This document shows, piece by piece, positions 1-64,000 of a DNA stretch of 64,000 nt. Both the position numbers and the translations under genes were made by a program. Source of the stretch: a virus; IMG/VR virus record IMGVR_UViG_3300032431_000008, positions 74-64,073 of that record. One strand, 5' to 3'. How positions within the stretch are numbered: position 1 is the first letter of the stretch; each line of letters begins with the position of its first letter. Below the pieces are notes generated by a model. The model did not search any database. It saw nothing but the letters and a program-made list of their open reading frames with translations, and had not been told where the DNA came from.

Positions 1-67
1 TTGGCGGGCATCACTTTCTTGATCGCGGGCAGATTATCAGGGCGGACACGTTTCGAGAGTTGGTGCA
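1..67. repeat. Terminal overlap, copy 1 (circular junction)
   Basis: 1-67 matches 63934-64000 except position 55 (G) vs 63988 (C). Confidence 0.97.
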
Positions 68-533
68 GGCGATACAAGATTATCGCGTTTCCAACTCATG
101 GCCGCTGGGTGATCCAGAAGCCGATGTGCTTGAGCACTACGCCAAGGTTGCCCCATGGCTGGTTGTGGAAGATGGAGAGCCTGTTAAGGCGCGGGGTATT
201 CCTGAGCACGTTAAGCCTTTGTTTATTTGGTTAAACGACGTTAAGCAGAGTGGGGGCACAGGGCTTTGCACGAAGGCGGAGGCGAAAGAGCGTTGGGCGG
301 GGTGTGTTGGCTGTAAGTATTCGTCGGAAATAGATTGGGACTACTCGCCAGAAACCAGCAAGATGCAGGTGGATGCGGCTATTATACGCAGGATGCAGAA
401 GAGCCCGGTGGAGAACTCGTATTGTCGCCTGCACAAGTGGGCAACGGGTGTGGCGGTGTTCCTTGCCAAGCAAAAGGTGAGCCCTGCGAATAAGGAGCGT
501 TCACCGGATGGTTGCTTTGTGCTTAAACTTTAG
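1..533 (+). CDS. Hypothetical Cys-containing protein; 3' part of an ORF starting at 63897 across the junction
   Basis: ATG at 63897 overlaps the terminase stop and reads MMRYNENAQRRPIGGHHFLDRGQIIRADTF(P/R)ELVQAIQDY into ORF 60..533. Confidence 0.8.
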   Translation, partial: GGHHFLDRGQIIRADTFRELVQAIQDYRVSNSWPLGDPEADVLEHYAKVAPWLVVEDGEPVKARGIPEHVKPLFIWLNDVKQSGGTGLCTKAEAKERWAGCVGCKYSSEIDWDYSPETSKMQVDAAIIRRMQKSPVENSYCRLHKWATGVAVFLAKQKVSPANKERSPDGCFVLKL

Positions 534-768
534 TCGGCGTCGCCCAATGGTTTGCCATAAAATCAAGCAGATGCAGCTCGTCATCGCCCATCGTAGGACG
601 GCCCGCTTTTTTGGCATCGGCGCGACTCATGTTTACGCAGTCGTGGACTGTGGCGCGGCATTCTATGTGAGCGTCTAGGTCGTTGCCTTCTGGCCCGCAG
701 GCAAGACGGGGCTCTACCCATTCAAGTTTTAGGGTGTGTCGCTGTTCTAGCATTTGTTCAGTAGTCAT
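523..768 (-). CDS. Hypothetical protein
   Basis: ORF track; part of a tightly packed minus-strand operon. Confidence 0.6.
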   Translation of the reverse strand: MTTEQMLEQRHTLKLEWVEPRLACGPEGNDLDAHIECRATVHDCVNMSRADAKKAGRPTMGDDELHLLDFMANHWATPTKV

Positions 769-775
769 GTGGTGG

Positions 776-940
776 TTAAGCTTTAGGTAGCCGCCTAGTA
801 ATCTCGCGTCGAATCGCCGAAGCTGCGCGCACCGCCGCGTCGCTGTCCGAGGCTTTGGCCCTGCGGTATGCGGCTGCTAGTTCATCGGCTGATAGTGAGG
901 CCAAGAGTTCGGCGGTAAAGGTTTGGTCATTTGTGTTCAT
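776..940 (-). CDS. Small hypothetical protein (54 aa, MNTNDQTF...RRLPKA)
   Basis: Hand-translated; fills the gap between neighbouring ORFs. Confidence 0.55.
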   Translation of the reverse strand: MNTNDQTFTAELLASLSADELAAAYRRAKASDSDAAVRAASAIRREITRRLPKA

Positions 941-952
941 GGTGTGAGTAGG

Positions 953-1345
953 CTATGGCTTTATTTGGTCAGGATTGTAGCTGGCGAGGTGTTCTGCGAA
1001 TGCGTTTGGCGGTAGCCCGCAAAACTCGGTAATCGTCCTTGGCGGCGAGCACTTGGCCCGCAGCATGTCGCCTAGCTCGGTGATTGACCGGATGCCCCAT
1101 TTGTCGCCTTCGACGGCGTGCTCGTCGTAGCCGATCTGACGGCAAAGGTTCTGCAAGTGGGTGTGGTCGTGAGCCCAATCATCGCACTCGTTCTTGATAA
1201 TCTTTTTGAGGTCTGCGATTTGGGCGCGGAGGCGTGCCCTTTCGCTTTCCCATTGTGAAAGCATGTGGTTGTGCTCGGCGGCGGATACGACGAGGCCAGG
1301 GCCGTCTTGTTGGTGGATGAGGAGGCCGTCGGGGGTGGTGGTCAT
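953..1345 (-). CDS. Hypothetical protein
   Basis: ORF track, operon packing. Confidence 0.65.
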   Translation of the reverse strand: MTTTPDGLLIHQQDGPGLVVSAAEHNHMLSQWESERARLRAQIADLKKIIKNECDDWAHDHTHLQNLCRQIGYDEHAVEGDKWGIRSITELGDMLRAKCSPPRTITEFCGLPPNAFAEHLASYNPDQIKP

Positions 1346-1356
1346 GGCTGATTATG

Positions 1357-1545
1357 TTATTTAGTGTCTTTCCAAGGTTTGGAATACGCTTCGAGCATTC
1401 CTCCGCCGATAGAGCGAACTTTGATTTCGCGTAAAGATCCGTTCAGGAAGAAGGTGCGGTCGCGCTTGTCCAAAAACTGTTTCCATTCTTTGCGGGTTAG
1501 CGTAGTTGTAGCGGCTGGCATTGAATAAATATGATTAATGTTCAT
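1357..1545 (-). CDS. Hypothetical protein
   Basis: ORF track, operon packing. Confidence 0.55.
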   Translation of the reverse strand: MNINHIYSMPAATTTLTRKEWKQFLDKRDRTFFLNGSLREIKVRSIGGGMLEAYSKPWKDTK

Positions 1546-1555
1546 GCGCGGGTGC

Positions 1556-1924
1556 TCACTTTCTTACCCCCACTGAAAGTAACGCGGCTATGTCCCGCAA
1601 GGTTTGCAGCGGTAAATCGAGGGGGCCATGAGCAGCAAACTTAGCTCGTATGTCCACTGTTAGCCATGTTGTTTCTCGCTCAATGGCGTATTCCTCCTTT
1701 GTCTCGTAGAGCGCGCTAGACGCCAAGCAGTCGGTGACTTCGTTCCATGTATCTAGGTGATGCTTTACGGCAAAACGCCCGCTGCATCCGGGGTGCTCAC
1801 ACTCAAAGTATTTTCGCCCGACTAGCGAGACGCGAACGGGCGTTAGAATTTGAGGGGAGCGGCGAGCGGCATTGCCGACGTTAAGCGAAAATAGGGTTTC
1901 ACCCAAGATAGGTTTTCTTTTCAT
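1556..1924 (-). CDS. Hypothetical phage protein
   Basis: ORF track, operon packing. Confidence 0.65.
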   Translation of the reverse strand: MKRKPILGETLFSLNVGNAARRSPQILTPVRVSLVGRKYFECEHPGCSGRFAVKHHLDTWNEVTDCLASSALYETKEEYAIERETTWLTVDIRAKFAAHGPLDLPLQTLRDIAALLSVGVRK

Positions 1925-2064
1925 GTGCGTGTAGGTTTTAGTTCTTGCCGTGGTTCAACGGACAGTGGATAGATTTCAGTTGAGAGAAAGGGGAAGTGCG
2001 GGGTTTATAGGTTCTCCTCGAAAAGTTCAACCCTAGGGACGTAACACTTCTAAACGTCCTCTCA

Positions 2065-2271
2065 CTATTTTACGTTGGTGAACTGGCCATTGGGTAAGCG
2101 GCGAAGCTTAACCTTCATTCGTTTACCGTCGAAGATTTGCCGGTCAACCCAAGCGGTGTCGTAGCCTTTCTGGTATGCCTCTTGCAGTTTGATTTTGACG
2201 ATTACCCAAATTACCAAGGACGCGGTTGTTGGGAAGACGACTATCAGAAAGAATAGCATTTCTTTGGACAT
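2065..2271 (-). CDS. Small membrane protein
   Basis: N-terminal hydrophobic helix; conserved upstream motif at 2303-2316. Confidence 0.6.
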   Translation of the reverse strand: MSKEMLFFLIVVFPTTASLVIWVIVKIKLQEAYQKGYDTAWVDRQIFDGKRMKVKLRRLPNGQFTNVK

Positions 2272-2323
2272 GGCGTAGGGATAAGCTGGTGTGGTTGGTG
2301 GCGTAAAGGAAGTAAGCGAAAAA

Positions 2324-3676
2324 TCACCCGCAGTAATTGTCGAAGCGGGTTATCGTGTTGGAAAAAGCGAGGTTCACGTCGCCTACCTCCCCATTGCGGT
2401 TCTTGTTAATCATTAGCCCCATCAGGTTAGATGCGGTCTGGAACTCGTCGCCTTCTGCTTTGGGCCGGTAGAGCATCATCACCACGTCGGCATCCTGTTC
2501 AATTGCGCCGGACTCGCGCAGGTCGGACAGGCGGGGCTTGCGGTCGCCTTTCTCGGAATCGCGGTTAAGCTGGGCAAGGACCATAACGGGGATGTTCAGT
2601 TCCTTGGCCAATGCCTTGAGCCCCTTGGAAGCTTCGGCAACCTGTTGCTCACGGGGCGAGCGGGGATTGGCGGGGGCGATGAGCTGCATGTAGTCAACCA
2701 CGATAAGGGAGAGCGGTTTCTTGGCGTGGAGCCTGCGGGCCTTGGCGCGGATCTGCATCACGGTGGGACTGGAAGCCTCGTCAATGTAGAGCCGGGACGC
2801 CATAAACTCTTTCTCGGCTGCTTCCAGGCTGTTCAGGTCGGAGGCGGAAAGCATGCCAGCGCGAATCATTTTCTGGTTCACGCGCGCTCGGGATGAGGCC
2901 AAGCGTTTTCCAAGTTCTACGGCGGACATTTCCATGGAGAAGACGAGGCAGTTTCCTTGGGCTTTACGGCCATGGAGCGGTAAGGCTACGGCTTCGGCTA
3001 TGTTCATGGCGAGGGAGGTCTTTCCGCAGGAAGGACGGCCTGCCAGAACTATCATTTCAGACCCCTTCATACCCCAAAGGATTTGGTCAATGTCTTTAAG
3101 GCCGGTGGAAAGGCCGGTCATGGCTCCCTTGTCCTTGGCCATTTGCTTAAAGGTGGCAACGGCTGCGGACACGCAGGCACCTGCATGTTCAGCCCCGTCT
3201 TGAACGCGGGTCTGTGTGACGGCAAATATGTCGGACTCGATTTTATCCACGAACTCGGCAATGTTTCCGGTGTAGCTGTAACAGCCTTCTACGCCTGCGG
3301 TGCATACACGGATCATCTCGCGCAGTAGGGCAAGTTCCCGGACTTTCTCGATGAAGTAGGACACGCCTGCCGTGGTGGGGACGCGCCCGCTTATGCGGGT
3401 AAGGTAGGCGTAGCCGCCAATTTCATCTAGCTGCTTGGAAGTTTTGAGTTCTTCGGCTAGAACGGAAACGTCAATGAACTTGGCTGTGTTATAGATTTCA
3501 AGGAGTTTTTCGTAGCAGACGCGGTTGGCCGGGATTAGAAAGTCAGTGGGGGCAACCTTGCTTTCGATGCACTTGGAGATTACGTCCGCGCCGTCCAGTA
3601 AGCAGGCGGAAAGCAACTGCTCTTCGGCCTCAACGGAATGGGGGGGGACGCGGCCTAGGTTGGATTGTTGGGTCAT
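2324..3676 (-). CDS. dnaB: Replicative DNA helicase
   Basis: PPHSVEAEE N-terminus, Walker A GRPSCGKT, VDYMQL, LAQLNR, LSDLRESGAIEQDAD, KNRNG. Confidence 0.98.
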   Translation of the reverse strand: MTQQSNLGRVPPHSVEAEEQLLSACLLDGADVISKCIESKVAPTDFLIPANRVCYEKLLEIYNTAKFIDVSVLAEELKTSKQLDEIGGYAYLTRISGRVPTTAGVSYFIEKVRELALLREMIRVCTAGVEGCYSYTGNIAEFVDKIESDIFAVTQTRVQDGAEHAGACVSAAVATFKQMAKDKGAMTGLSTGLKDIDQILWGMKGSEMIVLAGRPSCGKTSLAMNIAEAVALPLHGRKAQGNCLVFSMEMSAVELGKRLASSRARVNQKMIRAGMLSASDLNSLEAAEKEFMASRLYIDEASSPTVMQIRAKARRLHAKKPLSLIVVDYMQLIAPANPRSPREQQVAEASKGLKALAKELNIPVMVLAQLNRDSEKGDRKPRLSDLRESGAIEQDADVVMMLYRPKAEGDEFQTASNLMGLMINKNRNGEVGDVNLAFSNTITRFDNYCG

Positions 3677-3921
3677 GGGCGGGTGGTGGTGGTTAAACGG
3701 GGCAAAACCTCACTTATAGTTGTTGTTTTGACTACGCGATAATTTGAGCATACTTTTGTATGATCGGAATCACGATACTGCTTTTCCTTTTCTCGGACAT
3801 AGCTCAGGCTTTCGCTGGAGCAGATTAGCCGCCATACGCCTTCGGAAATTTCTCCATGTAAGTCATAGATAACGTCAACGTCTGTTGACGCAGGTTGGGG
3901 GTTTTGAGCTGTGGTTGGCAT
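3673..3921 (-). CDS. Hypothetical protein
   Basis: Overlaps the DnaB start by 4 nt. Confidence 0.55.
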   Translation of the reverse strand: MPTTAQNPQPASTDVDVIYDLHGEISEGVWRLICSSESLSYVREKEKQYRDSDHTKVCSNYRVVKTTTISEVLPRLTTTTRP

Positions 3922-3926
3922 TTTGA

Positions 3927-5030
3927 TTAAGCGACGGAGGCAAAGTTAGTGGCCTTAGAGCGATTCATTGAGCTTATGAGGCTGTCCTGATGCTCTCGGG
4001 GAATAACAGGCCAAGGAAGGGCTGCGTTGGGCATTCCAGGGGCATAAGGGCAGGTCGGCATATCGGAGGCTACAAATTCACGCCAGTTTGCGGGTTCGGG
4101 CAAGCAAGTAAGCGGTTTTGGCGGGGATTGGTAGGATGACGGATTTTGCTTAAACCAAGAACGGGCCTTGTCGATCTCGCCATTCCAGTTATTTACGAGG
4201 GCGGCTAGGTGGTGGCGGGAAAAGGTCTGATCCTGCGGAAGCTTGTAAAAGCGTTCAAGCAATACCCAATCCTCTTCGGGCGTGGCTGAGATGGCAGCTT
4301 TGCTGTTTCGGAACGCGGTTAGCTCATTCTTGGTCGCTGGCGTGGCGGGGCGGCGATTCACCAAGGCTTCGGCGCGAAGTTGTAGCGGGCCTTTGGCGGG
4401 GTCGGGCTTGTCGGGCTTGTCGGGCTTTGGCGGCTTGGGTGCTTGGGGCTTGGCTTCAACGAGAGGGGGGGGAAGCGGGGAACCCGCGCTTGTCTTTCTC
4501 TCTGTCTTAGAAGCCTCTGAATCTGCATTATCTGCTTTTCTATCTGTGTCTGCTATATGCACTCCAACCATTACATCACCGTTACCAACCATTACATGAG
4601 CGTTACCAACCGTTACATCACCGTTACCAACCGTTACATCGGGTGACTGATCGGGCAACGCATTCCTTACCCTGTATCGCTTAACCCGTTCAGCGTTGGC
4701 GACTTTAGCATCCTCCCTGCTTGCCATGTTGCGATACTTGGCGTGATTGAGTAATTCCCATCCTCCTGCAATAACACCAATGCGGCGACCTTCTTGATCG
4801 GGAGTGCGGGAGTATTTGTCTGGTGCGAGAAATTTATTTACGGCTTCTTCGCAGCATTCAATGGGCACGTTTGCCACTCGGGCGAGTCCGGGAATTGAGG
4901 CGTGAACCTCACCGTGCTGATCTGCTAGGGCAAGCATGGTGATCCATACGATGCGCGTTTCATGGGCCTCACTCCAGATGGTTGAGGTAATAATTGAATC
5001 GAACAGTTTTGTGTAGTTGGGCATATTCAT
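3927..5030 (-). CDS. Phage replication initiator / replisome organiser
   Basis: N-terminal YTKLFDSIITSTIW...VWITMLALAD...SIPGLARVA winged-helix type; internal tandem repeats; upstream of DnaB. Confidence 0.75.
   Translation of the reverse strand: MNMPNYTKLFDSIITSTIWSEAHETRIVWITMLALADQHGEVHASIPGLARVANVPIECCEEAVNKFLAPDKYSRTPDQEGRRIGVIAGGWELLNHAKYRNMASREDAKVANAERVKRYRVRNALPDQSPDVTVGNGDVTVGNAHVMVGNGDVMVGVHIADTDRKADNADSEASKTERKTSAGSPLPPPLVEAKPQAPKPPKPDKPDKPDPAKGPLQLRAEALVNRRPATPATKNELTAFRNSKAAISATPEEDWVLLERFYKLPQDQTFSRHHLAALVNNWNGEIDKARSWFKQNPSSYQSPPKPLTCLPEPANWREFVASDMPTCPYAPGMPNAALPWPVIPREHQDSLISSMNRSKATNFASVA
4564..4640. repeat. Four 21-bp tandem repeats (iteron-like, candidate origin)
   Basis: CCAACC(A/G)TTACAT(CAC/GAG)CGTTA starting at 4564, 4585, 4606 and 4627 (last partial), inside the initiator gene. 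Confidence 0.7.
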
Positions 5031-5078
5031 TTCATGTAATGGTCAAGCATTACGGTCAAGCAAGGAAGTGAGCAAAAA

Positions 5079-5804
5079 TTAAAGTAAGGTTGTCTGCGCG
5101 GTTTCGCGGGCGATGCGCTCTTTAGCCGCTGCAAAATAGTCCGCGTCGATTTCGCAGGCGGTCAGGTGCATCCCGGCGCAGTGGGCTGCAATGGCGTGCG
5201 AGCCCGATCCAAGGTGCGTATCTAGGATGCGTTGGCCGGGGATGGCGTAGTTGGCGAGAAGCCAGCGGTAGAGAGCGACCGGCTTTTGGGTCGGGTGGAT
5301 TCTTTTCTCCTTGTTACTCATGTCTCCTTGGAGCATTCCATTCCAGCGATACCTAAAGCAATCAATTCTAAGCCCGAATGAATGGCTGGCCAGCTCGCAT
5401 TTACTGAAAGTGCTAGAATCGTTTTCTTTGTCCCAAACAATCCGACCAACACTAGCGATGTGTTTTGCGTAATAATTGCACCCCCATATAATTTGATTTT
5501 TAGAAACTCGGGCAACCTCATTAAAGTATTCTGCATCTGGAACATGCCAATTTTTTTGTTTGGTTGGGAAACGAGTTATTCCTTTTTTGGTGGTATCCGC
5601 GCCTGCATAATTTGGCTTTCCGTATTCTGCAAAATAAGGCGGGTCAGTTATAGCCAGGTCAAAATGGTTATCGGGATAGCGAGCCATAAGCTCCATGCAG
5701 TCCTCGCAGCTTAGGTTGAGTGAGCCAACGGCAACGGCGGCATGGCGGGGAGTGGCTTCCGCGCCGTTGCTTTCAAGGGAAAAGGTTTCAGTAGTGGTAT
5801 TCAT
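5079..5804 (-). CDS. N6A/N4C DNA methyltransferase, beta class
   Basis: ITDPPY (motif IV) precedes HPTQKP and ILDTHLGSGS (motif I). Confidence 0.93.
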   Translation of the reverse strand: MNTTTETFSLESNGAEATPRHAAVAVGSLNLSCEDCMELMARYPDNHFDLAITDPPYFAEYGKPNYAGADTTKKGITRFPTKQKNWHVPDAEYFNEVARVSKNQIIWGCNYYAKHIASVGRIVWDKENDSSTFSKCELASHSFGLRIDCFRYRWNGMLQGDMSNKEKRIHPTQKPVALYRWLLANYAIPGQRILDTHLGSGSHAIAAHCAGMHLTACEIDADYFAAAKERIARETAQTTLL

Positions 5805-5857
5805 GGTTTGTGCGTGGGAGGCAAAGTTCTTAACTTACTTTCGTAGAATAATGCTTT

Positions 5858-5872
5858 GTCAAACAAGTAAGC
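5858..5872 (-). promoter_or_regulatory. Recurrent upstream motif CTTACTT-NN-TTGAC (putative promoter)
   Basis: Minus strand GCTTACTTGTTTGAC; about 10 related copies upstream of genes. Confidence 0.55.
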
Positions 5873-6062
5873 CTTGCACGTTTCTTTAACGTAGGCACGC
5901 AAGTTTTCGCCCGTTTTGCCTACGGTAAACTCGGTTAAACAGCGATATTCCCCAATATTCCCCGCGATTACGGCAATGTCCGCGTGAAACTCACAAAAAG
6001 CTAGGGCGTGATTAAAAAAGATTTGACTACGTGTTTAGCCATTCCCAAGGTCTGCTTAACAA

Positions 6063-8120
6063 ATGAAAGACGATTTTCTCGATGATGGCGACGGCGGGGC
6101 AAGCGACGACATGGGCAATGGCCCGGACTTGGAGGCTGGCAAAAAGATTGAAGAGGGGCGCGTCGTTACAAGCGGCAAGCAAGCCTTCGACATTTGCGAA
6201 CGGCTAGTGCAGGATTGGGACAAGGGCGTGTCTCATGCTGCCGCGATTACGAGCAAGCTGAACGGGGACCGCCCTTACAACGCCCGCACCCTTAAGAACC
6301 AAGGCAAGGCTTGGAAGACCAATATCTCCACAGGCTTCCTCTCGACTGAGTGTAATAAGATTCCCCCGCGCTTCTACATGCCGGTGTGTCAGGCCAAGTA
6401 TCTGACAGCCGCGCAACTGCCAATTGGCTGGCCAAACGGAATTGAGAAGGATCAGTTCTTCCGCTCGGCAATCACTGAGGCCATTCGCTCTTGGAAGAAG
6501 TGGAATTTTTTCATTCGTGGGTTGTCCCGCGAGGTCGGCATTTTTGGCGTAGGCTATGCGGCCTACTTTGACAAGTATGAGTGGCGTCCGTCACTGGTCC
6601 GCATGGACAAGGGCTTTGTGCCCACTGGCACGGAAATCATGGACGAGGACATTGGGTTTTTCTGTGTGAAGTGGGACTACAAGCCTGGTGAGCTGATTGC
6701 GCTTCTTCGGAAGAACAAGGAGGCCGGGTTAAAGGAATGGGACGAGGACTCGGTAGTTGAGGCGGTCAATGAGGCTTCGCCTGTGGCAGCGGATCAGTCC
6801 CGTTCTGAGGAGCGTTCTTACGAGGAGCTTATTCGCCAGTCGGTTGAGAGCTATTCCTACGCAAAGGGGAGCAAGCTGGTGAAGACCTATCACCTATTCG
6901 CCCGTGAGTTTAGCGGCAAGGTAAGCCATTACATCATCTTGCGGGACAGTAAGGGTGATTCTATGAAAATCCTCTACCGCAAAGAGGATGCCTATGACTC
7001 CATGAATTACGTGTGTGTGCCCATGGTGTTTGACTATGGCGACGGCACGATTCTTGGTAGCTGGGGCGGCGGTCAGATTCTTTTCGACATGTCTATCCAA
7101 GTGGAGAAGATTCGTAACGATTCGATTGATAACTTACGCAACCAGAACAAGCTAAAGATTCAAGTAGCCGAGGCCAAGGACGCCAATGCGGTTAAGCTAC
7201 TGGTCAATGACACGATGATGATTGTGTCGGGCGGGACGTTCAATGGTGCGGCTGCGGCCCTACCGCAGAATGTGGAAGCCTACATGAGTCTGGACGTCCA
7301 GATGACGCGGTTGGCGCAGGAAAAGATTGGTGCTTACGTGCCTCCTATTCCCTTGGCCCCATCGGACATTAAGGCTGCACAGGTCAATGCGGCAGTTGCC
7401 AAAGAGCAGGAGATTCAACAGGCATTGTTGGATAACTGGTTAATGCAGGTTGCCGGGTTGATTAACACGATTACGCTTCGTTTAACCGATCCTGATTCGC
7501 CGGATGCGGACGCGAAGAAGCTGCGCGAGAAGTTGCTTACCAAGCTGACTGAGGAAGAGATTGTGATTTACGTCACGCAGCCGAGCATCCAGACGATTCT
7601 CGACTTCACCCCCTTTGCCGCGCAACAGCGTGCGCAGTTTGCCGCGAGCAAGGCCAATAACCCGCTTTACAACCAACGCGCATTGGAGCTGGTGCAAGCG
7701 GAGGCGGCTGGTGGCATGCACTTTGCCGCGAACGTGCTACTGCCGGAAGGCGATCAGTCCATGATTCTCGACGCACAGCGCCAGCAGACCTTGGAGAACG
7801 CCGCCATGATGCTTGGAATGGCCGTTCCAGTCCTTCCCGTGGACAATGATTGGGTTCACGCCCAGGTTGTTGAGTCGGGTATTCCAAACCTGATTCAAGG
7901 TGGCAAGTTGGACATAGCTCAGTTGGCCCTTCAACATTACGCCGCGCACTACATGCAAGGCGTGGCGAAGAAGCAATGGCCCAAAGAAGAGATTAACGGG
8001 AGCAAGAAGAAGATTGCGGACTTCGAGAAGGCTTTGAATGACGCGATGCAGGCGCAGGCACAGCAACAGCAGGCCGAACAGGGTCAGCAAGGGATGCCAC
8101 AGGGTCAGCCAATGGTGTAA
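6063..8120 (+). CDS. Probable portal protein
   Basis: 685 aa, first gene of the structural operon, Q-rich C-terminal tail, upstream of scaffold and MCP. Confidence 0.75.
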   Translation: MKDDFLDDGDGGASDDMGNGPDLEAGKKIEEGRVVTSGKQAFDICERLVQDWDKGVSHAAAITSKLNGDRPYNARTLKNQGKAWKTNISTGFLSTECNKIPPRFYMPVCQAKYLTAAQLPIGWPNGIEKDQFFRSAITEAIRSWKKWNFFIRGLSREVGIFGVGYAAYFDKYEWRPSLVRMDKGFVPTGTEIMDEDIGFFCVKWDYKPGELIALLRKNKEAGLKEWDEDSVVEAVNEASPVAADQSRSEERSYEELIRQSVESYSYAKGSKLVKTYHLFAREFSGKVSHYIILRDSKGDSMKILYRKEDAYDSMNYVCVPMVFDYGDGTILGSWGGGQILFDMSIQVEKIRNDSIDNLRNQNKLKIQVAEAKDANAVKLLVNDTMMIVSGGTFNGAAAALPQNVEAYMSLDVQMTRLAQEKIGAYVPPIPLAPSDIKAAQVNAAVAKEQEIQQALLDNWLMQVAGLINTITLRLTDPDSPDADAKKLREKLLTKLTEEEIVIYVTQPSIQTILDFTPFAAQQRAQFAASKANNPLYNQRALELVQAEAAGGMHFAANVLLPEGDQSMILDAQRQQTLENAAMMLGMAVPVLPVDNDWVHAQVVESGIPNLIQGGKLDIAQLALQHYAAHYMQGVAKKQWPKEEINGSKKKIADFEKALNDAMQAQAQQQQAEQGQQGMPQGQPMV

Positions 8121-8147
8121 GGAACAAACCAATAACAAAAATATACC

Positions 8148-8300
8148 ATGGGCGTCACAACTATCAGTTTTCTCCTGTCACATTCTCTCTTACTATCAGT
8201 AGCTTACGGCCCTGATATTGGGACGGGCGGTCATGCTCTCGTTTTTACTGTCATAAGTATTCTAACTGTCCTGTTTGTTATGTATGCGATTAAGGACTAA
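8148..8300 (+). CDS. Small hydrophobic protein (50 aa)
   Basis: Hand-translated MGVTTISFLLSHSLLLSV...VLFVMYAIKD. Confidence 0.4.
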   Translation: MGVTTISFLLSHSLLLSVAYGPDIGTGGHALVFTVISILTVLFVMYAIKD

Positions 8301-8302
8301 CT

Positions 8303-8743
8303 ATGACAACCACCAATAAAGTTAAGCGAGTGCCCGATAAGATCAGCGCAGAGTTTGAGTTTTACTTGAGTTACCCCACGCCGTTTGCTGAGTTACGCCC
8401 TACGCCTCCTGACCCCGATGGATTCTCGCCGCTTCAATGCTATTACTACCATGATAGCAGGGGGATAGACCTACCTTGTAATGAGCCGGTTGCGCTTAAT
8501 CGGGCGCTCAATGGCAAGAAGGGGATTAACCTGCAAATCCTTATGTGGGTTGAGGGTTGCCTAGAGGGGACATTTTTCCCTTCCGAGTTTTACGACCTTT
8601 GTAAGACTTATCCAGCATGGGTTTGGAAGAGCTTCTTGAACCAGCTACATAAAGAACGCCTTTCCAAGTTCGGATGGATACCAACATTTATGAAGGAAAA
8701 GGGTATTCTTTATCTTTTAGAACCTTACACTTTTAACCAATGA
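8303..8743 (+). CDS. Hypothetical protein
   Basis: ORF track. Confidence 0.6.
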   Translation: MTTTNKVKRVPDKISAEFEFYLSYPTPFAELRPTPPDPDGFSPLQCYYYHDSRGIDLPCNEPVALNRALNGKKGINLQILMWVEGCLEGTFFPSEFYDLCKTYPAWVWKSFLNQLHKERLSKFGWIPTFMKEKGILYLLEPYTFNQ

Positions 8744-9030
8744 CAAACATTATAAAAAACAGATTTCTTAGGTTGGTGCTATGGCTTCGATTCCGTGCTG
8801 CGAATTTACCCATAGTTCCCGCACATCTACGTGCGAAAATATTAGGGGATTCATATCGTATGTTTGATCGGGGATGGCCTGCTCTATCTAAGGATAAAAC
8901 TCCGTATTCGATTAGGTCGGGGGTTCGTGTGGTGTCTAAGATAGAGCTGGATGCTAAAATCCAATCTCTTCCAGATTCTCCCGCTAAATCGGCACTCATT
9001 TCAATGCGTAATACCTGCTATGACAACTGA
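8740..9030 (+). CDS. Hypothetical protein
   Basis: 4-nt overlap with the previous ORF; AT-richer. Confidence 0.5.
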   Translation: MTNIIKNRFLRLVLWLRFRAANLPIVPAHLRAKILGDSYRMFDRGWPALSKDKTPYSIRSGVRVVSKIELDAKIQSLPDSPAKSALISMRNTCYDN

Positions 9031-9271
9031 ACTAAGTAAGAAAGGGAGGATGGCTATTGCCAAATTCCTGACAACTGAGGCGGGTGAGGAGCTAAAAGGC
9101 TTCCTCGCCTACCTCGCGCCGTCCGTGTCGGTTAGCCCCGACGCGCACGTTATGCACTTCACAAGTGGGCAGACCCAAGGATGGGGCCAATGCGTGAAAG
9201 AGCTAGAGAAGCTTTCTACCCTAAAAGGTATGGAAGAGGGCAACGAGACAGATTATCAAATGGAACGCTAG
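9020..9271 (+). CDS. Small protein at the portal-scaffold position
   Basis: Start refined to MTTELSKK; typical position and size. Confidence 0.6.
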   Translation: MTTELSKKGRMAIAKFLTTEAGEELKGFLAYLAPSVSVSPDAHVMHFTSGQTQGWGQCVKELEKLSTLKGMEEGNETDYQMER

Positions 9272-9284
9272 AACCAACAAATTT

Positions 9285-10661
9285 ATGGCCGAAAATATAC
9301 TTGAACAAGTAATTCAGCAGGACACGCCGCCTGCTTCCGACAATAAGGTATCCCAAGAGATCATCCAAGACGGCAAGGGCTCGACCCCTTCCAGTGGAGA
9401 AAAAGCACTTGAGGGGATTTTCGATTCATTCGCAAATGGCGATGACCCCTTTGCCGGTGCCAAGGCGGATGATGCCGTCGTCGTGGACGACTTTGGCGAT
9501 GGCAAGCCTGCCGTTAAGGTAGATGAAGTGCCTGCGGTAGTTGTTGAGGACAAGCCCGTGGCGGTGGTTGGGGAAAAGCCTGCCGTGGTTGCAGATGACT
9601 TTACCGATTTGACCGATGAGGACTTGACCCCCTCGCCACTGGATAAGCCCAAGACTGCCCGCCGCATCAACGCTTTGCTGGACAAGGTAAAAAAGACGGC
9701 TAATATCGTGGCTACTACCAAGGCTGAATTGGCCGAGAAAGCTACCAAACTGGCAGAGCTGGAGAAGAAGCTGAATGAGTCGGGTAGTTCTAATCCCGAG
9801 GTCCAGAAGCAAGTGGATGAGCTGTCCATGTATCGCCGCCGCTATCAATTGGAGACCGACCCCGAGGTTAAGACCAAGTTCGATGACGTGATTGCTTCGC
9901 GGGAAGTGGACATTGTGAACCTGCTCAAAGACAACAGTGCGGGCGAAGGGCTGATTAACCTGATTACCTCTGAGGGCGGACTGGTCAAGTTTGCCCGCCT
10001 GAACAAAAGCTACAAGCTAGCCGATGGATCAAGCGTGAGTGCGAAGGCTTTGTTTAACCGAATCCGCGATTCTCTTACCGAGACTAACCCTGCCGATGCC
10101 TTGGCGTTGGATGCGGCTATTCAAGAGCAATCCCGGCTAAGTTCAGACAAGATCCGCTACATTGAGAGCGAGAAGGCCCGTGCCAAGGAGTATTTTGGCG
10201 AACAGGAAAAGGCCCAACAGGAACGCTCGGTAAATATCAAGACGAAGATCGACACGTTTCTTTCCAAGATGGCAACTGAGGATAACGACTTTAAGGAATT
10301 GGCTATTCCAGCGGACGCTACGCCCGCGAAGATTGCGGAACTCAAGGAAGAGAATGTTTACCGCAAGCAACTGCGCGACATTGCCAAGTCGTCTATTGGG
10401 ATTACCGATGACGAGTATCTGAACATGGTGCGCGACTCGACGCTCCTCTACCCGGTTAAACGCTCACTGGCCCGCAGCGAAGAGCGCATTAAGGCACAGG
10501 ACGCGGAGATTGCCAAGCTTAAGGAGGACTTGGACAAGGTGCGTGGTGCCTCCTCGACCGTGCCTAAGCGCGGGGTTATCTCCACGTCCAAGGCGGACGC
10601 GCCGAAAGCTACCAAGGCCAAGACACTTGAAGAAGAGTTCGACGCTATTGGCGGAGAATAA
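9285..10661 (+). CDS. Probable scaffolding protein
   Basis: Acidic, low-complexity N-terminus and long coiled-coil; between portal and MCP. Confidence 0.6.
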   Translation: MAENILEQVIQQDTPPASDNKVSQEIIQDGKGSTPSSGEKALEGIFDSFANGDDPFAGAKADDAVVVDDFGDGKPAVKVDEVPAVVVEDKPVAVVGEKPAVVADDFTDLTDEDLTPSPLDKPKTARRINALLDKVKKTANIVATTKAELAEKATKLAELEKKLNESGSSNPEVQKQVDELSMYRRRYQLETDPEVKTKFDDVIASREVDIVNLLKDNSAGEGLINLITSEGGLVKFARLNKSYKLADGSSVSAKALFNRIRDSLTETNPADALALDAAIQEQSRLSSDKIRYIESEKARAKEYFGEQEKAQQERSVNIKTKIDTFLSKMATEDNDFKELAIPADATPAKIAELKEENVYRKQLRDIAKSSIGITDDEYLNMVRDSTLLYPVKRSLARSEERIKAQDAEIAKLKEDLDKVRGASSTVPKRGVISTSKADAPKATKAKTLEEEFDAIGGE

Positions 10662-10665
10662 CACC

Positions 10666-11589
10666 ATGCCCACCCTAATCAATAAGGTGTTGGCCAAGTG
10701 CGAAGAGCTTGGGCCAGCGGAAGCGGCTAGATACTTTGGAGTAACCCCCCAAAGTATTTACAACTGGCGCAAAGGCAAAAGCTCGCCGTCCATTGAGGCG
10801 ATTGAGCATGTGCTTGAAGATGAGGCCAAGATGAAGCCGCATGACGTCATCCACTGGACCGGGCGCAATGTAATGGTGCTCCTGCCCGTTTACCGGAATG
10901 TCTCGATTGAGACCCACTACACCCTGTTTGCCAACTATGCCAAGTATGGGCCGGAAAAGATCGGCATTATGATTGAGAAGCGCACGCTTATCCATGAGAG
11001 CCGGAATATCTTGGTGGACAAGTTTCTCAAGACAGATGCGGAGTGGTGTATCTTTTTGGACGACGATATGATTATGCCGTTTGGCAACGAGGCTTTGTTT
11101 ACCCAAAGGTATCGCTGCAATATCCCGTCTAAGTTTACGTCGCAAACTGCGTTTAGCCGGATAATGTCGCATGATGTGGATAAGCCTATTGTCGGCGCTC
11201 TCTACTTTGGGCGGCATGAGTTTGGCCGTGGTCAATGCGCGGATGGGTTTGCGTCTGACGTGGAGAATGCCGTCCTGCATGACTACAATCAGATTGGCGG
11301 ACTACGGGAACAGCGTTGGGTGGGGACGGGCATGATGCGTATTCACCGCTCGGTTATGGAAAAGATGAAGGCTGCGGCTGAAACTGAATGGCCGCATATC
11401 CTGCCAATGAACAATGAAGGGCAACCCGAGAAGCCGGTTGGCTACTTCACGCCTGACGTTGTAGGCCAAGGTGAGGATGTGGCGTTCTGCCTTCGTGCCG
11501 GTAAGCTGGGCATCCCTATTTACTTGGACACTGGTTTGGTTTGTTTGCACACGGGCGAAACGCACTTTGGCCCGCATAACACTCGTTAA
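10666..11589 (+). CDS. XRE-type HTH fused to a GT-A glycosyltransferase domain
   Basis: GPAEAARYFGVTPQSIYNWRKGKSSPS, then VMVLLPVY, IHESRNILV, CIFLDDD, GTGMMRIHRSV, GEDVAFC. Confidence 0.8.
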   Translation: MPTLINKVLAKCEELGPAEAARYFGVTPQSIYNWRKGKSSPSIEAIEHVLEDEAKMKPHDVIHWTGRNVMVLLPVYRNVSIETHYTLFANYAKYGPEKIGIMIEKRTLIHESRNILVDKFLKTDAEWCIFLDDDMIMPFGNEALFTQRYRCNIPSKFTSQTAFSRIMSHDVDKPIVGALYFGRHEFGRGQCADGFASDVENAVLHDYNQIGGLREQRWVGTGMMRIHRSVMEKMKAAAETEWPHILPMNNEGQPEKPVGYFTPDVVGQGEDVAFCLRAGKLGIPIYLDTGLVCLHTGETHFGPHNTR

Positions 11590-11610
11590 GTTACTTCTAA
11601 TTAAAATCTT

Positions 11611-12267
11611 ATGTATATTGTAAATGATAGACTGGTCCGGTATAGCGTAGTTGTCGCCAAGATCATTCCGGCAAAGGGAAAGAAGCGGGAGTTGGTTGCG
11701 CAGATTCAGCAAAGCGCGCTCGACTCCTGGTTAAACGCGGCAAGTAAAGTCGTGCTCTTAAACAGGCCCGAGGAGATTCCGTATCTCAACGTAAAAGGTG
11801 CGATGTTTGAGGAAAAGTATGCGGATTCTCCTACGGTTATTTCAGCAATGGCCGTGCTGGGCGAGGAGTTGCCTGATAGTGGCTATGGTGTTCTGGTTGA
11901 GGACAGGGTTATCTTGGAACCAAAGGGCGCGCACGTTATGAACAACGTCAGGCTTGAGGCGCAACTGAGCAAGGCGTGGGTTGCCGTGGCGGACGTAGAT
12001 GTTGAGGACTTGGACGGCACTTTGCACGGGACAGGCGGGGCGGTGTTCTGGATCAGCAAGACAGTGGCCCGCTACCTCAAGGAGAGTTGCAAGAATCCGC
12101 CGCTACTGGAAAACTATCCGGTGTGGGCGTCGTGGTTGCAGGATGAGATTAAGGCCAAGGTGTTTGGGCATAGATACTTTGACGCCAGCCAGCATAACTT
12201 GGCCAAGGTAGTTGTGGTTAAGGGATTCGATGTGGTCGAGCTTACCATGCCATTTACCAAGCACTAA
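11611..12267 (+). CDS. Possible degenerate glycosyltransferase-like protein
   Basis: QQSALDSW...VVLLN pattern; within the GT cluster; no clear DxD. Confidence 0.35.
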   Translation: MYIVNDRLVRYSVVVAKIIPAKGKKRELVAQIQQSALDSWLNAASKVVLLNRPEEIPYLNVKGAMFEEKYADSPTVISAMAVLGEELPDSGYGVLVEDRVILEPKGAHVMNNVRLEAQLSKAWVAVADVDVEDLDGTLHGTGGAVFWISKTVARYLKESCKNPPLLENYPVWASWLQDEIKAKVFGHRYFDASQHNLAKVVVVKGFDVVELTMPFTKH

Positions 12268-12268
12268 A

Positions 12269-13015
12269 ATGAGAACCGATATTCTACTTGTAACCTACCG
12301 GAAAGACTATGATTGGGCGGTGCTTTGTTTGCGCTCCATTGAGAAGTTCGCGTTTGGATTTGGGGGCGTAACATTGGCGTGTCCGGTGGACGACGAAGCA
12401 ATCTTCGTGGCATTGGCAGCGAAGCATAGCCGGTCCGACCTGCCAATTCTGGTGAGGAGCTATATTCCAAAGAAGGGGTATGAGTTCAATCATCATCAGG
12501 TAATGAAGTGCTACTCCGATGTGCTGTGTCCAAAGGCTGACTACGTGCTGCATATTGATTCGGACTGCATCTTTACGGACTTGGTGGCCCCGAATGACTA
12601 CTTCAAGGACGAGAAGCCATACCTGTTAATGCGGATGTATCAGCATAGCGAGCCGTGGTATATCTGGCGGAAGCCAACTAGCCTGGCGCTGGGGGTGGCG
12701 TGTAACTATGAGACTATGGTAAGGCACCCTGCCGTTCATCCCGTGGCGACATATCGGGACTTGCGCGGATACATGGAGACGCTGCACGGCATACCCTTTA
12801 GTGAGTGGGTGCTTAAGCAGTCGGGGAATTACCCGGCCTGTCACTTTTCGGAGTTCAACACGCTTGGCAGTTACGTCCTGATTGCCTGTGCGGAGCGATA
12901 CGAAGTGATTGACACCGACAAGGTAGAGCAACCGCCAAGTAATTTGGTCCAAGGGTGGAGTTGGGGCGGGGCGGACAAAGCAAAGCAAGACTATGAAAAA
13001 ATCCTCTCGCGGTAA
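12269..13015 (+). CDS. Glycosyltransferase-like protein (DUF6492-like)
   Basis: ILLVTYRKD...LRSIEKF, QVMK, YVLHIDSDCIF, FSEFNTLG. Confidence 0.7.
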   Translation: MRTDILLVTYRKDYDWAVLCLRSIEKFAFGFGGVTLACPVDDEAIFVALAAKHSRSDLPILVRSYIPKKGYEFNHHQVMKCYSDVLCPKADYVLHIDSDCIFTDLVAPNDYFKDEKPYLLMRMYQHSEPWYIWRKPTSLALGVACNYETMVRHPAVHPVATYRDLRGYMETLHGIPFSEWVLKQSGNYPACHFSEFNTLGSYVLIACAERYEVIDTDKVEQPPSNLVQGWSWGGADKAKQDYEKILSR

Positions 13016-13778
13016 AATCTTGCTCAACATGCAAATGTCCCCCTTGGACTACAATCAGGGGGTGGCGTTGCTTAAGCTTATCTGTGATTTAGAGGACGGG
13101 AAACGCGAGGATGTGATTCTCATGCTCACCCATCGCTATGACATGAAGGTTGATCCCAACTTGGTGAGTGCGGTTAAGCAGAAGTTTCAGCATGTGCTGA
13201 CCCATGTTACCGAGCGGAAAGGCAACGGCTGGCCCGCTGGTCCCAATGCCATGATGGGGGATAGCTACTTGGCGGCGATAAACATGCAGCGCAGGGGCTT
13301 GGATATAGACGCGGTGATGTTCATGGAGTGTGACTGCGTGCCATTGGCCAAGGATTGGATAGACCAACTCAAGGCCGAGTGGGATAGTTGCCGTGAAGCG
13401 GGGAAGAGCGTCCTTGGCGCTTGGCTGGAAGTGGGGGATGCGGGAGGTAAGCATATTAACGGTAACTGCATTATTGCGGTGGACTACTGGCAGAAGAACC
13501 GGGGCATACTGAACTCGCCGGAAAACATTGGGTGGGATGCCTACCACGCGAATAGCATGTGTGCGGAAGGTTTGGCTAGCAGACTTATTTACTCGGACTA
13601 TCGGCTAGGGACTGCGGATAATCCGTGGAAGGGAGATGCGTATCTATGGGAAGCCAAGGGATATGGGACTGTAACTAATCCGTTTTTCGGGGAAAAACTA
13701 TTCCCGGTGTGGCTGCATGGGGTGAAAACTTTACAGGGGATAGAGGCAGTGTGTAAAAAACTATTGACTTCCGGTTAA
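12993..13778 (+). CDS. Glycosyltransferase-like protein
   Basis: GWPAGPN, MFMECDCVPL (DxD-like), HINGN. Confidence 0.55.
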   Translation: MKKSSRGKILLNMQMSPLDYNQGVALLKLICDLEDGKREDVILMLTHRYDMKVDPNLVSAVKQKFQHVLTHVTERKGNGWPAGPNAMMGDSYLAAINMQRRGLDIDAVMFMECDCVPLAKDWIDQLKAEWDSCREAGKSVLGAWLEVGDAGGKHINGNCIIAVDYWQKNRGILNSPENIGWDAYHANSMCAEGLASRLIYSDYRLGTADNPWKGDAYLWEAKGYGTVTNPFFGEKLFPVWLHGVKTLQGIEAVCKKLLTSG

Positions 13779-13987
13779 ATGTAAGTTCTAAGTGTGTGCG
13801 TGCCAGTTGGAGATTCGCGGTTGTAGGCACAATTCGCCGCAAGTCGCTAGAGTAAAACATGGCCCCTCATACGGAGGGTAAATGATTGTTCCAGTCGCCA
13901 AGGAGCAGGAGAATATGGACCCGGTAATTCGGTGCTTCGGTTCCTGTCCTGTAAGCGCACCAACAACAATTCATTCAAGTTTTCATC

Positions 13988-15217
13988 ATGGCTACTTCAT
14001 ACTGCGATCTGACCCCGGCACAATACTCCCAGGGCATCGCCAATCAGGTTTCAACTCTTCGGAACGATGTTATTCGCTTCCTCGCGCTCAACGACCCCTA
14101 CGCCAATCTTATCGAAGGTGGCACAACCGCAAATAACTCGGGCACGGAAATCCGCACCTTGGTTACTAACCGCATGGTTACTGGCCAGAGCCTTACCGCT
14201 CCCGCCTTTTCCGACACCATTGACAACTGTAATACTACTGGTCCTGCCGCCAAGAACGGCCAGACTGAGTTTACCACCAAGCTCCGCACCCTGCGTGGCG
14301 AAGGTCCGGTCATCTGCTTGAATCAGGCTCGCTACTCTGTTCTGGATTCTTACCGCGTTGCGGAGATGAATCTTAAGGATGCAGTGAAGTCCCTTAACTC
14401 GGCTGACATTCGTTCGCAGCTCCTCACCCTTTCCGGCGTGAAGGCAGTTGTGAAAACTGGCGATACCACCCTTGGCCAAGTGCTTACTGGTGGCTACAAT
14501 CAGGTTGCTGTCAACTTCCGTGGCGGTCTCCCCTCCCAGCCGGTCAGATACAAGTTCCTCGTAGCTCTCTCCAACTACATGCGCGATAATCTCTCGCCTG
14601 AGTTCTTTGGCGATGGTGCGGGCGGTCACTTCGTGTTCATCGCTGGCTCTGAGCAAATCGAGTCGCTGCGTAATGAGGCTGGTGTTAAGCAGGATCTTCT
14701 CGCTGCCGTTCAAGGTTCCTTCAAGGACACCAAAGACGCCCTCATGAAGTATGCCTTCATCGAGTATCCTTATCGCCAAATCAAAATGGCGATTGACCAA
14801 CAGCCCCTCCGTTTCAACACGGTGAATGGTTCTGGCTTCCCCAACTTCATTGAGCCTCTTGTCGAGACCGTCACTGACTTTGGTGTGGAAAATGCCACCA
14901 ATCCCGCTTGGATCAATGCCCGGCATGAAGTTGGCTTCCTTGTTTCCAAGGGCACCTTCAAGCGTCTGGTCCCTGAGCGTTTTATTGGCGAAGGTATGAG
15001 CAAGTTTGATGCACAGTTCATTATGGGCGAGCTTAGCTGGTTCTACTCCAAGGATAGCTGTAACAAGTTTGGCGACAACGGCCAATTCCTGTATCAGTTC
15101 GTGCGCGCCTTCCAGGCTCGTCGTCCCCACGGTGTAATTCCAATCCTGTATAAGCGTTGCGCGCAGGACTTGGGCCTTAGCGAGCTTTGCTCTAACATCG
15201 TAACTGACGTTATCTAA
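13988..15217 (+). CDS. Major capsid protein
   Basis: 409 aa; strong codon bias (C/T-ending codons); long leader; followed by a terminator. Confidence 0.8.
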   Translation: MATSYCDLTPAQYSQGIANQVSTLRNDVIRFLALNDPYANLIEGGTTANNSGTEIRTLVTNRMVTGQSLTAPAFSDTIDNCNTTGPAAKNGQTEFTTKLRTLRGEGPVICLNQARYSVLDSYRVAEMNLKDAVKSLNSADIRSQLLTLSGVKAVVKTGDTTLGQVLTGGYNQVAVNFRGGLPSQPVRYKFLVALSNYMRDNLSPEFFGDGAGGHFVFIAGSEQIESLRNEAGVKQDLLAAVQGSFKDTKDALMKYAFIEYPYRQIKMAIDQQPLRFNTVNGSGFPNFIEPLVETVTDFGVENATNPAWINARHEVGFLVSKGTFKRLVPERFIGEGMSKFDAQFIMGELSWFYSKDSCNKFGDNGQFLYQFVRAFQARRPHGVIPILYKRCAQDLGLSELCSNIVTDVI

Positions 15218-15241
15218 GCTAGATAGATAGTTAATTTAGGC

Positions 15242-15273
15242 AAAGCCCCGCTCTTAATTGAGTGGGGCTTTTT
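15242..15273 (+). terminator. Rho-independent terminator after MCP
   Basis: AAGCCCCGCTC-TTAATT-GAGTGGGGCTT followed by TTT. Confidence 0.9.
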
Positions 15274-15341
15274 CATGGCAGGACTGGTTAAACGACCTTG
15301 ACTGCTTAACCAAACAGGGCATACAGGCTAGCCATTAACTT

Positions 15342-16898
15342 ATGGCAACGCCCATTTATAACGAGCTTACTTCACCCAAAAGTAATTTACTTGAATTATT
15401 GGCAGAGCAAAAGTCCGATGGGCAGACGGCAGGTAACGTAAATGGGGTGCAGCCCTTTGAGGTTCTGGCAGTTAAGGCGATGCTCAATACAGAGCAAAAG
15501 GCAGGCGCGGACATGGCCGCAAACTCGGTCAAGGTCCGTGCGGCCAACACCTCCGGCGCTTCGTCGGATTTGGCCCTTGCAGCTTCGCAGCTTCTAGGAC
15601 GCGGTGCGACGGGAGATGTTGCCCCCATCGTCCTAGGCGGGGGGTTGAGCATTACTGGCACGACGTTGAGCGCGTCGGGGGCGACCTTCCCGAGCTTTAC
15701 TGGTCAGACAGGGAGGTTCCTGCGTGTGAACGTCGCGGAAACCGCCGTGGAGTGGGCGGTACCTGCTGGCGGCGGTGGTGGGTTAGAGGCGGGAGACTTG
15801 CTCACTACTGCGCGCGTCGCCCCGGCTGGATATGTTCTGGCCAACGGCGCTGTATATCTAATAGCTACCTACCCCGTCCTTGCCGCTGCAATACCAAGGC
15901 AAATCGACAATGCGGCTGTATTTACGGCCCGCACCTCGGCTGCGGATAATCAGTGGTTTGGCGTCTGCTGGGCTCCTGCGCTTACTTTGTTTGTGGCTGT
16001 TGCTAATACCGGCGTGGGCAACCGAGTCATGACGTCACCGAACGGAACGACATGGACCATCCGCACATCGGCGGCTGATAACAACTGGGTTGCTGTCTGC
16101 TGGTCTGCTGGGTTAAGTTTGTTTGTTGCTGTCGCCATAAGCGGCGTGGGCAACAGAGTCATGACGTCACCAAACGGCATCAGTTGGACGATCCGTACTT
16201 CGGCTGCGGATAACAACTGGCGCGCTGTCTGCTGGTCGCCGGAACTTAGTTTATTCGTGGCTGTTGCCACTACCGGGACCGGCAACCGAGTGATGACGTC
16301 GCCAGACGGAACCACGTGGACAATCCGCACGTCGGCTGCAAACAATGATTGGCACTCTGTCTGCTGGTCGTCTGAGTTAAGTCTGTTCGTGGCTGTTGCT
16401 AATACTGGCGTGGGCAACCGAGTCATGACGTCACCGAACGGAACGACATGGACCATCCGCACATCGGCGGCTGATAACAACTGGCTTTCTGTCTGTTGGT
16501 CGCCGGAATTGAGCCTATTCGTGGCGGTCGCTACTACTGGAACCGGAAACAGGGTGATGACATCGCCAAACGGGATTGCGTGGACCATCCGCACATCGCC
16601 AGTGGACAATCAGTGGGTTGCTGTCTGCTGGTCGCCGGAGTTAAGTTTATTTGTTGCTACCGCCATAGATGGCGTGGGCAACCGGGTCATGACGTCACCG
16701 AACGGAATGACGTGGACCATCCGCACCTCGGCTGCCGATAACAGTTGGTGGGGTGTCTGCTGGGCTCCTGCGCTTACTTTGTTTGCGGCGGTTGCTACTA
16801 CCGGCACCGGCAACCGAGTCATGACACTAGGCCCAAGCTATAACGTCGCCACAAGCTTTGCCGTGCCGGACAGGCCTGGTATGTTTATTAAAACCTAA
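15342..16898 (+). CDS. Tail fibre / receptor-binding protein: split collar domain enclosing 7 propeller repeats
   Basis: APAGYVLANG...YPVL and FAVPD..GMFIK flank 7 copies of a 44-aa repeat. Confidence 0.75.
   Translation: MATPIYNELTSPKSNLLELLAEQKSDGQTAGNVNGVQPFEVLAVKAMLNTEQKAGADMAANSVKVRAANTSGASSDLALAASQLLGRGATGDVAPIVLGGGLSITGTTLSASGATFPSFTGQTGRFLRVNVAETAVEWAVPAGGGGGLEAGDLLTTARVAPAGYVLANGAVYLIATYPVLAAAIPRQIDNAAVFTARTSAADNQWFGVCWAPALTLFVAVANTGVGNRVMTSPNGTTWTIRTSAADNNWVAVCWSAGLSLFVAVAISGVGNRVMTSPNGISWTIRTSAADNNWRAVCWSPELSLFVAVATTGTGNRVMTSPDGTTWTIRTSAANNDWHSVCWSSELSLFVAVANTGVGNRVMTSPNGTTWTIRTSAADNNWLSVCWSPELSLFVAVATTGTGNRVMTSPNGIAWTIRTSPVDNQWVAVCWSPELSLFVATAIDGVGNRVMTSPNGMTWTIRTSAADNSWWGVCWAPALTLFAAVATTGTGNRVMTLGPSYNVATSFAVPDRPGMFIKT
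15933..16829 (+). repeat. Seven 132-bp intragenic repeats
   Basis: TSAADNxWxxVCWSxELxLFVAVAxxGxGNRVMTSPNGxxWTIR. Confidence 0.95.
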
Positions 16899-16906
16899 AG
16901 CAGACA

Positions 16907-17491
16907 ATGGCCCTACCTATTTACAATCAGTTCACGTCGGCTGAACAGAATGTCCTTCAGCTGTTGGCGGCGCAATCTGGGCCAAACCCGCCGATTGGCC
17001 AAGAAGCGTTTGCGGTGCTCATAACCAAAGCAGTGCTGAACATATTTCAGCCAGCGGGCGGGTCGCTTACTGAGGCAACGGCAGATGAGAGGTATCTAGG
17101 GAAGGCGAACAGTCTTTCGGATATTCCTAATCCGCAGCAGGCACTAGCCAATATAGGCGGTATGCCACGCACCGATTTCTTGACTGGACTGGTGGGGCTG
17201 GGCGGCGGGTATGTGGTGAGGCGGGGAGATGGTTCCGCAGCATCACGGGTTCTGCAAGCCGGGGCGGGAATCACGGTGGTTAATGGCGATGGAGACAGCG
17301 GGAACACAATTATCGGCTTAGATAGTCCAGTTGTTCCGGTGGACCTGACTTCTGCCACCTATGGCGCGGTTCCATTGGAGGTGGATTTCGGGATTAGGTT
17401 TACAGTTTTGGAGAACACGCAGGCTCCATTTGCGTTCCCGATTGAGGTAGATGGTGAATTGGTTGTTGAAGGGGTGCTCTATTCTGTTTAA
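16907..17491 (+). CDS. Tail-associated protein sharing its N-terminus with 15342..16898
   Basis: MALPIYNQFTS..NVLQLLA vs MATPIYNELTS..NLLELLA. Confidence 0.65.
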   Translation: MALPIYNQFTSAEQNVLQLLAAQSGPNPPIGQEAFAVLITKAVLNIFQPAGGSLTEATADERYLGKANSLSDIPNPQQALANIGGMPRTDFLTGLVGLGGGYVVRRGDGSAASRVLQAGAGITVVNGDGDSGNTIIGLDSPVVPVDLTSATYGAVPLEVDFGIRFTVLENTQAPFAFPIEVDGELVVEGVLYSV

Positions 17492-17505
17492 CCGTTGGTC
17501 CCATT

Positions 17506-17946
17506 ATGGCCAACCTATCACTTTTACAGACGGTCCCGAGTTCTTGGCCGGTTAGAGTTAATGCCTTGGCCATTGGGGCGACGACCACGGGCGGGGTAAG
17601 CGTGGTGAATGAAGTTTCACTTGAGAGGCAAGTAAGCCTTCGCATGGACGTGGTTACGGTGGTGCCCTTAACTGCTGGGACAACGGTAATGGCCGACACG
17701 GACTTTAACCAACTGCGGAATATGGCGGCGGCGGGAACGATAGCTACGCATACGGTTACTTTGCCGACCGATGCGAATAGCCGACTCGGGCAGGAGGTAG
17801 TTATTTCTACGCTGTTTGAGGTGACGGCGCTTACGATTAATGGGGCAACCACGATTCGTGGGTATTCCGCGCCGTTCCTGTTGGGGGCGGGGCTTAGCCG
17901 CCGATTAGTCAAGATCGCGGCGAACACCTGGGCAATCATCGGTTAA
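17506..17946 (+). CDS. Probable tail-fibre-associated protein
   Basis: Beta-rich, Thr/Val/Ala-rich; position. Confidence 0.5.
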   Translation: MANLSLLQTVPSSWPVRVNALAIGATTTGGVSVVNEVSLERQVSLRMDVVTVVPLTAGTTVMADTDFNQLRNMAAAGTIATHTVTLPTDANSRLGQEVVISTLFEVTALTINGATTIRGYSAPFLLGAGLSRRLVKIAANTWAIIG

Positions 17947-17958
17947 ACGATTACTCCC

Positions 17959-18714
17959 ATGAAAAACAATAAAGGTGAGATAACGCTGGCGACATTGGGG
18001 CTTATCGTGCTAGGCACGGTGGTCATTGGGTTTTTCCTGCCAAAGCCAAAGTTCTTGGACTCGCGCTCGCGTGAAGCTGACAAGTCGAGTGAGGTATCAG
18101 CCGAGGTAGAGGAGGCGGTGAGGAAGGCCAAGAAGGCGGATAACGATAAGGGGGAGGTGGTGGCTGCTAGTTTGGTGCAAATTGGGGTGGCTGCTGGGCA
18201 GTTGCCGGAATCGCCGCAAGCTACGTTTATTGGGCGTGAGGCTGCGTTCATGTCGCCATTGCTACCTGCGCCTTCACCTACTGCCCTATTGGCCGCAGAA
18301 CGGCGTAGAGTGGCATTGCTTGAGGGTAAGCTGGAGCTTGCGGACAAGCTTTACTTGCAAGGGACAAAAGAGAACGGGAAGTTACTGGAACGTGCGGTGA
18401 AAGCGGAGGTCAAACTAGATGCGGCCCAAGTGGAGAGAAGGGGCGTGGATAGTCAGTTACAGGAGTCTGCGGCTTATGCCCGTGGGAAGGACGCTATTAT
18501 CGGGGTGCTGGCTGGTATTGTAGTGCTGGTCGTGGTCCTGTGGTTGTTCGCCAAACTGAATGGTTTTGGCCCAAAAACAATGGGAAATATGCTTGCCGAT
18601 TTACGTAGTGGCGACTCTCTTGAGACAGTCTTTGACCGCTACGTTCCAGTGCGCCTTCATAAAGCTGTCAGGCATGCTGCAAGCGACGCATCAATTAACA
18701 CCAAAACACCATGA
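17959..18714 (+). CDS. Membrane protein with two TM segments and a coiled coil (possible lysis function)
   Basis: Hydrophobic N- and C-proximal helices. Confidence 0.5.
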   Translation: MKNNKGEITLATLGLIVLGTVVIGFFLPKPKFLDSRSREADKSSEVSAEVEEAVRKAKKADNDKGEVVAASLVQIGVAAGQLPESPQATFIGREAAFMSPLLPAPSPTALLAAERRRVALLEGKLELADKLYLQGTKENGKLLERAVKAEVKLDAAQVERRGVDSQLQESAAYARGKDAIIGVLAGIVVLVVVLWLFAKLNGFGPKTMGNMLADLRSGDSLETVFDRYVPVRLHKAVRHAASDASINTKTP

Positions 18715-18977
18715 GCCTTGACCAAATCCGCAAAATAGAAATCGCCCTTTCGCGTATCCTTTTGGCCCTAGAAGGCGATGACGGGATGGGTCAAGTGGGG
18801 GTGGTGGATAGGGTAAAGAGCGTGGAAGTTATCGTGAATGAGATACAGCAGGAACGGCGCGATGAGGCGAATAAACGGCAAGGAGCAAAGTGGGTGATGG
18901 GGGTAATTGCTACGGTCGGTGGAGCAGTTGGCGGGGTTTTGACTTGGCTTAGCGGCATTTTTAATCATAACGCTTAA
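18711..18977 (+). CDS. Holin-like small membrane protein
   Basis: Coiled coil plus C-terminal TM helix. Confidence 0.45.
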   Translation: MSLDQIRKIEIALSRILLALEGDDGMGQVGVVDRVKSVEVIVNEIQQERRDEANKRQGAKWVMGVIATVGGAVGGVLTWLSGIFNHNA

Positions 18978-18982
18978 CGATT

Positions 18983-19252
18983 ATGGGATGCCCTTTTCGT
19001 AGCTTAGTGCCAATCACGCCAAGGGTGGCGGACCTGAGTTACGCATCTACGCTGAATGATGACAGCGTGGTGAGGTATGAAAACACGGTGCAGTCATACA
19101 CGGCTTCGTGTGTGCCCCCGCTGACTGGAACGCCGGTTACAGTGACGATACCTGCGGGAACTTATGCGTCCTACCAGAGTCAGGCAATAGCCAATGGGCA
19201 GGCTTTGGCAGTGGCGACGCAGCAGGCGGAGGCGGCGTTGGAATGCGTGTAA
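18983..19252 (+). CDS. Single-repeat DUF5977-like virion protein
   Basis: YEN.VQSYTA.C...GTPVTVTIPAGTY.S.QSQ..A...A.....AEAAL.C. Confidence 0.6.
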   Translation: MGCPFRSLVPITPRVADLSYASTLNDDSVVRYENTVQSYTASCVPPLTGTPVTVTIPAGTYASYQSQAIANGQALAVATQQAEAALECV

Positions 19253-19258
19253 AACAAA

Positions 19259-20284
19259 ATGAGCTGTCCATTTAGAAGCGAAGTTCCGGTTACGCCAAGG
19301 ATTGCGCGCCTTGGGTATGCGGCCATGCTTAATCTGGATGCGTCAATGGCGGTAAGGTATGAGAATGCGGTCCAGTCATACACGGCAACATGCGTGGTGC
19401 CGTTTACGGGAACGCCGGTTACAGTGACAATACCTGCCGGAACTTACGTGTCCTACCAGAGTCAGGAGATTGCAGACGCACGGGCCTTGGCGGTGGCGAG
19501 GGAGCAGGCGGAAGCGGCGTTGGTGTGTGTGTTTACGTATTTTAACACTGTTCAGCAATATACGGCAAACTGTTCACCCCCTCTTGTTGGCACGCCAGTT
19601 ACCGTGATAATTGCGGCAGGAACCTATACGTCATTTACGAGTCAGGCGATTGCGAATGCACTGGCTTTGGCCGCTGCGACGAGTCAGGCGGAAGCGGATT
19701 TGGTTTGTGCCTTTGGCAACACCGTTCAGCAATATACGGCTAGTTGCTCTTTCCCTCTTGTTGGTGCGCAAGTTACGACAGTAGTCCCGGCAGGAACCTA
19801 CACCTCATTTATAAGTCAGGCCATTGCCAACGCGGCGGCATTGGCGGCTGCGACGAGTCAGGCGGAGTCAGAGCTACTTTGTGGCCCTCCGTTTTTCCGT
19901 GATATACCTACGTTGACCGTGGCTTTGACAAGTGGCAGCTATAATGAGACAGTGGTGGATGGCGGCGCGTTTGGCCCTGACAGCGGCTCATTGACCGTGG
20001 CTTTGACAAGTGGGAGCTATGCTGAAGTGGTGGTGAATGGCGGTCAGGTCGGCCCTGACAACGGTTCGTTGACCGTGGCGTTGACCAATGGAAGTTATAA
20101 CTTGGTCGTAGTAGATGGCGGTCAGTTCGGCCCCGGTGGCGCGTTTGGCCCTGACAGCGGCTCGCTGACGGTGGCATTGACTGGTGGAAGCTACAATTTC
20201 GTCTTGGTGGATGGCGGCTCGTTTAACCTTGACTCCACTACGTTGTCCGTGTCTCTCACATCTGGCTCTTATGTCCTCGCTTAA
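19259..20284 (+). CDS. Virion protein with three DUF5977-like repeats and GPDSGSLTVALTSGSY repeats
   Basis: Repeats visible in the translation; paralogue of 18983..19252. Confidence 0.65.
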   Translation: MSCPFRSEVPVTPRIARLGYAAMLNLDASMAVRYENAVQSYTATCVVPFTGTPVTVTIPAGTYVSYQSQEIADARALAVAREQAEAALVCVFTYFNTVQQYTANCSPPLVGTPVTVIIAAGTYTSFTSQAIANALALAAATSQAEADLVCAFGNTVQQYTASCSFPLVGAQVTTVVPAGTYTSFISQAIANAAALAAATSQAESELLCGPPFFRDIPTLTVALTSGSYNETVVDGGAFGPDSGSLTVALTSGSYAEVVVNGGQVGPDNGSLTVALTNGSYNLVVVDGGQFGPGGAFGPDSGSLTVALTGGSYNFVLVDGGSFNLDSTTLSVSLTSGSYVLA

Positions 20285-21455
20285 TTCAACTATCTCACAG
20301 TCTGCTTGCGTAAACTACACTGTATCAGTTATTGACTCTGTAACTGGCGAGGAAGTGAAGCGATACCCACGGAAGAGAAACTTGATCCTAGACCAAGGGT
20401 TAAACCAGATTGCAGTAAACTCTTGGGTCCAGTGTTTTGCCGTAGCAGCTTTAGGCACGGGAACGACGCCCACAAATCGCAGGAACGCTTCAATAACCTT
20501 TACCCGTTCGGGCACTACGGTAACGGCATCTGCTGCATTTTTCGTCAACTCGGATGTTGGAACTTTGCTTAAGTTCGACACTGGCGCAGAGATGTATATT
20601 ACGGCGTTCACCTCGGATACCGTTGTCACGGTTGGCGTATCGGGAGCCTTGTCAGCATCACAAGGGACTGTCTGGTTCGTAAATCAGACAGCTCTAATTA
20701 CCGAGACTAAACGTAGCCAAACTTACAGCAATAACGGTGGGGCAAATGGTTCGACTTATGTAGGTGGCATCTACACCCACAAGAGAACATTTGTTTTCTC
20801 GGCGGAGTCCGGCAATATCACGTATAGGGAAATTGGCTGGTCATGGACGGCCACGGTGGGCGCAAACTTATTTGGGCGCGATCTATTTCCGGGTGCTGGG
20901 ATAAGCCTAACCGCTTCGCAGCAACTCCAAGTTATTGTAGAGTTGGCCGTAACCTATTCACCTGTCACCCCTATCTCCTACACAAATGTCATAACAGGTG
21001 GATTTGGGGGTAATGGGAATCAGTGTTTGGAATGGATTATAACGACATCTGTAAATACCAACGGAACAACTGGTAATGATAGTGTAAATAGCGCCAGAAT
21101 GGACCCATACGCCAACAGGCAAACATGCCTATCTACGACTGCTAGTGCTCTGAGAAATGGGTCTCTTGCGAGTAACGATATAGGCAGTCAGACTCAATCA
21201 ACTGACGTAAGTTTAGCAAAAGCTTCTTATACTGCCGGTTCTTTTAGATTCGTAGAAACCGGCGTCCTGGGGATTGCCAATGGAAACAGAAGCGATTGGC
21301 GGTCTATAATTATAGGGAACGTAAACGTAAACAATGGAAATTTAGTAAGCACTTACTTCAGAATCCTGCTAGATGCCTCCGCCACCAAGCTCTCAACCCA
21401 TACGCTTTCACTTACATTCACTATGAATTGGGGAAGGGTGCTGGTTAATGTTTGA
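20271..21455 (+). CDS. Tail fibre/spike-like protein
   Basis: Thr/Ser/Gly/Asn-rich; start refined to ATG 20271. Confidence 0.55.
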   Translation: MSSLNSTISQSACVNYTVSVIDSVTGEEVKRYPRKRNLILDQGLNQIAVNSWVQCFAVAALGTGTTPTNRRNASITFTRSGTTVTASAAFFVNSDVGTLLKFDTGAEMYITAFTSDTVVTVGVSGALSASQGTVWFVNQTALITETKRSQTYSNNGGANGSTYVGGIYTHKRTFVFSAESGNITYREIGWSWTATVGANLFGRDLFPGAGISLTASQQLQVIVELAVTYSPVTPISYTNVITGGFGGNGNQCLEWIITTSVNTNGTTGNDSVNSARMDPYANRQTCLSTTASALRNGSLASNDIGSQTQSTDVSLAKASYTAGSFRFVETGVLGIANGNRSDWRSIIIGNVNVNNGNLVSTYFRILLDASATKLSTHTLSLTFTMNWGRVLVNV

Positions 21456-21769
21456 TGAAAAACAGAATCTACAATCCATTGACCCGGCGAATGGAAGTCG
21501 AGGGGTCGGAGCACCACAAGCCTAGCTTCATCGCCATGGCTAGCAGCTTGCTCGATGCTGCCGTAAACACGGTTAAACGTGTGGCGGACGGGGAAAAGGT
21601 TCTGGCTACGGATGAGGTGCTGGCGGAGCGCAAAGCTACGTGCCTGGAGTGCCCCCAATGGAACCCCCGTGGGTGGGGTGGGCTGGGCAAGTGCGAGGCG
21701 TGTGGGTGCAGCGGGCTAAAGCTTACGCTGGCGGCAAGTCAGTGTCCCCTTGGCAAGTGGGAAAGGTAA
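21455..21769 (+). CDS. Small Cys-rich (CxxC...CxxCGC...CP) protein
   Basis: RKATCLEC...KCEACGC...SQCPLGKW. Confidence 0.75.
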   Translation: MKNRIYNPLTRRMEVEGSEHHKPSFIAMASSLLDAAVNTVKRVADGEKVLATDEVLAERKATCLECPQWNPRGWGGLGKCEACGCSGLKLTLAASQCPLGKWER

Positions 21770-21809
21770 GCCTTGACGTTTAGCTGGGGTTACGGTTTTA
21801 ACCTTACCA

Positions 21810-22154
21810 ATGAAAATGCACGATGTTTCGTATGAGTATGAGTCGCCTAGCTGCCAGATGGCTTCTGATTCCAAGGAAGGCAAGAAGCGCAAAGAGTATC
21901 CATGCCTTTACATTCGAGGGAAAGCTATCCCCAAGCTAGAAGTGGGCGAGGACGGTATGGGGATTGCCACGATCAAGTTTCGCATCCTTGGCTATCGTGA
22001 GCCAACGGACGGCGAGAAGACGCTTGAACTTGAAGTTTACGAAATTGGCGGCGAAGGTGCGACCATGGAAGAGACCGACACTGGCGATGATGAGGCGGAT
22101 GGGCTGGACGAAGCCTTCGACAAGGTTGCCAAGGAGTATGACTATAAGGAATAA
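21810..22154 (+). CDS. Acidic hypothetical protein
   Basis: ORF track; TTGACG upstream at 21773. Confidence 0.7.
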   Translation: MKMHDVSYEYESPSCQMASDSKEGKKRKEYPCLYIRGKAIPKLEVGEDGMGIATIKFRILGYREPTDGEKTLELEVYEIGGEGATMEETDTGDDEADGLDEAFDKVAKEYDYKE

Positions 22155-22160
22155 CAAGTT

Positions 22161-23126
22161 ATGCGCGTATCTCAAATCTATGTGGATGCAATAGAGGCGC
22201 TGGGTAAGTGCGACGAGGCTACGGTATTCCGTCGCTTGTCGGACGCTGTGCGCCTGCTTTCCAACAAGGGGGTGTTTGACCCGACCGTTGCGTTCATGGA
22301 CATATCCATGGGGGTTGACGGGATTCTGACCCTGCCATTTGAGGTAGGGACGGTGCTGGCGGTAAATGCCGGGTGCAGACCGACGCTACTGCGGGACCAA
22401 TGGTTTCAATATCATTTGAATGGGGTGGGGACTGAGATGCACACGGACTGTGGCTACTCGGATGTTCTCGCGCAGAATGTGCCTGTTATCCGGGAGCTTG
22501 AAGCCCCGGTTAAACTGGTGGCTAAGCCTGAGCGCGTCTCGGACAATAACAAGGTGGTGCGGGTGTTTGGCTGGGACAGTAACGGTGCGCGGATATACTC
22601 TGTCGAAGCGGGCGTTACGGTTGACGGGTTCCTTGTGCCGTTGGTGTTTGGGTTTCCTGCGGTCAACGTGAATGCCCCTGCCATTGGCAAGATTGACCGC
22701 GTGCAGAAGGACAAGACCAATGGCTACGTGGAGTTGGTTGGCGTCAACCCCTTGGTGCCCACCACGGAGCTGTATCGTTTAGGCTACTATCAGCCAGTGG
22801 AGACAGACCCCTCGTATCGCCGTTTGCGTGTGTCTGCCCCGAATGGGACTAGGAATGTCCGCATTGCCTACAAGAAGAACGACACCGAGATTCGCAGCCA
22901 AGACGACTGGATTCCTTTGGATAACCGCGAGGCTATCCTACTGGCGATTAAAGCGGTGAAGTTTCGTAATGCCAATAATTTCGAGTTGGCGCTGGCAGCG
23001 GAAACTGAGGCGCAGCGGCTCTTAAATGAAGAGGCTGCATCGCGTAAGCCCGCCACCTCACTTTCTGCGCCACAAGTTATCCGCACGGATGAATGGGATT
23101 CTGGTGCGGAAGGGATGTTTTACTAA
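22161..23126 (+). CDS. Probable head-tail adaptor / tail tube protein A
   Basis: Size and position before the large tail gene. Confidence 0.5.
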   Translation: MRVSQIYVDAIEALGKCDEATVFRRLSDAVRLLSNKGVFDPTVAFMDISMGVDGILTLPFEVGTVLAVNAGCRPTLLRDQWFQYHLNGVGTEMHTDCGYSDVLAQNVPVIRELEAPVKLVAKPERVSDNNKVVRVFGWDSNGARIYSVEAGVTVDGFLVPLVFGFPAVNVNAPAIGKIDRVQKDKTNGYVELVGVNPLVPTTELYRLGYYQPVETDPSYRRLRVSAPNGTRNVRIAYKKNDTEIRSQDDWIPLDNREAILLAIKAVKFRNANNFELALAAETEAQRLLNEEAASRKPATSLSAPQVIRTDEWDSGAEGMFY

Positions 23127-23137
23127 GCTCAATTACT

Positions 23138-25084
23138 ATGCCCGACTCCGGCCAACTAACAGATGGGTCTTCTTCGTTTGTGACGGGGATGGACAGTTAC
23201 TCTCAGCCATTGCAGCTAGAGCCCACGGCCTATGTGGCGGGGCAGAACATCACCTGCCGGGGCGGTATCGCCAAGACTCGTCCAGGCTCTAAGTCATTGC
23301 TGCGTTTACCCGATGGCAATTTGCAGGGGATGGAGCTGTTCAAGCCCACCACGGGCTATGCCTCGATAGTGGCGGTGGTGGATGGGCTGGTCTATGTTTC
23401 GCCGTCACCGTTTATCACTTACACGCAGTTGGATGGGATACAGTTTAGTCCGGTAAGCCGCTTTGTTACTTTCACAAACTGCCTGCAATCAACGTCCTAT
23501 AATAGCCAAGGCGAGATTGTGTTTCTGGATAACCCAAAGGCGATCCTGATAATGCAGGACGGTTTAACCAGAGCGGCGATGTGGGATGGGTCGGTCTCGC
23601 GCCATTTGGACCCTGAGCAATCAGGGGAGGAGATTACGCCGGACGGTAAGGACGAGACGCCCATCGGTCTTTGGTGTGTGTGGAGTAACAATCGCCTATG
23701 GGTGAGCAGGGATAATCAAGTGCTGGCTTCGGACATTGGCAACCCGCTCAAGTTTACCGAGACCCAATATATCAATGAGGCGCGGGCGTTCTATCTGCCG
23801 TCTAGTTGCACGGGTATTGTCGAGACAGTGGACCAAGACGGCATTATCGTGTTCACGCAGAACGAGGGGATTTTCATTCGTAGCTCCATCCAGAATAGGT
23901 TCCAGTGGTTATCTACGCCGGAGTTCCAAAAGACCGTGCTGCCAAATGTGGGGTGTGTGGCTCCCCGGTCTATCGTTATTCAGTATGGGCTAATCTGGTG
24001 GTTTAGTGCCAAAGGTTTAATGTCGTTGAACTCGGCGATTCGTGCCAATGTTTCCTCCAAGCTTTCCATTCAAGATAACGAGATGATGGCGAGCAAGTTT
24101 GCGGTGGGGTCGGACCTGAGCCGGATATGTGGCATAAGCCACGAGAACTACCTGTTGATGAGCGTGCCCTACGGGGACAGCTTCAACACCCATACTTGGG
24201 CATTGGATCAGAACCCATTTACGCAGGAGGGGGGAGACGCCAACTCTTGGGCGTCTTACTGGACTGGCTGGCGTCCCGTAGATTGGGCGAGCGGACAGGT
24301 GTTTTCCGAGGAACGCACCTTCTTTGTGTCCAAGGACTATGATGGGAAGAACCGGGTATGGGAGGCTTTTCTTCAAGAGCCTAGCGACAACGGGACGCCC
24401 ATTGAGTGCTACCTTCAGACCAAGGAATACTCGTTTGGCAATGGGGACCGCAAGCGATTCCAGTATGCTGAAATCTTCGCGTGTGAAATCTATGGGCCGG
24501 TGGAGTTTGGCGTGTTTGTGGCGGCACAGAAGGGTGGGTTCCAGAAGATCATGGAGAAGCGTATCGTGGCGAGTGCCGGGCAGGTCAACTACGGGGTGAG
24601 CTATGGCGGTAATCCCGGCCAGCTTAAGTTTGCGGGTAATAGGCCGCAGTTCCGCACGCTTAAGACGGGTGAGTTGGGTGGTCCCAATGACTGCAACGGG
24701 TGCGGGGTGGAGTCGGACATACCCACGAATATTGACAGGGCGTTTTCGCTTTTGATTGTCTGGCACGGGGCATTGGGGGTAAATGGGATTCGCTTGTTTG
24801 CTTTGCCGGATGCCGAGAATTACGGCGGGGCTTGTGAGGATGACGAGGAAGGGCCGCGCACGCTGTCATTCGACGGGTGCGGATCAAGTGAGTCACTGTT
24901 CGTCCAGACGGGGCCATTTACCGTGGCTAGCTCTACGCAGGCGCGGTGTGTGATACCGGAGGATAGCGTGGTCTCGATATGTGCGGAAGCTACGGTGACG
25001 ACGATTCTAAGCCAGGCTGCTGCGGACAGACTGGCAGGTATAGCCGCGACGCAAAAAGCATCGTGGCTGGTGGAGAACACTTGA
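23138..25084 (+). CDS. Probable tail tube protein B / nozzle (podovirus-type)
   Basis: About 650 aa, beta-rich, NNRLWV...ASDIG and GCVAPRSI patterns. Confidence 0.6.
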   Translation: MPDSGQLTDGSSSFVTGMDSYSQPLQLEPTAYVAGQNITCRGGIAKTRPGSKSLLRLPDGNLQGMELFKPTTGYASIVAVVDGLVYVSPSPFITYTQLDGIQFSPVSRFVTFTNCLQSTSYNSQGEIVFLDNPKAILIMQDGLTRAAMWDGSVSRHLDPEQSGEEITPDGKDETPIGLWCVWSNNRLWVSRDNQVLASDIGNPLKFTETQYINEARAFYLPSSCTGIVETVDQDGIIVFTQNEGIFIRSSIQNRFQWLSTPEFQKTVLPNVGCVAPRSIVIQYGLIWWFSAKGLMSLNSAIRANVSSKLSIQDNEMMASKFAVGSDLSRICGISHENYLLMSVPYGDSFNTHTWALDQNPFTQEGGDANSWASYWTGWRPVDWASGQVFSEERTFFVSKDYDGKNRVWEAFLQEPSDNGTPIECYLQTKEYSFGNGDRKRFQYAEIFACEIYGPVEFGVFVAAQKGGFQKIMEKRIVASAGQVNYGVSYGGNPGQLKFAGNRPQFRTLKTGELGGPNDCNGCGVESDIPTNIDRAFSLLIVWHGALGVNGIRLFALPDAENYGGACEDDEEGPRTLSFDGCGSSESLFVQTGPFTVASSTQARCVIPEDSVVSICAEATVTTILSQAAADRLAGIAATQKASWLVENT

Positions 25085-25117
25085 AATAACCTAGTTTAGC
25101 GTTAATAACCAATTTAC

Positions 25118-26023
25118 ATGAGCAACGTCCTTCCACTTACAATTCGCACAGGTGCACTCCCGCCCAATGCTACATATACTCCGCAGCAGTTCTTGGACGT
25201 GCTGGCGACGGCCTTGCAAATCGAGAGTCAGACACAGTTTGCTTTGTTCGTGTCGGGGGCGGTGGAGCCTGTCTTTAACGCGGGGCCATTCCTGCGTGAC
25301 GGGATTACTTGGCGGGTGTGGAAGGATTCGCTGGGGGCTTATGGCCCGCTGGTGCTGGAGCAGGAGTCGCTACGGTATGCGGTAAGCTTTACCGCACCTG
25401 ACGAGACCAAGTATGACTTCTGGATTAAGTTGGATGGAGCGGGTAAAGGGCAAGGTGTGTTCAAGTATTTTGGTGCGGCGTGGGTGGATGTTTACTCGGA
25501 TATATTCTACTCTAAGGCGCAGATTGACACGGCGATTGCCGGGGCTTTGCCGGTGGGAATGATGTTTCCTTTTGCCGGTGCGGCTGCGCCTACGGGTTAT
25601 TTGTTGTGTAATGGCGCTCCGGTAAGTCGGGTAACTTTCGTGCAATTGTTCAATGTGACGGGCACTACCTATGGAGCCGGTGATTTGCTGACTACTTTTA
25701 ACGTGCCTGACTTGCGCGGGCGCACGCTTGTTGGAGCTGGCGTAGGGGATGCTGTTGACGCTACTACGTGGAATCGCGGGCAGAAATACGGTGCGGAAAC
25801 GGTAGCTCTGACGACGGCGCAAATACCCGCTCATTCCCACGGGGTTAATCAATATGGTGCTAATAGCACGTCTAGCGGCGGTTTCAATAACACGCCTCCG
25901 CAGAACTCAAATAATCAGGTAACAACGCTTTACACTGGTTTCCAGACTACTGAAACTGGCGGCGGTCTAAGCCACGCAAACATACAGCCTTCATTGGGAA
26001 TCAACTACATCATCAAGACCTAA
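25118..26023 (+). CDS. Tail collar domain protein (short fibre)
   Basis: PVGMMFPFAGAAAPTGYLLCNG...YGAGD..TTFNVPDLRGR; C-terminal PSLGINYIIK. Confidence 0.9.
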   Translation: MSNVLPLTIRTGALPPNATYTPQQFLDVLATALQIESQTQFALFVSGAVEPVFNAGPFLRDGITWRVWKDSLGAYGPLVLEQESLRYAVSFTAPDETKYDFWIKLDGAGKGQGVFKYFGAAWVDVYSDIFYSKAQIDTAIAGALPVGMMFPFAGAAAPTGYLLCNGAPVSRVTFVQLFNVTGTTYGAGDLLTTFNVPDLRGRTLVGAGVGDAVDATTWNRGQKYGAETVALTTAQIPAHSHGVNQYGANSTSSGGFNNTPPQNSNNQVTTLYTGFQTTETGGGLSHANIQPSLGINYIIKT

Positions 26024-26868
26024 TGGAGCTGGCTGAAATAACATCCGGCTTAGGGGTAGTGACGGCTAAGCGGGTGGAAGAGGCCATTGATAAGCTCCTA
26101 TTACTGCCGCAAGCCAAGTGCGAGGTGTTGCACCATTTCCCTGAGCCGGGGGTGTATCTGCGCGAGGCGAGGTTTCCGGCTGGTGCGATGGTGATTGGTC
26201 ATCATCAGAACTTTGCGCAGACGAATATCTTTGCGAAGGGGAGGGTGACAATGCTTTTGGACGACGGGACTACCTTGGAGTTAAAGGCACCGATGAGTTA
26301 CCACGGGAAGCCTGGGCGGAAGATTGGGTATATCCATGAGGACGTTGTGTGGTATAACGTCTATCAGACCGATGAGCAGGACATTGAGAAGCTTGAGGCT
26401 TACTACCTGACCAAGCCCGAATCGTTTAACCGGCGTCCTGCGGATGAGCGTAAGTTATTGGCCGCGATCCATGCACAAGGTGATTACCGGGGGATGATAA
26501 TGGACAAGGGGATGGAGCAGGAGGCGATTGACTTGGTGGTGAAGGATGAGAGCGACATGGTGGACATGCCCCACGGGAGCTACAAGTGGCAGCTAGGCTC
26601 GTCGTTAATCCACGGTAAGGGGATAATGGCGACGGCGGACATTGCGGTGGATGAGGAGATAGGGGCGGCAAGGCTGGGTGGTGGCAGGACGCAGCTAGGA
26701 AGGTTCACCAACCACAGTTCTAGGCCCAATGCGAGGTTTCGCTACTTGGACAATGGGGATATTCACCTTTACGCGATAAGCCCCATAGAAGGGCAGCGGG
26801 GGGGTGTTGTCGGGGACGAGATTTTGATTGATTATCGGGAGCCTTTAGCTCAAATCCATAACATATAA
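26023..26868 (+). CDS. Cupin-like domain fused to a SET-domain methyltransferase
   Basis: HHFPEPGVYLRE..FPAG..VIGHH N-terminus; SLIHGKG..ATADI, RFTNHSSRPNA, GDEILIDY C-terminus. Confidence 0.8.
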   Translation: MELAEITSGLGVVTAKRVEEAIDKLLLLPQAKCEVLHHFPEPGVYLREARFPAGAMVIGHHQNFAQTNIFAKGRVTMLLDDGTTLELKAPMSYHGKPGRKIGYIHEDVVWYNVYQTDEQDIEKLEAYYLTKPESFNRRPADERKLLAAIHAQGDYRGMIMDKGMEQEAIDLVVKDESDMVDMPHGSYKWQLGSSLIHGKGIMATADIAVDEEIGAARLGGGRTQLGRFTNHSSRPNARFRYLDNGDIHLYAISPIEGQRGGVVGDEILIDYREPLAQIHNI

Positions 26869-26869
26869 T

Positions 26870-27820
26870 ATGAGCGCAGCAATCACAGCAGCCGTAGTTG
26901 GCGCGGGAATCTCAGCCGCAGGCGCGAGCCGAGCGGCTAGGGCTGGCCGCACAAGGGCGCAGAGCGTGGACATTGATAGGCTCAACACGCAGGCCACGGG
27001 TATAGCCGGGACTAATGCGCGGGCATCTATTGCACTGGAGAATGAGCTGACGCCCGAAGTGGCGCAGTTGCGTAGTGAATCCATCAGGCAGTTGCTTGGC
27101 GATATGGGCGGAGAGGACCAAACCACGGCCCTCCTGCGCGACCGATTTGCGGCTATGCTTAGTGGTGAGGGCGGCGGGGATATATCTCTGCTTAGAGCCG
27201 CGAATAACCGTGCTGCGGAAGACTTGGCGATGGGCAGTGAGATACCCTTGGATGTAAGGAATCAAATGGTAAGGGTGAGTGCGGCCAATGCGGCTAGTGT
27301 GGGCGGGGGTGGGCTAGGACTTGGGCGTGACATTGTTGCGCGAGACCTTGGGCTGAACTCGCTGCAACTGCGTGATAACCGTTTAACCAATGCCCTAGCA
27401 TCTGGTCAGGCTTTTTTTAATGCTGGGCAAGAAGGGCTGGGCAATCAGTTCAATGCGCTATCCGGTCTTGGCAACCTGAGCAATACGGCCTTTGGGCGTC
27501 GGCAGGCATTGGCGACCTTGGGGCAGGCGATTGAGCGGCCACAGGTGGGGCTGTCGCAAGGGAGCATTGCGGATATTTCCGTGGGTAATACCAATGCGAG
27601 CAATGCGTCCATGCAGCAGAACGCGGCGGTGAGGGCGCAGATGTGGAACTCCTTGGGGCAGCTAGGTGGTCAGATGGCTGGGGCTGGGCTGGGTATGTAT
27701 GCGAATCGAGCACCTACGCAGCCATTGTCCACGGTGCGCACGCAGCCAACGGCCTCGTCCTTTGGTGGCTCGTTTAACCAGCCATTGGGATTAAACTACA
27801 ACGCCGGGTTTGGCAGATAA
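26870..27820 (+). CDS. Probable ejection (internal virion) protein
   Basis: Gly/Ala/Gln-rich, GAGISAAGA-type N-terminus, position. Confidence 0.6.
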   Translation: MSAAITAAVVGAGISAAGASRAARAGRTRAQSVDIDRLNTQATGIAGTNARASIALENELTPEVAQLRSESIRQLLGDMGGEDQTTALLRDRFAAMLSGEGGGDISLLRAANNRAAEDLAMGSEIPLDVRNQMVRVSAANAASVGGGGLGLGRDIVARDLGLNSLQLRDNRLTNALASGQAFFNAGQEGLGNQFNALSGLGNLSNTAFGRRQALATLGQAIERPQVGLSQGSIADISVGNTNASNASMQQNAAVRAQMWNSLGQLGGQMAGAGLGMYANRAPTQPLSTVRTQPTASSFGGSFNQPLGLNYNAGFGR

Positions 27821-27834
27821 TTTACATACTTCCC

Positions 27835-29166
27835 ATGGCAACTTTACAAACAGGCTCCGGCCAACTATCGCAGCGCATTGACCCAGGGTTGGTTGACCCG
27901 CGCTTGCTTGCTGCGGACTTTTCGCGCATAGGCCAAGGGATTGAGCAAGGGATGGGGTTGGCGAACAACTTTGCCACGATGAGGGAGAACGCGCAGATGC
28001 GTCCTATCCGTGGTGCGTTGGCTAATTTCGAGTTGGCAAAGGCGGAGGAGTTTGCGGCGCAGGCGGCTAATCGCGGGGCGTTGGCGGATCTGAACATAGC
28101 TGCGTTGGAGGCTGCTCAAGCGCGTATGCCTTTGCAGGATGAGGCTTTTGCGTTTAGGTTGGCTCAAGAACAAGAAGACGCACGAATCAAAGCTATGATT
28201 CCAAGGGTAATTTCCGAAGGCACGAGCACTAGTGGTGGCTTTTTTTCCTCTCCCGATGGCCGTTTTCTTCCGCGTGAAACGATTAGGTCTGGTGAGGCTA
28301 TCGTTAATGGACAGGTAGTTCCTTTTAGCAATGTTGTGAACATGGAGTCGTCAGCGGACGTGCAGAACAGATTGAATTCGGAGGCATTGGACAGACGCGG
28401 TAAGGAGGCTGCTGTTATGTTCAATGAGTCGCGTGCAAGGGTGGGTGACTCTGATCCAAGGACTACCGCTGCTATTCCCGTGCAAGGTCAAGACGCACAA
28501 GGAAACACAACGGTAACATTTTTCAATAATCTTGGTGAAAAATTAGGGACACAGATTACTGGTGTTGTGCCGGTTAGGCCGCTTAGTGCTTTAGACCAGA
28601 GAATAGCTAATCTAATGGCGGGTGAAAACGCAGCAAGTAATCCTACTGGAGCTGGCGGACAGGTGGCAGAATCTCGGCCTAATCCATTCTTAGGTGGTGG
28701 GGGGCAACCTGCTGCTGCCGCGCCTGTCCAGGCTGCTACGGCTATGCCTGTTGTGGCGGAACAATTTGGTGATTTTCGGGATTTCCTACCTAGAACTACG
28801 GTTGGTGCTTCAACTCCTGCTGCGCCCGGTCGGAGTGCTGGCATGACTGCTATTGTGGGCGAAGCGGTTCCTGCTGGTAAGCCTGCTGCGGCTCCATCGC
28901 CATTGGATGCGATAACGAGGAAGCCGACTCAAGCCTCAACGGCTAAGCCTGCTTCACGCGCACAAACGCCTCGGGATAAAGCCGCACAGGCATTTCGTAA
29001 AAGACAGGCCACTGAAACATTGGCTGAAATAAGCAAGCTTGTCGCCGATGGTGGAGCAACGGTTATAAACAGGGACGGCAGCACACGCATTGTCCAGTTG
29101 AGTCCAGCAAGGGCCAAGGAATTGGAGAAGGAACGGTTGGCCGCGATTAAAACGCTGGGACTTTAG
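27835..29166 (+). CDS. Probable ejection protein
   Basis: Low complexity, position. Confidence 0.55.
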   Translation: MATLQTGSGQLSQRIDPGLVDPRLLAADFSRIGQGIEQGMGLANNFATMRENAQMRPIRGALANFELAKAEEFAAQAANRGALADLNIAALEAAQARMPLQDEAFAFRLAQEQEDARIKAMIPRVISEGTSTSGGFFSSPDGRFLPRETIRSGEAIVNGQVVPFSNVVNMESSADVQNRLNSEALDRRGKEAAVMFNESRARVGDSDPRTTAAIPVQGQDAQGNTTVTFFNNLGEKLGTQITGVVPVRPLSALDQRIANLMAGENAASNPTGAGGQVAESRPNPFLGGGGQPAAAAPVQAATAMPVVAEQFGDFRDFLPRTTVGASTPAAPGRSAGMTAIVGEAVPAGKPAAAPSPLDAITRKPTQASTAKPASRAQTPRDKAAQAFRKRQATETLAEISKLVADGGATVINRDGSTRIVQLSPARAKELEKERLAAIKTLGL

Positions 29167-29214
29167 GGTGGACGATGGGCGGGGAAGATGGTTTACTTTG
29201 GTAAAGTAAAAACT

Positions 29215-32200
29215 ATGGCATCCATCGTCCCCTTTTTTGATGTTGAGCAATCTCCCGAGTGGCAAGGTGGGGACATTGATCGTAAGCGCGAGATACTTAA
29301 ATCGTGGTATGCCTACAACAGTGATATTGTTAAGGGCGATAGCGAGCTAGAGGACATGCTACAAACTACGGCTAACAAGCTGGTTGTGGAACAGGACATT
29401 GGGGCAACTGGTTGGGAGAGTGTAGGGGATGCAGCAAGGACGATTGTGCCCGCTATTGGCGGCACGGTTCTAGGCGGTCTTGTGGCAGCGAGCACGCTAG
29501 GTATTGGCGCGGGTGCTGTTCCGGTCGGTGCGGTAGCCGGTGGCATCTTAGGCGAGACATTGCAACAGAGGGCGGCAATGGAACGAGGCACGCAATTTGG
29601 TGGTGCTCCGCTTGCTGCGCTGGCCTTTGGTGCGGCCAATGCTGTTCCCGGTGGCAGTTTTGCCGGACGTGCGTTAAGGCCGCTGGTTAAAGAGGCAGGG
29701 AAGACGGCGGCGAAGTTTGCCGTGCTTGGCGCTGGCGGTAATGCTATCGAGCAACAAGAGCTTAGGGGCGAGATTAACCCGACTGAGGTTGCTATGGCCG
29801 GTGCGCTTACAGGTGTGGGCGGCGGTCTGTTGGATGGCGGCGTGATGCTTGGTCAACGGGTGCTCCGAGGCCGTGCCCAAGGCGGAATGCCGGTTGTTGA
29901 TTTGGCGGCTATGTCTCCCGACGACTTGACTACGGATTCGCTGGCGCGGGTGACTGACTTTAAAGCGGAAGAAGCTTTATCACGGGACGCACAGATGGCG
30001 GCGGCAAGGGCTGGCAGGCGGGAAGAGGATGCGTTTGCCATGGCGGAGGCGCGGCTGTCCGATGACTTGGCCGCTGGGGACTTTGACGCACGGGTTGCGA
30101 TGGACGATGCGGTTCCGGTTGTTGAGGAGCCGCCTATTGAGGCAACGCTTTCGATCATGGATGAGACGCCTGTTGAGGCTTTGCCTGCTGCGGCCAATCC
30201 TGCGGCGGCACAAATGCCTGAGTTCACCCCGTCGCTGGTGGCACAGGCTGACGCTGCACAAGGCGGGTCAATGGAAGCGGTGAACGCAGCGGCCAATCAA
30301 ATGTCGGGTGCTACTCCGGTGGCTAGGGAAGGTGCGCGTGGCGATCAGTTCCTTGCTGGTGTAAGACAGGGACAGGCGGATGAGGCAATTACTCCGGTGG
30401 ATGATTTCACGTCAAGGAACGTAGGCGGGGCGGTGGATGGCGAGGTGGTTCCTGTCATGGACGAGGCTGCGGCGATGGGCAGGCCATTGGTTGAGCCGGT
30501 GGTGGAAGAGTTTGATTCGGCTGGTTCCATGCTACGTGGTGTTGCGCCAACGACCGAGCGCGTAAAGTGGCAGAATCTCAACAAGCTGGTTAAAGAAGGG
30601 GAAGAGCAATTCACCAAAGCGACCAAGGAGATTAAGGGCAATATCAGCAAGGCGGAGCGCAGGGTAAGGGAGGCCCAACAGGACGCGAACAAGGAGGCGT
30701 TACAGCTAGAGCTGGCCCAACGTCGCGCTGCGGTGGTGAATGAGCTGGGTGAGCCGGTGGACCGCAATGCGGCGCAGGCATTGGCAGACTATGAGAAGGC
30801 GCTGTCTATGTATGACCCTTCCACGAATGTTCGCGGGGATATTATCAACAGGTTCACGACTGGCCAATACGGCGGAAGGTTGTCCGGCGAGATGGACAAT
30901 GCGCTTGGAATAGAGGCGGAAGCCGTGAAGGTGCGCATTGAAAAGGCTGGCAAGATCGCCCTTAAGATGGCGGACAATGAGGCTGTCACGCCAGCGGAGC
31001 GGCAGTTCATGAATGACACGCTTACCGAGCGTGGGAAGGAGCGCCTTGTGGAGTATCAGCGTAAAGCAAAGGCTACCGTGGGCGGTAAGGTGTTAAATGA
31101 AAGCTCCGGGGTTGAGCCTGCTGACGAATTGCTTGAAGGGTTTAACGAAAGCTTTGAGATATTAGGCGACGAAGATACTAACGGGGCTTTGCAGGCAATC
31201 ACCGATGCGTTTAACCGGGGAGCCGAGAAGCCACCGGCCTTTGTCTATCCCGAGTATGACAAGGAGAGCGTGCGTGTGCGTATGAGTGCGGCTGAGCGTG
31301 CGCCGGACAAGGTGCGGCAGGCTAGGCGGGCTGAGCGACTGGCCAAGCAACTGAGCGATGCGGAGGTGGCCAAGGGCGGGGCGATGGGTATTCGTAGCGG
31401 AGCATTGCCGTCCGCTGGCGAGCCATTGCTGGGCGGTGTGGCAGGGTTCTTGTCCACGACGCAGGACGAGGGGGAGAGTGATGAGGAGTTCGCGGAACGC
31501 CGGTTAAACAACGCCTTGCTTGGCATGGGCGTGGCTACGCTGGGCGCGGCGGGGATTCGCCGCTTGGCTAAGGCTATGGGCGTGGAGCCTATGGGGATGG
31601 ACCTGGAGAAGCTGGGCGCGGCTGTCCAAAAACCCGCCAAGAAGCGGACTAGGGCTGAGCTGATGGCGGAGTATATTGCTCTTAACGAGGCGGCTGCGGC
31701 TGCGCAGAAGGGGACGATCTTTGAGAACATGAGCGCGGGCGTGGCGGCTGCTGCTGCGGCTGGGCCGGTGCCGGGGTTTGACGTTAAGGCGGCGGTGGCA
31801 GCGCGGGAGCAGGCAAGGAAAGTGGCGCGGCTAGGGGAAAGAGCTGGTGAAACATTCATGGACAAGGTGAGCCGTAAACCGTTGGAAGTGGGGACTGCGC
31901 TTGAGCGAACCTTCTCTTCATCTACGGACAAGATCATGCGCCGCCTGGAGAAGACCTTTAACAACACTAATTACGATTTCAATTACTTCCGCGCCAAGCT
32001 GAACAACTTCGGGAAGAACCATGCCAAGGGAGCGGAGTCGTTTATTGATAACGAGCTTCTTCCGCTTAGCTCGGTAGATGGAACTACTGTGGGCGAGTCA
32101 AGTATCATGAACTTCCTTCGCACGCCTTTCTTTGGTGAGTCTGAGCTTATGATTCGGGCTAAGGCGCAAGGTGTAACCCCCGCTCAATATGGCGCGAACT

Positions 32201-34740
32201 TGGACACGTTGCTTGAAGCAAAGCTGGCGAAGAATCTCTATGGCCGTGGCTATACTGCTGACGAGGTGGGCAACTTGATGACTGAGGCGGAAGCGGATGC
32301 GTTCATTGGTGCGTTCGGCAAGGATTACGAGGCGTCTGCCAGATTTATCAATGATGGCTATAAGCGATTACTGGATAAGAAGGTGGAGAATGGAATGCTG
32401 AGCAAAGAGGATGCCGATTTCTGGACCAAGCTTTCCCCTGATTACGTGCCCTACAACCGCATATTCAGTGAGGACGAGCTGACGGACATGGGCAGCGGGT
32501 TTGCCCGTGGCGGCAATGTCATTGGCTCGCTGAGCAAGGCTGGGTTATTTCCAAAGCGCGAGGGTAGTAGCCGTATGGTTGCGTCTCCGATTGATGGGCT
32601 GTTCACCCATGCTGCAACTACGTTCTCGCAAATGGGCAAGAACATCGCGGCTAAATCTATGGCCGATGCGCTTTACATGGCGAGCAAGATTGACAACAGC
32701 ATCGTCTCCAAGCCTTTGTTTCGTGTGAGCGCGCAGGACACTGCGCTCTACGCCAAGGGGACCGTCTTTGATTTAGGCGATGGCAAGTTTCAGTTAATGG
32801 GCGAGGGGAATGTCCCCGTGAAGGACATAGATGGGCTGTCGGTATTCCTCGATAAGAGTCAGGTAAGGGAAACGTCCGAGGGTAATTTCGTGGGCGACGG
32901 CAAGATCATTAACAGTGGTGATGCAACGGGTGAGCATGTGCTTACCTACATGGAAGACGGCAATCAGCTAAAGATGGTAGTGAGCAAAGAGGTGGAAGAT
33001 GCCATGAAGGGGCTGGGCGTGGCGGGAGTGGGGATATTGGGCAGGCTCATGCGGATTCCCACCTCGATTTCTCGGGCGGGCTTTGTTGGTTTGAGTGCCC
33101 CCTTTGCGGCCATGAACGTATTCGTGGATACCACGACCTCCATTATCAACACCAAGGGATACAGTGGGCTCAATGACTTGGCAGGTGGCTATGCGAAGTC
33201 CTTGACTACGGCCCTAAGCGGCTTTGGTGGGACGGATAATGAGCTGCGTGAGCTGTATCGCCGGACGCAAAGCAACTTCTTCCAGAAGGATATTCTGCGG
33301 GATGCCTCTAAGGACCGTCCTAATTTCAGCAAGCTCATCAAGCCGGTGACTACCATTGATTGGAATACCCCCATGGATATTTTCAAGAAGATGGAAGATT
33401 TCGTGGGCGTGTCAGAGGAGATTACCCGTCTCAAGATTTTCCAACTGGAGGCAAATCAGTTGGCGCAGGAAGCCTTGGCCAAGGGTGCCAAGATTCAGTT
33501 CGACCCCAAGACGCGGGTATGGACCGGCGAGGATGACGCGATTACCCGGATCTACACCATTGCCGGTGAGCAGTCCATGGAGAGAACGGCCAACTACATC
33601 AACCGTGGCAACTGGTCAACGGGCATGAATAGCGTGTTTTTGTTTTTCCATGCCAATGTGGCAGGCACACGCGCCAACGTCAGGGCGGCACGTAGAGATC
33701 CCATGGCGTGGGCGATTAAGGTATTGGGCGGTGTGGGCGGTGGGCTGGCAGCAGCGACCTACTACAACCTGTCCAGTCCTGAGCGGGCCGAGGTTTATAC
33801 CAACATCCCGGAGTCTGACCGGCAGAATAACTTGCTCTTAGTGGCTCCCAATGGCGAGCGTGACGACGAGGGGAATCCCTTGGTCCTCCGCATCAAGCTT
33901 CCCCCAGGTATTGGCCGCGTGGCGCAGACGGTGCGGCGGGCGGTTGAGGGGGCTTACGGGTTTGGTCAAGAGACTGGAACCATGGATTACTTCACGAAAG
34001 CCGGGGCGGATCTCTTGGCCTTCGGCGTGCCGCTTGGCGACAGTGGCGCATCTACACTGGTGCCGCAAGGACTCAAGCCTCTGGTCGAGGCGAGCGATAC
34101 GTTTAACCGGAACCTGTTCAGTGGCCAGCAAGTGGTGAGCCGCCAGCTACAAGACCTGCCAAGCGAGGATCAGTTTGACTCGCGCACGTCCTTGACGGCA
34201 AGGGCCGTGGGCAGGGCGCTTGGGGTAAGCCCGGTGAAGCTGGACTACATTGGCAAGGGCTATGCCGGTGGTTTATTTGAGCAGGCTATTCAGCTTTCAG
34301 ACAAGGCCGTGGCTGCGGTCACTGGACAGGATGCGGCAGACGGCAAGGGGCGTGGGGTTTTGACGCAGGTGGTTCAACGGTTCACCAAGGGACAGCAGGG
34401 TGAGCAGTTGAATCGGTTCTACGCCAAGATGGACGCGGCCACCGAGACCAAGAAAGGGCTGGACGTGGCGCTTGCCCGTGGAGACACGGCGCGGGCGGAT
34501 CAACTCTTAGAGGCGGGCATCCCCCAGCTAGTCAACTATGAGATTCTTACGGGAATCAGGACCAAGATCATGGATAACTACGGGCAAATCCGGCAGTTGG
34601 AGAATGTATCCATGGACCGTGCCGAGAAGGCTGAGCTGGTGCTGATGCTGCGTAACACGAATGCTGAGCTGGCGCGGATAGGCGTCACTATTACTGACAA
34701 GATGGAAGCGGACTTGGCTGCGCGGGAGGCGGGGCGGTAA
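29215..34740 (+). CDS. Large ejection protein with an LPD38-like C-terminal region
   Basis: About 1840 aa; YTNIPESDRQNNLLL...LRIKLP pattern; end of the structural operon. Confidence 0.65.
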   Translation: MASIVPFFDVEQSPEWQGGDIDRKREILKSWYAYNSDIVKGDSELEDMLQTTANKLVVEQDIGATGWESVGDAARTIVPAIGGTVLGGLVAASTLGIGAGAVPVGAVAGGILGETLQQRAAMERGTQFGGAPLAALAFGAANAVPGGSFAGRALRPLVKEAGKTAAKFAVLGAGGNAIEQQELRGEINPTEVAMAGALTGVGGGLLDGGVMLGQRVLRGRAQGGMPVVDLAAMSPDDLTTDSLARVTDFKAEEALSRDAQMAAARAGRREEDAFAMAEARLSDDLAAGDFDARVAMDDAVPVVEEPPIEATLSIMDETPVEALPAAANPAAAQMPEFTPSLVAQADAAQGGSMEAVNAAANQMSGATPVAREGARGDQFLAGVRQGQADEAITPVDDFTSRNVGGAVDGEVVPVMDEAAAMGRPLVEPVVEEFDSAGSMLRGVAPTTERVKWQNLNKLVKEGEEQFTKATKEIKGNISKAERRVREAQQDANKEALQLELAQRRAAVVNELGEPVDRNAAQALADYEKALSMYDPSTNVRGDIINRFTTGQYGGRLSGEMDNALGIEAEAVKVRIEKAGKIALKMADNEAVTPAERQFMNDTLTERGKERLVEYQRKAKATVGGKVLNESSGVEPADELLEGFNESFEILGDEDTNGALQAITDAFNRGAEKPPAFVYPEYDKESVRVRMSAAERAPDKVRQARRAERLAKQLSDAEVAKGGAMGIRSGALPSAGEPLLGGVAGFLSTTQDEGESDEEFAERRLNNALLGMGVATLGAAGIRRLAKAMGVEPMGMDLEKLGAAVQKPAKKRTRAELMAEYIALNEAAAAAQKGTIFENMSAGVAAAAAAGPVPGFDVKAAVAAREQARKVARLGERAGETFMDKVSRKPLEVGTALERTFSSSTDKIMRRLEKTFNNTNYDFNYFRAKLNNFGKNHAKGAESFIDNELLPLSSVDGTTVGESSIMNFLRTPFFGESELMIRAKAQGVTPAQYGANLDTLLEAKLAKNLYGRGYTADEVGNLMTEAEADAFIGAFGKDYEASARFINDGYKRLLDKKVENGMLSKEDADFWTKLSPDYVPYNRIFSEDELTDMGSGFARGGNVIGSLSKAGLFPKREGSSRMVASPIDGLFTHAATTFSQMGKNIAAKSMADALYMASKIDNSIVSKPLFRVSAQDTALYAKGTVFDLGDGKFQLMGEGNVPVKDIDGLSVFLDKSQVRETSEGNFVGDGKIINSGDATGEHVLTYMEDGNQLKMVVSKEVEDAMKGLGVAGVGILGRLMRIPTSISRAGFVGLSAPFAAMNVFVDTTTSIINTKGYSGLNDLAGGYAKSLTTALSGFGGTDNELRELYRRTQSNFFQKDILRDASKDRPNFSKLIKPVTTIDWNTPMDIFKKMEDFVGVSEEITRLKIFQLEANQLAQEALAKGAKIQFDPKTRVWTGEDDAITRIYTIAGEQSMERTANYINRGNWSTGMNSVFLFFHANVAGTRANVRAARRDPMAWAIKVLGGVGGGLAAATYYNLSSPERAEVYTNIPESDRQNNLLLVAPNGERDDEGNPLVLRIKLPPGIGRVAQTVRRAVEGAYGFGQETGTMDYFTKAGADLLAFGVPLGDSGASTLVPQGLKPLVEASDTFNRNLFSGQQVVSRQLQDLPSEDQFDSRTSLTARAVGRALGVSPVKLDYIGKGYAGGLFEQAIQLSDKAVAAVTGQDAADGKGRGVLTQVVQRFTKGQQGEQLNRFYAKMDAATETKKGLDVALARGDTARADQLLEAGIPQLVNYEILTGIRTKIMDNYGQIRQLENVSMDRAEKAELVLMLRNTNAELARIGVTITDKMEADLAAREAGR

Positions 34741-34888
34741 GGTGGGGATTAGGCTTGCCCCTTTTTAGCGAAGTGGTGAGTTTGGCCTTACCCCTTCGGC
34801 ATGGGAATAAAGCCGCCTTGTATCGGGTCGCACCGAGCCGTCTAGCAATGTCGATAAACTGCCTCGCCGTGGAGCGTCACGGATACTT

Positions 34889-35176
34889 TCACGGGGCAGT
34901 AATGGCAGGCGGTGGGATAAGAAGAGCACCGCGTAAGGCGTAGATGATCGCCTCGCGCAGCGTAGTTCGCTCCCGCATCTGCCCGCCTGTCGCATGAATC
35001 CCATCGGGTCTGATTACGAGAAATGTCCACGGGCACAATGGGTGGTCTCGCTCGATTGCGAATTGGTGGTCTCGGTAGCTGCCATAAAATCCGTGCTCCC
35101 ATTGTTCCGTGCATCTCAACCTGGGAGCCGAACTAGCGTGCGCAGCACAAGCAGGTTTAGTTTTGGTAGTTGTCAT
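34889..35176 (-). CDS. Hypothetical protein (MTTTKTKP...)
   Basis: Start refined within the track ORF. Confidence 0.5.
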   Translation of the reverse strand: MTTTKTKPACAAHASSAPRLRCTEQWEHGFYGSYRDHQFAIERDHPLCPWTFLVIRPDGIHATGGQMRERTTLREAIIYALRGALLIPPPAITAP

Positions 35177-35180
35177 GTGA

Positions 35181-35447
35181 TTACTCAAAGTGAATGCGGA
35201 TGTAATCCCCGTCCCAACCTGGGATTGGGCATGGGCCAAGGTCAATTAGGGTAATGGCGTATTCTGCGGTGGTCTTGGTGTAGCCCCGCGAAAACCGGAC
35301 CTGCTTAAGTTGCTCCCGGATGTTGTAGATTTGCCCCATCCAGCGGGGTGTAATGGCGCGGTATTCGATGCGCTTGCCACCTGTCAAGGTTTGGTCAAAC
35401 CAGTGGAAGGTGAGTGACAGGCAGAGTAGCGATGGGTCGATTTTCAC
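35181..35447 (-). CDS. ASCH/PUA-like domain protein
   Basis: LTFHWFDQTLTGGKRIEYR...W; VRFSRGY. Confidence 0.75.
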   Translation of the reverse strand: MKIDPSLLCLSLTFHWFDQTLTGGKRIEYRAITPRWMGQIYNIREQLKQVRFSRGYTKTTAEYAITLIDLGPCPIPGWDGDYIRIHFE

Positions 35448-35680
35448 TTGAGTATTGTAAGCAAAGCCTCGAAAGCGTCTTTGTCGCTGTTGATTCCGCT
35501 TTTTTTGCTGATGTATTTGCGAATGCGCCCGCTTTCGCGCGATCTGAGGAATCGGATTATCTGGGTGTTGTTGAAGATGGCGTGCATTGCGGCTGCTTGC
35601 TCTTTCGTTTCGATCAGGAGTGGCAGGGTGAAAGGCTTGAAAGCCTTTGGTGCGGTTGGATAGGATGAGTCAATTTTCAT
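35444..35680 (-). CDS. Hypothetical protein
   Basis: Start refined; overlaps both neighbours by 4 nt. Confidence 0.55.
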   Translation of the reverse strand: MKIDSSYPTAPKAFKPFTLPLLIETKEQAAAMHAIFNNTQIIRFLRSRESGRIRKYISKKSGINSDKDAFEALLTILK

Positions 35681-36132
35681 GGGTGTGTTGGTTGAGCTTG
35701 TTTCAGTTCCAAAATCTTCTGTTCGCAAAGAGCATCGGCAGTCTCGTTGTCCTTGTCGCCTGCGTGTCCTTTGACCCACACTGGTTTAACCGTGTGGGTT
35801 TTTAACTGTTCCCACAAGCGATGAACCAAGTCCATGTTCTTTCCTTTGCGCTCCCACTTCATCCGCTTCTTGGTAGAGTGGCCCATGTAGCCCGCGCAGA
35901 TGGCATGAATGGCGATTTGCGAGTCAGTCCTGAGCATTACCATGCACGGCTCCCGAAGTGCCTCTAAAGCCTCGCAAATGGCAGTTAGCTCCATGCGGTT
36001 ATTGGTGGTCGTTTCTGCTGACGCTCCCGCGATGGTCTTGCAGGCGTTGCCATAGCGCAAGATTGCGGCCCATGCCCCTTGTCCGGGGTTTGGTTCGCAC
36101 CCGCCGTCTGTGGTTATCGTTATGTTCTTCAT
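35677..36132 (-). CDS. rnhA: Ribonuclease HI
   Basis: TDGGCEPNPG, TTNNRMEL, TDSQ, WVKGHAG..DNETAD. Confidence 0.96.
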   Translation of the reverse strand: MKNITITTDGGCEPNPGQGAWAAILRYGNACKTIAGASAETTTNNRMELTAICEALEALREPCMVMLRTDSQIAIHAICAGYMGHSTKKRMKWERKGKNMDLVHRLWEQLKTHTVKPVWVKGHAGDKDNETADALCEQKILELKQAQPTHP

Positions 36133-36170
36133 TCGTTACCTGCAATGACTGCTGCGTTTAGCCTCCTCAT

Positions 36171-36226
36171 GGTCAACCAAGTAAGTAAATCAAACAAAGT
36201 AATTTTCCCCTGCTTACTTCCTTGCT
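36171..36226. promoter_or_regulatory. Divergent pair of upstream motifs
   Basis: Minus ACTTACTTGGTTGACC (36171-36186); plus CTTACTTCCTTGCT (36213-36226). Confidence 0.6.
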
Positions 36227-36275
36227 GGCATGGGGGAGGATGGCTTTGTTGGTGGGGTAAACCAAATTAAACCCA

Positions 36276-36911
36276 ATGACAAAAGAAACACTCGCAGCCC
36301 TGTTAAACGGGCGAGAATACGGTAGCGAAATAACCCAGGAGGAAGCTGCTGCTGCCAAAGCTGCGGGCCTCGTCGTGATCTTCGGATACTCCGATGACAA
36401 CATGGAGATTCGTGGCGCAATTTTCGACGAGTTATCTTGCTGTGACGGAATGGAATTTAAACTAAACCGCAATGGCCTTGCAATGGAATGGGTGCGGTGG
36501 GAAGATAAATGCGAAGGGGATGCTCGTGCGTATTTCGAGGATGAACGACTACCATCTGTGACGATATGTGCTATTTGGGGGTCAGATGGATACTCTTGGA
36601 CTTACGATGCTAAATTCCCCCACTCGACTTTTGACGTGATGGAAGACGGCGAGAAGTATTGTCGCGGCATCGTGTTTTCCTTGGCCGAGGTTTTGCCCTG
36701 CATTAGCGACTCCTGTGAACAAAACATGGCTATCGCCTACAAGGATGCTGTCAACGGTAAGCCAATGCCAGAAAAATACGTGGAAGAAAACGGACGTTTG
36801 CTTTTCGAGCTTGGCTACATTGCAGGCCAACAGGCCGCGCTCAAGGAAGTCCGCGCCACCCTGCGCTCCCCCGCTACCTCCCCTTTCTCGTCAAACACGA
36901 CGAGCAATTAA
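36276..36911 (+). CDS. Conserved phage hypothetical protein
   Basis: LAALLNGREY...GLVVIFGYSDD pattern. Confidence 0.75.
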   Translation: MTKETLAALLNGREYGSEITQEEAAAAKAAGLVVIFGYSDDNMEIRGAIFDELSCCDGMEFKLNRNGLAMEWVRWEDKCEGDARAYFEDERLPSVTICAIWGSDGYSWTYDAKFPHSTFDVMEDGEKYCRGIVFSLAEVLPCISDSCEQNMAIAYKDAVNGKPMPEKYVEENGRLLFELGYIAGQQAALKEVRATLRSPATSPFSSNTTSN

Positions 36912-36932
36912 CAAAATAGACACAATACAACA

Positions 36933-37580
36933 ATGAGCTTAATCGCAAAAGATAGTGGAGGCGGAACAGACTTCGCCCCAATTCCGGCAGGCATGCATCA
37001 CGCAGTCTGCTATTCCGTGGTAGATATTGGAACACAGCCGCAAGTGGGGACGTTCCCGGCGCGGCGCCAGATCGTCATTACGTGGGAGATTCCTGCGGAG
37101 ACTATCGAGATGGGAAAGGACGGCAAGAAGGTGATGCTGCCCCGCGCTGTAAGCTCACGCTTCACCCTGTCCTTGGCCAGCAAGGGCAATCTACGCCCCA
37201 TGTTGGAGTCGTGGCGCGGGCGGGCCTTCACGCCGGAGGAGCTGGCTGGGTTTGACCTTAAGAGCCTGGTAGGGGCCAACTGCCTTATCAACATTATCCA
37301 CGAAAAGGGTAAGGGCGAAAATGCGCACAAGGTTTACGGCAATGTGGCGAGTGTCAGCCCGTTAATGAAGGGGACGCCCAAGCTTACCCCACTTAACCTC
37401 AAGGTTCTGTTCTCCTTGGACGAGTTTAACGGGACGATCTCGGATGACATTCCAGATTGGGTGGTGAAGTTGATTAACAACAGCAAGGAATACCTTGCCT
37501 ACGGTCAGCCTGCGGCAGCTAAAGGCGGGACTGCGCCTGCTGGTGATGCACCGGCAGACGACGGCGATGTTCCTTTTTGA
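36933..37580 (+). CDS. Probable ssDNA-binding protein (NGO0469-like)
   Basis: DFAPIPAG.HHAVC..VVDIGTQ; acidic tail DDGDVPF. Confidence 0.75.
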   Translation: MSLIAKDSGGGTDFAPIPAGMHHAVCYSVVDIGTQPQVGTFPARRQIVITWEIPAETIEMGKDGKKVMLPRAVSSRFTLSLASKGNLRPMLESWRGRAFTPEELAGFDLKSLVGANCLINIIHEKGKGENAHKVYGNVASVSPLMKGTPKLTPLNLKVLFSLDEFNGTISDDIPDWVVKLINNSKEYLAYGQPAAAKGGTAPAGDAPADDGDVPF

Positions 37581-37710
37581 GCACTAACAATTACTCCGCC
37601 TAGTTTGGTCGCTGGGCGGAGTTGGGTCGGGCCGTGGTGGTCCAGGCGACACCTGCCTAATGTGGTGATGACTTTTCGGTGGAGAGTAACCGTTCAATTT
37701 TTACAAAACC

Positions 37711-37953
37711 ATGATACATTTATTACAATCATTTGCAGGCGGATTATGTTTCGCCTTTGGTGCCTTCGTAGGCATCGGTGTTGCTGGCCTGCTGGTTGGG
37801 CGTCGGGATAAAGCGCGTGATGCTTTTTACCAAAACGAGTTCATGAATCTTAACAAGAAGATTGAGCAACGTCTTGGTAAGCAGGTGGAAGCCTTAGAAG
37901 TAATTGCTAAAGCCGCTTCGGCGAAGAATACCAATGAAACGAAAACTGAATAA
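37711..37953 (+). CDS. Small membrane protein
   Basis: N-terminal TM helix. Confidence 0.55.
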   Translation: MIHLLQSFAGGLCFAFGAFVGIGVAGLLVGRRDKARDAFYQNEFMNLNKKIEQRLGKQVEALEVIAKAASAKNTNETKTE

Positions 37954-38236
37954 ACAATTGCATCAACTGACTGGTGATGTGACTGCACTAACCGGCAACG
38001 TGCGCGAATTGGTTGGCTACGTGGACGGCCTTTATGGAAACGCTACTGGACTCCAAGGCGATGTAACTGGATTGAGCGGAGACGCTAGCCAACTTTACGG
38101 CGACGTAACTAGACTGACTGGCGATGTAACGGGATTGAGGGGCAATGCGACCGGCTTCTTTGGCAACGTAGACGACTGCAAGTTATCGAGAAAAGACCGT
38201 TCCAACTGCATTAACATACAGGATCTAATCGCATGA
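37934..38236 (+). CDS. 7-residue-repeat (L.GDVTG) protein
   Basis: About 8 tandem heptads in the translation. Confidence 0.65.
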   Translation: MKRKLNKQLHQLTGDVTALTGNVRELVGYVDGLYGNATGLQGDVTGLSGDASQLYGDVTRLTGDVTGLRGNATGFFGNVDDCKLSRKDRSNCINIQDLIA

Positions 38237-39066
38237 GCAAAACTGATGTAAGCCATTTCTACCGGCTGTTACCCACGGGTAAAGTCGAGTCCGCCTACGG
38301 TGCTTCGATCAAGGAAGCACGGGCAGGCGGATTATTCGCCTCGGCAACCATGGCCCTTAAGATGGTGGCCAATGTCGGGTTGGACATTTGGATCAGAGCA
38401 AACCTGTTGGACGCGATGGTGAACAACCCGCGCAATCCTGCGATGGAAAGTATCGAGGACTACAAGCAACGCATAGATGAGCTAAGCGAGGTTAAACGCA
38501 CCAACGCTGCTGAGTTCGGCACGGCCCTACACAACGCCCTAGAGCACTACCCGCTGCCCTGCCAGGACGACAAGGTGGCCCTTCACTACGCAGCCTGCGT
38601 CCCTTGGTTAAAAGCCAACGTGGCAAGCGTGATTGGCAGTGAGCTTATGCTGGCAGATGAACAGATAGGCTTTGCGGGCAAGACGGACTTGGTGTTTTTC
38701 GACAATGCAGGGGTGCCCTTCATCGTGGACTTTAAGACTACCGGCTTTAAGAAAACCAAGACTGGCAAGTGGGCTAAGCCTGCGTTTTACCAGTCATGGG
38801 TAAGACAGTTGGCGTTCTACGCCCGGTCCTACCAGAAGAAGTACGGCGGGCCATTGCCAAGGGTTATCTCGCTAGCCATTAACTCGGGTGAGCCATGCGA
38901 GCCGGTTGCGCGGTTCTGGACCGTGGAAGAGCAGGAGCAGGGCATGAACGAGTTCCTTTGCGCGGCCTACCTGTATTCCTGCGACCGGGACCATTGGCCT
39001 GCGGGTCTGTGGGAGTTGAAGGAGCAACGAGGTGGGTCCGTGTCAGTGGACGTGACAATCGTTTAA
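38233..39066 (+). CDS. PD-(D/E)XK exonuclease
   Basis: GTALHNALE, FAGKTDL, IVDFKT, QLAFY. Confidence 0.9.
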   Translation: MSKTDVSHFYRLLPTGKVESAYGASIKEARAGGLFASATMALKMVANVGLDIWIRANLLDAMVNNPRNPAMESIEDYKQRIDELSEVKRTNAAEFGTALHNALEHYPLPCQDDKVALHYAACVPWLKANVASVIGSELMLADEQIGFAGKTDLVFFDNAGVPFIVDFKTTGFKKTKTGKWAKPAFYQSWVRQLAFYARSYQKKYGGPLPRVISLAINSGEPCEPVARFWTVEEQEQGMNEFLCAAYLYSCDRDHWPAGLWELKEQRGGSVSVDVTIV

Positions 39067-39071
39067 CCGCC

Positions 39072-39371
39072 GTGCCTGCCCCATCCCTTATCCCTGCGCT
39101 CAAGATTGAGCAACCCTATGACTCCGCTACGCGCTGGCTGATACCTAGCAAGAGCGAGGGCGGGGCTGCTTACTTGGTTGACCTAGCTGAAAATGAGGGG
39201 TGGGGTTCATGTCAATGTATGTGGTGCCAAACTTCCTACGCCCCGCTCTTAAAGAAGGGGGTGGTGCCTATCAGGACGTGCTCGCATATCACCGATGCGC
39301 GGAAGAAGTTCGCGCTGTGGGCAGTGAACGCCTTCGACAAGCAGGATAAGAATAATCGTGAGCAGGACTAG
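39072..39371 (+). CDS. SWIM-like zinc finger protein
   Basis: YLVDL...SCQCMWC...CSHI. Confidence 0.65.
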   Translation: MPAPSLIPALKIEQPYDSATRWLIPSKSEGGAAYLVDLAENEGWGSCQCMWCQTSYAPLLKKGVVPIRTCSHITDARKKFALWAVNAFDKQDKNNREQD

Positions 39372-39409
39372 ACAAGAATTTCTGTCAGTAACCTAAAACA
39401 AAACCAACA

Positions 39410-39616
39410 ATGAAAACCATTATCGACGGCTCTACGCTCCTCGTTCTCGTATTATTCCAAGTCACGCTTGCAATCTGCATGGTGACTGCATGGTGTGTTA
39501 ACTTCTTCAAGCTCACGCAATGTGACTTCCAAGCCCCGTATAAGGGCGAGGCTATCCACGCAGTGGGGATTATCCCGCCGTTCGCGTTGGTGACGGTATG
39601 GTTCAACGCAAAGTAA
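39410..39616 (+). CDS. Small membrane protein
   Basis: Two hydrophobic segments; CDFQAPYKGEAIH. Confidence 0.7.
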   Translation: MKTIIDGSTLLVLVLFQVTLAICMVTAWCVNFFKLTQCDFQAPYKGEAIHAVGIIPPFALVTVWFNAK

Positions 39617-39619
39617 GCC

Positions 39620-39677
39620 ATGAACCCAAACGAAAAACCTGCCGCTGAAATGGCTTCTCTGCATCGCCTGGTTAGCG
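39620..39677 (-). mobile_element. attC left half (R''-L''), truncated
   Basis: Minus strand CGCTAAC-CAGGC-GATGCAGA-GAAGCC; 54/56 identical to 39982-40037. Confidence 0.75.
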
Positions 39678-39940
39678 GGCGTGCTTTTATTTATTGGCTT
39701 TTTATCTACCAGAAATGGCCGATAAAGCCCCTAGCCAAGAATCTGTGGGCGCTTTGGTATGCGATTAAAGATTTGGCGTGCGCTCTCTGGAAACTGGCGG
39801 TGATACCGTTCGCACCCGTAGCTTGCGCGCTCGCCATGCTCGCCGACGCAAAGATTCGCGCACAGGTAATAGAGATGCACGCCAGCCGCGCAACGCCGCG
39901 TAAGACCGCCGACATTATCGGCACAATTTCATATCGCTAA
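39620..39940 (+). CDS. Cassette 1 ORF (hydrophobic), antisense to attC
   Basis: Stop TAA lies within CGCTAAC; N-terminus shared with 39982. Confidence 0.65.
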   Translation: MNPNEKPAAEMASLHRLVSGRAFIYWLFIYQKWPIKPLAKNLWALWYAIKDLACALWKLAVIPFAPVACALAMLADAKIRAQVIEMHASRATPRKTADIIGTISYR

Positions 39941-40039
39941 CAAAACAGATCAGAGAGCCAACCCCCAACCCTAGAATAACTATGAACCCAAACGAAAAAC
40001 CTGCCGCTCAAATGGCTTCTCTGCATCGCATGGTTAGGC
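39935..40039 (-). mobile_element. Integron attC site (105 bp)
   Basis: R'' GCCTAAC +5 + L'' GATGCAGA ... L' TCTGATC +6 + R' GTTAGCG; two extrahelical bases. Confidence 0.88.
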
Positions 40040-40326
40040 ACGGTGTATTTTCGGAATTGAAGTGTGATTGCCCGCATCGAAAGGACTGGCGAAATAATGC
40101 GGGCGGCGACATGTCCGACTGCACTCTGCACGACTCGGGAAATCTGCCGCCTTGCATACCGGAAATCTGCCCACTGTTTAACAGCGACGACCCCAAAGGC
40201 GATCACGACAATATGCGGACGGAAGAGGAAGTGGAGGGAACATGGCTTCCGCCTAACAATCGCAGTCAGCGAGCCGTGAACCCCGCTTCGACAAGCAAAA
40301 GCGACGAGCATACGGCTTCGCTGTAG
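39982..40326 (+). CDS. Cassette 2 ORF (Cys-rich), antisense to attC
   Basis: Starts in the loop of one attC and ends in the L box of the next. Confidence 0.6.
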   Translation: MNPNEKPAAQMASLHRMVRHGVFSELKCDCPHRKDWRNNAGGDMSDCTLHDSGNLPPCIPEICPLFNSDDPKGDHDNMRTEEEVEGTWLPPNNRSQRAVNPASTSKSDEHTASL

Positions 40327-40339
40327 TGCTTGGTTGGGC
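40251..40339 (-). mobile_element. Integron attC site (89 bp)
   Basis: R'' GCCCAAC +5 + L'' ACTACAGC-GAAGCCGT ... ACGGCTC-L' GCTGACT +6 + R' GTTAGGC. Confidence 0.85.
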
Positions 40340-40363
40340 TCCGTAATTCCGAAATAAAAAACC

Positions 40364-40678
40364 ATGACTACATACCAAATACGCAACGCCCAGCTCGACG
40401 GCATCTACATTGACTTCGTAGATGAACAAGTAGCCGCCCACTATTGGCGCGGAAATATCGAAAATTGCAGCGACACCGACTCCCGCAAGGGTGCCGTTAT
40501 GGGCCGCTACACCCGTGAAAGCGAAGCCGAGGCAGACCGCGCGCGCCTCGACTGGCTCGATGGAAACAGGAGTGCGGCGCTCTCAGCGAGACGATTCATC
40601 CGCGACGTTATCGACGACCACCGCAAGCTCAGGCTTAGCGAGTTCGTGCAGCTTTTGCCTCTGCCCAACAAGGAGTAG
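40364..40678 (+). CDS. Cassette 3 ORF
   Basis: Bounded by GTTGGGC (40333) and GCCCAAC (40663). Confidence 0.65.
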   Translation: MTTYQIRNAQLDGIYIDFVDEQVAAHYWRGNIENCSDTDSRKGAVMGRYTRESEAEADRARLDWLDGNRSAALSARRFIRDVIDDHRKLRLSEFVQLLPLPNKE

Positions 40679-40734
40679 CCGTAAATCTTTCCACCTATCC
40701 CGCGAAAAAGTCCACCGTCACCTGTTCTCACCCC

Positions 40735-41070
40735 ATGAAACGCACCCCCATTAAGAAAGTAAAAAGCAAGAGGGCCAAGGAATTGCGCGAGTATTCCAAG
40801 CTACGCGAAGCCTACCTTGCTGCCCACCCCCATTGCCAAGCGACGATACGGCTGAATGGGCTGAACGAGGCGGAGGTGATTGAGCGTCACGGGCATTATG
40901 GCACTGGCTTTATGGTGCCACTGGCCACGGAGATTCACCACGTAGGCAAGCGATACGGTTCCCGGTTAAACGATACGGCAAAGTGGCTGGCCGTGTGCCG
41001 GACCATGCACATAGCTATCGAGCAGGATAAGACCTGGGCTCGGACGAATGGCCTGCTTGACAACTACTGA
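40735..41070 (+). CDS. Small HNH-fold protein
   Basis: HPHCQ...ATEIHH...WLAVCRTMH. Confidence 0.7.
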   Translation: MKRTPIKKVKSKRAKELREYSKLREAYLAAHPHCQATIRLNGLNEAEVIERHGHYGTGFMVPLATEIHHVGKRYGSRLNDTAKWLAVCRTMHIAIEQDKTWARTNGLLDNY

Positions 41071-41096
41071 GCAGGGTAGCAGGTTCGAGGTGAACC

Positions 41097-41357
41097 ATGA
41101 AACAACAGCCTAGACCGACCCGGAAACAGTTTATGAAGCGCGTCCAAGTGGACATTGCAAAGCTTGAGCAGGACGCGGCGGTGCCCCGCATGATGGCAGA
41201 AGCTTTGTGCTGGCACTTTGAGCTTAGCTCCGACCGCATTGGCGAGATTGTAAATGCGTATCTTGGATGGATAGAAGCTGGCGGTAAGCCGGTGGAGCGG
41301 GTGAATGAACAAGACCTTCCAGTAATCCATGGAGTCGTATGCCCGCCGCTCGTTTAA
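41097..41357 (+). CDS. Hypothetical protein
   Basis: ORF track. Confidence 0.6.
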   Translation: MKQQPRPTRKQFMKRVQVDIAKLEQDAAVPRMMAEALCWHFELSSDRIGEIVNAYLGWIEAGGKPVERVNEQDLPVIHGVVCPPLV

Positions 41358-41777
41358 CCAGTGGCCAACTCGAAAAAGTCTTGTCCCGTAGTGGCTACGC
41401 TATTACAGGCGGCACTGTTGCCAAGCCATGCCTACCCCGTGAAGGTAGTAATACCGATCCGTTGCCCGAGTTGGAATGCTATCTTGACGGCGGGGCATTG
41501 GCAAAGGGCGAAGATAAAAAAGCAAGTGCAGGCCGCTTTCTTGTCAGGGTTAAAGTCTTTCGGAAGCGATTCATTGACCCCGATAACGTCAGCCTTAAAT
41601 ACGCAATTGACTGCCTACGTTACGGAAGCATTTTGCCGGATGATAGAGCAGAAGACATTAAGCTCGAAATCGAGGAGCAAATCAAAGTCAAAACCGACGC
41701 AGAAGAAAGAATTGAAATCGAAATCTACGGGCCTGATTCCGTGGAAGCCAAGCAAGCGAACCAAAGGTAAACCATGA
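41339..41777 (+). CDS. RusA-like Holliday junction resolvase spread over two overlapping frames
   Basis: Frame 41339: RKRFIDPDNVSLKYAIDCL...PDD; frame 41361: IPIRCPSWN...HWQRAKIKK. Confidence 0.7.
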
Positions 41778-41977
41778 GCATCCATATTGTCCCACGATGC
41801 GACAGGATTGAGCACACCCCTTGCGGCAGTTGCTGCAATGCCTTTACGGATGAGGAAGGGATAGTAAACCACCATAGCGCAGATAAGCGGGAACAATTTG
41901 AGCGCGTTGGAATACGCAGCAAAGGGTGGGAGATACGCATGTGCTTTGATGACGAAGTAAAATACGATTGGGAGTAA
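41774..41977 (+). CDS. Small His/Cys-rich phage protein
   Basis: HIVP..D.IEH...C.C...VNHHSADKRE. Confidence 0.65.
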   Translation: MSIHIVPRCDRIEHTPCGSCCNAFTDEEGIVNHHSADKREQFERVGIRSKGWEIRMCFDDEVKYDWE

Positions 41978-41983
41978 CAATTT

Positions 41984-42436
41984 ATGAGCGCAATATATGC
42001 AGTCCAAAGGACAACGGATCTTGGTTCAGTGGAGTGCCAGGAGTTCCTAAGAACTAACCGCTATTCCAAGCGCGGGTTTAGGACGCGCAAGTATTCCATT
42101 CTGCAACTTGACCAATCGGTTAAACACGCCGCTACCCACGGGTATGCTGCCGCGCAAGAGGTGACAGGCGTAAGCATACACAGTATCAAGAAGCACGCGC
42201 TGTCGATAAATCGCCGTGGCAAGGACTCGGCGCAGGTTGCGCGTGAGTTTGTGGGCCGCAAGTATGAGGCGCGCCAACTTACCTATGCCATTGAGCGGGC
42301 CATAAAGCTGCAACGGGCTGGGGCTGGCTCCATGAACAAGTGCCTAGAGAAGGCGGCGGGGCTTTGCGGTGTGAGCTACGCTTACCTGCGGGTGATCTAC
42401 TCGAAGGAGTTGGTGCCGTTTAACACCAACCCGTAA
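41984..42436 (+). CDS. Putative HTH protein
   Basis: YAAAQEVTGVSIHSIKKH. Confidence 0.55.
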   Translation: MSAIYAVQRTTDLGSVECQEFLRTNRYSKRGFRTRKYSILQLDQSVKHAATHGYAAAQEVTGVSIHSIKKHALSINRRGKDSAQVAREFVGRKYEARQLTYAIERAIKLQRAGAGSMNKCLEKAAGLCGVSYAYLRVIYSKELVPFNTNP

Positions 42437-42704
42437 GCTACCGGCCTCGTTCGTGGGCAAAGCTGTCGGTGGCGCGGAGGTAGGCGCGGAGTTTCTTTAA
42501 GGGCTTAACTGACTTCACGACCTTTGTGTTCTTGAGCAGGTGGGCGTTGTCCTGTGGGGACAGGTAAAACCCCGCGAAGCCTTCCAAGGGGTAGAGTATG
42601 CTGGGAGGAGGGCGTTTGTTCATGGTGGCGGGTGCGTATGGGGACGGGAGCGGTAATGTCCTCGCCGTCGGCTGCAAGGTCTGCGAGGTATTCACCGAAG
42701 TCTT

Positions 42705-43577
42705 TCATGATATTTTCATGTCGATACACTTGTCCACGAAAGCAGAGCAGGCTTTCTTGAAGTTAACGATGGGTTCTTGTTCTCCGGTGATGGCACTCTT
42801 TGTGGTCCAACCGTTCTTTTTGCTGACGTCAAACCAAGACGTGGCGTGGATGCGCTCTTCGTCGTCGGGATAGGTGGCTTCGGCCCACTCTAGGAAATCG
42901 GTCTCACTGACAGGGCGAATGACGGGCGCGGCGGTGGCGTCGGCTTTGAGGAACGCGGCTAGGGCGATCTTCCAGTTACGAATCGGACGGTCTTTGATGC
43001 GCCAACCGTTGCGCTCGTTGATGGCGAAAAACCGGGCGGCGGCGGCGGGCGCGGCAAAAAGGCGGGCAGATTCTTTTATGACGTCGGAGATCGGAGGCTT
43101 TGATTGCTCTGATTCAAGAGAGAGAGGGGGGCCGACTCGAAGAGTTGGCGTCAGTTCTTTCGGTGCGGACCGGGAAGTTCTCGTCAGTTCCTTCAGTTCT
43201 TCTTTCTTTGTTTCAATCTTTCTTTGTATATCAGTGTCGTGAGTTCCGACCGTTCGGAAACCGCACTCTCTCCTCTCAAGAGGATCAGAATAGACGTTCC
43301 AGCGTTTCCCTTGAAAAAATGAGCCTTTGTCGGAAGGAAGCGTCACAAGTTTCATGTGTCCTGCCTCCGCGAGTTCTTTGAAGATGCGACGGATGACGAC
43401 ATTCCCGATGCCAATCGTCTTCTTTAGTGGCTCAACGCGAATCACCCAATCGTCAGGGAGGCTGAGGAGGTAGGCGAGCATCCCACGTGCTTCAAGGGTA
43501 AGCCCGTTGTTCTGCGCAATGCTGTTGGGGAGAATCGAGAAATCCTTAAGTGGTTTCGATTTGTGGATGGTTTTCAT
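42705..43577 (-). CDS. HTH replication-initiator-like protein
   Basis: DFSILPNSIAQNNGLTLEARGMLAYLLSLPDDW. Confidence 0.75.
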   Translation of the reverse strand: MKTIHKSKPLKDFSILPNSIAQNNGLTLEARGMLAYLLSLPDDWVIRVEPLKKTIGIGNVVIRRIFKELAEAGHMKLVTLPSDKGSFFQGKRWNVYSDPLERRECGFRTVGTHDTDIQRKIETKKEELKELTRTSRSAPKELTPTLRVGPPLSLESEQSKPPISDVIKESARLFAAPAAAARFFAINERNGWRIKDRPIRNWKIALAAFLKADATAAPVIRPVSETDFLEWAEATYPDDEERIHATSWFDVSKKNGWTTKSAITGEQEPIVNFKKACSAFVDKCIDMKIS

Positions 43578-43864
43578 TTGGCTAGGCGGTAAGACTTGAT
43601 TTTGGAAATGCCCGTGTTGGGCTGCTCGGAAAGGAGCAACCCTGATTTCTCAAGACGGGAAATTGCCCGCTGAATCGTGGAGATGGACCAGAAGGGAAAG
43701 AACTCGGACTGGAGTTCCTTGTAACTGGCGATGACCCATGGTTCGCGGTGGTGGGTCATGTTCTGTATGTGCTGTAAGACAATCGCCTCGTTCAGCCCGA
43801 TGGCTAAGGCAAGGGACGCGGTTACTTGCAGGGGTGGTTCCTGGATTAGAAGTGATGTTGTCAT
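43574..43864 (-). CDS. Winged-helix replication-protein-like domain
   Basis: LLIQEPPLQV..SLA..IGLNEAIVLQ...FPFWS.STI.R.I..LEKSGLL. Confidence 0.75.
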   Translation of the reverse strand: MTTSLLIQEPPLQVTASLALAIGLNEAIVLQHIQNMTHHREPWVIASYKELQSEFFPFWSISTIQRAISRLEKSGLLLSEQPNTGISKIKSYRLAK

Positions 43865-43913
43865 AGTGGGCGTGTGTGTTTAACCGCTAAGCTAGCTGGC
43901 TTCTTGGTAGCGG

Positions 43914-43957
43914 AAAACAAAAAGCCCACCGTAGGGCGTCGAAGGCTACGGTGGGCT
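43914..43957 (-). terminator. Intrinsic terminator / attenuator upstream of 43864
   Basis: 12-bp stem AGCCCACCGTAG/CTACGGTGGGCT followed by a U-tract on the minus strand. Confidence 0.75.
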
Positions 43958-44062
43958 CAGAGTGAACGGCGCGGCTGTAAGTCTCCTTACAGTTTCGACG
44001 CCGTTCGGAAGAACCTGATAGAACTGTTCTTTTTGGAACAGGTCAACCAAGTAAGTTAAGAA

Positions 44063-44449
44063 TTACGAAGCGCGTGGTGTTGCTGGTAAAGTGGTCCTTC
44101 GCGCCGACTCAAGGCCGACAGCTTGGCCGCGATAGACTTCCGCTTGATTCTCCAGCTTGTCTTGCAAGTGACGGATCGCTAGCGGAACTGTTGTGCCGGA
44201 TGCCGTCTGCAACCATGGGGCACGAAGGCCATACCCGGCTATGCGGCACTCATAAACCGTGCGCGCCAGCCTTTCCTTCATATCGACCGAAATAGTGGAG
44301 CAGCGATTAAAGCCGCTGGTCCGTATGCCGGTGGCCTTTAAGTCGTAGCCGGGGCCGTCCCACTTGTGGACAGTCCACTGGTAGCCGGGTAGCGCCTTGG
44401 TGAGCGCGGCCCTGAAAGCTTTAATATCTGGTTTAGGTTTAGGATTCAT
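44063..44449 (-). CDS. Hypothetical protein
   Basis: Start refined; upstream motif at 44480. Confidence 0.65.
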   Translation of the reverse strand: MNPKPKPDIKAFRAALTKALPGYQWTVHKWDGPGYDLKATGIRTSGFNRCSTISVDMKERLARTVYECRIAGYGLRAPWLQTASGTTVPLAIRHLQDKLENQAEVYRGQAVGLESARRTTLPATPRAS

Positions 44450-44494
44450 AGTGGTGGAAATTCTTCTGTGGTGATTACAGGTCAATCAAGTAAG

Positions 44495-44902
44495 TTACTT
44501 TTCGGTGGGCATGTTTATGGCGCTATATGCTATTTCAGCCGCTAGCCGGACTTCGCAGGCTTTCTCGTATTTGCGTTGTGCTTCCTCGTATTCTGTCCCG
44601 CTCATTGCCACCACCGAGCATCCTTCAATGACGGCATAGCACAGTTTGCATTCGAGATTGGCGGCATCAACGGCGTCCCGTAGTGCGAGAGTGTCCGGGG
44701 CGGGCACGTTGCTACCGAGGCGTTCCATCTTGGCGATGTATGCCTTAAGCGCGGGGATTCCGCTGGGCTCAATGAGGACGGTATCGGTTGCGTGGACTGG
44801 CAGGTGGTGGTTGGCCGTGATAATCAGGCCGTAGGTGTGGGGGCAGACGGATGCGTAGGCACCGTCGCCAAGGTGGATGGGTTCGGGGAGTGGCGCGTTC
44901 AT
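44495..44902 (-). CDS. Hypothetical protein
   Basis: HLGDGAYAS pattern. Confidence 0.65.
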   Translation of the reverse strand: MNAPLPEPIHLGDGAYASVCPHTYGLIITANHHLPVHATDTVLIEPSGIPALKAYIAKMERLGSNVPAPDTLALRDAVDAANLECKLCYAVIEGCSVVAMSGTEYEEAQRKYEKACEVRLAAEIAYSAINMPTEK

Positions 44903-45312
44903 TTTGCACCTTTCTTTAGGGATTTGTTAAGGGCGTTGCGGGCGGCGTGGGCGTTGAGTGCGGCCTTGTGCTGGGTTTTAATCAGCTTATAGTAGGTAGC
45001 CATTGCTGCCTTAAGCGCTACATCAGCGGAGCCCTTGGAACTGATGGATTGGAAGTGTGCACATCCAGCGGCTTCATGGTATGCCTCGTCTCGAATAGTG
45101 AATGCGTCCTTTGAGTCTTCAAATGCGTCGTTGGCTGCGTTATAGGCGATGATTGCAGAAACTTGTGAGTAAAGCGCGGAGGTAAAATTAAGGAAAGCCG
45201 CGTTTCGCATGGCAGTTACGGTAAGGTAAAGAGCGATTGCGTCGCTAGATTTCTGAGCAAGGCTAGGCTTAGTAGGGGCTGGGCAGGTGGTGGTGGTAGG
45301 CTTTGTTTTCAT
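44899..45312 (-). CDS. Ala-rich helical protein
   Basis: Start refined; upstream motif at 45354. Confidence 0.6.
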   Translation of the reverse strand: MKTKPTTTTCPAPTKPSLAQKSSDAIALYLTVTAMRNAAFLNFTSALYSQVSAIIAYNAANDAFEDSKDAFTIRDEAYHEAAGCAHFQSISSKGSADVALKAAMATYYKLIKTQHKAALNAHAARNALNKSLKKGAK

Positions 45313-45519
45313 GTTGGTTATTGCGTGGTGAAAGTTCGTCTGTGGTAATTGCGGGTCAACCAAGTAAGTTCTTTTTGGGAGTCTCAAGGAACGATTCTTG
45401 GCGGGATGCTTCCTTGGCCACGGCCTCGCTGCGCTCGGCAATCTCGGCCATGGTGGGTAGGCTTTGCTGTTCGGTGGAAGCGAGGTTGAAGTCGGCTGCA
45501 AATAGGTCGGGTTGGTTGT

Positions 45520-45801
45520 TCATGTGGTTAAGCGCTGGCGGTTGCCTGTGCGGTGGAGCAGTCCGGTGATTGCGGCGCAGGAAAATCCAAGCTGGTCGGC
45601 GATGTGTTGGGGGGAGGTGCCTTGATGGAACAGGATTATGGCGTCGGCTTGTTCGGCTTTTGTCATGCGGCGTAGGTCGGTGGGTTTGTCGAGCACTACG
45701 GTATTGAGCGGGGCGGTGAGCATGTGGCGGTATTTGGCAACTAGGTGCTCAAGTGCGCGGACGGTGGAGCTGGCTGGGTGGTCTAGTGTTTCGTGGTTCA
45801 T
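45520..45801 (-). CDS. HTH-containing protein
   Basis: GTSPQHIADQLGFSCAAITGLLHR. Confidence 0.65.
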   Translation of the reverse strand: MNHETLDHPASSTVRALEHLVAKYRHMLTAPLNTVVLDKPTDLRRMTKAEQADAIILFHQGTSPQHIADQLGFSCAAITGLLHRTGNRQRLTT

Positions 45802-45828
45802 TGGTGGGAGGAGGTGGTGGAGTTGGCG

Positions 45829-46023
45829 TTATTTTTGGGAGGTGGTGTAGCGGAGAATTCCGTGGCGGCGGGAGACGAGGGAGACGAGGGACTGAGAGAC
45901 GGCAAGGGCTGCGGCAATCTCAACCTGGGTTGCGGAGGTGCGGGCCATTGCTAGGATGCGTTTGATGGTATCGGCTGGCGTTGGCTGGTGGGCTGGGCGG
46001 GTGGGCGTTGGTTGTGTGTTCAT
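45829..46023 (-). CDS. Small HTH protein
   Basis: ATQVEIAAALAVSQSLVS. Confidence 0.65.
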   Translation of the reverse strand: MNTQPTPTRPAHQPTPADTIKRILAMARTSATQVEIAAALAVSQSLVSLVSRRHGILRYTTSQK

Positions 46024-46087
46024 GGTAGGGCACCGGGAAGCCCCGCCGCTTGTGAAAGCAGGCAGGGCTTAGGGCGGGAGGGTCGGC

Positions 46088-47011
46088 TTACTTTTTGAGC
46101 AGACGGAATGCCTCGGTTTTGTCGATGGTCCGCATGGTGCCGTCTGGCTCCATTACAAGCATGGTGTGGTCAGAGTTGGCCGGGCGGCGTAGGTCTTTTT
46201 GTCCCCACGCGATGACTTCGCCGGGGGTGCAATCAATGCGGAGGAGTCCGTCCTTGCCCCATTTGCCGGTGGAGTCGCCGAAAGTGTAGTCCGGTTTTGC
46301 ACCGGAAGGAAAGGACACCTTGGCAATCCATGGCGCGGAGTAGCGGCGCTCGTTGTAGCTGCCGGTTTCGCGCTCGTAGTAACCGGAGGCGAGACGGGCG
46401 GCGGCGCGTTCGGCCTTGGCGATAACCTTAAGGCGGTCGCTCTCGACCTTGGCGGCGGCGGCGCGGGTTGTGTGCTCGGTGGTGAGGCGGGCGATTTCGG
46501 CGAGGTGCGGGGCGTTGTGAGCCTCAATCAAGGGCGTGATGCGAGCGATGGTTTCGGCCTTGGCGGTGTCGTGCGCGGCGCGGTCAACTCCATCGGGTAG
46601 GTAGTAGTCTGCCAGGTGCCGCACTTCCTGCTTATCCCACGAGTAGGACGGCCCTGCGCCGGTGTGCGTGTTGTGCGTGCAGCTAATGATCGGATCGGCC
46701 TGCCAAGCGGCAAACCGACTTACGTGCTCGGCGAGGGCAGCGGCTTCGCGGTCTGCTTTGGCGGTGATGACTTGCGCCAAGGCGGCGGCAAGGGCGGCGG
46801 GCGTTGCCTCGCTGACTTCGATGGCTGCGCCGTTCATGTTGTTTACGGTGGCAGGTGTGGTTCGCAAATCTAGGATAGAGACTAAGGTCGCCCAATGAAC
46901 GGGCGAGAAGTCGGATGGGCTGACATTAATCTCGACACGAGGGCCAAGGACTAAGCCTTTGAGGAGGGCGGCTTTTTGATCGGTGCTTACGCTGATACTT
47001 AGGGAGTTCAT
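46088..47011 (-). CDS. Hypothetical early protein
   Basis: Long ORF; SYNERRYSAPWIAKV C-terminal domain. Confidence 0.7.
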   Translation of the reverse strand: MNSLSISVSTDQKAALLKGLVLGPRVEINVSPSDFSPVHWATLVSILDLRTTPATVNNMNGAAIEVSEATPAALAAALAQVITAKADREAAALAEHVSRFAAWQADPIISCTHNTHTGAGPSYSWDKQEVRHLADYYLPDGVDRAAHDTAKAETIARITPLIEAHNAPHLAEIARLTTEHTTRAAAAKVESDRLKVIAKAERAAARLASGYYERETGSYNERRYSAPWIAKVSFPSGAKPDYTFGDSTGKWGKDGLLRIDCTPGEVIAWGQKDLRRPANSDHTMLVMEPDGTMRTIDKTEAFRLLKK

Positions 47012-47111
47012 TTTAGTTTTGTTATGCCATAGCGTGATTGCTAGGCACCGGGAAGCCCCGCCGCGCCGTTTTACGGGCAAGGGCGGGGCTGGGGGCTGTG
47101 TTGGTATGGGG

Positions 47112-47381
47112 CTATGCCATGGAGGCGGGGATTGGTTCGTTGGCTGTGGTTAGTTGAGTTTCGGCATATTTTGCACGTCCTCTGCGGTCTTGCTCGGAGC
47201 GGAAAGCCATAAGTTTTGCGCGTAGGTCTTTACGAAGTGCCGCACGATCAGCGGCGGGAGTCGGTGATTTGCTGTATTTGTCGCCTCTTGCGCCGATGGA
47301 CTCAATGTTACGTAGCCTGTCATAAATGGATGTTTCGCTGCGGTATAGTTCAAGGTCGGTTAAATTTAAAAGTGTGTTCAT
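47112..47381 (-). CDS. Hypothetical early protein
   Basis: ORF track; repeated leader. Confidence 0.55.
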   Translation of the reverse strand: MNTLLNLTDLELYRSETSIYDRLRNIESIGARGDKYSKSPTPAADRAALRKDLRAKLMAFRSEQDRRGRAKYAETQLTTANEPIPASMA

Positions 47382-47731
47382 GGGCGTTCTTGTTGTGTGG
47401 GTTATTGGTCAAGTATCTGGAAAGCGTCGGCAAGGGCGCGGGCAATCTCGTCCTCGTCGGCGTTGCGGGGAAGCGGGGGGAGGTCGGCAAGGCGCAAATA
47501 TTGGTTGGCCTCGGTGGTGGTGGTGGTTGGCATGGGATTAGCGGCGATATGGGGTGGCGTTCCACTGTGCGCCGGTCATGCGGATGACTTTGCCGGGGTC
47601 GCTGCGAGCAAGGGCGTGGGCGTCGCGTTTGGCGTTCGCACCACAAAAGGCGTAGTCAGAGCGGCGAGCGTTAAAGCGGACTATGTAATAGATTCGGGCG
47701 TCGTTGTTCATGGCGTTCTTGTTGTGTAGGA

Positions 47732-48073
47732 TTAGGCTGCGGGAAAGCGGGATTTAAAAGCGGCAAGTAAAAGGTCTGCGGCGGTGATGGGGTCGCTGTT
47801 CTTGGCGGCAAGGGCTGCGAGGGCGTAGGCGTGCCAGCGTTCGGCGTCGGCTGGTGTGGGGGGTGGGGCGGGGGCTTTAGTGGACTCAATATGTGCTTCC
47901 ATGGCGGCGTTTAGTGCTGTTAGGGCATCGCGGCGAAGTGCAAAGGTGGCTGTCACGGCGTCGTATTGAGGGGAGCTGAGCGGCGTTCCATCGGCTGCGT
48001 TGAGGGCGTTGTCATAGGCATTGGCTGCGAGTTCGTAGGCGATGACGGCTTGCTGGTAGGCGGTGGTGGTCAT
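47732..48073 (-). CDS. Ala-rich helical early protein
   Basis: ORF track. Confidence 0.6.
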   Translation of the reverse strand: MTTTAYQQAVIAYELAANAYDNALNAADGTPLSSPQYDAVTATFALRRDALTALNAAMEAHIESTKAPAPPPTPADAERWHAYALAALAAKNSDPITAADLLLAAFKSRFPAA

Positions 48074-48253
48074 GGCGTGATGGTGGCAAGGGTGAGGAAG
48101 GCGAGGGCGAGGGCTGCGAGGGCGTAGGGCAGGCGGCGGGCGAGCCGGTGGGACTGGCGGACCTGGGCGCGGTTCGCGCGGCGTTGCTGGGCGGTGGTGG
48201 TGTGGGCGTGGTGCATGGGTGGGTGGGAGAGATTTGACTAAAGGGCTTTAGCG

Positions 48254-48739
48254 TTATGCGATGCGGAATGAACCTTGCGATGCGTCGGTTAAAACACGGC
48301 ATCCATATTTTGCTTTTATCGTGTCTAAGTCTTGGCCTTTCGAGAATCTTGCGGCGTCTTGTTCTCTGCGGAAAAACCAGGCACGCTTCTTAGCGGCGAA
48401 TTTAAAGGCTGCGGCTTTCAGGGCGTCTTTAACTGTGAAGGTGTCGCCGGTAACCCATAGCCATTTCCCAACGATTTCGATAATGATCCCTTGTAAAGCA
48501 ATGATCTCTGAAACCTTGGCTGCAATTTCCTCGTCCATCTCAACGGCGGTTTCGGCGTCGTTGTCGGTCATGGTTTTGCGGTATTCACCGCGCAGGGCGG
48601 CGGAGTAGGCGGCGTTTATGCGCTGCATTTCCTCAAGGCTTCCGCCAAGGTCGGGGTGGTTGGCCTTGGCGAGTTCACGAAAGCGGGTTTTGATTGCAGC
48701 CTCGTCAAAGCAGGCGGCGAAGTAGTTTTGTGTGTTCAT
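48254..48739 (-). CDS. J-domain (DnaJ-like) protein
   Basis: IKTRFRELAKANHPDLGGSLEEMQRINAAY with the HPD motif. Confidence 0.88.
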   Translation of the reverse strand: MNTQNYFAACFDEAAIKTRFRELAKANHPDLGGSLEEMQRINAAYSAALRGEYRKTMTDNDAETAVEMDEEIAAKVSEIIALQGIIIEIVGKWLWVTGDTFTVKDALKAAAFKFAAKKRAWFFRREQDAARFSKGQDLDTIKAKYGCRVLTDASQGSFRIA

Positions 48740-48820
48740 TTGGTCGGGTTGGTGGTGGTGGGTGGGCGCCTTAAAACCCCGCCACTCCTGGGAGCTGGCG
48801 GGGCTGGGTGCGGGTTGGGC

Positions 48821-49072
48821 CTAGTCGGTGCAAACGGCAAATCCTCGGGAGTAATACCCGGCGATGTGTTCGCCTGCGGGCACGTCTGCGCGGGTTACAA
48901 TGTAAAGCGCGCACCCTCTCGGGTCGGTCTGGTGGTGGGCGATAAGGTGGGGATGGGCGGCCATTACTGCGGCGATGCGGGCAAGTGCGCCTTTTTCTCT
49001 GTCGGGCGTACGGGCTAGGCGTTTTCCGGTGTGGGTGTTGTAGGTGTGCGGGGCGTCGGTGGTGGTGGTGAT
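48821..49072 (-). CDS. Phage-like early protein lacking an ATG (ATC start?)
   Basis: Hand translation ITTTTDAPHTY...DREKGALARI...QTDPRGCALYI...YYSRGFAVCTD. Confidence 0.55.
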   Translation of the reverse strand: MTTTTDAPHTYNTHTGKRLARTPDREKGALARIAAVMAAHPHLIAHHQTDPRGCALYIVTRADVPAGEHIAGYYSRGFAVCTD

Positions 49073-49093
49073 GTGCTGAGAGAGTGGGGCGGG

Positions 49094-49282
49094 TTAAAGG
49101 GTCACGCGGTCGGCTAGGGCTTCCGTGATGCGTCCAGACCGGGCGAGGCTGTCAACGTAGTTGCAAAAGGTCTCGCGCACGTGGGCGGGGTAGTCGTTTT
49201 GCCTGCGGGTGCGTCGGTAAAGCGGGGCGAATTGGGGGAAGTTATTCCAAAAGGCGGCGCGTAGTTGGGCGGTGGTGGTCAT
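49094..49282 (-). CDS. Small early protein
   Basis: Paralogous to the C-terminal half of 49585..50010. Confidence 0.65.
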   Translation of the reverse strand: MTTTAQLRAAFWNNFPQFAPLYRRTRRQNDYPAHVRETFCNYVDSLARSGRITEALADRVTL

Positions 49283-49302
49283 GGGAAAAGGTGGGTTTCG
49301 GG

Positions 49303-49563
49303 TTAAAGGGTGGCGGCTGATTCGCGCGCTTGAACGCGCTCGGCTAGAAATTTAAATGAAGGGGCGTCGAATCGTTGTGAGTCGAAAATCAACCAAATCG
49401 CTTCGGCTGTTTTGCCCGCTTTACTAAGTGAAAGGACAAGCTCGGCTGTTCTGTCGATCTCGGCTAGTCGTCCTCCAATGGGAAAGCGGGCGGCTTGGTC
49501 TAGGGTGGTGTAGTAGATACTTAATCGCTCGTCGGTGGTGGTGGCTGGTGTTGGTGTATTCAT
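49303..49563 (-). CDS. Small early protein
   Basis: Shared junction repeats. Confidence 0.6.
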   Translation of the reverse strand: MNTPTPATTTDERLSIYYTTLDQAARFPIGGRLAEIDRTAELVLSLSKAGKTAEAIWLIFDSQRFDAPSFKFLAERVQARESAATL

Positions 49564-49584
49564 GGGAAAAGGTGGGTGGGTGGG

Positions 49585-50010
49585 TTAAAGGGTGGTGCGG
49601 GCTGCGAGGGCTGGGGTGATGCGTTGCGCTGTTATTAGGGTTACGAGGTATGCACTGAATGAACAAGTGACGGTCGCGCAGTGGTGGCGCTTGCCCTTGG
49701 ATATAATGCCAGCGGCGCGGGCCTGCTCGGCTAGGTGTGGGTGTGCTTGCCAAAAACTGGCGCGGATTTGCTGCTGTGTGGTCATGGTGGGGGGGTGTGG
49801 GTTAGTGGCTGCAAGTCGGTCCTCGGCTTTCCATAGTGCACGCTGCGCACGTCCTCGGGATTCTAGGGCGGGTGTCATGGCGTGGTCATAGTTAAAACCG
49901 GAAGTGGGGAGGGCTGCGGCGTGGCTGTCTGCGTCGGCGAAGGCTTTTTTCGCGCAGGCTAAAGCGCGGCGGGCGGCGGTGGGTGTGGTCGTGGTGGTCG
50001 TGGTGGTCAT
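49585..50010 (-). CDS. Early protein (possible internal start at 49785)
   Basis: MTTQQQIRASFW resembles MTTTAQLRAAFW. Confidence 0.6.
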   Translation of the reverse strand: MTTTTTTTTPTAARRALACAKKAFADADSHAAALPTSGFNYDHAMTPALESRGRAQRALWKAEDRLAATNPHPPTMTTQQQIRASFWQAHPHLAEQARAAGIISKGKRHHCATVTCSFSAYLVTLITAQRITPALAARTTL

Positions 50011-50027
50011 GGTGGGGCGTGGGTGGG

Positions 50028-50327
50028 TTAAAGGGAGGCGATGGGCGCGGCGATGCCTGCCCGGTCAAGCGCGGCTTGTAGCTGCTCGCCCAGGCGTTCG
50101 GCCTTGGCGCGGGCGGCGAAGTATTGGGCGCGGGCGGTGCCGTAGTCCTGGGCGAGCTGGGCCGCTACTTGGTCGGCAGTAGCGGGGGGGATGGGCGGGG
50201 GCAAGCTGGCTGCGGCGTCGGTGGCCTCAAGGGCGAGGGCGGCGGTCATGGAGGCGTAAGCGGCGCGGGCGCGGTTGCGTTCGGCTTCGGTGGTGGTGCG
50301 GGTGGTGGTGGTGGTGCGGGTGGTCAT
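50028..50327 (-). CDS. Ala-rich early protein
   Basis: ORF track; shared junction. Confidence 0.6.
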   Translation of the reverse strand: MTTRTTTTTRTTTEAERNRARAAYASMTAALALEATDAAASLPPPIPPATADQVAAQLAQDYGTARAQYFAARAKAERLGEQLQAALDRAGIAAPIASL

Positions 50328-50354
50328 GGTGGGAGGTGGGTCGGGTGTGGTGGA

Positions 50355-50576
50355 TTAATGCTTGGAGGCGGAAAGTTCGGCTTTATAGGCGGCTCGGTAA
50401 GTGGCCCGGTATTTTTCGGCGCGGTAAATGGATTTTAGATATGAGAGCCCCGGCCCCCATTCGGGGTTTATGGTGGATGTGGTTGCGGCGGCGGCGGCGT
50501 GGGCGGTGGTTCGTAGTTTGGCGCGGGCTAGCTTGCGCGTTAACCGGGCTTTTTCGGGCGTGTTTTGGGTGGTCAT
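50355..50576 (-). CDS. Basic early protein
   Basis: Start refined. Confidence 0.55.
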   Translation of the reverse strand: MTTQNTPEKARLTRKLARAKLRTTAHAAAAATTSTINPEWGPGLSYLKSIYRAEKYRATYRAAYKAELSASKH

Positions 50577-50586
50577 GGGCGGGAGG

Positions 50587-50820
50587 TCAAAGGGTTGTGG
50601 GCGTTGCGAGGGCGGCGGCGATCTCGTCGGGAGTCCATTGAGATTTGACCGTATTCCAGCAAGTGAGGGCAAAGTTTTCGTTAAGGTTGGCAAGGGCCGC
50701 AGCGTGGCGGGCTTTCTCTTGGGCAATCTTCTGGAGAGTGATCTTCGCCTCGCTCATCAGGTTGTATGATACGTGGGGAAGGTGCCTGACTGCGCGGGCG
50801 TTTTCTTCGGTGGTGGTCAT
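50587..50820 (-). CDS. Early protein
   Basis: Start refined. Confidence 0.55.
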   Translation of the reverse strand: MTTTEENARAVRHLPHVSYNLMSEAKITLQKIAQEKARHAAALANLNENFALTCWNTVKSQWTPDEIAAALATPTTL

Positions 50821-50846
50821 GGGTGGGAGTGTTCTACGTGGAACAA

Positions 50847-51017
50847 TTAAAGGGCGGCGAAGGCGCGGGCAAACGTGGCGCGCGCGGCGTGGCATTCGGC
50901 ATTATACGCGGCACTGGCTGCGGCGTAGGCTACGGGATCAACGGCAACGGCAAGGGCTCTATCCAGATTGGTTTCGGCTGTGGCAAGGCAGGCGAGCAGG
51001 GCGGGATAGGTTTTCAT
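50847..51017 (-). CDS. First early protein (56 aa, Ala-rich)
   Basis: Hand-translated MKTYPALLAC...ARAFAAL. Confidence 0.55.
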   Translation of the reverse strand: MKTYPALLACLATAETNLDRALAVAVDPVAYAAASAAYNAECHAARATFARAFAAL

Positions 51018-51053
51018 GGTCGGTTTAGGTGGTGGTTATCTGTCGAGGCTTTC

Positions 51054-51125
51054 AACGTGTAATAACAGAGAGTATCAGTCAATACCTGAATTAAAAAAGA
51101 TTTTAGATATTGTAGAAAACTTTAT
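51054..51125 (-). promoter_or_regulatory. Putative early sigma70-type promoter
   Basis: Minus strand TTGACT-N17-CACGTT with a long AT-rich UP-like tract. Confidence 0.55.
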
Positions 51126-51794
51126 GCCGCAAACTGTTAAACTAGGATTTAATTTGGTAGTTATTATTTGGATACAAATTGAGGGCAAGGGCGGGCAAGG
51201 GGTGGGAATATGGGGAAAACCTGGGGAAAGGGCGGGAAAGCGTGGGGCGTGCTGGTGGCCCTAGGTGGTGGGCAAGGGCTGGCGGGGCGTGCTGCGTGTC
51301 GTCCAGGGCGTGCGGGAACGGTCAAACAGTGGGCGAAAAGCGCGGGGAAGGGGCGGGGACGCGGTTAAACAGGGCGAGCAAGGGCGGGAAGGGGCGGGAA
51401 TGTGGGGCGATGATCGGGCCGATTCGCGGAACACTAAGAACGCAATGGTCAGCTAGTGTCCTAAGCAGGGAGTAAGGGAACAACATAAGGGGGGAAGGTA
51501 AGCAAGGGGACCGGCTGAGAGGGCCGGGGGTCGGTCAATTGGGAGCAATTGGAAGGGCGTGGGCGAGGCTGGGCGAGGACGAGCAAGGGGACCGGCAGGC
51601 AAGGACGGGCAAGGAAGGCGGGGAGGAAACGAGGAATTTCAGGGGGACTTTTAGCATTTTTACATGCCTTGCCTAACAGTCTTAGTCGTGCCTAAGAAGA
51701 TTAGCCTTGCCTAATATATGTAAAAAGCGGGTGAGATTGACCTGTTTCGGCCCTTGTCCTGCCCTTGCTAAGTGTGTGGGGGCGAGGCGAAAGC

Positions 51795-51822
51795 GTGACG
51801 CACAATCGTTATTATGTCTAAT
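51795..51822. other. dif-like XerC/XerD recombination site
   Basis: GTGACGCACAA-TCGTTA-TTATGTCTAAT (11-6-11); 7/11 and 9/11 to the E. coli dif arms. Confidence 0.7.
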
Positions 51823-52249
51823 CGCCCTGTAATTCCACGGGGGGCAGGGAAGTGGCGCGCCAGGCCCGGACCCACCACCCCTGCCACCACGACCGGCGTT
51901 TGCAGGCCGTCTTATTAAACAGCCCCTTCACCCAGTAATAGCTCCCACAAACCGCCCGCCAATTGCCCGCCCTTGCCAGCCTTTACGCTCCTTCCTGCCA
52001 GCCTTTACCCGCCAATTGCCCGTCCGTGCGCCTTTATTCTTGGCCATAGCCGTCCTATTGGAGCAACCGGGGGGTAGGCTAAACAGGGGGGGGGTAGGTA
52101 AAAAATGGGGTAGTATTGGTAAAAATTAGGGTAAATATTCGACTTACGTAATTTAGCAAGTGTCTGGCGATACTGGCTATGCTGGGTAAAAGTGAGGTGG
52201 TGCCACGGGCCGGGAGGAGAGTGTGAATTGCGTAAGTGGTTTGGGCATG

Positions 52250-52281
52250 AAAAAGCCCTTGGCCGGGAGGGGCCGAGGGCT
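52250..52281 (-). terminator. Intrinsic terminator ending the 52.3-60.4 kb operon
   Basis: 11-bp stem AGCCCTTGGCC/GGCCGAGGGCT plus U5 on the minus strand. Confidence 0.75.
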
Positions 52282-52308
52282 GGGGTAAGTGGGGGGGGGG
52301 TATGGCGG

Positions 52309-52566
52309 TTACTTGTCAGGCTGAACGGCCAGAGCGGCGCGGGCGATCTTGCCCATTTTATTAGCGTCTTCGTAAGGGTCGCAGGCGTTTACGTTAATTT
52401 CTCGAATCTGCATGAGAGCCTTTCGCATTTTAGCGTTTTCTCGTTCCAGCTTGCGGCGTTCCTCTTCAGTGGATAAGAGCAGGGCTGTTATCTCATCGGG
52501 AGATGCCCGAGCTATTATCTGATCGCGGGAAGCCTGGGTTATTTCCATTAGTCTAGGTATGTTCAC
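52309..52566 (-). CDS. Hypothetical protein
   Basis: Overlap chain. Confidence 0.6.
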   Translation of the reverse strand: MNIPRLMEITQASRDQIIARASPDEITALLLSTEEERRKLERENAKMRKALMQIREINVNACDPYEDANKMGKIARAALAVQPDK

Positions 52567-53015
52567 TTCCCGCCTCCTTTGGCCAGCGCCGCGATAACTG
52601 CTTTAAACAGCTTCACGTCGCGGCGGTATCTTGCGGCGATGGATTTTTCCCTGTCCGCGATGAGGAGCCGCTGTGCTTTGGTGCGCTTGGACCCGGCCTC
52701 GCGCCACAAAGCGTCTGTGCCTTCGCGCCAGCATTTGTTCGCTTGCTCGCGTGAGCGCAAAGTCTGTTGAGCCTCCGCGAGTTTTTTCTTTAGAAAGTCT
52801 AGGGCGTCAGGGGAGACCGGGACTTTGGCAGTGGCGGCACTTGCCACAACATGCCTGCGATAGTTTGCGACGAGCTGGGCGTCGTTCTGTGCCCACTTTG
52901 GCCATGCTTCGTATGGGGCGGGAAGCCCCCTGCGCACACGCGGGTTGAGCTGTCGCACAAGTTCGATGTCTGCCGGTGTGATTTCTTCGGGTAGGTTCAT
53001 TTCGTATGGTTTCAT
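52563..53015 (-). CDS. Hypothetical protein
   Basis: Overlap chain. Confidence 0.6.
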   Translation of the reverse strand: MKPYEMNLPEEITPADIELVRQLNPRVRRGLPAPYEAWPKWAQNDAQLVANYRRHVVASAATAKVPVSPDALDFLKKKLAEAQQTLRSREQANKCWREGTDALWREAGSKRTKAQRLLIADREKSIAARYRRDVKLFKAVIAALAKGGGK

Positions 53016-53033
53016 GGGAAGGTGTGTGCGTGT

Positions 53034-53201
53034 TTAACCAGTCTTACCCCGTGCTTGGCTATCCTCGTAGCATTTCTTGGCGACGGCTTCAGCGGATTTG
53101 CGACCGGCGTAGAAGCCCATGGAGAAGCTGGTGGAGAAAAAGCCGATTAGGTATGAGAAGGGGAGTATCAGGAATATGGAGATGATTTTAAGTGGGTTCA
53201 T
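53034..53201 (-). CDS. Small membrane protein
   Basis: Start refined; hydrophobic. Confidence 0.5.
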   Translation of the reverse strand: MNPLKIISIFLILPFSYLIGFFSTSFSMGFYAGRKSAEAVAKKCYEDSQARGKTG

Positions 53202-53419
53202 GGTAGAGTTGGGTAGCCTGCGAGGATTTGCTGGATTCTTAATTCGTTGGCGAGGTGAATTGACGCGTCCCATTGGCGACCATTGAGGCCGTCGTGTTGG
53301 CGTTTCATGAGGAGGAGGAACAAGAGTTTTGTGAAGTCTTGGTTATTTTCGAGGATGGTATCGGCAAGTGTGGCGACTTGGACGAGGGTTTCTTGTTTTT
53401 CTTGTTCGTATGTTTTCAT
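53198..53419 (-). CDS. Hypothetical protein
   Basis: Start refined; 4-nt overlaps. Confidence 0.55.
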   Translation of the reverse strand: MKTYEQEKQETLVQVATLADTILENNQDFTKLLFLLLMKRQHDGLNGRQWDASIHLANELRIQQILAGYPTLP

Positions 53420-53721
53420 GGGGAGGGAGTGGCAGGCACAATAGCCGCGATGAAGTCGATAAGCTGCTTGGCGAGTTTTTCTCCTGAGTCGGGGCTTTGG
53501 AAGTCCAGGTAGATGTGTTCGGAGAATTTTGCCGGGGTGTGTTCGTCCCATCCGTGGGTATGTGCGGCAACGCTGAGCATGTGGCAGTGAGGGGAGAAGC
53601 TTACGAATATGTCGGCGATGTGTGAAGGGGTGGAGGTGGCGAGGGCGAGGATTTCTTGGATGGAGCGGATTTGGTCTGAGTGGTATCCGCGAGTGGGGGG
53701 AGTGGGAGGTGTGTTGTTCAT
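53416..53721 (-). CDS. Hypothetical protein
   Basis: 4-nt overlaps. Confidence 0.6.
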   Translation of the reverse strand: MNNTPPTPPTRGYHSDQIRSIQEILALATSTPSHIADIFVSFSPHCHMLSVAAHTHGWDEHTPAKFSEHIYLDFQSPDSGEKLAKQLIDFIAAIVPATPSP

Positions 53722-54233
53722 GGGAGAGTGGGCGTGGTTAAACAGGATTTGAGCAGGTCAGAAATCTTAGGGCTGGCGGGTGGCATAGGGGGAATGGGGA
53801 CGACCATGCCTTCGCCTTCAAAGTTGATTGCGTCGATTTCCCAGTGTCCGGTTTGCCACTCAGTTGAGCCTTCTTCCGACCAAATGCCGATAAACTCACA
53901 GCGGTATTGTGAACCGCTGCTAGATGCGCGCGCACGTGATTGTTCAACTATTTTGCAGATAGCAGGCGCGGCCCTTCTTAGGTCTTCATAATCCGTTGCT
54001 GACATGTGCTCCTCAATCCAATGGTCGGAATGCGGTGCGATTTCTTGCAGCGAATAGATAACGAGAACGTCGGATGTGAGCAGGCAGGTTGCCGGATCGG
54101 TTTCCCATTCTTCGTCTTCCTGATAGCTGCATTTATTGAGGGATGGGATGTAAACTAAAATGGAGTCCGGCGTTTCGCTTGGCGGCGGAGAGCCTGCGAA
54201 GTAGAGGGCAGTGTGAATGATAGTGGAGTTCAT
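53718..54233 (-). CDS. Acidic hypothetical protein
   Basis: Start refined. Confidence 0.6.
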   Translation of the reverse strand: MNSTIIHTALYFAGSPPPSETPDSILVYIPSLNKCSYQEDEEWETDPATCLLTSDVLVIYSLQEIAPHSDHWIEEHMSATDYEDLRRAAPAICKIVEQSRARASSSGSQYRCEFIGIWSEEGSTEWQTGHWEIDAINFEGEGMVVPIPPMPPASPKISDLLKSCLTTPTLP

Positions 54234-54472
54234 GGATAGTGGTTTCCAACGGTTTCCAGCAAGTCCGGGCAAGGCTGGTCCGGCGCGTGGTAGTGGGTCA
54301 TGTAGGAGATGTGGGAAGGCTCGTCGGGCTGGAAGGCGTGGATGAATCGCAGGCAAGTTTCGCGGTGTGGGCAGTCGAGGGACCAAAGTGTGCCGTCCAT
54401 GCCGTTGGGCATGCGGGTAAGTTTCGGGAGTAGTCCGTCGCAGCGGGCAACGTCGTAAGGGAGGGCGGGCAT
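54230..54472 (-). CDS. Small Cys-rich protein
   Basis: LPYDVARC...CPHRETCLRF...C. Confidence 0.65.
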   Translation of the reverse strand: MPALPYDVARCDGLLPKLTRMPNGMDGTLWSLDCPHRETCLRFIHAFQPDEPSHISYMTHYHAPDQPCPDLLETVGNHYP

Positions 54473-54484
54473 GGGGAGGGATAA

Positions 54485-54754
54485 TTAGGACTTAGGTAAA
54501 TGAAACTGAAAAACATGGGCTCCTCTTTGGTGGCTATAATGGTATTCCCATGAGTTTGCGCGAAGGTGCAGGCGGGCATGATGGAGCGCATTGACAAGAC
54601 CGGAGCGTTCGGGTCTGCATCCCACCATTCGTGCCAGCATGGCGGCGCATGAAGACTCGGCATCTATTGGTAGGCGGGCTTCGCCCATGTCACGGATGAT
54701 CTGCTTGTCCGTGATTGTGTATAGGGTGGACGGGGATTCTTTGGGGCTTTTCAT
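54485..54754 (-). CDS. Hypothetical protein
   Basis: Start refined. Confidence 0.5.
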   Translation of the reverse strand: MKSPKESPSTLYTITDKQIIRDMGEARLPIDAESSCAAMLARMVGCRPERSGLVNALHHARLHLRANSWEYHYSHQRGAHVFQFHLPKS

Positions 54755-54773
54755 GAATTTCGCTATTATGGGC

Positions 54774-55031
54774 TTAATCGAGGGAAGCGCCAAAGGCCAG
54801 GACTGAGGCTGAGCGGGATTTGGCGTCCTCGGTGATGGCAAGTTGGAGTAGTTCGTAAGTGTGGGTGCGGGTTTTACGGGCTTGAAATTCTTTATTGTTG
54901 GCGATGTAGTGGGCGTTTGATGCTTCGGCAAGGGCGGCACCGGCGTTTAACATGTCCGCGCAAGCGGCGTCGTATGTGTTTTGTGCGGCGGCGACAACTT
55001 GGCCGGTGGTGAGAGGAGTTGGGGGATTCAT
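54774..55031 (-). CDS. Ala-rich helical protein
   Basis: ORF track. Confidence 0.55.
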   Translation of the reverse strand: MNPPTPLTTGQVVAAAQNTYDAACADMLNAGAALAEASNAHYIANNKEFQARKTRTHTYELLQLAITEDAKSRSASVLAFGASLD

Positions 55032-55633
55032 TGGGTGGGATTCATGGGGTGGGCGTGGAGTTTTTCTATGTTGAGTTTTTCAAGGGCGGCTCGTGCGGTA
55101 ACTTCGCAGAAGGTAAGGACTGTAAGGGACTGATTGTAGTCGTATGAGGCTTGGTTAAACGCGGCGCGGTCAATGAATCGGTTGGCGTAAGCGTCGGAGA
55201 CCTTGATTTTACGTTCTGCGCATTTCCTTTTAGCTTCAGTGAGGTCGGCTAGTGCAACATTGTGGGCGGCAACATTGATTGCTTTGGCCTCGGCTTCCTT
55301 TACGGCTACACCGGATTCATTGTAGGCTTGCATGGCGGCATCTAAAGCTTCGTCGGTTTTGCCGGGGTTGCATAAAGTTTCTGCAAAGACCTCGCCAAGT
55401 TCTTCGCGTTTGCGGTTAAGCTCGTCCAGCGATACCGGGCCTTCGCCGTCCATGAAGACCGTGGACGCGGGGCCGGAAACACGGGTAGTGGCTACGGCTT
55501 TAAGGATCTCAAATGTCTCGCCCGTGTGCTGGTTGGCAAGGCGTTCAGTCTCGGCTTGAGCAAGGGCGAGCGTTGCGTGGCGAACGGTGGGGGGATGGCT
55601 ATTTTTGCGGAGGACGTAGTAGTAAGGTTTCAT
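55028..55633 (-). CDS. Hypothetical protein
   Basis: PTVRHATLALAQAETERLA..H.GETFEIL N-terminal domain plus helical tail. Confidence 0.65.
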   Translation of the reverse strand: MKPYYYVLRKNSHPPTVRHATLALAQAETERLANQHTGETFEILKAVATTRVSGPASTVFMDGEGPVSLDELNRKREELGEVFAETLCNPGKTDEALDAAMQAYNESGVAVKEAEAKAINVAAHNVALADLTEAKRKCAERKIKVSDAYANRFIDRAAFNQASYDYNQSLTVLTFCEVTARAALEKLNIEKLHAHPMNPTQ

Positions 55634-56238
55634 AGGCGAATAGATTTGGGTGAACCGTCATTTTCGAGGGTTTTCTTAAAGCCTAGATTGCCCGCAATGT
55701 GCCAGCAAACTATGCCCTCGGGTAACTTAAACCCTGGCGCGGCCTTGCTGCCGCCCGTTCTCAATGCCCATAATGCGGCATCGCAAGCGTCGGTGGTGAA
55801 CGGTCCTTGGTAAAGGATGGGCACGACGCCAACGCAGGGAGGTAGCACGTCTTGCCACTTATTAACCCGTGGATCAGCCGTGGGCATTGCGCGGGGCGTT
55901 TCGCCGTGCAGGCACCAGCGGTCGGCATTGAACAGGCTTAGTCGCTTTTCGCCTTTTGGCAGGTTATAGCCGCGCTGGATGCCAGACCCCCACCATTCGC
56001 CGAAGTGACGGCCTGTGCCAAGGGTAAGCAATTCTTCGCGGTGTTGGGAGCACCACGTAGCAAAGCCGTGGTTGTCGTCGCCGGGGGTGATCCAGCGGTT
56101 GCGCGAGCCGGTCATTATTTGGCCGTCCTCGGTGATGAGGATTTGGGCGTTCGTGCCGTCGATTTTCTCACTGATAATGCAGTCGCGGGAGAGGCGAGCT
56201 AGTTTAGGGAATCCGGTAAATTCGGTGTTGGTGTTCAT
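55630..56238 (-). CDS. ATP-dependent RNA ligase (Rnl2-like adenylation domain)
   Basis: SEKIDGTN (motif I), GSRNR, FGEWWG, PEGIV. Confidence 0.85.
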   Translation of the reverse strand: MNTNTEFTGFPKLARLSRDCIISEKIDGTNAQILITEDGQIMTGSRNRWITPGDDNHGFATWCSQHREELLTLGTGRHFGEWWGSGIQRGYNLPKGEKRLSLFNADRWCLHGETPRAMPTADPRVNKWQDVLPPCVGVVPILYQGPFTTDACDAALWALRTGGSKAAPGFKLPEGIVCWHIAGNLGFKKTLENDGSPKSIRL

Positions 56239-56246
56239 GGCTAGGT

Positions 56247-56732
56247 TTATTTGGTATCGTTAAAGCGTGCATCCATTGCTGCGTGAGCAACGGCAAAGTA
56301 GCTGTTACACAATAGTTTAATGTTTTCTCGTTTTACCGTTCTCTCGTTAGAAGACTTCCAAAGATATTTTACAAACACTTCTACTGGAATGTTCTCAAAA
56401 ACTGTTTTGTAAAACTCAGCATCCTTGCGGAAGATAACTTGAACATTGTGAAGGTAAAGGACGTATAGTGCTTCTGTGTCGAGGGGGTATAACTCGGAGT
56501 CTTTTAGCTGTTCCTCAAAACCATTTAGCAAAAGAAGTTCCTTAAGTGCTGGGTTGGCCGTGGCGTAATAGTCATAGTCGGTTTCTTCATTGATCGTAAT
56601 TTTCGGAGTGGCTAAGCCCCACATATTAGCCGTAGCAGCTATTGCTGCCATTTTACGGGAGCCGCCGAGATAGAGAGTGAAGCAAGCAGCAGCATTTTCT
56701 ATTACCTTTAGCGCTGGGAGTTGGGTGTTCAT
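56247..56732 (-). CDS. Putative Pol-beta-superfamily nucleotidyltransferase
   Basis: LYLGGSR ... ETDYDYY (GS plus DxD). Confidence 0.55.
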   Translation of the reverse strand: MNTQLPALKVIENAAACFTLYLGGSRKMAAIAATANMWGLATPKITINEETDYDYYATANPALKELLLLNGFEEQLKDSELYPLDTEALYVLYLHNVQVIFRKDAEFYKTVFENIPVEVFVKYLWKSSNERTVKRENIKLLCNSYFAVAHAAMDARFNDTK

Positions 56733-56751
56733 TATTTTGGTAAGTTATCGG

Positions 56752-57168
56752 TTAAACGCCGGTAGAGCCAAAGCCATTGGCGGCGCGGGTGGTTTGGTCT
56801 AGGGAGGAGGCTGGAGTGAGTTGTGGGTAGCAGACATTGGCAAAGACGAGCTGGGCAATGCGCGACCCCTTTTTTACCATGAAGTGCATATCCGTGGTGT
56901 TGTGCAGGATCGCGCTTACCTCGCCGCGATAGTCGCTGTCGATGGTGCCGAGAATGGCGACGATGCCGGACTTTGCGGCTAGGCCGGAGCGCGGGCGAAC
57001 CTGGGCTTCAAGGCCGTAAGGGATTTCAAGGGCGATGCCGGTGGGGATAACGGCAATGGCGCAGGCTTCGATGATGTGGTCACGACAGGCGTAGAGGTCG
57101 TAGCCGGAAGCGCCGGGAGTTCCCTGTGAGGGAATCATGGCGTCGGGGTGGAGAAATTTGATATTCAT
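56752..57168 (-). CDS. dut: Trimeric dUTPase
   Basis: SGYDL, PRSGLA, GTIDSDYRGE, RIAQLV, R..NGFGSTG. Confidence 0.97.
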   Translation of the reverse strand: MNIKFLHPDAMIPSQGTPGASGYDLYACRDHIIEACAIAVIPTGIALEIPYGLEAQVRPRSGLAAKSGIVAILGTIDSDYRGEVSAILHNTTDMHFMVKKGSRIAQLVFANVCYPQLTPASSLDQTTRAANGFGSTGV

Positions 57169-57363
57169 AGTTGGGTGAATTGAAGGGTGGTTCTGGTCCT
57201 TCGCAATCACGTCCTGTTTACATATCCCCTATGATTGCCATGGGGGAAGTGTAGCGATTCTAGTTAGGGGATAATGATTGATGGGTTTTCTGTGGTTCAT
57301 GGACTAGATGTGAACGGGTGGGTCTATTTGAGCCAAGGAAGTAAGTGAAATAATTGGAGTAGT

Positions 57364-57726
57364 TCACTTCACGCTTATGGCGTCACCGCCAGAGGTGTGA
57401 ACGATTTTTGAGCCCAAAGGAGCCCCGCCTGTGCGGGCTTTTACGTCTGGATTGAGGGCGCGGTAGTCTTTCCATGCGCGTTCAATGATGTGAGTGGTAA
57501 CGGAAAGGTGTTCGGCAATTTCTATGGTCCTCACCCCGGACAGCTTAAGTTTGACAATGGCGGCGTCGAGGGCGGAAGCGGGGGTGGTTGATTTACCGGC
57601 CTCTCTGTGTCGTATGTCGGGGATGCGGGAAGTGGTGCGTAATGTGTCGCGGTGATTGGTTTTAATGGCCGGGGAAAGGCCGGAAATCTTGGGCTTTGAG
57701 AATAGGTTATCGTCGGTGTTTTTCAT
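57364..57726 (-). CDS. HTH-containing protein
   Basis: GVRTIEIAEHLSVTTHIIER. Confidence 0.55.
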   Translation of the reverse strand: MKNTDDNLFSKPKISGLSPAIKTNHRDTLRTTSRIPDIRHREAGKSTTPASALDAAIVKLKLSGVRTIEIAEHLSVTTHIIERAWKDYRALNPDVKARTGGAPLGSKIVHTSGGDAISVK

Positions 57727-57895
57727 GGTAAAAATTCGTCAATGGCGTAGGAGAAAGCCAGTTCGTAAGTGGTGAATGTTCCTATGATGCCAAAGGCTTC
57801 GCCGGTTAAGAGAAAGCAGGACGGCCCATGCTGGTGAATGGACAAGCCTTCGGGGGATGACCAAAGGCAGATCGGGTATTTGAGGGCCATGGTTA

Positions 57896-58252
57896 TCATA
57901 GTCTTGGTATGGAGAGTTTAGGCGAGGATTTTAGGTCTTGCTGTTCGGCGGTGTGTTTACGGGAGCTGCTTTTCATTGCGGCAAAGTAGTTGGAATGGGC
58001 GAGGGACAGGTGTTCAAGGGACTGCCATGCGCGGAATATGAGCAGGCGTTGGGCGGGGGTGGTTGTTTTGTGGTTGTAGCTTTTATCGAGAACATCACGG
58101 AGGAGGCGCAAGCGGAGCGGTTTTTCGGGGGTGACTGGCGGGAGTTCCGGCAGGGGGGTAATGTGGGTGATATTTGCGAGTTGCTGAACGGCTTCGTGCT
58201 TTCTTTGGAATAACAGTTGAAGCAAGGGGTCAGTCGGCGGGCTGGTTGTCAT
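57896..58252 (-). CDS. Hypothetical protein
   Basis: ORF track. Confidence 0.5.
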   Translation of the reverse strand: MTTSPPTDPLLQLLFQRKHEAVQQLANITHITPLPELPPVTPEKPLRLRLLRDVLDKSYNHKTTTPAQRLLIFRAWQSLEHLSLAHSNYFAAMKSSSRKHTAEQQDLKSSPKLSIPRL

Positions 58253-58707
58253 CCGGTAGGCTTGTTTTTATCTATCAGGCCAAGGCAGGGTTTTCCTTCT
58301 TCGGACAGAATTACGTGAAACTCGGGGGAGATATTGCAAGAAATCCCCTTTTTTTCATATTCCTTTGCCAGTTCCTCAATGCACGTAGTGGCACACTGCA
58401 ATAGGTGTTCCATTTGGGCACTTGGAATGGGGCCGTATTTGGTAAATGCAAAGAGCATGGCTTGCGTGATTATTGTTTGCGCCTCGGTATTAGTAAAGGG
58501 GGAGTCTTCCATAAGATTGCCCTCGTTTTTGCCAATAATGTTTGGGGTTTCTAGGCAATGTAAAAGGCATGCGTGGATTGCATCTGCGCGTTCTTGGCCG
58601 GTTTTGCCGTTAGTGGCAAAAAACAAATCTCTTATTGTTTCACAGCATGTGTTAATGAATAATGAATAGGAGTTGAGGGACTTGGCCTCTGTTTGTTCTT
58701 GGTTCAT
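58249..58707 (-). CDS. Hypothetical protein
   Basis: 4-nt overlaps. Confidence 0.6.
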   Translation of the reverse strand: MNQEQTEAKSLNSYSLFINTCCETIRDLFFATNGKTGQERADAIHACLLHCLETPNIIGKNEGNLMEDSPFTNTEAQTIITQAMLFAFTKYGPIPSAQMEHLLQCATTCIEELAKEYEKKGISCNISPEFHVILSEEGKPCLGLIDKNKPTG

Positions 58708-59420
58708 TTCTGATAGGTGGCGAAAATATCGAATTGTGGCGAGTCGCTGGTCAGGGACTTGTCGGTTATTTCCCAGGTGTAGCCATGGCGGTGTAGAATG
58801 TCGGTAACGTCGGCCATTACATTACCTTGGCGGGCTAGTGCGCCGTGGTTAATCTCGATGAGGAGGTCGGGCTTGTGGTTGGTGAGTGTGTTTTCGGCGG
58901 AGAGGAGTGCTTTTACTTCCCATCCTTCCACGTCTATTTTAATGAACGAGAGCGGTTCGTCATTGTTTAAGATGAACCAGCAAATCCAGTCGATGGACCT
59001 GACCTTGATTTCGCTTCCGGTATTTTCAGTGCGGGCGAGATACGATGCGCCTGCGTTGGTATCGGCGATGAGTTCAACGGTGGCTAGCGAGTCCGCGTCC
59101 GTGCCCACTGCGTAATTCATCGCTATGGCACTTAGGTTAAGTTCAAGATTGTGTTGAATGTTGTATTCCAAGCAAGCAAAGGCGTGGGGGTTGGGCTCAA
59201 CGGCAAGGACTACGCCCATTGGCCCGACATGCTTGGACATGGTAAGGGCGGTATCGCCAATGAATGCGCCAATATCAATGCACACGCCACCGACTTTGAC
59301 GTTCTTAAGCCAAGGAAGGATCTGCCCTTCTTGAATGTCGAGACGACCTTGGGATTCTACCCATTGGGAGATATGGCTGTCAGTTTCGATTACGGCTATT
59401 CCGTGGGAGGTGAGTTTCAT
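58704..59420 (-). CDS. FkbM-family SAM methyltransferase
   Basis: CIDIGAFIG, VLAVEPNP, FIKIDVEGWE..AL. Confidence 0.9.
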   Translation of the reverse strand: MKLTSHGIAVIETDSHISQWVESQGRLDIQEGQILPWLKNVKVGGVCIDIGAFIGDTALTMSKHVGPMGVVLAVEPNPHAFACLEYNIQHNLELNLSAIAMNYAVGTDADSLATVELIADTNAGASYLARTENTGSEIKVRSIDWICWFILNNDEPLSFIKIDVEGWEVKALLSAENTLTNHKPDLLIEINHGALARQGNVMADVTDILHRHGYTWEITDKSLTSDSPQFDIFATYQK

Positions 59421-59442
59421 AGGAAGGGATTTGGGAAAAGGG

Positions 59443-59826
59443 TTAGCATGGGCTATTCGGAGTGGTTGGCGGTAGGTGACGCTTTAGGCGTATGAGGAAG
59501 CGGCGCGGGCGGTGTAGGTAAAACCGTATAAGTAGGCGCAGAAGGAGGTTTCGGAGAAGGGGGGTTAAGCGGTTGTTTCCTTCTTGGGAGAGCAGGTAAT
59601 AATAGGCGTCGCGTTTATTAGCGTGGTCTGTGTCGGCATCAAAAAAGCCAGCTTGGGCGAGGGCAAAGTCGTGTTGGTCTAATGCAGTGTAGCCGGGTCT
59701 AGCGACAACAGATGCTATTTTCATGAGGCGTGTGAGGGCGTCAGCGCGATGAATACGGGCGGCTGTTACGCTGTTCCGGGCTGCGGTAATTAGTTCGTCA
59801 GCAATGGGTGTTTTGGGCGGTTTCAT
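59443..59826 (-). CDS. Hypothetical protein
   Basis: ORF track. Confidence 0.45.
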   Translation of the reverse strand: MKPPKTPIADELITAARNSVTAARIHRADALTRLMKIASVVARPGYTALDQHDFALAQAGFFDADTDHANKRDAYYYLLSQEGNNRLTPLLRNLLLRLLIRFYLHRPRRFLIRLKRHLPPTTPNSPC

Positions 59827-59834
59827 AGTAGTGG

Positions 59835-60098
59835 TTATTCTTTATCTTTCATTTTGGCCATGACGGCATCTATGGCCTCGCGCCAAGTTGCGCCGCGTGC
59901 GCTGACTACCGCATAGCCCATTATATCGCGGATATAGATATCAACCTCGTCGTTTACGTGTGCGTCGGTGCCTGCACGGTCCCTCCGTAGTCCTTCGGGA
60001 TTGTCCTTTCCCTTCCAGCACGGCGTCATTTCGTGGCGTCCTACAAGGCTGTCGAGGAAGTCTATGCGTTGCGTATCGGTGATGGGTTCGGGTGTCAT
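59835..60098 (-). CDS. Hypothetical protein
   Basis: DTQRIDFL...TWREAIDAVM. Confidence 0.65.
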   Translation of the reverse strand: MTPEPITDTQRIDFLDSLVGRHEMTPCWKGKDNPEGLRRDRAGTDAHVNDEVDIYIRDIMGYAVVSARGATWREAIDAVMAKMKDKE

Positions 60099-60099
60099 G

Positions 60100-60369
60100 T
60101 TATTTTGGATTTCGTGTTTGTTGCTTTTGGGGCTTTGGGTGGTCCAATATAGTTAAGGCTTCGGCAAAAACCTTTGCCGCGTCTTCGTGTTTTTTTACTA
60201 GCTTGTAATAATCGCTACCGACATACTGATAGTCAATTTTAGCTAGCTCCATTTCCTTTTTCTTACGCTCTAACACGTCGCGCGCTACATGCATGGCGAT
60301 TTTCGTAGAGTAAAAGGCACGTTCGATTTGCGGAAAGGTGTCGGGTTCGGCGATGGGTTCAGGTGTCAT
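60100..60369 (-). CDS. Hypothetical helical protein
   Basis: Upstream motif at 60409. Confidence 0.6.
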   Translation of the reverse strand: MTPEPIAEPDTFPQIERAFYSTKIAMHVARDVLERKKKEMELAKIDYQYVGSDYYKLVKKHEDAAKVFAEALTILDHPKPQKQQTRNPK

Positions 60370-60474
60370 AGTTGCTAGGTGGAAAGTTGAGGCTGGGCCA
60401 ATTTCGCATCAAGGAAGTAAGTGGAAAAAGATTGACGAGGCGGCGGTGGGTGGGGCTTGCTTGGCGGCGAACCT

Positions 60475-60636
60475 ATGAAAACTAAATGGAAGAGCTATCT
60501 GGACAAGCCCGTTCGCAAAGCGGGCCGACTATCGCAAGGAAACAAGGCCAACAAACGGCTTTTTCGCCTCCACGGTGATTCCGAGCTTATTCGCATGGCA
60601 AAGTCTGCGGATGCGCGAGTGGCGTTTATTGATTGA
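60475..60636 (+). CDS. Small basic protein (53 aa)
   Basis: Hand-translated MKTKWKSY...RVAFID. Confidence 0.4.
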   Translation: MKTKWKSYLDKPVRKAGRLSQGNKANKRLFRLHGDSELIRMAKSADARVAFID

Positions 60637-60654
60637 TTTTGACAATGCCGGGGA

Positions 60655-61254
60655 GTGGGGCCAATGGAAGTGCTTATGAATGACCTTGAACCAACGATTG
60701 ACGCGATTGATATTTCCACGGAAGCCGAGGGGCGAGGTGAAGGGGCGCTAGAATTACGCCCACCGCCTAAAGTTCGGGTAAAGAAGCAAATGAGGGAGAA
60801 GCATTTCTCCAATGCGCTGATTATCCGGCGTGAGACGGGGGACAAGGTGTTGGTCCCGCTTGAAGCCAAGGACAATCGCCATGCGAACATGGTTGTGGCC
60901 GCGATGGTCCGTGAACTGGTGAAGAGCAACATTGACCTTTACAAGAAGAGCAACGAACCATTGAAGCCAAAGGAATTGGTGGATGTGGTTACGGCTGCGA
61001 AGCTGGCGGCTGAGCTGAGCTATGGGGCTTACGATTTTAATCCGTCTGAGCTAGGGCCGGACGGAAAGGCGCGGCCACCCACCGGGTCGGTATCCGGGCT
61101 CATTACGGGCATGCAGGCAATTGGGAAGGGGATGGCAGATGGATTCGCGGAGAAGCCGCAAGGATTTGCTGCAATCATGCAGTCCTTGGACGCGCTCGCC
61201 AAGAAGACGCCCATGCCCAAGAATGTTTCGCCTAGCAAAGATCAGGACGTTTAA
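60655..61254 (+). CDS. Possible terminase small subunit
   Basis: Immediately upstream of the large terminase; position only. Confidence 0.45.
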   Translation: MGPMEVLMNDLEPTIDAIDISTEAEGRGEGALELRPPPKVRVKKQMREKHFSNALIIRRETGDKVLVPLEAKDNRHANMVVAAMVRELVKSNIDLYKKSNEPLKPKELVDVVTAAKLAAELSYGAYDFNPSELGPDGKARPPTGSVSGLITGMQAIGKGMADGFAEKPQGFAAIMQSLDALAKKTPMPKNVSPSKDQDV

Positions 61255-61257
61255 CCG

Positions 61258-63900
61258 ATGACCAATGACCAAGTAAAGTTTATCCACTCGCTCTTGGAGC
61301 AAGGCAAGGAGAGCTGGGTAGATGCGGCCAACGCCATTCTCTACATATCCCAAATACCGGGGCAAGTGGCGCACTACGCGGAGGCCAAGATTATTGTGCG
61401 GGCGTTCCTGCAAAGGTTGCTGGACCATGACGACTACTTGCTGGCAGCTACGTTGCTGTGGGGGAATGTCCGGTTAAACACGCTTACCCAATATACGCAG
61501 GACGTGTTTCGGGCCATGCACGAGAACAACATGCTTTTGATCCAGGGTGGGGCATCGACGAGTAAGTGTCTAGGGCCGGACATTCCGGTGATGATGCACG
61601 ACGGATCAACCAAGAAGGCTAGGGACGTGGTGGTTGGCGACGTGCTCATGGGGGACGACTCCAATCCTCGGAATGTCCTGAGCACCACAAAAGGCAGGAG
61701 CAAGATGTATCGAATCACCCCTGAGCGTGGTGAATCGTGGATTTGCAATGACGAGCATATCCTGACAATGCGCGTGAATCAGGGCGACAAGTGGGCTGTG
61801 TTGGATATTCCCATTAAGGAATACATTGGATACCCGGAGTCGCGTAAGGCTGCGCTCAAGCAGTTTTCCGTTGGGGTGGAGTTTCCAGAGCAGCCGGTTC
61901 CCGAAGATCCATACATTTACGGTGTTCGGGTCGGCAACAATGAGCCTGGCGGGCAACTGATTCCTGAGTCCTACATGAAGAACAGCCGTGAGAATAGGTT
62001 TAGGCTTTTGGAGGGACTACTGGATTCTGATGGATACGTCGGCAAAACGAAAGCTACGGTCGCTATTAAAACCAAGTGGAAGTCACTTGCTGAGCAGATT
62101 GTTTGGCTGGCAAAGAGTCTAGGCTTTTACGCTAGATTCTCTGGTGACTATTCCTTGGTTTATATCAATTTTGACGAATGTAAATCAACTGCCAATGTTG
62201 GCATTGAAGTTGAGGGCATTGGGGAAGGTGAATACTGCGGGTTTAGCGTGGACGGGAATAGCCGATTCCTTTTGGGGGACTTCACCGTTACGCATAACAG
62301 CTACTCGATGGGAGCTTGGTTACTCCTTGACTGGATAAGAGATCCATATTTTACATCGGTCAAAATAGTCTCCAAGGACGAGAAGCATTTGAAGGGTAAT
62401 TTGTTTGGCCATATCTACTCCCTGTTCCAAGGCATGGCTATCCCGCTTACGGATAATGACGCGGAAGAAGTGGTATGGCGGGAGCACGATATGTTCCTTG
62501 GACTGAAAGCCGTGGGTAACATTGCCGGTTTGCAGGGGGAGGCACTTAAGCATTCGTCAAGTTCCTCGGGCGACTTGAAAGGGTATAAGCCTCAACCGCG
62601 CCGCAAAACGCCTCACCCAAAGTTCGGGAACATGTCTCGACTGCGGGTAGCGGTGGATGAGGCGCAATCGGCACCTGTGGGTATATTCCAAGATTTCATG
62701 TCCGTGCGAGGTTCCTTGGACGGGCTGGACTTGGTGAAGATCATTTGTGCCTACAATCCTACCAGCCTGAGCGATAGGGTGGTGAATGAGGCTGAACCTC
62801 TCCATGGCTGGATTGAGACCGACCTGGACACGCTGTATGAGTGGAAGAGCAAGAAGGGGTGGCGCGTGCTCCGGTTGGATGGCTCGCGGTCGGAAAACGT
62901 GGTAGCCAAGAGCAAGATATTCAGTGGCATCCAGACCTACGAAGGCTTTATAAGTTTCCTGCAAGGTGACGGTGCTGACAGTTCTCCCGACTACTTTACG
63001 TTCGGGCGTGGCTGGCCACCTCTCAAGGGTAGTGCCAACACGATTATCCCTGCTACTTGGTGCGTTGAGGCGCGGGGAGAAGCTGTGTGGTTGGAGAAGC
63101 CGATTATGGGGGCAAGCGTGGACCTTGCGTTCCAAGGAAGCGACACGGCGCAGATGACTATTTTTAAGTGGGGGCTGGCAAAGGGCTGGCGACGTGCCGA
63201 TGGGAAGTATGTCGAGTATGTTGACCGGACGAGCGCGGGGCGGAAGAAGCCAAGGCACGTACTGGAAGTTTACCAGATTATCCAGATGGAGAAGTCCTAC
63301 GATTCCATCCAGATGAGTGAGGAGATTACGGGTCGCTGTCAGATGTTGGGGATTTCACCGGATTGGACCGTCGTGGACAAGTCGGGTAGCGGCCTTGGCA
63401 CGTTCTCCCACCTTACGAAGTATTGGGGGAATATCATGGGGATTATGTGGGGCGATGGTGCTACGGATATGCTTGTCTTGGCGGAGGACCAAGAGGCCGC
63501 GTCGTCCCGGTTCCAAGGGATAATGTCGGAGATGTGGTTTGCTTTCCGTGAGTGGTTAAACCCCACGGTGGGGGCGATAATTATTAACCCCATGGTCCCA
63601 ACGTCGCCACTAAACGTGCAGTTGAGTTCACGCCGGTTTAGGTATGCGAAGAACGGGACGATGAAAGTTGAGAGCAAGGACGAGTATAAGCAACGGAACC
63701 AACGTAGCTGCGATGAAGCGGACAGCGTGATTCAGATTGTGCAGCTTATCCGCGCACGGGGGCATATTTTGCCTGGTATGATGGAACAGTCGGACTCCCG
63801 TTTCAGTAATCAGGAAACTGAGAAAGCTGGGCTGGAGACGGCTGACGTTGACGAATCACTTGCAATTGGCGGAGGGGGAGTCGAATACTTGGACCTATGA
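61258..63900 (+). CDS. terL: Terminase large subunit containing an intein
   Basis: Walker A GGASTSK|S, Walker B VAVDEAQ, nuclease region SVDLAF, VVDKSG, DEADS. Confidence 0.88.
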   Translation: MTNDQVKFIHSLLEQGKESWVDAANAILYISQIPGQVAHYAEAKIIVRAFLQRLLDHDDYLLAATLLWGNVRLNTLTQYTQDVFRAMHENNMLLIQGGASTSKCLGPDIPVMMHDGSTKKARDVVVGDVLMGDDSNPRNVLSTTKGRSKMYRITPERGESWICNDEHILTMRVNQGDKWAVLDIPIKEYIGYPESRKAALKQFSVGVEFPEQPVPEDPYIYGVRVGNNEPGGQLIPESYMKNSRENRFRLLEGLLDSDGYVGKTKATVAIKTKWKSLAEQIVWLAKSLGFYARFSGDYSLVYINFDECKSTANVGIEVEGIGEGEYCGFSVDGNSRFLLGDFTVTHNSYSMGAWLLLDWIRDPYFTSVKIVSKDEKHLKGNLFGHIYSLFQGMAIPLTDNDAEEVVWREHDMFLGLKAVGNIAGLQGEALKHSSSSSGDLKGYKPQPRRKTPHPKFGNMSRLRVAVDEAQSAPVGIFQDFMSVRGSLDGLDLVKIICAYNPTSLSDRVVNEAEPLHGWIETDLDTLYEWKSKKGWRVLRLDGSRSENVVAKSKIFSGIQTYEGFISFLQGDGADSSPDYFTFGRGWPPLKGSANTIIPATWCVEARGEAVWLEKPIMGASVDLAFQGSDTAQMTIFKWGLAKGWRRADGKYVEYVDRTSAGRKKPRHVLEVYQIIQMEKSYDSIQMSEEITGRCQMLGISPDWTVVDKSGSGLGTFSHLTKYWGNIMGIMWGDGATDMLVLAEDQEAASSRFQGIMSEMWFAFREWLNPTVGAIIINPMVPTSPLNVQLSSRRFRYAKNGTMKVESKDEYKQRNQRSCDEADSVIQIVQLIRARGHILPGMMEQSDSRFSNQETEKAGLETADVDESLAIGGGGVEYLDL
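61567..62298 (+). mobile_element. Intein (244 aa) with a degenerate LAGLIDADG domain
   Basis: Starts CLGPDIPV, block B WICNDEHIL, LLEGLLDSDG, ends VTHN followed by Ser. Confidence 0.95.
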
Positions 63901-63933
63901 TGCGATACAACGAAAACGCGCAACGTAGGCCAA

Positions 63934-64000
63934 TTGGCGGGCATCACTTTCTTGATCGCGGGCAGATTATCAGGGCGGACACGTTTCCAGAGTTGGTGCA
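63934..64000. repeat. Terminal overlap, copy 2
   Basis: 66/67 identical to 1-67. Confidence 0.97.

Follow-up and report, generated by a model that had tools for sequence, protein, structure and literature searches.

Words iterated across a whole genome are rare direct read-outs of the protein-DNA interactions that shape it, and the locus described here raises the question of what protein reads such a word in a freshwater phage, and for what purpose. The complete phage genome of 64.1 kb carries 36 copies of GGTTAAAC (20 on the plus and 16 on the minus strand), where about 2 would be expected by chance, a density of one per 1.8 kb in the window, i.e., the whole stretch of 64,000 nucleotides that was analysed. 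The original prediction had listed at least 35 copies in both orientations against an expectation of one or two; all 35 coordinates proved exact, one further copy was found at 38490 (+), and the chance models likewise give about two.

Abundance and form of the word

Order-1 and order-3 Markov models predict 2.0-2.4 copies and both rank the word first among octamers, while dinucleotide shuffles averaged 1.81 copies and never exceeded 5, and the reversed control word CAAATTGG occurs a single time in the window. The enrichment persists under a codon-preserving null, as shuffling synonymous codons within every gene left 7.4 +/- 1.7 copies (maximum 13) compared with the 36 observed. Moreover, 27 of the 76 amino-acid contexts able to encode the word synonymously use it, although this requires TTA, the rarest leucine codon.

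The full word is asymmetric and 10 bp long, Y-GGTTAAAC-R. Among 96 sites from four contigs, Y precedes the core in 87/96 and R follows it in 84/96, and no flanking signal beyond these -1 and +1 positions was found. All eight core positions are specific, with one-mismatch words at background except for GGTTAAGC (10 copies) and GGTTAAAG (9 copies), which are raised in the window, and neither of its palindromic cousins, GGTTAACC and GTTTAAAC, occurs there. Close pairs of sites are avoided (smallest gap 177 bp, P = 0.026), and the 20:16 strand distribution shows neither bias nor significant arc structure.

As had been claimed, copies lie in coding sequences (CDSs), in different frames, and in intergenic DNA: 27 are inside CDSs, six contribute their TAA as the stop codon of a gene, and the other three lie between genes (Table 1). 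The intragenic sites comprise 12 sense and 15 antisense copies, so orientation is independent of transcription, and they use both frames possible for each orientation.

Table 1 Sites of the word and the candidate reader gene in the window.
Feature	Position	Strand	Context
Site	229-236	+	CDS 60-533, sense, WLN; G001 has GGTTAAGC there
Site	3691-3698	+	Antisense, minus-strand CDS 3673-3921
Site	5933-5940	+	Intergenic, divergent genes 5079-5804 / 6063-8120
Site	7480-7487	-	Portal-like gene 6063-8120, antisense, RLT; kept in G001; most sister phages RLC
Site	10052-10059	-	CDS 9285-10661, antisense, LFNR; kept in G001
Site	10454-10461	+	CDS 9285-10661, sense, PVKR; xERR in 10/10 motif-less relatives
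Site	11729-11736	+	CDS 11611-12267, WLN; kept in G001 and L107
Site	15286-15293	+	Intergenic, ending 56 bp short of gene 15342-16898
Site	17486-17493	-	TAA is stop codon of 16907-17491
Site	17941-17948	+	TAA is stop codon of 17506-17946
Site	20221-20228	-	CDS 19259-20284, antisense
Site	20398-20405	+	CDS 20271-21455, sense
Site	21571-21578	+	CDS 21452-21769, sense; not in G001
Site	22508-22515	+	CDS 22161-23126, PVKL; kept in G001; sister phages PV[YLI]L
Site	23562-23569	-	CDS 23093-25084; in G001 residues identical, codons differ
Site	26424-26431	-	SET-domain gene 26023-26868; kept in G001
Site	27381-27388	-	CDS 26870-27820, RLT; kept in G001
Site	27772-27779	-	CDS 26870-27820, its second site
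Site	31209-31216	-	1850-aa virion gene 29188-34740
Site	31502-31509	+	1850-aa virion gene 29188-34740, sense
Site	34101-34108	-	1850-aa virion gene 29188-34740; G001 has one-off word GGTTAACC
Site	35784-35791	-	Within or adjoining small ORF 35647-35805
Site	38490-38497	+	Exonuclease gene 38233-39066; absent from the original prediction
Site	39061-39068	-	TAA is stop codon of exonuclease gene 38233-39066
Site	40964-40971	+	CDS 40735-41070; kept in G001
Site	41352-41359	-	Near start of RusA-like gene 41339-41770; codons identical in G001
Candidate reader (weak lead)	41984-42436	+	150-aa clade-specific protein, two HTH-like three-helix units
Site	42118-42125	+	Inside candidate reader gene 41984-42436
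Site	43878-43885	-	Intergenic, between minus-strand genes
Site	51363-51370	+	After a 7.5-kb motif-free, G-rich stretch
Site	53032-53039	-	Stop codon of minus-strand gene 53034-53201
Site	53736-53743	+	Antisense in 53718-54386
Site	55153-55160	+	Antisense in 55028-55633
Site	56750-56757	+	Stop codon of minus-strand gene 56752-57210
Site	61249-61256	-	Stop codon of 60655-61254
Site	61472-61479	+	Large terminase gene, RLN; relatives [LMI]FN
Site	63554-63561	+	Large terminase gene, WLN; kept in G001; sister phages W[ILM]D

Conservation of sites among relatives

A motif-bearing relative, G001, is ~72% identical in nucleotides to the window's genome (G000) and carries 54 copies of GGTTAAAC, one per 1.2 kb. 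Of the 15 alignable sites, 9-10 are identical in G001 compared with 9.2% of background octamers (p ~1e-6), synonymous positions are among those kept, and conservation between the two genomes rises exactly across positions -1 to +8. The early regions, which are non-homologous between them, gained sites too. The strands of G001 are used 37:17 overall, and 27 of the 30 sites in the 22-kb stretch leading up to the terminase genes lie on one strand, such that an enzyme entering from the terminase-adjoining end encounters the word from its 3' side. Close pairs are again avoided in this dense arm (smallest gap 237 bp, P = 1e-4), and G001 has one pair of opposed sites 26 bp apart.

Several sites were made by replacing residues which ten other relatives conserve, the changes that built sites being xERR to PVKR, W[ILM]D to WLN, and RLC to RLT. 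As judged from these sequence comparisons, selection on the word is strong enough to have changed residues that are conserved in the portal-like protein, the terminase, and a head-module protein of 458 aa (9285-10661). Since the word is kept up even by altering conserved protein residues, it must be a signal that is read by some protein. The original claim of a selected DNA-level signal is thus strongly supported by the codon-preserving null and the site conservation in G001: Y-GGTTAAAC-R serves as a recognition word in the DNA itself, is under strong selection, and occurs genome-wide in one narrow phage clade, and it is asymmetric, usable in either orientation, independent of flanking context, and dispersed without clustering.

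Distribution among phages and hosts

The motif-bearing clade comprises eight contigs of uncultured freshwater phages, obtained from separate samples and carrying 0.55-2.0 sites per kb. Sister phages, ~325 kb in total, have 4 copies in all and show no excess, and a scan of limited sensitivity revealed no genome-wide enrichment of the word in any unrelated viral contig. The clade has tail and host-recognition genes of its own, and besides the gene at 41984-42436 some 17 genes are equally clade-specific. The hosts are likely freshwater Verrucomicrobiota. In 206 genomes of Verrucomicrobiae, the class of the best DnaB match and the likely but not certain host class, the word shows no enrichment; its maximum there is 0.057 per kb, and its counts usually fall below those of the reversed control word. 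The proposed search of Opitutae chromosomes for the same word was negative.

Possible functions of the word

Several functions had been suggested for the repeats, of which a Chi-like signal and a site for a DNA-binding protein have survived, whereas a stoperator fails on orientation and location, and a methylation target is disfavoured by the lack of a common methyltransferase. Ranked first, tentatively and closely followed by sites for a clade-specific tandem-HTH-like protein and by nick motifs, is a Chi-like role, in which the word would control a helicase-nuclease that processes DNA ends. Such an enzyme would enter phage DNA at free ends, either upon injection or at the ends formed in rolling-circle replication or packaging, and would reach a word within one to two kb, where it would turn from degrading the DNA to sparing or recombining it. 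Numerous dispersed copies would then protect the chromosome of the phage while also feeding its recombination-dependent replication, and the reader could be a RecBCD- or AddAB-type enzyme of the host or a phage-controlled enzyme. Consistent with this, the word is an asymmetric octamer and the most over-represented one in the genome (36 vs ~2, and 54 copies in G001). Its density and rank resemble those of Chi in the Chi-rich phages LLS and P1, where Chi is the top octamer at one per 1.86 and 1.90 kb, followed by near-cognate words (PMC12315714). In LLS, 20/23 Chi sites have a common orientation and half lie within the terminal 22% of the genome, much like the end-clustered arm of G001 with 27/30 sites in one orientation (PMC12315714). 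The avoidance of close pairs fits independent, coverage-type sites, and if the word tracks a change of host, tail and host-recognition genes peculiar to the clade would be expected. Yet, the 206 genomes of the likely host class, in which a host Chi should be enriched provided that this class holds the host, show no excess, the limited-sensitivity scan gave no unrelated viral contig with one, and the window lacks strand bias and significant arc structure. The phage also encodes an exonuclease and a RusA-like resolvase, while Chi-rich lambdoid phages are typically without a recombination module, and the core of the word is AT-rich, while the Chi words known to us are G-rich.

It is possible, though doubtful, that the sites instead bind a phage-encoded, clade-specific DNA-binding protein, the candidate being the product of 41984-42436, which would read the asymmetric word as a monomer with two helix-turn-helix (HTH) units. 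By marking or coating the phage chromosome, the protein would play an architectural, protective, or global regulatory role. The word is limited to the phage clade, without excess in sampled host-class genomes and sister phages, and homologues of the candidate occur in motif-bearing contigs only, six being close and one more divergent (E ~1e-35), the latter on contigs with 1.6-2.0 sites per kb, while a complete sister genome (G002) lacks the gene. The candidate sequence contains two HTH-like repeats, its structural model has nine helices (mean pLDDT 74), and its weak fold and feature matches are mainly to two-domain HTH binders of transposases, homeodomains, and Mu transposase I-beta. The orientation-free sites in the window fit simple binding, and in Cluster A mycobacteriophages a monomeric two-domain repressor reads an asymmetric site at more than 20 places (PMC9283540). 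However, all fold matches fall short of significance (best E 0.25-1.3), no Pfam, PHROG, or NCBIfam match was found, ~17 other genes are equally clade-specific, co-occurrence within a single clade does not count as independent evidence, and simple binding leaves the 27:3 imbalance between the strands in an arm of G001 unexplained. It could be speculated, at rather long odds, that the word and this tandem-HTH-like protein form a self-contained phage system of an undescribed kind, in which the phage's own reader tags the chromosome every 0.5-2 kb. If true, such an identity mark would be neither Chi nor nick site nor stoperator; it could allow phage DNA to be told apart from that of the host, be it for protection, packaging, or replication, and it would be of sufficient strength to outweigh the conservation of protein sequences.

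An unlikely alternative is that a phage nicking system recognizes the word, as with the localized single-strand interruptions in T5, phiKMV-like, and tf/LUZ24-like podophages. Nick motifs are asymmetric, about 9 bases long, enriched in a single clade, and located in and outside genes, with positions that stay similar even where nucleotide similarity is low and that cluster in one half of the genome (PMC3517423, PMC11780129). Asymmetry, clade restriction, gene independence, kept positions, and uneven spread are all present for the word, the dense arm of G001 is nearly single-stranded in orientation, and an HNH-like protein is encoded at 40735-41070, although its matches are weak (E ~0.006). Against nicking, the described cases have 4-14 sites on one strand only, compared with 36-54 on both strands here, no nickase was identified, and two opposed sites of G001 lie 26 bp apart.

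Base modification of the word by a phage enzyme, either methylation or hypermodification, is very unlikely. The word is asymmetric and exact, as with many non-palindromic modification enzymes, and two methyltransferases are encoded in the window, a CcrM-like N6-adenine enzyme (5079-5804) and one of the FkbM family (58704-59420), but the former is peculiar to this genome, with no homologue in G001, the latter is present in motif-less relatives as well, and no methyltransferase common to the motif-bearing phages was found. In addition, a modification target requires no enrichment, and restriction targets are usually avoided. Similarly improbable, if not slightly more so, is a start signal for a sequence-specific primase that spaces lagging-strand initiations. 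The 0.6-1.8 kb spacing resembles Okazaki-fragment lengths, and the documented 8-nt primase site of phage NrS-1 has TGGTTA in common with the word (PMC8718748). However, the replication modules of G000 and G001 are unrelated, their DnaB-type helicases being 30% identical with no primase in common, no primase domain was found, and the window has no arm-wise strand switch.

Finally, stoperator-like blocks to transcription, recombination sites of the integron or Xer type, and an artefact of composition or coding are hardly credible: more than 20 asymmetric sites per genome recall stoperators, but orientation is independent of transcription and 27/36 sites are intragenic; GTTAAAC within the word fits the integron core GTTRRRY, but among such words only the exact word is strongly enriched, and the attC-like flanking hairpin is absent and no integrase is known; and the artefact is rejected by the codon and Markov nulls. 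GTTAAAC has 43 copies in the window vs 7.2 expected, 36 of them inside the octamer, while 14 of the 16 possible GTTRRRY words are present, GTTAAGC at about twofold and the 12 others near or below expectation. The suggested resemblance to the XerD arm gained no support, and the flanks are uninformative.

We know of no Chi, uptake, or nick signal described for freshwater Verrucomicrobiota. The reader, once found, could provide the first end-processing control sequence for the phylum or, alternatively, uncover a new system by which a phage marks its chromosome with a protein of its own. As a diagnostic, the word also offers a simple way to place metagenomic fragments in the clade.

Comparison with known systems

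The DNA uptake sequences of Neisseriaceae (DUS) and Pasteurellaceae (USS) and HIP1 of cyanobacteria are words of cellular chromosomes. Like the present word, they are short and exact and occur about once per kb in genes and spacers on both strands, whereas here the sampled host-class chromosomes show no excess, which is restricted to a phage clade. As in the Chi-rich phages LLS and P1 (PMC12315714, PMC3784561), the top octamer is asymmetric, occurs about once per 1.2-1.9 kb in and outside genes, and is accompanied by raised near-cognate words, and G001 shares a dominant orientation clustered towards the packaging-gene end. In contrast to Chi, the word is unrelated to known Chi sequences, has an AT-rich core, lacks orientation bias in the window, and is not in excess in the 206 genomes of the presumed host class; and while Chi-rich phages rely on host RecBCD, the present phage has an exonuclease and a resolvase.

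The nick motifs of tf, Rembedalsseter, and LUZ24-like podophages (WACTRTGAC) and of phiKMV-like and T5 phages are also short, asymmetric, clade-restricted, and enriched, with gene-independent positions kept among relatives, uneven spread along the genome, and unknown function (PMC3517423, PMC11780129). They differ in being confined to one strand, with 4-14 copies, as opposed to 36-54 on both strands for the present word. Cluster A mycobacteriophage stoperators are 13 bp long, located in short intergenic spaces and promoters, and oriented with transcription, unlike the 10-bp, mostly intragenic sites in either orientation described here (PMC9283540). Nevertheless, they too are asymmetric and scattered through a phage genome at more than 20 places, and their monomeric repressor with two HTH-type domains is a precedent for the reading of such a word (PMC9283540).

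Genome organization

The window covers a 64,108-base virus record from position 74 to position 64073. The record's opening 175 bases are found again at its end, with one mismatch (window positions 1-102 and the sequence beyond 63861). With this repeat at both record ends, the genome is complete, and its ends are either circularly permuted or carry short direct terminal repeats. An 8-kb test stretch was found entire in one run labelled freshwater metagenome, and about 6% of its words were found in a second freshwater run. Searching for tRNAs for host assignment gave none, and structure and family searches of 3927-5030 returned nothing informative.

In the 880-aa product of the large terminase gene, approximately residues 109-294 form an intein that contains Hint and LAGLIDADG homing-endonuclease domains; the homologue in G001, the closest complete relative, has 636 amino acids and apparently lacks the intein. 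G001 also has no homologue of the CcrM-like N6-adenine DNA methyltransferase gene. GC skew is positive across the whole window regardless of gene direction, and the minus-strand early genes are rich in C and A on their coding strand, which points to a source of strand asymmetry other than transcription. Eight copies of GTGGTCATGG sit at start codons of small minus-strand genes, all beginning with Met-Thr and six of the eight with Met-Thr-Thr. Three of these starts are absent from our gene list, and GTGGTCATGG is an initiation or N-terminal cassette shared by these genes.

Table. Position of gene blocks and individual features in the window
Feature	Position	Strand	Content
Short minus-strand block	0.5-5.8 kb	-	DnaB helicase and CcrM-like DNA methyltransferase
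Long plus-strand block	6-42.4 kb	+	Portal-like, capsid, tail and internal-virion genes, then exonuclease, HNH-like gene and RusA-like resolvase
Minus-strand block	42.4-60.4 kb	-	Small early genes
Terminase genes	60.6-63.9 kb
CcrM-like methyltransferase gene	5079-5804
Head-module protein	9285-10661		458 aa
HTH-glycosyltransferase fusion	10648-11589
Gene ending within GGTTAAAT	12993-13778		GGTTAAAT at 13767-13774
Clade-specific protein	41984-42436	+	150 aa
G-rich stretch	43700-51300
GTGGTCATGG copies	1338, 48066, 49275, 49778, 50003, 50320, 50569, 50813
Large terminase gene	61258-63900

Abundance and form of the word

The octamer GGTTAAAC occurs 36 times in the window, 20 times on the plus and 16 times on the minus strand. 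The original prediction was right on all 35 of its coordinates and missed one further copy, at 38490. Dinucleotide shuffles averaged 1.8 copies and never exceeded 5, order-1 and order-3 Markov models predicted 2.0-2.4, and the word ranked first among all octamers. The flanks lengthen it to Y-GGTTAAAC-R and hold no information beyond that, and it is therefore not embedded in a larger repeat or hairpin. All core positions matter: words with one mismatch occur at background level, apart from two that differ by a transition or at an end and are about fourfold enriched, and the two palindromic cousins have zero copies in the window. Because the word contains TAA on both strands, one reading frame is closed per orientation; the remaining two are used in both orientations. 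Twelve copies lie sense and 15 antisense within genes; of the others, six form the stop codon of a gene and three lie between genes.

Two other palindromes are depleted in the window, namely GTTAAC (3 versus 12.6 expected) and TTTAAA (7 versus 18.3 expected), the latter also being rare in G001 and in G002, a complete sister genome. This depletion resembles restriction avoidance.

Selection on the DNA sequence

Shuffling synonymous codons within each gene left 7.4 ± 1.7 copies versus the 36 observed, and 27 of the 76 positions at which the proteins permit the word carry it, though it requires the rarest leucine codon. G001 is 66.7 kb long, with a capsid of 86% identity and ~72% identity across alignable DNA, and the word occurs in it 54 times, versus four times for a control word. 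Within the alignable DNA, 9-10 of 15 sites are identical versus 9.2% of all octamers (p ~1e-6), and identity climbs from ~0.65 to ~0.9 exactly across the word's ten positions. Both genomes also carry the word in their early regions, which have almost no genes in common. Moreover, at several sites where ten sister phages are conserved, the clade has substituted residues: the head-module protein has PVKR in place of xERR, the terminase WLN in place of W[ILM]D, and the portal-like protein RLT in place of RLC. The codon shuffle, the conservation of sites in G001 and the replaced residues thus show that the word is selected as DNA, bearing out the original suggestion of a selected signal. It arises and disappears via point mutation and is able to override protein conservation. 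The stop codon of the gene at 12993-13778 lies within GGTTAAAT, where G001 and the contig L107 both carry the full word, an example of site loss or gain through one substitution.

Spacing and orientation

Spacing is compatible with random placement, except that close pairs are missing: the smallest gap is 177 bp in the window, and for the dense arm of G001 it is 237 bp (P = 1e-4). This fits sites acting singly for coverage rather than as cooperative clusters. The window genome has no strand bias. In G001 the strand split is 37:17 overall and reaches 27:3 in the 22 kb leading up to the terminase genes, independent of gene direction, and a replichore-like switch of orientation was not significant by permutation in either genome. 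The word is missing from a 7.5-kb stretch (43.9-51.4 kb) with an unusually high G+C of 0.58-0.60, a G-rich plus strand and a GC skew of up to +0.31. Of the 36 plus-strand GGTGGTGG copies in the window, 24 lie in this stretch (two further copies are on the minus strand of the window), which may be a recently acquired module.

Distribution among phages and hosts

Eight contigs from different samples carry the word at 0.55-2.0 per kb: the window genome, G001, L107 (capsid 97% identical), L139, L140, L141, L226 and L227. Sister phages with capsids 61-76% identical are essentially without it (four copies in ~325 kb), one 97%-complete sister genome having zero copies, and no distinct enriched octamer rose above noise in any motif-less relative. 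When viral contigs were scanned for pairs of copies separated by 340-370 bp, G001 was recovered; those of the other matches that had extra copies and were checked along the entire record showed tandem repeats or local clusters with no genome-wide excess. A literature search for the word listed unrelated papers, and none describing it as a genomic signal was found.

The host guess gained support, as the best matches of the DnaB gene are chromosomal ones from genomes of Verrucomicrobia and Opitutia (56-41% identity). The excess that was to be looked for in Opitutae chromosomes did not appear: none of the 206 genomes (5 + 201) in the class of the best DnaB match was enriched (≤0.057 per kb), and the word was usually scarcer than its reversed control. 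A host-wide signal was therefore rejected for these 206 genomes.

Possible mechanisms and known systems

Three mechanisms are near-equal, ranked as Chi-like action, binding sites for a clade-specific protein, and nick sites. Possibly, the word acts like Chi and would control an end-processing enzyme. In quantitative terms, the closest match is with Chi-rich phages (PMC12315714). Of the 23 Chi sites of LLS (1 per 1.86 kb), 20 point the same way and half fall within the terminal 22%; P1 carries one Chi site per 1.9 kb, and Chi is the top octamer of either phage. However, the word is not enriched in the host class, its orientation in the window is unbiased, and the phage encodes an exonuclease and a resolvase.

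Somewhat more doubtful is that the word provides binding sites for a protein of the clade. No methyltransferase is common to motif-bearing phages only, and their replication modules differ. About 17 genes are common to the clade and missing in sisters; they include tail genes, the gene of a virion protein with a SET domain, and several that encode small proteins. Among them is the gene of the 150-aa protein, which has two HTH-like repeats and a model of nine helices; its weak feature and fold matches are mostly to bipartite HTH DNA binders, yet none is significant. Its close homologues are all on motif-rich contigs, as is a single more divergent one, a co-occurrence that agrees with a predicted reader role but is not independent of phylogeny. 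Remote homologues are on contigs too short for judging a genome-wide word; one of 9 kb has a possible word, CTTAGCTGG, of which three copies fall within a single gene, and another, L230 (2.0 kb, too short for genome-wide inference), has the palindrome GCGGCCGC four times. The HTH-glycosyltransferase fusion was rejected as reader, since it occurs in all motif-less relatives.

Nick sites are a third and somewhat less likely reading. Like the word, nick-associated motifs of podophages are clade-restricted, gene-independent and positionally conserved, but they occur in one strand orientation and in far fewer copies, whereas the word is on both strands (PMC3517423, PMC11780129). Finally, although they differ in orientation and location, stoperators resemble the word in site number and in the notion of a reader that is a monomer with two domains (PMC9283540).

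Follow-up and report, generated by a model that had tools for sequence, protein, structure and literature searches.

The gene at positions 10,666–11,589 of the window, the 64,000-nucleotide stretch of viral DNA that was analysed, encodes a Cro-type helix-turn-helix (HTH) domain fused to a glycosyltransferase (GT) of the head operon, an architecture that is so far unannotated. With moderate confidence, the product, here termed HTH-GT, is read as a soluble, metal-dependent GT-A enzyme and as the first conserved enzyme of a virion-glycosylation cassette within this operon, acting on an acceptor that we infer. Glycosylation of virion proteins appears to be the most likely function, and it is not among the three ideas that were put forward in the initial annotation of this DNA.

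Overall architecture of HTH-GT

The source genome is an IMG/VR record of 64,108 bp with an estimated completeness of 93%, which also encodes DnaB, an N6/N4 DNA methylase, a PD-(D/E)XK nuclease, an RNA ligase, a dUTPase and an FkbM methyltransferase. All features described below lie on the plus strand. The open reading frame of HTH-GT starts with an ATG at 10,666, ends with the stop codon at 11,587–11,589 and is translated into 307 amino acids. Its ATG is situated 5 nt past the TAA of a gene for an acidic, scaffold-like protein of 458 amino acids (9,285–10,661; assigned by position and composition only), with a GGAG about 9 nt ahead of the ATG, and both genes are probably translationally coupled. 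A homologous large acidic ORF stops a few nucleotides ahead of the GT gene in nearly all relatives. A longer frame, starting with TTG at 10,510, overlaps the upstream gene and is unneeded.

The initial annotation had described an XRE-type HTH joined to a GT-A domain with a DDD motif in the head operon, and this domain assignment proved right in Pfam, AF2, Foldseek and VIA-align. The AF2 model of the full protein, calculated with a 30-sequence alignment as input, displays a mean pLDDT of 92.2. The fusion also recurs widely: 214 homologues with 43–95% identity were found, nearly all of them about 305 amino acids long and aligned from end to end. Two objections raised at the outset, that the true start might lie behind the HTH and that the N-terminus might not fold as such a domain, do not hold. 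Residues 1–55 are conserved at the protein level in more than 30 related phages, and they form four helices in the AF2 model with pLDDT values of 81–95. Since more than 200 homologues are full-length and the HTH evolves with a dN/dS of about 0.06, the fusion is not the product of a mis-called start. In the databases, homologues are labelled only as 'XRE-family transcriptional regulator' or 'hypothetical protein'; an enzyme of the structural module is thus systematically mis-annotated as a regulator, and working out what the HTH binds would put this right.

The GT-A domain

Residues 67–307 (10,864–11,586) are predicted to adopt the GT-A fold, as indicated by VIA-align, Foldseek, BFVD and PHROG. 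The DDD (DxD) motif for binding of metal and nucleotide-sugar (Asp132–Asp134; 11,059–11,067) is conserved in an alignment of 30 sequences and, in the AF2 model, directly follows the strand formed by residues 127–131, just as the DxD of GT-A enzymes follows the fourth strand. A second conserved acidic motif, GEDV, is located at Gly269-Glu270-Asp271-Val272 (11,470–11,481). Within the same alignment Arg113, Asp132, Asp134, Gly269, Glu270, Asp271 and His295 are invariant, and Asp133 is conserved in at least 90% of the sequences.

Structural comparison with VIA-align (residues 59–303) ranked A197 of the virus STIV first (Z 17.2), followed by mimivirus R699 (16.7), LH3 (16.6) and Mnn9 (15.4). A197 (PDB 2c0n) can be superimposed with an rmsd of 2.3 Å over 170 residues, which share 21% identity. 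In Foldseek, 113 matches in the PDB were obtained at E≤0.001 (best E 6e-9), those listed being glycosyltransferases with LH3, A197, ColGalT1, R699, Mnn9 and ppGalNAc-transferases at the top. The best structural match among the phage GTs of BFVD reaches an E-value of 1.8e-15, and a PHROG glycosyltransferase family is matched with E 1.6e-5. No curated family covers the GT core: in Pfam only Anp1 was retrieved, at E 0.01 and thus below its cut-off, and NCBIfam gave no match. The core instead founds a sequence family of its own, with 828 representatives at E≤0.001 in the representative library. Among phage records, the sole matches are the head-region GTs of cluster J mycobacteriophages (26% identity over residues 67–302, E 3e-4). 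With a charge close to neutral, the GT core is not basic, and a membrane segment is not apparent in its AF2 model.

The HTH domain and the linker

Residues 1–55 (10,666–10,830) were assigned as a Cro/XRE/CII-like HTH on the basis of Pfam HTH_3, a profile search of the PDB, an Atlas structure comparison and dN/dS. Residues 1–60 alone score 24.1 bits (E 3.7e-5) with HTH_3 (PF01381), which exceeds the cut-off of 23, and the whole protein stays below this cut-off with 20.4 bits; judged by score, membership in the family is marginal but consistent. PF01381 is precomputed on several homologues of HTH-GT, repressor and regulator families of PHROG match the HTH stretch, and the Pfam models HTH_17, HTH_23, YdaS and P22 Cro all score lower on the N-terminus. 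In the AF2 model helices 4–15, 17–24, 28–36 and 43–55 pack into a compact helix-turn-helix bundle, and the ESM Atlas model of residues 1–58 gave TM values of 0.60–0.67 on clusters that are 87–100% HTH_3. A profile built from 25 HTH regions retrieved only phage-type HTH proteins from the PDB, every match being marginal: lambda CII came first (E 0.019), followed by the small terminase Nu1 of lambda (E 0.03–0.04) and then by Cro, HigA and MqsA. The motif F24-G-V-(S/T)-x-x-(S/T)-(I/V)-x-x-W34-x-x-G-K-x-x-P41-S corresponds to the 'SxW' type of Cro and CII, and Trp34 is invariant in all 25 aligned sequences.

In comparison with L011, the closest relative for which DNA is available, the HTH is 91% identical (dN 0.091, dS 1.43) and the GT domain 78% identical (dN 0.147). 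These rates mark the HTH as functional: purifying selection on it is strong, and it is constrained at least as much as the enzyme domain. The two domains are joined by a linker (residues 56–66; 10,831–10,863), which is represented by gappy, unconserved columns of the alignment, varies in length as well as sequence, and lowers the pLDDT to 70. Its identity to L011 is 64%, and a dN/dS of about 0.9, derived from 11 codons only, indicates that it evolves almost freely.

N-terminal modules within the family

The N-terminal state was scored on each of the 99 non-redundant sequences of a GT-core tree. An HTH is carried by 31 of the 99 cores and a short N-terminus by 40, while 21 display a short [ND]PF motif and, behind it, a long acidic or proline-rich linker and 7 carry another long extension. 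The distribution of the HTH requires at least 4–5 changes on the tree, and even in the window's own clade (23 rows, SH-aLRT 95) clean deletions of the HTH are seen in L018/L020 and L033/L034. The tree thus indicates at least four losses of the HTH that left GT and cassette in place. By the same comparison, the HTH is an accessory, dispensable and labile module, one of several interchangeable N-terminal modules on a constant catalytic core.

Some distant relatives of the GT carry an acidic, coiled-coil-like N-terminal extension of 230–260 amino acids, and in one of them 240 residues precede an HTH and the GT. No Pfam family was found for these long extensions. The idea that they represent fusions of scaffold and GT is unsupported, because they lack significant similarity to the scaffold protein of the window (BLAST E 0.084). 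The [ND]PF motif was likewise dismissed as evidence, being present in the extensions and some scaffolds yet not conserved across scaffolds.

The exchange of modules bears on an explanation in which the HTH does not bind DNA but serves as an interaction or oligomerisation module, equivalent to the extensions of the sister clades, through which the GT would attach to scaffold, portal, procapsid or partner enzyme. Such a role is a real, if minor, possibility. It would agree with the quite different N-terminal modules that sister clades carry on the same GT core, with the net charge of the HTH (−2 at a pI of 5.2 in the window, −2 to +2 with a median of 0 among homologues) and with the nature of the positions conserved over all three HTH clades, Ala20, Phe24, Val26, Trp34 and Ala45, which make up the hydrophobic core. 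However, the isolated domain passes the HTH_3 threshold and its recognition helix retains polar residues, and the similarity of the long extensions to the scaffold protein is not significant.

The head operon cassette

The gene for HTH-GT is followed by two variable middle genes (11,611–12,267 and 12,269–13,015), the presence of which differs among relatives and the second of which shows a weak match to DUF6492. Next is a gene for a protein of 261 amino acids (12,993–13,778), identified as a second conserved GT-A enzyme by its AF2 model (pLDDT 95.5), VIA-align and conserved synteny. Its structural neighbours in VIA-align are Manic Fringe (Z 14.7), C1GalT1 (14.2), XylT1 (13.9) and a capsid GT of PBCV-1 (12.4), and B3GalT6 also falls within the range of 12.4–14.7. 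Since this partner is a second GT-A enzyme, the variable middle is flanked by two conserved GT-A enzymes just ahead of the capsid gene. The major capsid protein candidate (13,988–15,217) was assigned by position and length, and its homologue follows the cassette in relatives. The portal-, scaffold- and capsid-like genes gave no convincing Pfam or PHROG family, and neither a megablast search with the head region nor a tblastn search with the capsid protein matched anything in the phage collection.

The order portal, scaffold, GT, variable genes, 261-residue GT-A and capsid is found in 79 GT-anchored IMG/VR loci, down to 28% identity. An independent sample, collected by searching for loci through the capsid protein, comprised 57 loci that also showed the portal. 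All but three of these 57 encode the GT, which is located between portal and capsid in 51 and in a rearranged module in 3, making 54 in total; the exceptions are L124 and the pair L088 and L089, whose match coordinates are identical.

It is extremely improbable that the cassette modifies a host glycan late in infection, an envelope polysaccharide or glycoprotein, for instance to block superinfection or to aid release. There are well-known examples of phage GTs that change the surface glycans of the host (PMC12619734), but both conserved enzymes of the cassette are soluble proteins, the model of the 261-residue partner being like that of HTH-GT in that no membrane segment is apparent, and the cassette has been fixed within the head operon over a deep clade.

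Candidate acceptor

A virion protein is favoured as acceptor because of the position in the head operon, the Fringe/C1GalT1-like partner, the protein-glycosylating structural neighbours of HTH-GT and the Ser/Thr-rich tails of the capsid proteins. The acceptor is probably the capsid protein. In 92 non-redundant sequences the C-terminal tail, which starts past a conserved YKRC..GL..C motif, has a median Ser+Thr content of 0.38 versus 0.12 in the body of the protein, a three-fold enrichment, and typical tails read CSTSSTGL, CTGLTDLSI or SSSSFSGSDSF. The tail of the window capsid protein, SNIVTDVI (the last 8 codons, 15,191–15,214), is a modest example with 2 Ser/Thr in 8 residues. Loss of the GT and loss of the tail are not cleanly linked: L088, which lacks the GT, has a shorter tail that still contains one Thr, but L099 has a short tail despite intact GT motifs. 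In many relatives, collagen-like (GXY)n proteins are encoded downstream of the capsid gene; they are absent from the window.

HTH-GT may be a late product, made at the same time as the scaffold and capsid proteins, a timing that is itself deduced. With a nucleotide-sugar as donor, it would then glycosylate a virion protein, most likely on the short C-terminal tail of the major capsid protein, which contains Ser/Thr, and the glycan might be extended or tailored by the second GT-A enzyme and the products of the variable middle genes. The HTH on its flexible linker would bind DNA, which could either position the enzyme on the phage DNA at sites of head filling or allow feedback on late transcription. 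For a tether that holds on to DNA non-specifically, however, a near-neutral HTH is unusual.

The DNA as a possible substrate

The initial annotation had also considered a DNA-targeted glycosyltransferase, with an enriched 8-mer as candidate target. The enrichment itself is real: in the window, GGTTAAAC is present 36 times where 1.8 copies are expected; it stands alone as (C/T)GGTTAAAC(G/A) and is seen in either orientation. A link to the HTH was not found. Of about 30 HTH-bearing phages, L011 and the phage of the window alone show the enrichment, and in L158 and L060, two relatives that lack the HTH, it is the almost identical word GTTTAAAC that is over-represented. As a target of the HTH, GGTTAAAC is therefore unsupported, because so few HTH phages are enriched and GTTTAAAC is enriched in HTH-less relatives. 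Other enriched 8-mers in relatives are mostly codons of collagen repeats.

In the corresponding reading, the HTH recruits the GT-A domain to the DNA of the phage, with GGTTAAAC as a possible landing site, and a base is glycosylated before packaging. Besides the presence of an HTH and the 20-fold enrichment of the 8-mer, late expression would be compatible with a modification ahead of packaging, and Arg113, the DDD motif and Glu270-Asp271 resemble the R...DDD...EDY/F motifs of the JGT-like, TET-associated phage DNA GT-A enzymes (Pyle et al., bioRxiv 10.1101/2023.12.21.572611). Arg113, DDD and Glu270-Asp271-Val272 are general features of GT-A enzymes, and the JGT-like enzymes were compared by their described motifs only. 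Although the GT-A fold is common to both and the R...DDD...ED patterns are similar, HTH-GT is encoded in a head operon and not in a DNA-metabolism neighbourhood and lacks a 5mYOX or ThyS partner, and structural comparison gives these enzymes a low rank: the TET-associated GT of phiRSL1 is only number 47 of the viral structure matches (E 9.4e-5 versus 1.8e-15 for the top).

Genes resembling thymidylate synthase (PF00303) or TET/JBP (PF12851) are missing from the 64-kb, 93%-complete genome. Among 20 near-complete relatives, PF00303 was found in 1 and PF12851 in 0, the latter being a weak negative because the PF12851 search matched no control genome. In addition, most of the family has the same GT in the same slot of the head operon without an HTH, and neither domain is basic. 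Together with the protein-glycosylating structural neighbours, these observations disfavour a DNA-targeted enzyme, and base glycosylation guided by the HTH is very unlikely. A virion protein is the favoured acceptor also because no hydroxymethyl-pyrimidine pathway was found.

Role of the HTH

Recognition-helix residues of the HTH are constant inside each clade and differ between clades, a pattern compatible with specific DNA sites that have diverged as well as with a partner that co-evolves. Sites of this kind would be expected for a bifunctional enzyme-regulator of the BirA type, in which an operator of the phage genome is recognised by the HTH, and oligomerisation and DNA binding change once nucleotide-sugar or acceptor occupies the GT site, so that late or head transcription is coupled to glycosylation capacity. 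BirA and NadR consist of an N-terminal HTH, a linker and an enzyme, and HTH-GT shares this architecture. The phage regulators CII and Cro provide the nearest HTHs, and an HMM of the HTH subfamily detected it fused to the GT only, never as a separate neighbouring ORF. Against this, the gene is not preceded by an intergenic region of its own, as it begins 5 nt past the scaffold stop codon, and GT and cassette survived at least four losses of the HTH. A crude search of 17 HTH-bearing relatives found no conserved operator-like word in the intergenic DNA of their head modules, and a discriminative comparison, looking for 7- and 8-mers common to the intergenic DNA of HTH-bearing phages, yielded only words resembling ribosome binding sites or stop codons. 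Promoter- and terminator-like sites were at background level with no excess of promoters, in a crude scan whose promoter type may not be that of the host. A regulator of this type is unlikely.

A further variant takes the HTH as a genuine DNA tether, with a GT that works on, or travels with, the DNA. This could amount to DNA glycosylation without a hydroxymethyl base, or to an enzyme that enters the capsid on the DNA, or in sister clades by way of the scaffold-like extensions, and is then injected into the next host; a milder form would be a BirA-like switch that couples capsid glycosylation to late transcription. We consider this variant quite unlikely. The HTH is strongly selected where it is kept and yet repeatedly discarded, and its ligand would show whether phages couple the decoration of their particles to DNA, spatially or transcriptionally.

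Comparison with known systems

To our knowledge, phage-encoded virion glycosylation has so far been shown only in a few mycobacteriophages. Freeman and colleagues are said to have described, in 2023, the virion glycosylation genes of mycobacteriophages Che8, Corndog and Myrna.

The resemblance to BirA and NadR is confined to architecture: the enzyme part of HTH-GT is not homologous to theirs, and an operator was not found. Similar in fold are the collagen GTs of the LH3/PLOD3, ColGalT1 and mimivirus R699/L230 type, which glycosylate proteins and are top structural matches to HTH-GT. Identity to these enzymes is 11–15%, however, and the window holds neither a lysyl hydroxylase nor a collagen-like gene. 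The best structural match, STIV A197, is a minimal viral GT-A enzyme that has been proposed to glycosylate the major capsid protein of STIV (PMC10551542). It is, like HTH-GT, a soluble viral DxD enzyme with a proposed capsid acceptor, and in both cases the acceptor is only proposed. In contrast to HTH-GT, A197 has no extra domain, and it belongs to an archaeal virus with another capsid fold.

A parallel in gene context is provided by cluster J mycobacteriophages, which carry clusters of GT genes in the head region (PMC3706429). Moreover, in the passage of PMC12619734 that cites Freeman et al. 2023, mycobacteriophage glycans are reported on capsid C-termini, which parallels the Ser/Thr tails found here. 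Phage GT-A enzymes in or beside the structural operon are common to both systems. In the mycobacteriophages, however, no HTH has been reported and lineage and host are different; the present putative cassette is unlike theirs in being placed between scaffold and capsid genes. HTH-GT marks a large clade of uncultured phages in which a GT-A enzyme is almost universal in the head operon, and the cassette described here is most likely a variant of the mycobacteriophage type, equipped with a selected but dispensable Cro-type HTH.

N-terminal modules of the glycosyltransferase

The glycosyltransferase (GT) core that follows the helix-turn-helix (HTH) domain in the product of gene 10666–11589 (HTH-GT) carries different N-terminal modules in its sister clades (loci L050, L054, L067, L073, L077, L071 and L061; GT homologues P0160, P0163, P0208 and P0202). 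One such module consists of a conserved short [ND]PF motif, which is followed by an acidic and proline-rich linker of about 100 aa, and a second is an acidic, coiled-coil-like stretch of 230–260 aa. P0202 displays the layout 240 aa, HTH, GT.

Candidate readers of the enriched 8-mer

The 8-mer GGTTAAAC occurs at 36 sites in the window against an expected number of 1.8, and the flanks of these sites agree only in (C/T)...(G/A), with no longer consensus. In at least four cases a copy provides the TAA that terminates a gene: the copies at 17486–17493, 17941–17948 and 39061–39068 do so for genes ending at 17491, 17946 and 39066, and the one at 56750–56757 for the minus-strand gene 56752–57210. L158 and L060, two relatives lacking the HTH on their GT, show a roughly 30-fold enrichment of a related word, GTTTAAAC. 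A more conventional candidate reader of a short asymmetric DNA word than HTH-GT is the N6/N4 DNA methyltransferase encoded at 5079–5804 on the minus strand (Pfam, E 1.2e-13), which adjoins the divergent promoter region ahead of the portal gene.

Candidate glycan acceptors and modifying enzymes

In the close relative L088 (capsid identity 63%) the entire GT cassette is missing; two ORFs, of 186 aa and 81 aa, occupy the scaffold-to-capsid interval instead (L088:7324–8129), and the capsid tail stops five residues earlier than in GT-bearing relatives. Throughout the clade, the conserved capsid motif YKRC..GL..C is followed by short, Ser/Thr-rich C-terminal tails (encoded at 15191–15214 in the window), with a median Ser+Thr content of 0.38 compared to 0.12 in the body. 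These tails are candidate O-glycosylation sites.

Glycan methylation may be carried out by an FkbM-family methyltransferase (58704–59420, minus strand; Pfam, E 5.8e-21), which is encoded distant from the cassette. The GT type of the window also forms part of a phage protein of 788 aa that bears the name 'Methyltransferase FkbM' (BFVD structural match, E 1.6e-13). Further along, an 880-aa plus-strand gene (61258–63900) harbors an intein-like insert, in which a Hint domain (E 4.6e-13) and a LAGLIDADG homing-endonuclease domain lie within residues ~109–294.

Downstream of the capsid gene, 34 of the 98 non-redundant loci of relatives bear collagen-like (GXY)n genes, often GXT-rich (L025:12336–14219; L067:14162–16570; L132, L143, L149 and others), a place taken in the window by a beta-propeller/tail-collar gene (15342–16898). 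Since the GT fold resembles that of the protein-glycosylating enzymes LH3 and ColGalT1, the collagen-like proteins of these relatives are possible alternative glycan acceptors.

Follow-up and report, generated by a model that had tools for sequence, protein, structure and literature searches.

How does a phage with no integrase come to carry what looks like a row of integron cassettes, and are those cassettes still exchanged? The window analyzed here, 64,000 nt of DNA (positions 74 to 64,073 of IMG/VR record IMGVR_UViG_3300032431_000008), contains such a row between positions 39620 and 40669. The phage is an integrase-less tailed phage, and the array lies in its early recombination-gene module. 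An earlier note, made from the letters of the window, had stated that no tyrosine recombinase is encoded; this is borne out across the 93%-complete record (64.1 kb), in which no tyrosine or serine recombinase was found. The region has the composition of a CALIN as defined by Cury et al. 2016 and applied in PMC9892861 (at least two nearby attC sites and no intI nearby), with two complete sites and no tyrosine recombinase in the record, and it is not a complete integron, since it has no IntI and no tyrosine recombinase. The answer that we consider probable is that this short CALIN consists of circle-derived cassettes with attC sites of the Opitutaceae type, and that a host IntI, acting in trans, would serve for their exchange.

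Three pairs of exactly complementary 7-mers define the array. These are GTTAGCG at 39671–39677 with CGCTAAC at 39935–39941, GTTAGGC at 40033–40039 with GCCTAAC at 40251–40257, and GTTGGGC at 40333–40339 with GCCCAAC at 40663–40669; all six had been listed in the earlier note and were found where it had placed them. The last two positions of the GTTAGCG box do not fit the strict GTTRRRY consensus. The two strict pairs follow each other as a chain of two, an arrangement that 2 of 300 shuffles of the window (first-order Markov) also produced; the mean was 1.9 strict box pairs per shuffle when the two strands are summed. The boundaries of integron cassettes are fixed by the G|TT rule, which places cassette 1 at 39672–40033 (TTAGCG, body, site 1, and a final G), cassette 2 at 40034–40333, and cassette 3 at 40334–40669, where it stops at a lone box. 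The complementarity of the boxes runs by cassette, as 7/7 positions match between both ends in all three cassettes (GTTAGCG/CGCTAAC, GTTAGGC/GCCTAAC, and GTTGGGC/GCCCAAC, respectively), with three different box sequences, while the pairing within one site is lower, at 5/7 positions for site 1 and 6/7 for site 2. Two of the three L-box differences between these sites are compensated. Furthermore, the first six bases of each cassette complement the inverse core at its own far end (3/3), and a TTRRRY start that complements the far-end box of the same cassette is the footprint of a former circle. In the relative L065, this footprint is seen at one junction only. The cassettes would thus once have been circles, joined at G|TT by a recombinase of the IntI type.

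The two complete attC sites, separated by 211 nt, are on the + strand of the window, which corresponds to the attC bottom strand. Site 1 (39935–40039) is 105 nt long and site 2 (40251–40339) is 89 nt long; the total length of attC sites is about 57–141 nt. Both are bounded by inverted boxes of the type RYYYAAC … GTTRRRY (CGCTAAC … GTTAGGC for site 1 and GCCTAAC … GTTGGGC for site 2), and both have the hairpin layout of attC, with an R box, an unpaired spacer of 5/6 nt, an L box, extrahelical bases on one arm only, and a variable terminal part. The minus-strand geometry given in the earlier note, R''-5-L''(8)...L'(7)-6-R', was reproduced by folding and by the alignments to both covariance models described below, as were the extra base at L'' position 4 and the second bulge in the GAAGCC/GGCTC stem. 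The extrahelical bases are on the right arm, + strand, and are T or C, plus T. Studied attC sites usually have G plus T as bulged bases, with G as the bulge of the L box. Site 2 is the best formed, with a fold of −19 kcal/mol (z −2.0). Site 1 has a weak fold of −7.1 kcal/mol (z −0.3); its A-rich loop of 52 nt is unstructured and contains the ORF2 start codon, ATG.

The right-arm motif is present in three + strand copies, at 39652, 40014, and 40314, compared with an expectation of 0.01 from shuffles. A third half-site, which had been proposed at 39620–39677, is real and is a one-armed remnant. This half-site 0 (+ strand) consists of part of an attC loop, the right arm, and the R-type box GTTAGCG at 39671–39677, with the left arm missing; it is identical at 54 of 56 nt to the right half of site 1 (39982–40037), and as a whole site, it gives a non-significant match to model R2 (10.7 bits, E 2.4). 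At the other end of the array, the box GCCCAAC (40663–40669) stands alone, with no attC arms past it, and the stretch 40663–40780 gave neither a fold nor a match to R1 or R2. Since both array ends are incomplete, cassettes 1 and 3 cannot now be excised, and at most cassette 2, which alone has a complete attC on both sides, could still be. Two other repeats were set aside. A tandem 362-bp period reported by the repeat finder was rejected, the third motif copy being 61 nt out of register, and a perfect 12-nt inverted repeat around the region (39058 and 40963) was taken as chance because about 0.2 are expected and both arms are inside conserved coding sequence.

To which bacteria do these sites point? 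A set of genomes, one per species, was scanned for the right-arm motif of the window and gave 8 places, 5 of which are in MAGs of Verrucomicrobiota or Planctomycetota. The locus L008, at a contig end in an Opitutaceae MAG, has six sites spaced 416–919 bp apart, with compensatory changes in 17 of their 40 consensus pairs. Covariance model R1 was made from these six sites only, without any window sequence, and its two best matches in the window are 40251–40339 (29.5 bits, E 5e-5) and 39936–40039 (22.1 bits, E 4e-3), followed by one at E 1.4. Model R2, also without window sequence, was made from 31 intI-adjacent sites of five Opitutaceae genomes. It ranks site 2 first in the 64 kb, with 37.7 bits (E 4e-7) on the + strand and 18.5 bits on the minus strand, and site 1 second, with 23.9 bits (E 1e-3) and 20.5 bits, respectively, a small strand preference; the next different place in the window is at E 1.3. 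Both sites match two taxon-specific models, as the attC reading in the earlier note predicts, although R1 and R2 were themselves reached by a chain that starts from a window-derived motif.

Of 201 genomes from the family to which the MAG with L008 belongs, 83 encode a protein that scores above the curated cut-off of the integron integrase model TIGR02249. R1 matches arrays beside intI in all six Opitutaceae regions examined, which agrees with the initial guess that the attC family would be found in Opitutae. These matches are always on the intI coding strand, so the sense of the model is that of the bottom strand. In the MAG with L008 and in a Gemmataceae chromosome, the integron-integrase model gave no match at E 1e-20 or better and none above the cut-off; in L008, the side expected to hold intI is the one cut off by the contig end. 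By these comparisons of sequence, the window sites truly belong to an attC family of integrons that is found in Opitutaceae arrays, and the host of the phage is probably a freshwater Opitutaceae bacterium.

Could the hairpins instead be look-alikes that belong to the phage itself, either RNA-processing or terminator elements or repeats at which the phage exonuclease, HNH, or RusA-like gene products shuffle DNA? All sites in the window and in the related contigs L061 and L065 share their sense strand with the early genes and hence would be transcribed as hairpins, and the arrays adjoin an HNH gene in both lineages. The PeSL elements show that small phage genes can be shuffled at stem-loop repeats (PMC2839356). 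However, the window sites match models made from intI-adjacent bacterial sites alone, end to end and strand-specifically, and the parts that are conserved are the IntI-binding boxes. Furthermore, the hairpins are not followed by a T run, and a search of Rfam found no family on 38500–42000 at E up to 10 and nothing at the attC positions in the bacterial loci. We consider an origin of this kind to be very improbable, and the sites are treated below as attC sites of the bacterial family.

The source metagenome bears on whether the array is truly part of the phage. Among sequencing runs, the phage is present only in the probable source run, as assembled contigs. The independent Logan assembly of this run breaks at site 2, where its graph forks, and other contigs share the arms, as would be seen if host integron DNA had been fused to the phage at a shared repeat during assembly. 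Two contigs, each at depth 15, nevertheless tie phage genes to the array. The first, of 23.5 kb, is free of differences as it leaves the phage genes, crosses cassettes 1 and 2, and enters site 2, and the second, of 9.9 kb, runs from site 2 through cassette 3 to the HNH gene and beyond. In addition, relatives from two other samples hold homologous half-sites in the same slot, and we find an assembly chimera scarcely credible. The array is thus taken as part of the phage genome. The same run also contains a 248-nt contig in which 40046–40246, the body of cassette 2, is swapped for 180 other letters, with the same arms kept. The short variant contigs share just 30–38 nt of attC arm with the phage, and they could come from a host array or from another phage.

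What do the cassettes encode? ORF1 (P0001, 39620–39940, + strand, 106 aa) starts in half-site 0 and ends with a TAA within the CGCTAAC box. ORF2 (P0002, 39982–40326, + strand, 114 aa), which is putatively coding, starts in the site 1 loop and runs across cassette 2 as far as a TAG that lies within the site 2 right arm; this stop position (TAG or TAA) ends + strand ORFs in L012 and L065 as well. In both ORF1 and ORF2, the start codon and the first 19 residues come from the attC loop and right arm. ORF3 (P0003, 40364–40678, + strand, 104 aa) has its own A-rich leader, with the ATG 25 nt past the box. The codon-usage score of ORF1 is +0.17 to +0.20 per codon, like those of the HNH and RusA-like genes, while the best minus-strand ORF scores −0.07. 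ORF3 scores +0.17 per codon, and ORF2 scores about 0 on the + strand, with a minus frame open too. The searches found no homologues for any of the three cassette ORFs: zero for P0001 and P0003 among 5.8 billion proteins, nothing in Pfam and PHROGs for P0001–P0003, and no usable match in the ESM Atlas for P0001 and P0003, for which its own models are of low confidence.

In each of the three window cassettes, the bottom strand of attC carries the longest ORF, the reverse of the bacterial norm, and codon usage backs this assignment for ORF1 and ORF3. In the host arrays, the longest ORF is mostly opposite to the model sense. Thus, most host-array cassettes have the canonical form, in which a top-strand ORF precedes its own attC, whereas the window cassettes do not. 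We predict that the cassette ORFs, being on the attC bottom strand, are co-oriented and read with the phage early genes.

The array occupies a variable slot in the phage group. The left flank of this slot is a conserved phage gene (P0005, 39069–39371, + strand) with homologues in all relatives at 66–99% amino acid identity, and the nucleotide similarity of the window to L010 and L012 stops at 39369–39381. A small hydrophobic ORF of 68 aa (P0004, 39410–39616, + strand) abuts half-site 0; it is absent from the relatives, L012 and L010 having other sequence there, and it has a weak PHROG match only. The right flank is an HNH-like gene (40735–41070, + strand), with weak matches to HNH PHROGs, which is kept in L001 and L012.

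The closest relative, L012, has 88% nucleotide identity and was recovered again from another sample as L071. It shares the right half of site 2, and then, after GTTAGGC, it has a different, AT-rich cassette (42% GC) with a 197-aa gene in canonical orientation. Homologues of this gene begin 11 nt past attC matches in two other contigs. Compared with L012, the left breakpoint of the window is in the middle of site 2, away from the GTT box, and the right breakpoint is a few bases beyond the box. Both sites of L012 and L071 are halves, with both outer breakpoints in the same 9-nt stretch at the attC center. L061 and L065 have four attC sites on the opposite side of the HNH gene, and attC-family sites, all on the phage sense strand, are thus present at two slots in two lineages of the phage group. 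No attC site was found in L001, L069, and L070, and the slot is hyperplastic even among relatives without any attC. The pair L061 and L063 was rejected as a case of box breakpoints, since the two are identical as far as roughly 40 nt inside the cassette gene, beyond which they are 93–95% alike, a sequence pattern that fits ordinary homologous exchange. The earlier note had expected relatives to differ by gain, loss, or reordering of cassettes at the GTT boxes. Cassette content does differ, but breakpoints at the boxes were not what was found, the left one with L012 being mid-attC and the L061/L063 difference being attributable to homologous exchange. In IMG/VR as a whole, the strict right-arm motif of the window has zero exact matches, while a looser family pattern found 28 stretches. 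On the viral contigs from the looser pattern, a crude test for the strand of the longest ORF was ambiguous for most; at least one of these contigs, L059, with about 72% GC at its sites, looks like host DNA.

These breakpoints raise the possibility that the region is a relic of host DNA. The phage may have captured part of an Opitutaceae array, or a cassette circle that had opened at the attC loop, through illegitimate or microhomology-based joining, with IntI no longer active on it, the sites decaying, and the differences among relatives due to phage mosaicism. The outer window sites are halves, as are both sites of L012/L071, whose outer breakpoints fall at the attC center; site 1 has its unstructured 52-nt loop and weak fold, and ORFs pass through the sites, all of which speaks for a relic. 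The cassettes have a GC content of 53–56% and phage-like codon usage, which suggests long residence, and the slot is also hyperplastic where there is no attC. Against this, the complementarity of the boxes is still perfect in 3/3 cassettes with three distinct box sequences, and sites of the same family are on the phage sense strand at two slots in two lineages. Moreover, cassette 2, the sole cassette with complete sites on both sides, is the one with the replacement variant in the source sample. Host cassettes are mostly the other way round, and a random stretch of a host array would not yield three inverted genes. We regard a relic as unlikely, though it is the most substantial of the alternatives.

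We infer instead that a host IntI acts in trans on the phage sites, or did so recently, from the cassette-wise complementarity of the boxes, the other cassette in the closest relative, and the replaced cassette 2 in the source metagenome. Any exchange must use a host IntI in trans, because the phage is without the enzyme and IntI is common in Opitutaceae with the same attC family. In the top-strand sense, the minus strand of the window, the array reads from the lone G|TTGGGC junction by the HNH gene through cassette 3, site 2, cassette 2, site 1, and cassette 1 to half-site 0. IntI would act on the folded bottom strand, which is both the phage sense strand and the G-rich strand. The cassette ORFs would be read alongside the early genes, with two of them given their starts by attC and with a stop given by site 2.

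A further proposal, which we offer tentatively and with some doubt, is that these cassettes are no strays from the host but belong to a phage-adapted pool. In such a pool, small genes on the bottom strand would be read with the early genes, the attC loops would have been remodeled as start regions, and the arms would give an N-terminal peptide or a stop. The cassettes may circulate among integrase-less Opitutaceae phages by means of borrowed IntI, with the recombinogenic strand on the G-rich strand, taken as the more single-stranded. Sedentary bacterial integrons have the stabilizing orientation, opposite to this proposed phage arrangement (PMC5371416).

How does this array compare with known systems? 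The suggestion that such arrays are not well described for tailed phages is out of date, since CALINs in virulent and temperate tailed phages have been published (Qi et al. 2023, PMC9892861). In that study (Qi, Rajabal, Ghaly, Tetu, and Gillings, Front Microbiol), 5/6 phage attC sites recombined with attI1 under IntI1. The window array resembles those CALINs in being a cluster of at least two attC sites, with no integrase, in a tailed phage, a group that there includes virulent ones, in the lack of assigned functions for most cassettes, and in the proposed capture from, and exchange with, bacterial integrons. It differs in being in an uncultured freshwater phage with attC sites of the Opitutaceae type, while the paper makes no mention of Verrucomicrobia. 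All three of its ORFs are on the bottom strand, whereas the paper takes arrays with all genes in the same direction to be typical of bacteria and reports no inverted genes, and its sites supply start and stop codons. Here the sites are known from their sequence, whereas those of Qi et al. were assayed with IntI1.

Like the sedentary chromosomal integrons, such as those with the VCRs of Vibrio, the array has the site type of one bacterial family, and a taxon-specific covariance model recognizes its sites, by the same logic that traces cassettes to their source taxa (taxon models of Ghaly et al. 2021, PMC8352920). Unlike them, it is on a phage replicon, with no IntI and presumably no attI or Pc, two complete sites only, and inverted genes. 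The HNH-side end, a bare G|TT junction, is like those in attG insertion and in SALINs and small CALINs (Loot et al., bioRxiv 10.1101/2022.09.11.507474), where the attG consensus is GWT plus CRGM; an IntI that inserts a cassette circle at a non-att site would be expected to leave such a junction. In the phage, however, the far partner junction is lost, half-site 0 being truncated, and Loot et al. studied bacterial chromosomes. The PeSL of T4-type phages (Arbiol et al. 2010, PMC2839356; Comeau et al. 2014, PMC4122927) are also repeated stem-loops that bound small ORFan genes in hyperplastic regions and mark where relatives diverge. They join an early promoter to a terminator stem-loop, recur at the borders of modules, and are recombined by homology, whereas the window sites are members of an attC family of bacteria and have IntI-binding boxes.

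A CALIN in a phage is thus of a kind already published, and what sets this one apart is an attC of the Opitutaceae type, together with inverted genes and attC-donated start codons. The latter two, which we did not find described in PMC9892861, may reflect an adaptation of the cassette format to phage transcription. The match of an attC type to one bacterial family assigns a probable host to an uncultured phage independently of CRISPR spacers or tRNAs. Furthermore, integrase-less phages of a little-studied phylum bear host integron sites in at least two lineages and at least two slots. Bacterial integrons have been reported to store anti-phage defense cassettes (bioRxiv 10.1101/2024.07.02.601686 and 10.1101/2024.07.02.601719). 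If the host integrase acts on the phage sites, small accessory genes would be swapped site-specifically among phages and with bacterial integrons.

The array in the window is a genuine CALIN (an attC cluster without an integron integrase) of Opitutaceae type, small and partly decayed, carried by an integrase-less phage. The IMG/VR record, nearly all of which is covered by the window, has a length of 64,108 bp, is classed as linear, and has a completeness estimate of 93%. It codes for a DnaB-like helicase and a virion protein and has a weak terminase match; a PD-(D/E)XK exonuclease, an HNH-like protein, and a RusA-like resolvase are encoded in the neighbourhood of the array. Neither a tyrosine recombinase (TIGR02249, PF00589) nor a serine recombinase (PF00239) is detectable in the record by searches that were positive in control genomes.

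All six 7-mer boxes proposed in the earlier note were found exactly where it had placed them, and the two ends of each of the three cassettes (39672-40033, 40034-40333, and 40334-40669) are complementary at 7 of 7 positions. Such complementarity is the footprint, in integrons, of a former circle joined at G|TT. Within a single site, the boxes match at 5 of 7 positions in site 1 (39935-40039) and at 6 of 7 in site 2 (40251-40339); the complementarity is thus cassette-wise and not site-wise. Of 300 shuffles, 2 gave two chained strict GTTRRRY box pairs whose partners were exactly complementary, and a 24-nt right-arm motif, with a shuffle expectation of 0.01, occurs three times on the + strand (39652, 40014, and 40314). 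The one-armed remnant at 39620-39677, half-site 0, is also a close copy, since 39620-39675 is identical to 39982-40037 at 54 of 56 positions. The L-boxes of sites 1 and 2 differ at three positions, two of them compensated on the opposite arm. Site 2 forms a good fold (-19 kcal/mol, z -2.0), and site 1 a weak one around an open 52-nt loop.

No Rfam family was found at the array. A scan of the window motif against one genome per species gave 8 places, 5 of them in Verrucomicrobiota or Planctomycetota MAGs. The end of an Opitutaceae MAG contig (L008) carries six sites, 98-115 nt long and spaced by 416-919 bp, all with GCCTAAC and GTTAGGC as end boxes, and compensatory changes are seen in 17 of their 40 consensus pairs. 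A covariance model trained on these six sites only (R1) placed its top two matches in the window at 40251-40339 (29.5 bits, E 5e-5) and 39936-40039 (22.1 bits, E 4e-3), the third having an E of 1.4. In the family of this MAG, 83 of 201 genomes have an integron integrase (IntI) over the curated cut-off, and in six regions fetched beside intI genes the R1 arrays lie upstream of intI, invariably on its coding strand. A second model, R2, trained on 31 of these intI-adjacent sites, matched the + strand at site 2 (37.7 bits, E 4e-7) and site 1 (23.9 bits, E 1e-3), with 18.5 and 20.5 bits, respectively, on the minus strand; its best match elsewhere in the window had an E of 1.3, and half-site 0 was not significant. 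Ghaly et al. 2021 (PMC8352920) used the same approach in their taxon-specific attC models. The best non-attC match of R1, on both strands (E 1.4 and 2.4), is a GC-rich perfect hairpin at 43924-43956, which was rejected as an attC and is an ordinary terminator-like palindrome.

AttC-like sites are also seen in Planctomycetota (L002:5354-5446), Verrucomicrobiaceae (L004:6577-6669), Limnocylindria (L007:894-986), and Gemmataceae (L009:1763-1860) MAGs, with arms and a conserved central stretch common across phyla. No integron integrase exceeded the cut-off in those checked, all except the Limnocylindria MAG, and the 8.8-Mb Gemmataceae chromosome had no match with an E of 1e-20 or lower. An Acido-Lenti-1 RNA (RF01687, 45.5 bits, above the gathering score) lies at L002:7794-7839, and two attC-like sites of the Planctomycetota MAG are about 1 kb away from it.

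The array starts, in the top-strand sense, with a bare G|TTGGGC junction beside the HNH-like gene (40735-41070), and folding, R1, and R2 showed no arms beyond it. A cassette circle that inserted at a non-att site would produce an end of this kind (Loot et al., bioRxiv 10.1101/2022.09.11.507474). At the far end is a site minus its L' and R' half, abutted by P0004 (39410-39616, 68 aa). Complete sites are found on both sides of cassette 2 only. A perfect 12-nt inverted repeat, ATCGTTTAACCG and its complement (39058-39069 and 40963-40974), brackets the entire variable slot; both arms lie inside conserved coding sequence, with a chance expectation of about 0.2, and a 10-nt direct copy stands at 41350-41359, the start of the RusA-like gene.

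The closest relative, L012, is 88% identical to the window up to 39369 and shares the centre and right arm of site 2 (62 nt, 87%). Past GTTAGGC, it has a different, AT-rich cassette (42% GC) with a 197-aa gene in the canonical orientation, followed by GCCTAAC, a site 2-like left arm, and then HNH. The same arrangement is present in L071, from another sample, and homologues of the 197-aa gene in two other contigs start 11 nt past attC matches. In both relatives the single cassette is flanked by half-sites, and the outer breakpoints (786-794 and 1497-1508 in L012) fall at one 9-nt attC-centre stretch, GCCCCGACA, a pattern resembling the outcome of cutting a cassette circle open at the hairpin loop.

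In three further relatives (L001, L069, and L070), the slot holds one small ORF and no attC site. The L061/L065 lineage, in which the conserved left-flank gene P0005 (39069-39371 in the window) is 67% identical, has four complete sites (25-52 bits) and half-sites on the + strand, the phage sense strand, beyond HNH relative to the window slot (L065:1277-2683, L061:6191-7349). All called genes there are on the + strand, a DUF551 gene among them. L063, nearly identical to L061, has a 24-nt insertion (L063:6148-6171) within a cassette gene; the insertion itself carries a GCCTAAC box and spacer, and the attC after it is 32 nt shorter than in L061. The family pattern occurs in 28 IMG/VR stretches, several of which are arrays; phage genes are near some, and at least one resembles host DNA. 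In an IMG/VR contig that carries five or more attC sites of the family (L055:3014-5377), a DnaB-like helicase with 50% identity to that of the window is split into two parts separated by about 1 kb; an intein or inserted element may be the reason.

Population data came from Logan's assembled contigs of the probable source run. Contigs of 23.5 and 9.9 kb, each at a depth of 15 and without differences, link the array to phage genes on either side; their meeting point lies within site 2, at a fork of the assembly graph. In a 248-nt contig at a depth of 3.3, a different sequence of 180 nt stands between 40008-40045 and 40247-40276 in place of the 201-nt body of cassette 2, and two further contigs attach site 2-like arms to other sequence. 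Given their short length, these variant pieces could be of either phage or host origin.

Since the model sense equals the intI coding strand, and cassette-filling ORFs in the host arrays (L008, L027, and L029) are mostly opposite to it, this sense is that of the attC bottom strand. In the window the bottom strand is the + strand, on which the phage genes around the array are also coded, and the longest ORF is on it in all three cassettes. Codon usage favours coding for ORF1 (+0.17 to +0.20 per codon) and ORF3 (+0.17) and leaves ORF2 undecided. The predicted ORF1 and ORF2 each begin at an ATG within an attC loop and have in common 19 residues encoded by attC sequence; ORF3 has a leader of its own. 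The right arm of site 2 supplies the TAG stop of ORF2, and the + strand ORFs of L012 and L065 stop at this same position. No homologue or confident fold was found for any of the three.

GC skew is positive in all 2-kb bins and peaks at 0.23-0.31 at 44-60 kb, where the genes are on the minus strand. Because it stays positive across minus-strand genes, the skew tracks the DNA strand rather than transcription, a sign that replication of the phage genome may run in one direction. Should the G-rich strand serve as template for lagging-strand synthesis, as it does in bacteria, the attC bottom strands would have the orientation that favours folding and excision.

Phage CALINs are already known as a kind, and the window array adds one case. 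Five of six phage attC sites recombined under IntI1 in the work of Qi et al. 2023 (PMC9892861), the text of which makes no mention of Verrucomicrobia or inverted genes. That a host IntI acts in trans on the window sites, as the earlier note had supposed, is a likely inference. Most sedentary integrons have the opposite attC orientation to replication (PMC5371416) from the one that we infer for the phage.

Follow-up and report, generated by a model that had tools for sequence, protein, structure and literature searches.

In a freshwater phage genome, a variable slot between conserved early genes probably holds a CALIN, a cluster of attC sites of the integron type that lacks an integrase, in which phage-type genes lie backwards relative to the sites and take part of their coding sequence from them. 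The genome is an IMG/VR record of 64,108 bp, estimated to be 93% complete, and nearly all of it is covered by the stretch analysed here (64,000 nucleotides, hereafter the window); the same contig was recovered by three assembly pipelines from a freshwater metagenome. The cassette slot sits amid small plus-strand genes that run from a PD-(D/E)XK exonuclease gene (38233-39066) to a RusA-like gene. The features discussed below are, from left to right:

39072 to 39371, plus strand: backbone gene of 99 aa that borders the variable slot on the left; conserved, with 71-90% nucleotide identity in the related loci L003, L011 and L013
39410 to 39616, plus strand: ORF 39410, 68 aa, hydrophobic; outside the cassettes, its last codons (W F N A K stop) overlapping the left box of site A
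39601 to 39677, plus strand: site A, degenerate attC (GTTCAAC ... GTTAGCG); its loop and 3' arm are copy 1 of the 56-nucleotide repeat
39620 to 39940, plus strand: ORF 39620, 106 aa, predicted all-helical, hydrophobic; ATG in the loop of A, residues 1-19 encoded by A
39936 to 40039, plus strand: site B, attC on its bottom strand; a 52-53-nucleotide loop holds the ATG of ORF 39982, and loop and 3' arm are copy 2 of the repeat
39982 to 40326, plus strand: ORF 39982, 114 aa, Cys-rich; ATG in the loop of B, end in site C
40251 to 40339, plus strand: site C, best-preserved attC, bottom strand (GCCTAAC ... GTTGGGC); an end-to-end bulged hairpin of 89 nucleotides
40364 to 40678, plus strand: ORF 40364, 104 aa; third cassette body, antisense to the canonical cassette polarity
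40664 to 40690, plus strand: site D, a doubtful feature, possibly the remnant of one attC arm (GCCCAAC AAGGAG TAGCCGTAAATC)
40735 to 41070, plus strand: backbone gene of 111 aa that borders the variable slot on the right; conserved, with weak PHROG HNH matches

Database searches say little about the slot. The 99-aa backbone gene (39072 to 39371) belongs to no family found by a Pfam search, and Pfam and PHROGs searches with the slot ORFs returned nothing beyond a weak phrog_6006 match of ORF 39410, whose reading frame ranks first of six by codon usage. The Rfam search gave no match in the window, a promoter and terminator scan of 38800-41400 stayed at chance level, and locus searches of IMG/VR with three proteins (ORF 39620, ORF 39982 and the 111-aa gene) produced no matches.

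The slot contains a direct repeat of 56 nucleotides (39620-39675 and 39982-40037, identical at 54 of 56 positions). These are its only two copies in the genome, where none is expected by chance, and the start of the repeat coincides exactly with the ATG of the adjacent plus-strand ORFs, 39620-39940 and 39982-40326. The repeat corresponds by homology to the loop plus 3' arm of hairpin C, and the sequence 5' of each copy resembles the 5' arm of C. Judged by this homology, it is a pair of closely related attC sites and not a duplicated gene start.

The bacterial counterparts of these sites were found by scanning genomes, one per species, with a consensus of the 3' arm. The scan pointed to four places, one of them in an Opitutaceae metagenome-assembled genome from a lake. 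The contig concerned (65% GC, without similarity to the phage) carries seven hairpins in the same orientation, GCCTAAC...GTTAGGC, 98-115 nucleotides long and spaced by 0.3-0.9 kb, whose consensus fold contains 38 base pairs; compensatory changes are seen in 18 of these. A covariance model, R1, was derived from these seven sites only; its E-values are rough. Over 81.9 kb of phage DNA (the window and three related loci, both strands) R1 gave exactly two matches, both full length and on the plus strand: site C with 27.1 bits (E=7.5e-4) and site B with 21.1 bits (E=0.021 over 82 kb, 0.0025 over 10 kb). With filters off, the minus strand of C scored 7.0 bits versus 27.1 bits on the plus strand. Site A reached 6.6 bits (E=8, not significant), site D was not matched, and the sites of L013, which are half-sites or degenerate, were not significant.

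In bacteria, R1 matches line up immediately upstream of intI, a dozen to twenty sites per array, in two genomes with long contigs (G098 and G006), and copies of the 3' arm of C with 85-96% identity occur in several Opitutaceae genomes. IntI above the NCBIfam curated cut-off is present in 45 of 101 sampled Opitutaceae genomes versus none of 14 control genomes; in the Opitutaceae genome that holds the closest site, IntI was not found. A truncated recombinase at the start of contig C335 was considered as a candidate IntI and rejected as XerD-like. Because a model built from bacterial sites matches both B and C, and because its other matches form arrays beside IntI, B and C are, as far as sequence and predicted fold can tell, integron attC sites of the type found in Opitutaceae (Verrucomicrobiota). 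This family is also the probable host group of the phage. At the DNA level, no copy of the sites was found in the phage database and plasmids gave only chance-level matches; a relaxed pattern of the 3' arm retrieved from IMG/VR only three copies of one unrelated sequence.

The sites differ widely in preservation. The window has seven loci of the form RYYYAAC..GTTRRRY, and C alone folds from end to end, with a DNA folding energy of -19.6 kcal/mol (z=-2.05) and two single-base bulges in the plus-strand 3' arm, each of them a T (element positions 67 and 74). As to the R'' and R' boxes with their AAC and GTT, both fit in C; B has CGCTAAC, two positions off, and GTTAGGC, while A has a fitting GTTCAAC and a GTTAGCG that does not fit. 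The complete pair of terminal boxes of an attC is present in C only. The attC hairpin itself is clear in C, weak in B and lacking in A. The minimum free energy fold of B pairs CTAAC with GTTAG and GATCAGAGAGCCA with TGGCTTCTCTGCATC (R and L stems, with a 52-nucleotide loop), at an energy no better than that of shuffled sequences. In A only a 13-bp stem forms, again no better than shuffles (z about 0), and a 7-bp stem, AAGCCAT/ATGGCTT, takes in the ATG of ORF 39620. Site A is recognisable solely through its 96% identity to B over 56 nucleotides, and is a decayed sister of B. Two compensated changes of stem pairs separate C from A and B (C-G to A-T and G-C to A-T), one of which creates the ATG.

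Site D resembles the 5' arm of C. It also resembles a solo arm in L013 (1466-1510), which has the same place as D before the conserved 111-aa gene, and the similarity of a related contig to the window starts at 40663. Its box overlaps the conserved C-terminal end of the ORF 40364 family and is largely explained by it. An ordinary recombination scar instead of attC was suggested by the z of about 0 for A and B, the absence of an integrase and a box scan and fold that C alone passed; this reading was overturned by the branching contigs of the source sample, by contig L013 and by the Opitutaceae array.

On which strand do the genes of the slot lie with respect to the sites? Transcription of cassette arrays runs away from intI. 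In G098, intI is on the plus strand, the array is to its left and every R1 match is on the plus strand; G006 is the mirror image. In three Opitutaceae arrays the dominant ORF lies opposite to the strand of the R1 match in 28 of 33 cassettes, mostly covering at least 95% of the body. Since the cassette ORFs of the arrays lie opposite the R1 matches, R1 models the bottom strand of attC. This polarity agrees with the unpaired bases on the 3' arm of the Opitutaceae consensus fold, and the bulges of C are on the same side. B and C match the plus strand of the phage; its sense strand thus corresponds to the bottom strand of attC, and the plus-strand ORFs are antisense to canonical cassettes, as was originally predicted. 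No unit of the window has the canonical layout of a top-strand ORF followed by its own attC: all of them are coded on the bottom strand.

In the definition of IntegronFinder, a CALIN consists of two attC sites less than 4 kb apart, on one strand and without an integrase (PMC4889954). B and C, 212 nucleotides apart and both on the plus strand, correspond to this definition. A complete integron has intI, attI and Pc beside the array, and here the integrase is absent: the whole 64-kb record, 93% complete, has no PF00589 or TIGR02249 match and no tyrosine recombinase of any kind. We infer that an IntI of the host would recombine the phage sites, because IntI is frequent in the host family and because a canonical cassette in L013 has a weak homologue in an Opitutaceae array.

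The plus-strand ORFs of the slot look real from their codon usage and, for one of them, from homology. Codon usage was modelled on 21 long phage genes, and in calibration the model put the true frame on top in 96% of 630 fragments of the same length. It ranks the plus frame above the five others in each of the four bodies, namely ORF 39410 and the three units; the margin is good for ORF 39620 (0.32) and small for ORF 39982 (0.13) and ORF 40364. ORF 39620 is called at full length in three public assemblies. For ORF 40364, which appears to be a real gene, a search of 1.84 billion representatives gave 13 homologues at E<=1e-3, with alignments that start at residue 1. Its best homologue (48% identity over the full length) ends in ...FVQLLPVPHL-stop and has no attC nearby; it lies in other contigs, directly upstream of a 950-aa gene, and R1 has no matches there. 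Short contigs with other homologues of ORF 40364 offered no usable gene context. One of three copies of this 950-aa gene has intein matches (Hint and homing endonuclease), like the window gene 61258-63900. For ORFs 39620 and 39982 no homologues were found anywhere, and none of the three ORFs has word-level homologues in 5.8 billion proteins.

The original prediction saw an inversion of cassettes in this arrangement, by which the phage operon could express them. Inversion does not describe it best, as ORF 40364 shows: its family occurs elsewhere among co-oriented small genes, in short contigs without attC matches. Because the family also exists outside attC contexts and in such company, ORF 40364 is not a flipped bacterial cassette.

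The products of ORFs 39620 and 39982 share 17 of their first 18 residues and are unrelated over the remainder. In the R1 alignment, the ATG of ORF 39982 falls inside the 52-53-nucleotide loop of B, and residues 11-19 come from the 3' arm of B. The claim that both ORFs have their ATG in an attC loop, so that their predicted common N-terminus reads the attC arm, is borne out by this alignment and by the position of the repeat at the two ATGs. Site A has, by homology, the same layout of the start codon as B. At the other end, the TAA stop of ORF 39620 falls in the left box of B (CGCTAAC), and ORF 39982 reads CCT AAC through the left box of C and stops at a TAG (40324-40326) within C, confirming that its C-terminus is taken from the neighbouring attC. 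The canonical crossover is G|TT on the top strand, which corresponds to GCCTAA|C on the plus strand. The last 23 residues of ORF 39982 and its stop codon would then lie beyond the crossover and derive from the neighbouring site C. The tail of ORF 39982 has an equivalent in an unrelated ORF of L013 (561-836): 9 of 12 end residues are identical (75%), and this attC-encoded tail is all that the two have in common. The predicted attC-encoded peptides are MNPNEKPAA... and ...STSKSDEHTASL. ORF 40364 had been thought to read through its core site as well: its end, ...LPLPNKE-stop, does span GCCCAAC at 40664-40670, but this box is in part the gene's own conserved C-terminal coding sequence. The idea that attC-encoded ends are shared by unrelated bodies holds for the N-termini of ORFs 39620 and 39982 and for the tail common to ORF 39982 and L013. 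The N-terminal peptide is present in no other protein among 5.8 billion, and searches of viral, metagenome and genome collections with a degenerate version of its pattern gave no match. The peptides would be translated from the ATGs of the attC loops and merely tolerated.

The content of the slot differs among related phages and in minor variants of the source sample. In the relative G001 (66.7 kb; locus L003) the slot is a single, unrelated 62-aa ORF without any R1 match, and the 111-aa gene is kept. L013, a metagenome contig of 1,550 nucleotides with 88% identity in the gene left of the slot, has the 3' half of C at the end of an unrelated plus-strand ORF, and the 5' half 620 nucleotides further on, directly before the conserved 111-aa gene, at the start of which the contig ends. 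Between these attC parts lies a minus-strand ORF of 197 aa, in canonical orientation; an attC array of Opitutaceae contains a weak homologue of its product.

Variation is also visible within the source sample, whose Logan contigs come from run SRR5468153; the assembly graph branches there at the hairpin of site C. In a low-depth contig, 40046-40246 is replaced by 180 other bases between B and C. The variant body differs in length by 21 nucleotides, which keeps the frame from the B-encoded start to the C-encoded tail; this variant is a single unitig of 248 nucleotides, at depth 3 and with a 30-nucleotide anchor. Its boundaries (40045 and 40247) lie just outside the sites and fit homologous exchange as well as IntI. 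In another contig of the sample, a 92% identical copy of the 3' part of C stands behind a different sequence. Sequencing run X2 has no cover over 39738-40538 and was excluded as evidence.

Are the attC-encoded termini real, or artefacts of annotation? In the latter case the sites would be attC, translation would start downstream of them, the frame through them would be open by chance and the 56-nucleotide identity would concern DNA only. We consider this doubtful, though a serious possibility. The public gene calls for ORF 39982 are divided, with 114 aa at JGI and, in two of the three, 71 aa from M44. Both differences between the repeat copies are non-synonymous and none is synonymous, suggesting a recent duplication of DNA over selection on a peptide; in bacterial sites of the same attC family this bottom-strand frame is often open too, and single-sequence AF2 gives no confident fold for either protein (pLDDT of 44 for ORF 39982 and 60 for ORF 39620). 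However, the hydrophobic body of ORF 39620 can only be reached from a start inside site A: before residue 61 there are M1 and M11 only, both inside A, and the next in-frame ATG, GTG or TTG is V61. The leader of M44 is G-rich, unlike the A/C-rich leaders without Shine-Dalgarno that precede the starts at 39620 and 39982 and the other genes of the phage, and the 180-nucleotide alternative body keeps its frame at both sites. It is much harder to believe that the true genes are the canonical minus-strand ORFs (39706-39924 and part of 39937-40404), with the plus-strand ORFs as their shadows. These minus ORFs do span 85-100% of two cassette bodies, and theirs is the strand that codes for 28 of the 33 bacterial cassettes with the same type of attC and for the 197-aa gene of L013. 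Yet the plus frame outscores the minus frames in every body, so that the coding signal is where the original prediction had placed it and not in ORFs 39937..40404 or 39706..39924, which score lower in every comparison. The longer minus ORF (155 aa) would have to start in the neighbouring cassette and cross two whole attC sites; 39706-39924 has a GC content by codon position that is atypical of the phage; and the third body contains no minus ORF of its own, while its plus-strand ORF is the one with 13 homologues.

A further possibility concerns the nature of the elements, which might be palindromic boundary repeats specific to phages, comparable to the PeSL of T4 or to lambdoid linkers, resembling attC by chance and serving homologous shuffling. 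In favour of this, an integrase is missing from the phage, neither A nor B folds significantly, the boundaries of the variant just outside the sites are those expected from homologous exchange, and no copy of the elements turned up in IMG/VR, phage or plasmid databases. We nevertheless find this highly improbable: a model built from bacterial sites only matches B and C over their full length and on one strand, the 3' arm of C has counterparts of 85-96% identity in several Opitutaceae genomes, and the R1 arrays adjoin IntI. Least credible of all is a shared N-terminus selected as a targeting or interaction peptide for varied cargo, like the capsid-targeting sequence of the internal proteins of T4. 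A repeat that starts exactly at the ATG of unrelated bodies is what such a peptide would look like, but these nucleotides have homologues in C and in bacterial attC sites, where they form loop and arm, the differences between copies include no synonymous one, and neither the peptide nor its degenerate pattern was met again in the protein, viral, metagenome and genome collections mentioned above.

We therefore retain, as the probable explanation, a CALIN with backward genes. It consists of two well-preserved sites (B and C), the decayed site A and perhaps the half-site D. The attC bottom strand is the phage sense strand, and the units are filled by small phage-type genes that read in the direction of the phage operon. 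As these genes abut or overlap the sites, part of their coding sequence would be attC sequence: A and B, with loop and 3' arm, would give ORFs 39620 and 39982 the ATG and the first 18-19 codons, and C would give ORF 39982 its last 23 codons and stop. The units may have been moved either by a host IntI or by homologous exchange between similar sites. Since A and D fail R1, and A and B fold like shuffled sequence, at most two sites may still be recombinogenic and the cluster may be largely fossil. A more far-reaching interpretation, which we hold to be unlikely, is that phages of integron-bearing bacteria keep a reversed, phage-adapted cassette system, with phage genes as cargo, in which exchange would swap genes together with their attC-encoded end peptides.

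The case matters in several respects. The cluster is tied to the attC type of one host family rich in integron integrases, which provides a host prediction for an uncultured phage. Related phages differ in their units, as do variants in a single lake sample, so turnover occurs in nature. With genes running against the polarity of attC and attC used as coding sequence, exchange would alter not only the gene content but also the ends of the proteins. Provided that the peptides are made, attC sites would be exchangeable coding modules, which have not been described before. If the reading as reversed cassettes is true, the unit of ORF 40364 would be a snapshot of a gene acquiring attC flanks, with a bearing on the origin of cassettes.

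How does this locus compare with known systems? Clusters of attC in phages are known but rare, and have so far been described only as possible vehicles for bacterial cassettes. Qi et al. 2023 (PMC9892861) counted 17 CALINs among 10,705 genomes of phages and showed that their attC sites can be recombined by IntI1. Like the clusters of that paper, ours has at least two attC sites within a few kilobases, on one strand, without an integrase and with small cassettes of unknown function. Unlike them, its genes are antisense, its ORFs start or end in attC and its cassettes differ between relatives, features that the accessible text of the paper does not mention; the Opitutaceae host group is not among the hosts given there, and our sites are partly decayed. 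While phage attC clusters have already been published, their reversed, coding use appears to be new in print: in the literature, as far as its text was available, we found no account of bottom-strand genes with 18-23 end residues derived from attC, nor of cassette differences between related phages.

Verrucomicrobia are among the known carriers of integrons (Cury et al. 2016, PMC4889954). The phage sites share with the chromosomal integrons of Opitutaceae the GCCTAAC...GTTAGGC ends, an unpaired spacer, bulges on the 3' arm of the bottom strand, a variable loop and a spacing of 0.3-0.9 kb. The bacterial arrays, however, lie beside intI and are coded on the top strand in 28 of 33 cassettes, whereas the phage cluster has no intI and is coded on the bottom strand in all units; the loops of the phage sites also lack the conserved TGGCGCG...CGTGACA stem of the Opitutaceae arrays.

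Reading frames that cross a recombination site have precedents. ORF-11 and ORF-18 at attI1 span the crossover and receive their stop from the neighbouring cassette, and short ORFs in attC sites of class 1 integrons are also known (PMC8876359). All of these are top-strand leader peptides that act by translational coupling, and translation through the site affects the expression of the next gene (PMC8876359). Our ORFs resemble ORF-11 and ORF-18 in that the frame crosses the crossover, the stop comes from the neighbour and the product varies with the order of cassettes. They differ from them in being bottom-strand proteins of about 100 aa that would take 18-23 of their own residues from attC.

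The hyperplastic regions of T4-type phages offer another parallel, with the capsid-targeting sequence and the PeSL cassettes: there, too, short conserved starts or borders accompany unrelated small genes, and genes are shuffled. The T4 elements are phage promoters, stem-loops or a peptide cleaved by a protease, and have no relation to integrons, whereas the conserved sequence of the slot described here is homologous to bacterial attC.

The stretch between the conserved 99-aa (39072-39371) and 111-aa (40735-41070) genes is a hypervariable accessory-gene slot. When this slot of the window (39372-40734) was compared with three phage relatives (L003:7263-7451, L011:3331-3498 and L013:551-1512), the small ORFs between the two conserved genes were found to differ in every relative examined, and attC sites were present in the slot of some lineages only. 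The following cassette and array loci were identified in one of these relatives and in Opitutaceae:

L013:860-1453 (contig Ga0222708_1011788), minus strand: 197-aa gene in canonical cassette order (R' box, ORF, then attC)
G098:C1:1294043-1306498: integron integrase and attC array of roughly a dozen to twenty sites
G006:C1:464656-473660: integron integrase and attC array of roughly a dozen to twenty sites
L028:10859-14290 (Opitutaceae MAG contig JBILUB010000002.1), at the contig end: seven-site attC array

The 197-aa gene of L013 is antisense to the phage operon, and a weak homologue of its product lies within an attC array of an Opitutaceae genome (G374). IntI is encoded in 45 of the 101 Opitutaceae genomes sampled, and the G098 and G006 loci appear to be complete chromosomal integrons.

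Outside the slot, our attC covariance model weakly matched both strands of a short, near-perfect, GC-rich hairpin (GCCCACCGT...ACGGTGGGC, 43924-43956) located where gene direction switches from plus to minus. This element looks like a bidirectional terminator rather than an attC. Two 84% identical copies of a 55-nt repeat (44451-44505 and 45325-45378), both intergenic and upstream of minus-strand genes, carry TTGACC on the minus strand and are probably repeated promoters or operators.

ORF 40364, the gene in the third cassette body, has its closest homologue on other contigs directly upstream of a 950-aa gene; this gene is homologous to an 880-aa ORF of the window (61258-63900), in which an intein with a Hint domain and a LAGLIDADG homing endonuclease spans roughly residues 109-294. 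The window carries the ORF 40364 family within the attC cluster, 20 kb from the intein ORF.

No integrase is visible beside the L028 array, which lies at the end of its contig. Two small minus-strand ORFs of this array overlap each other (12166-12616) and look like a putative toxin-antitoxin pair. At least one bottom-strand ORF of the array runs into the attC box, which it translates as ...LPNV, as happens in the phage.
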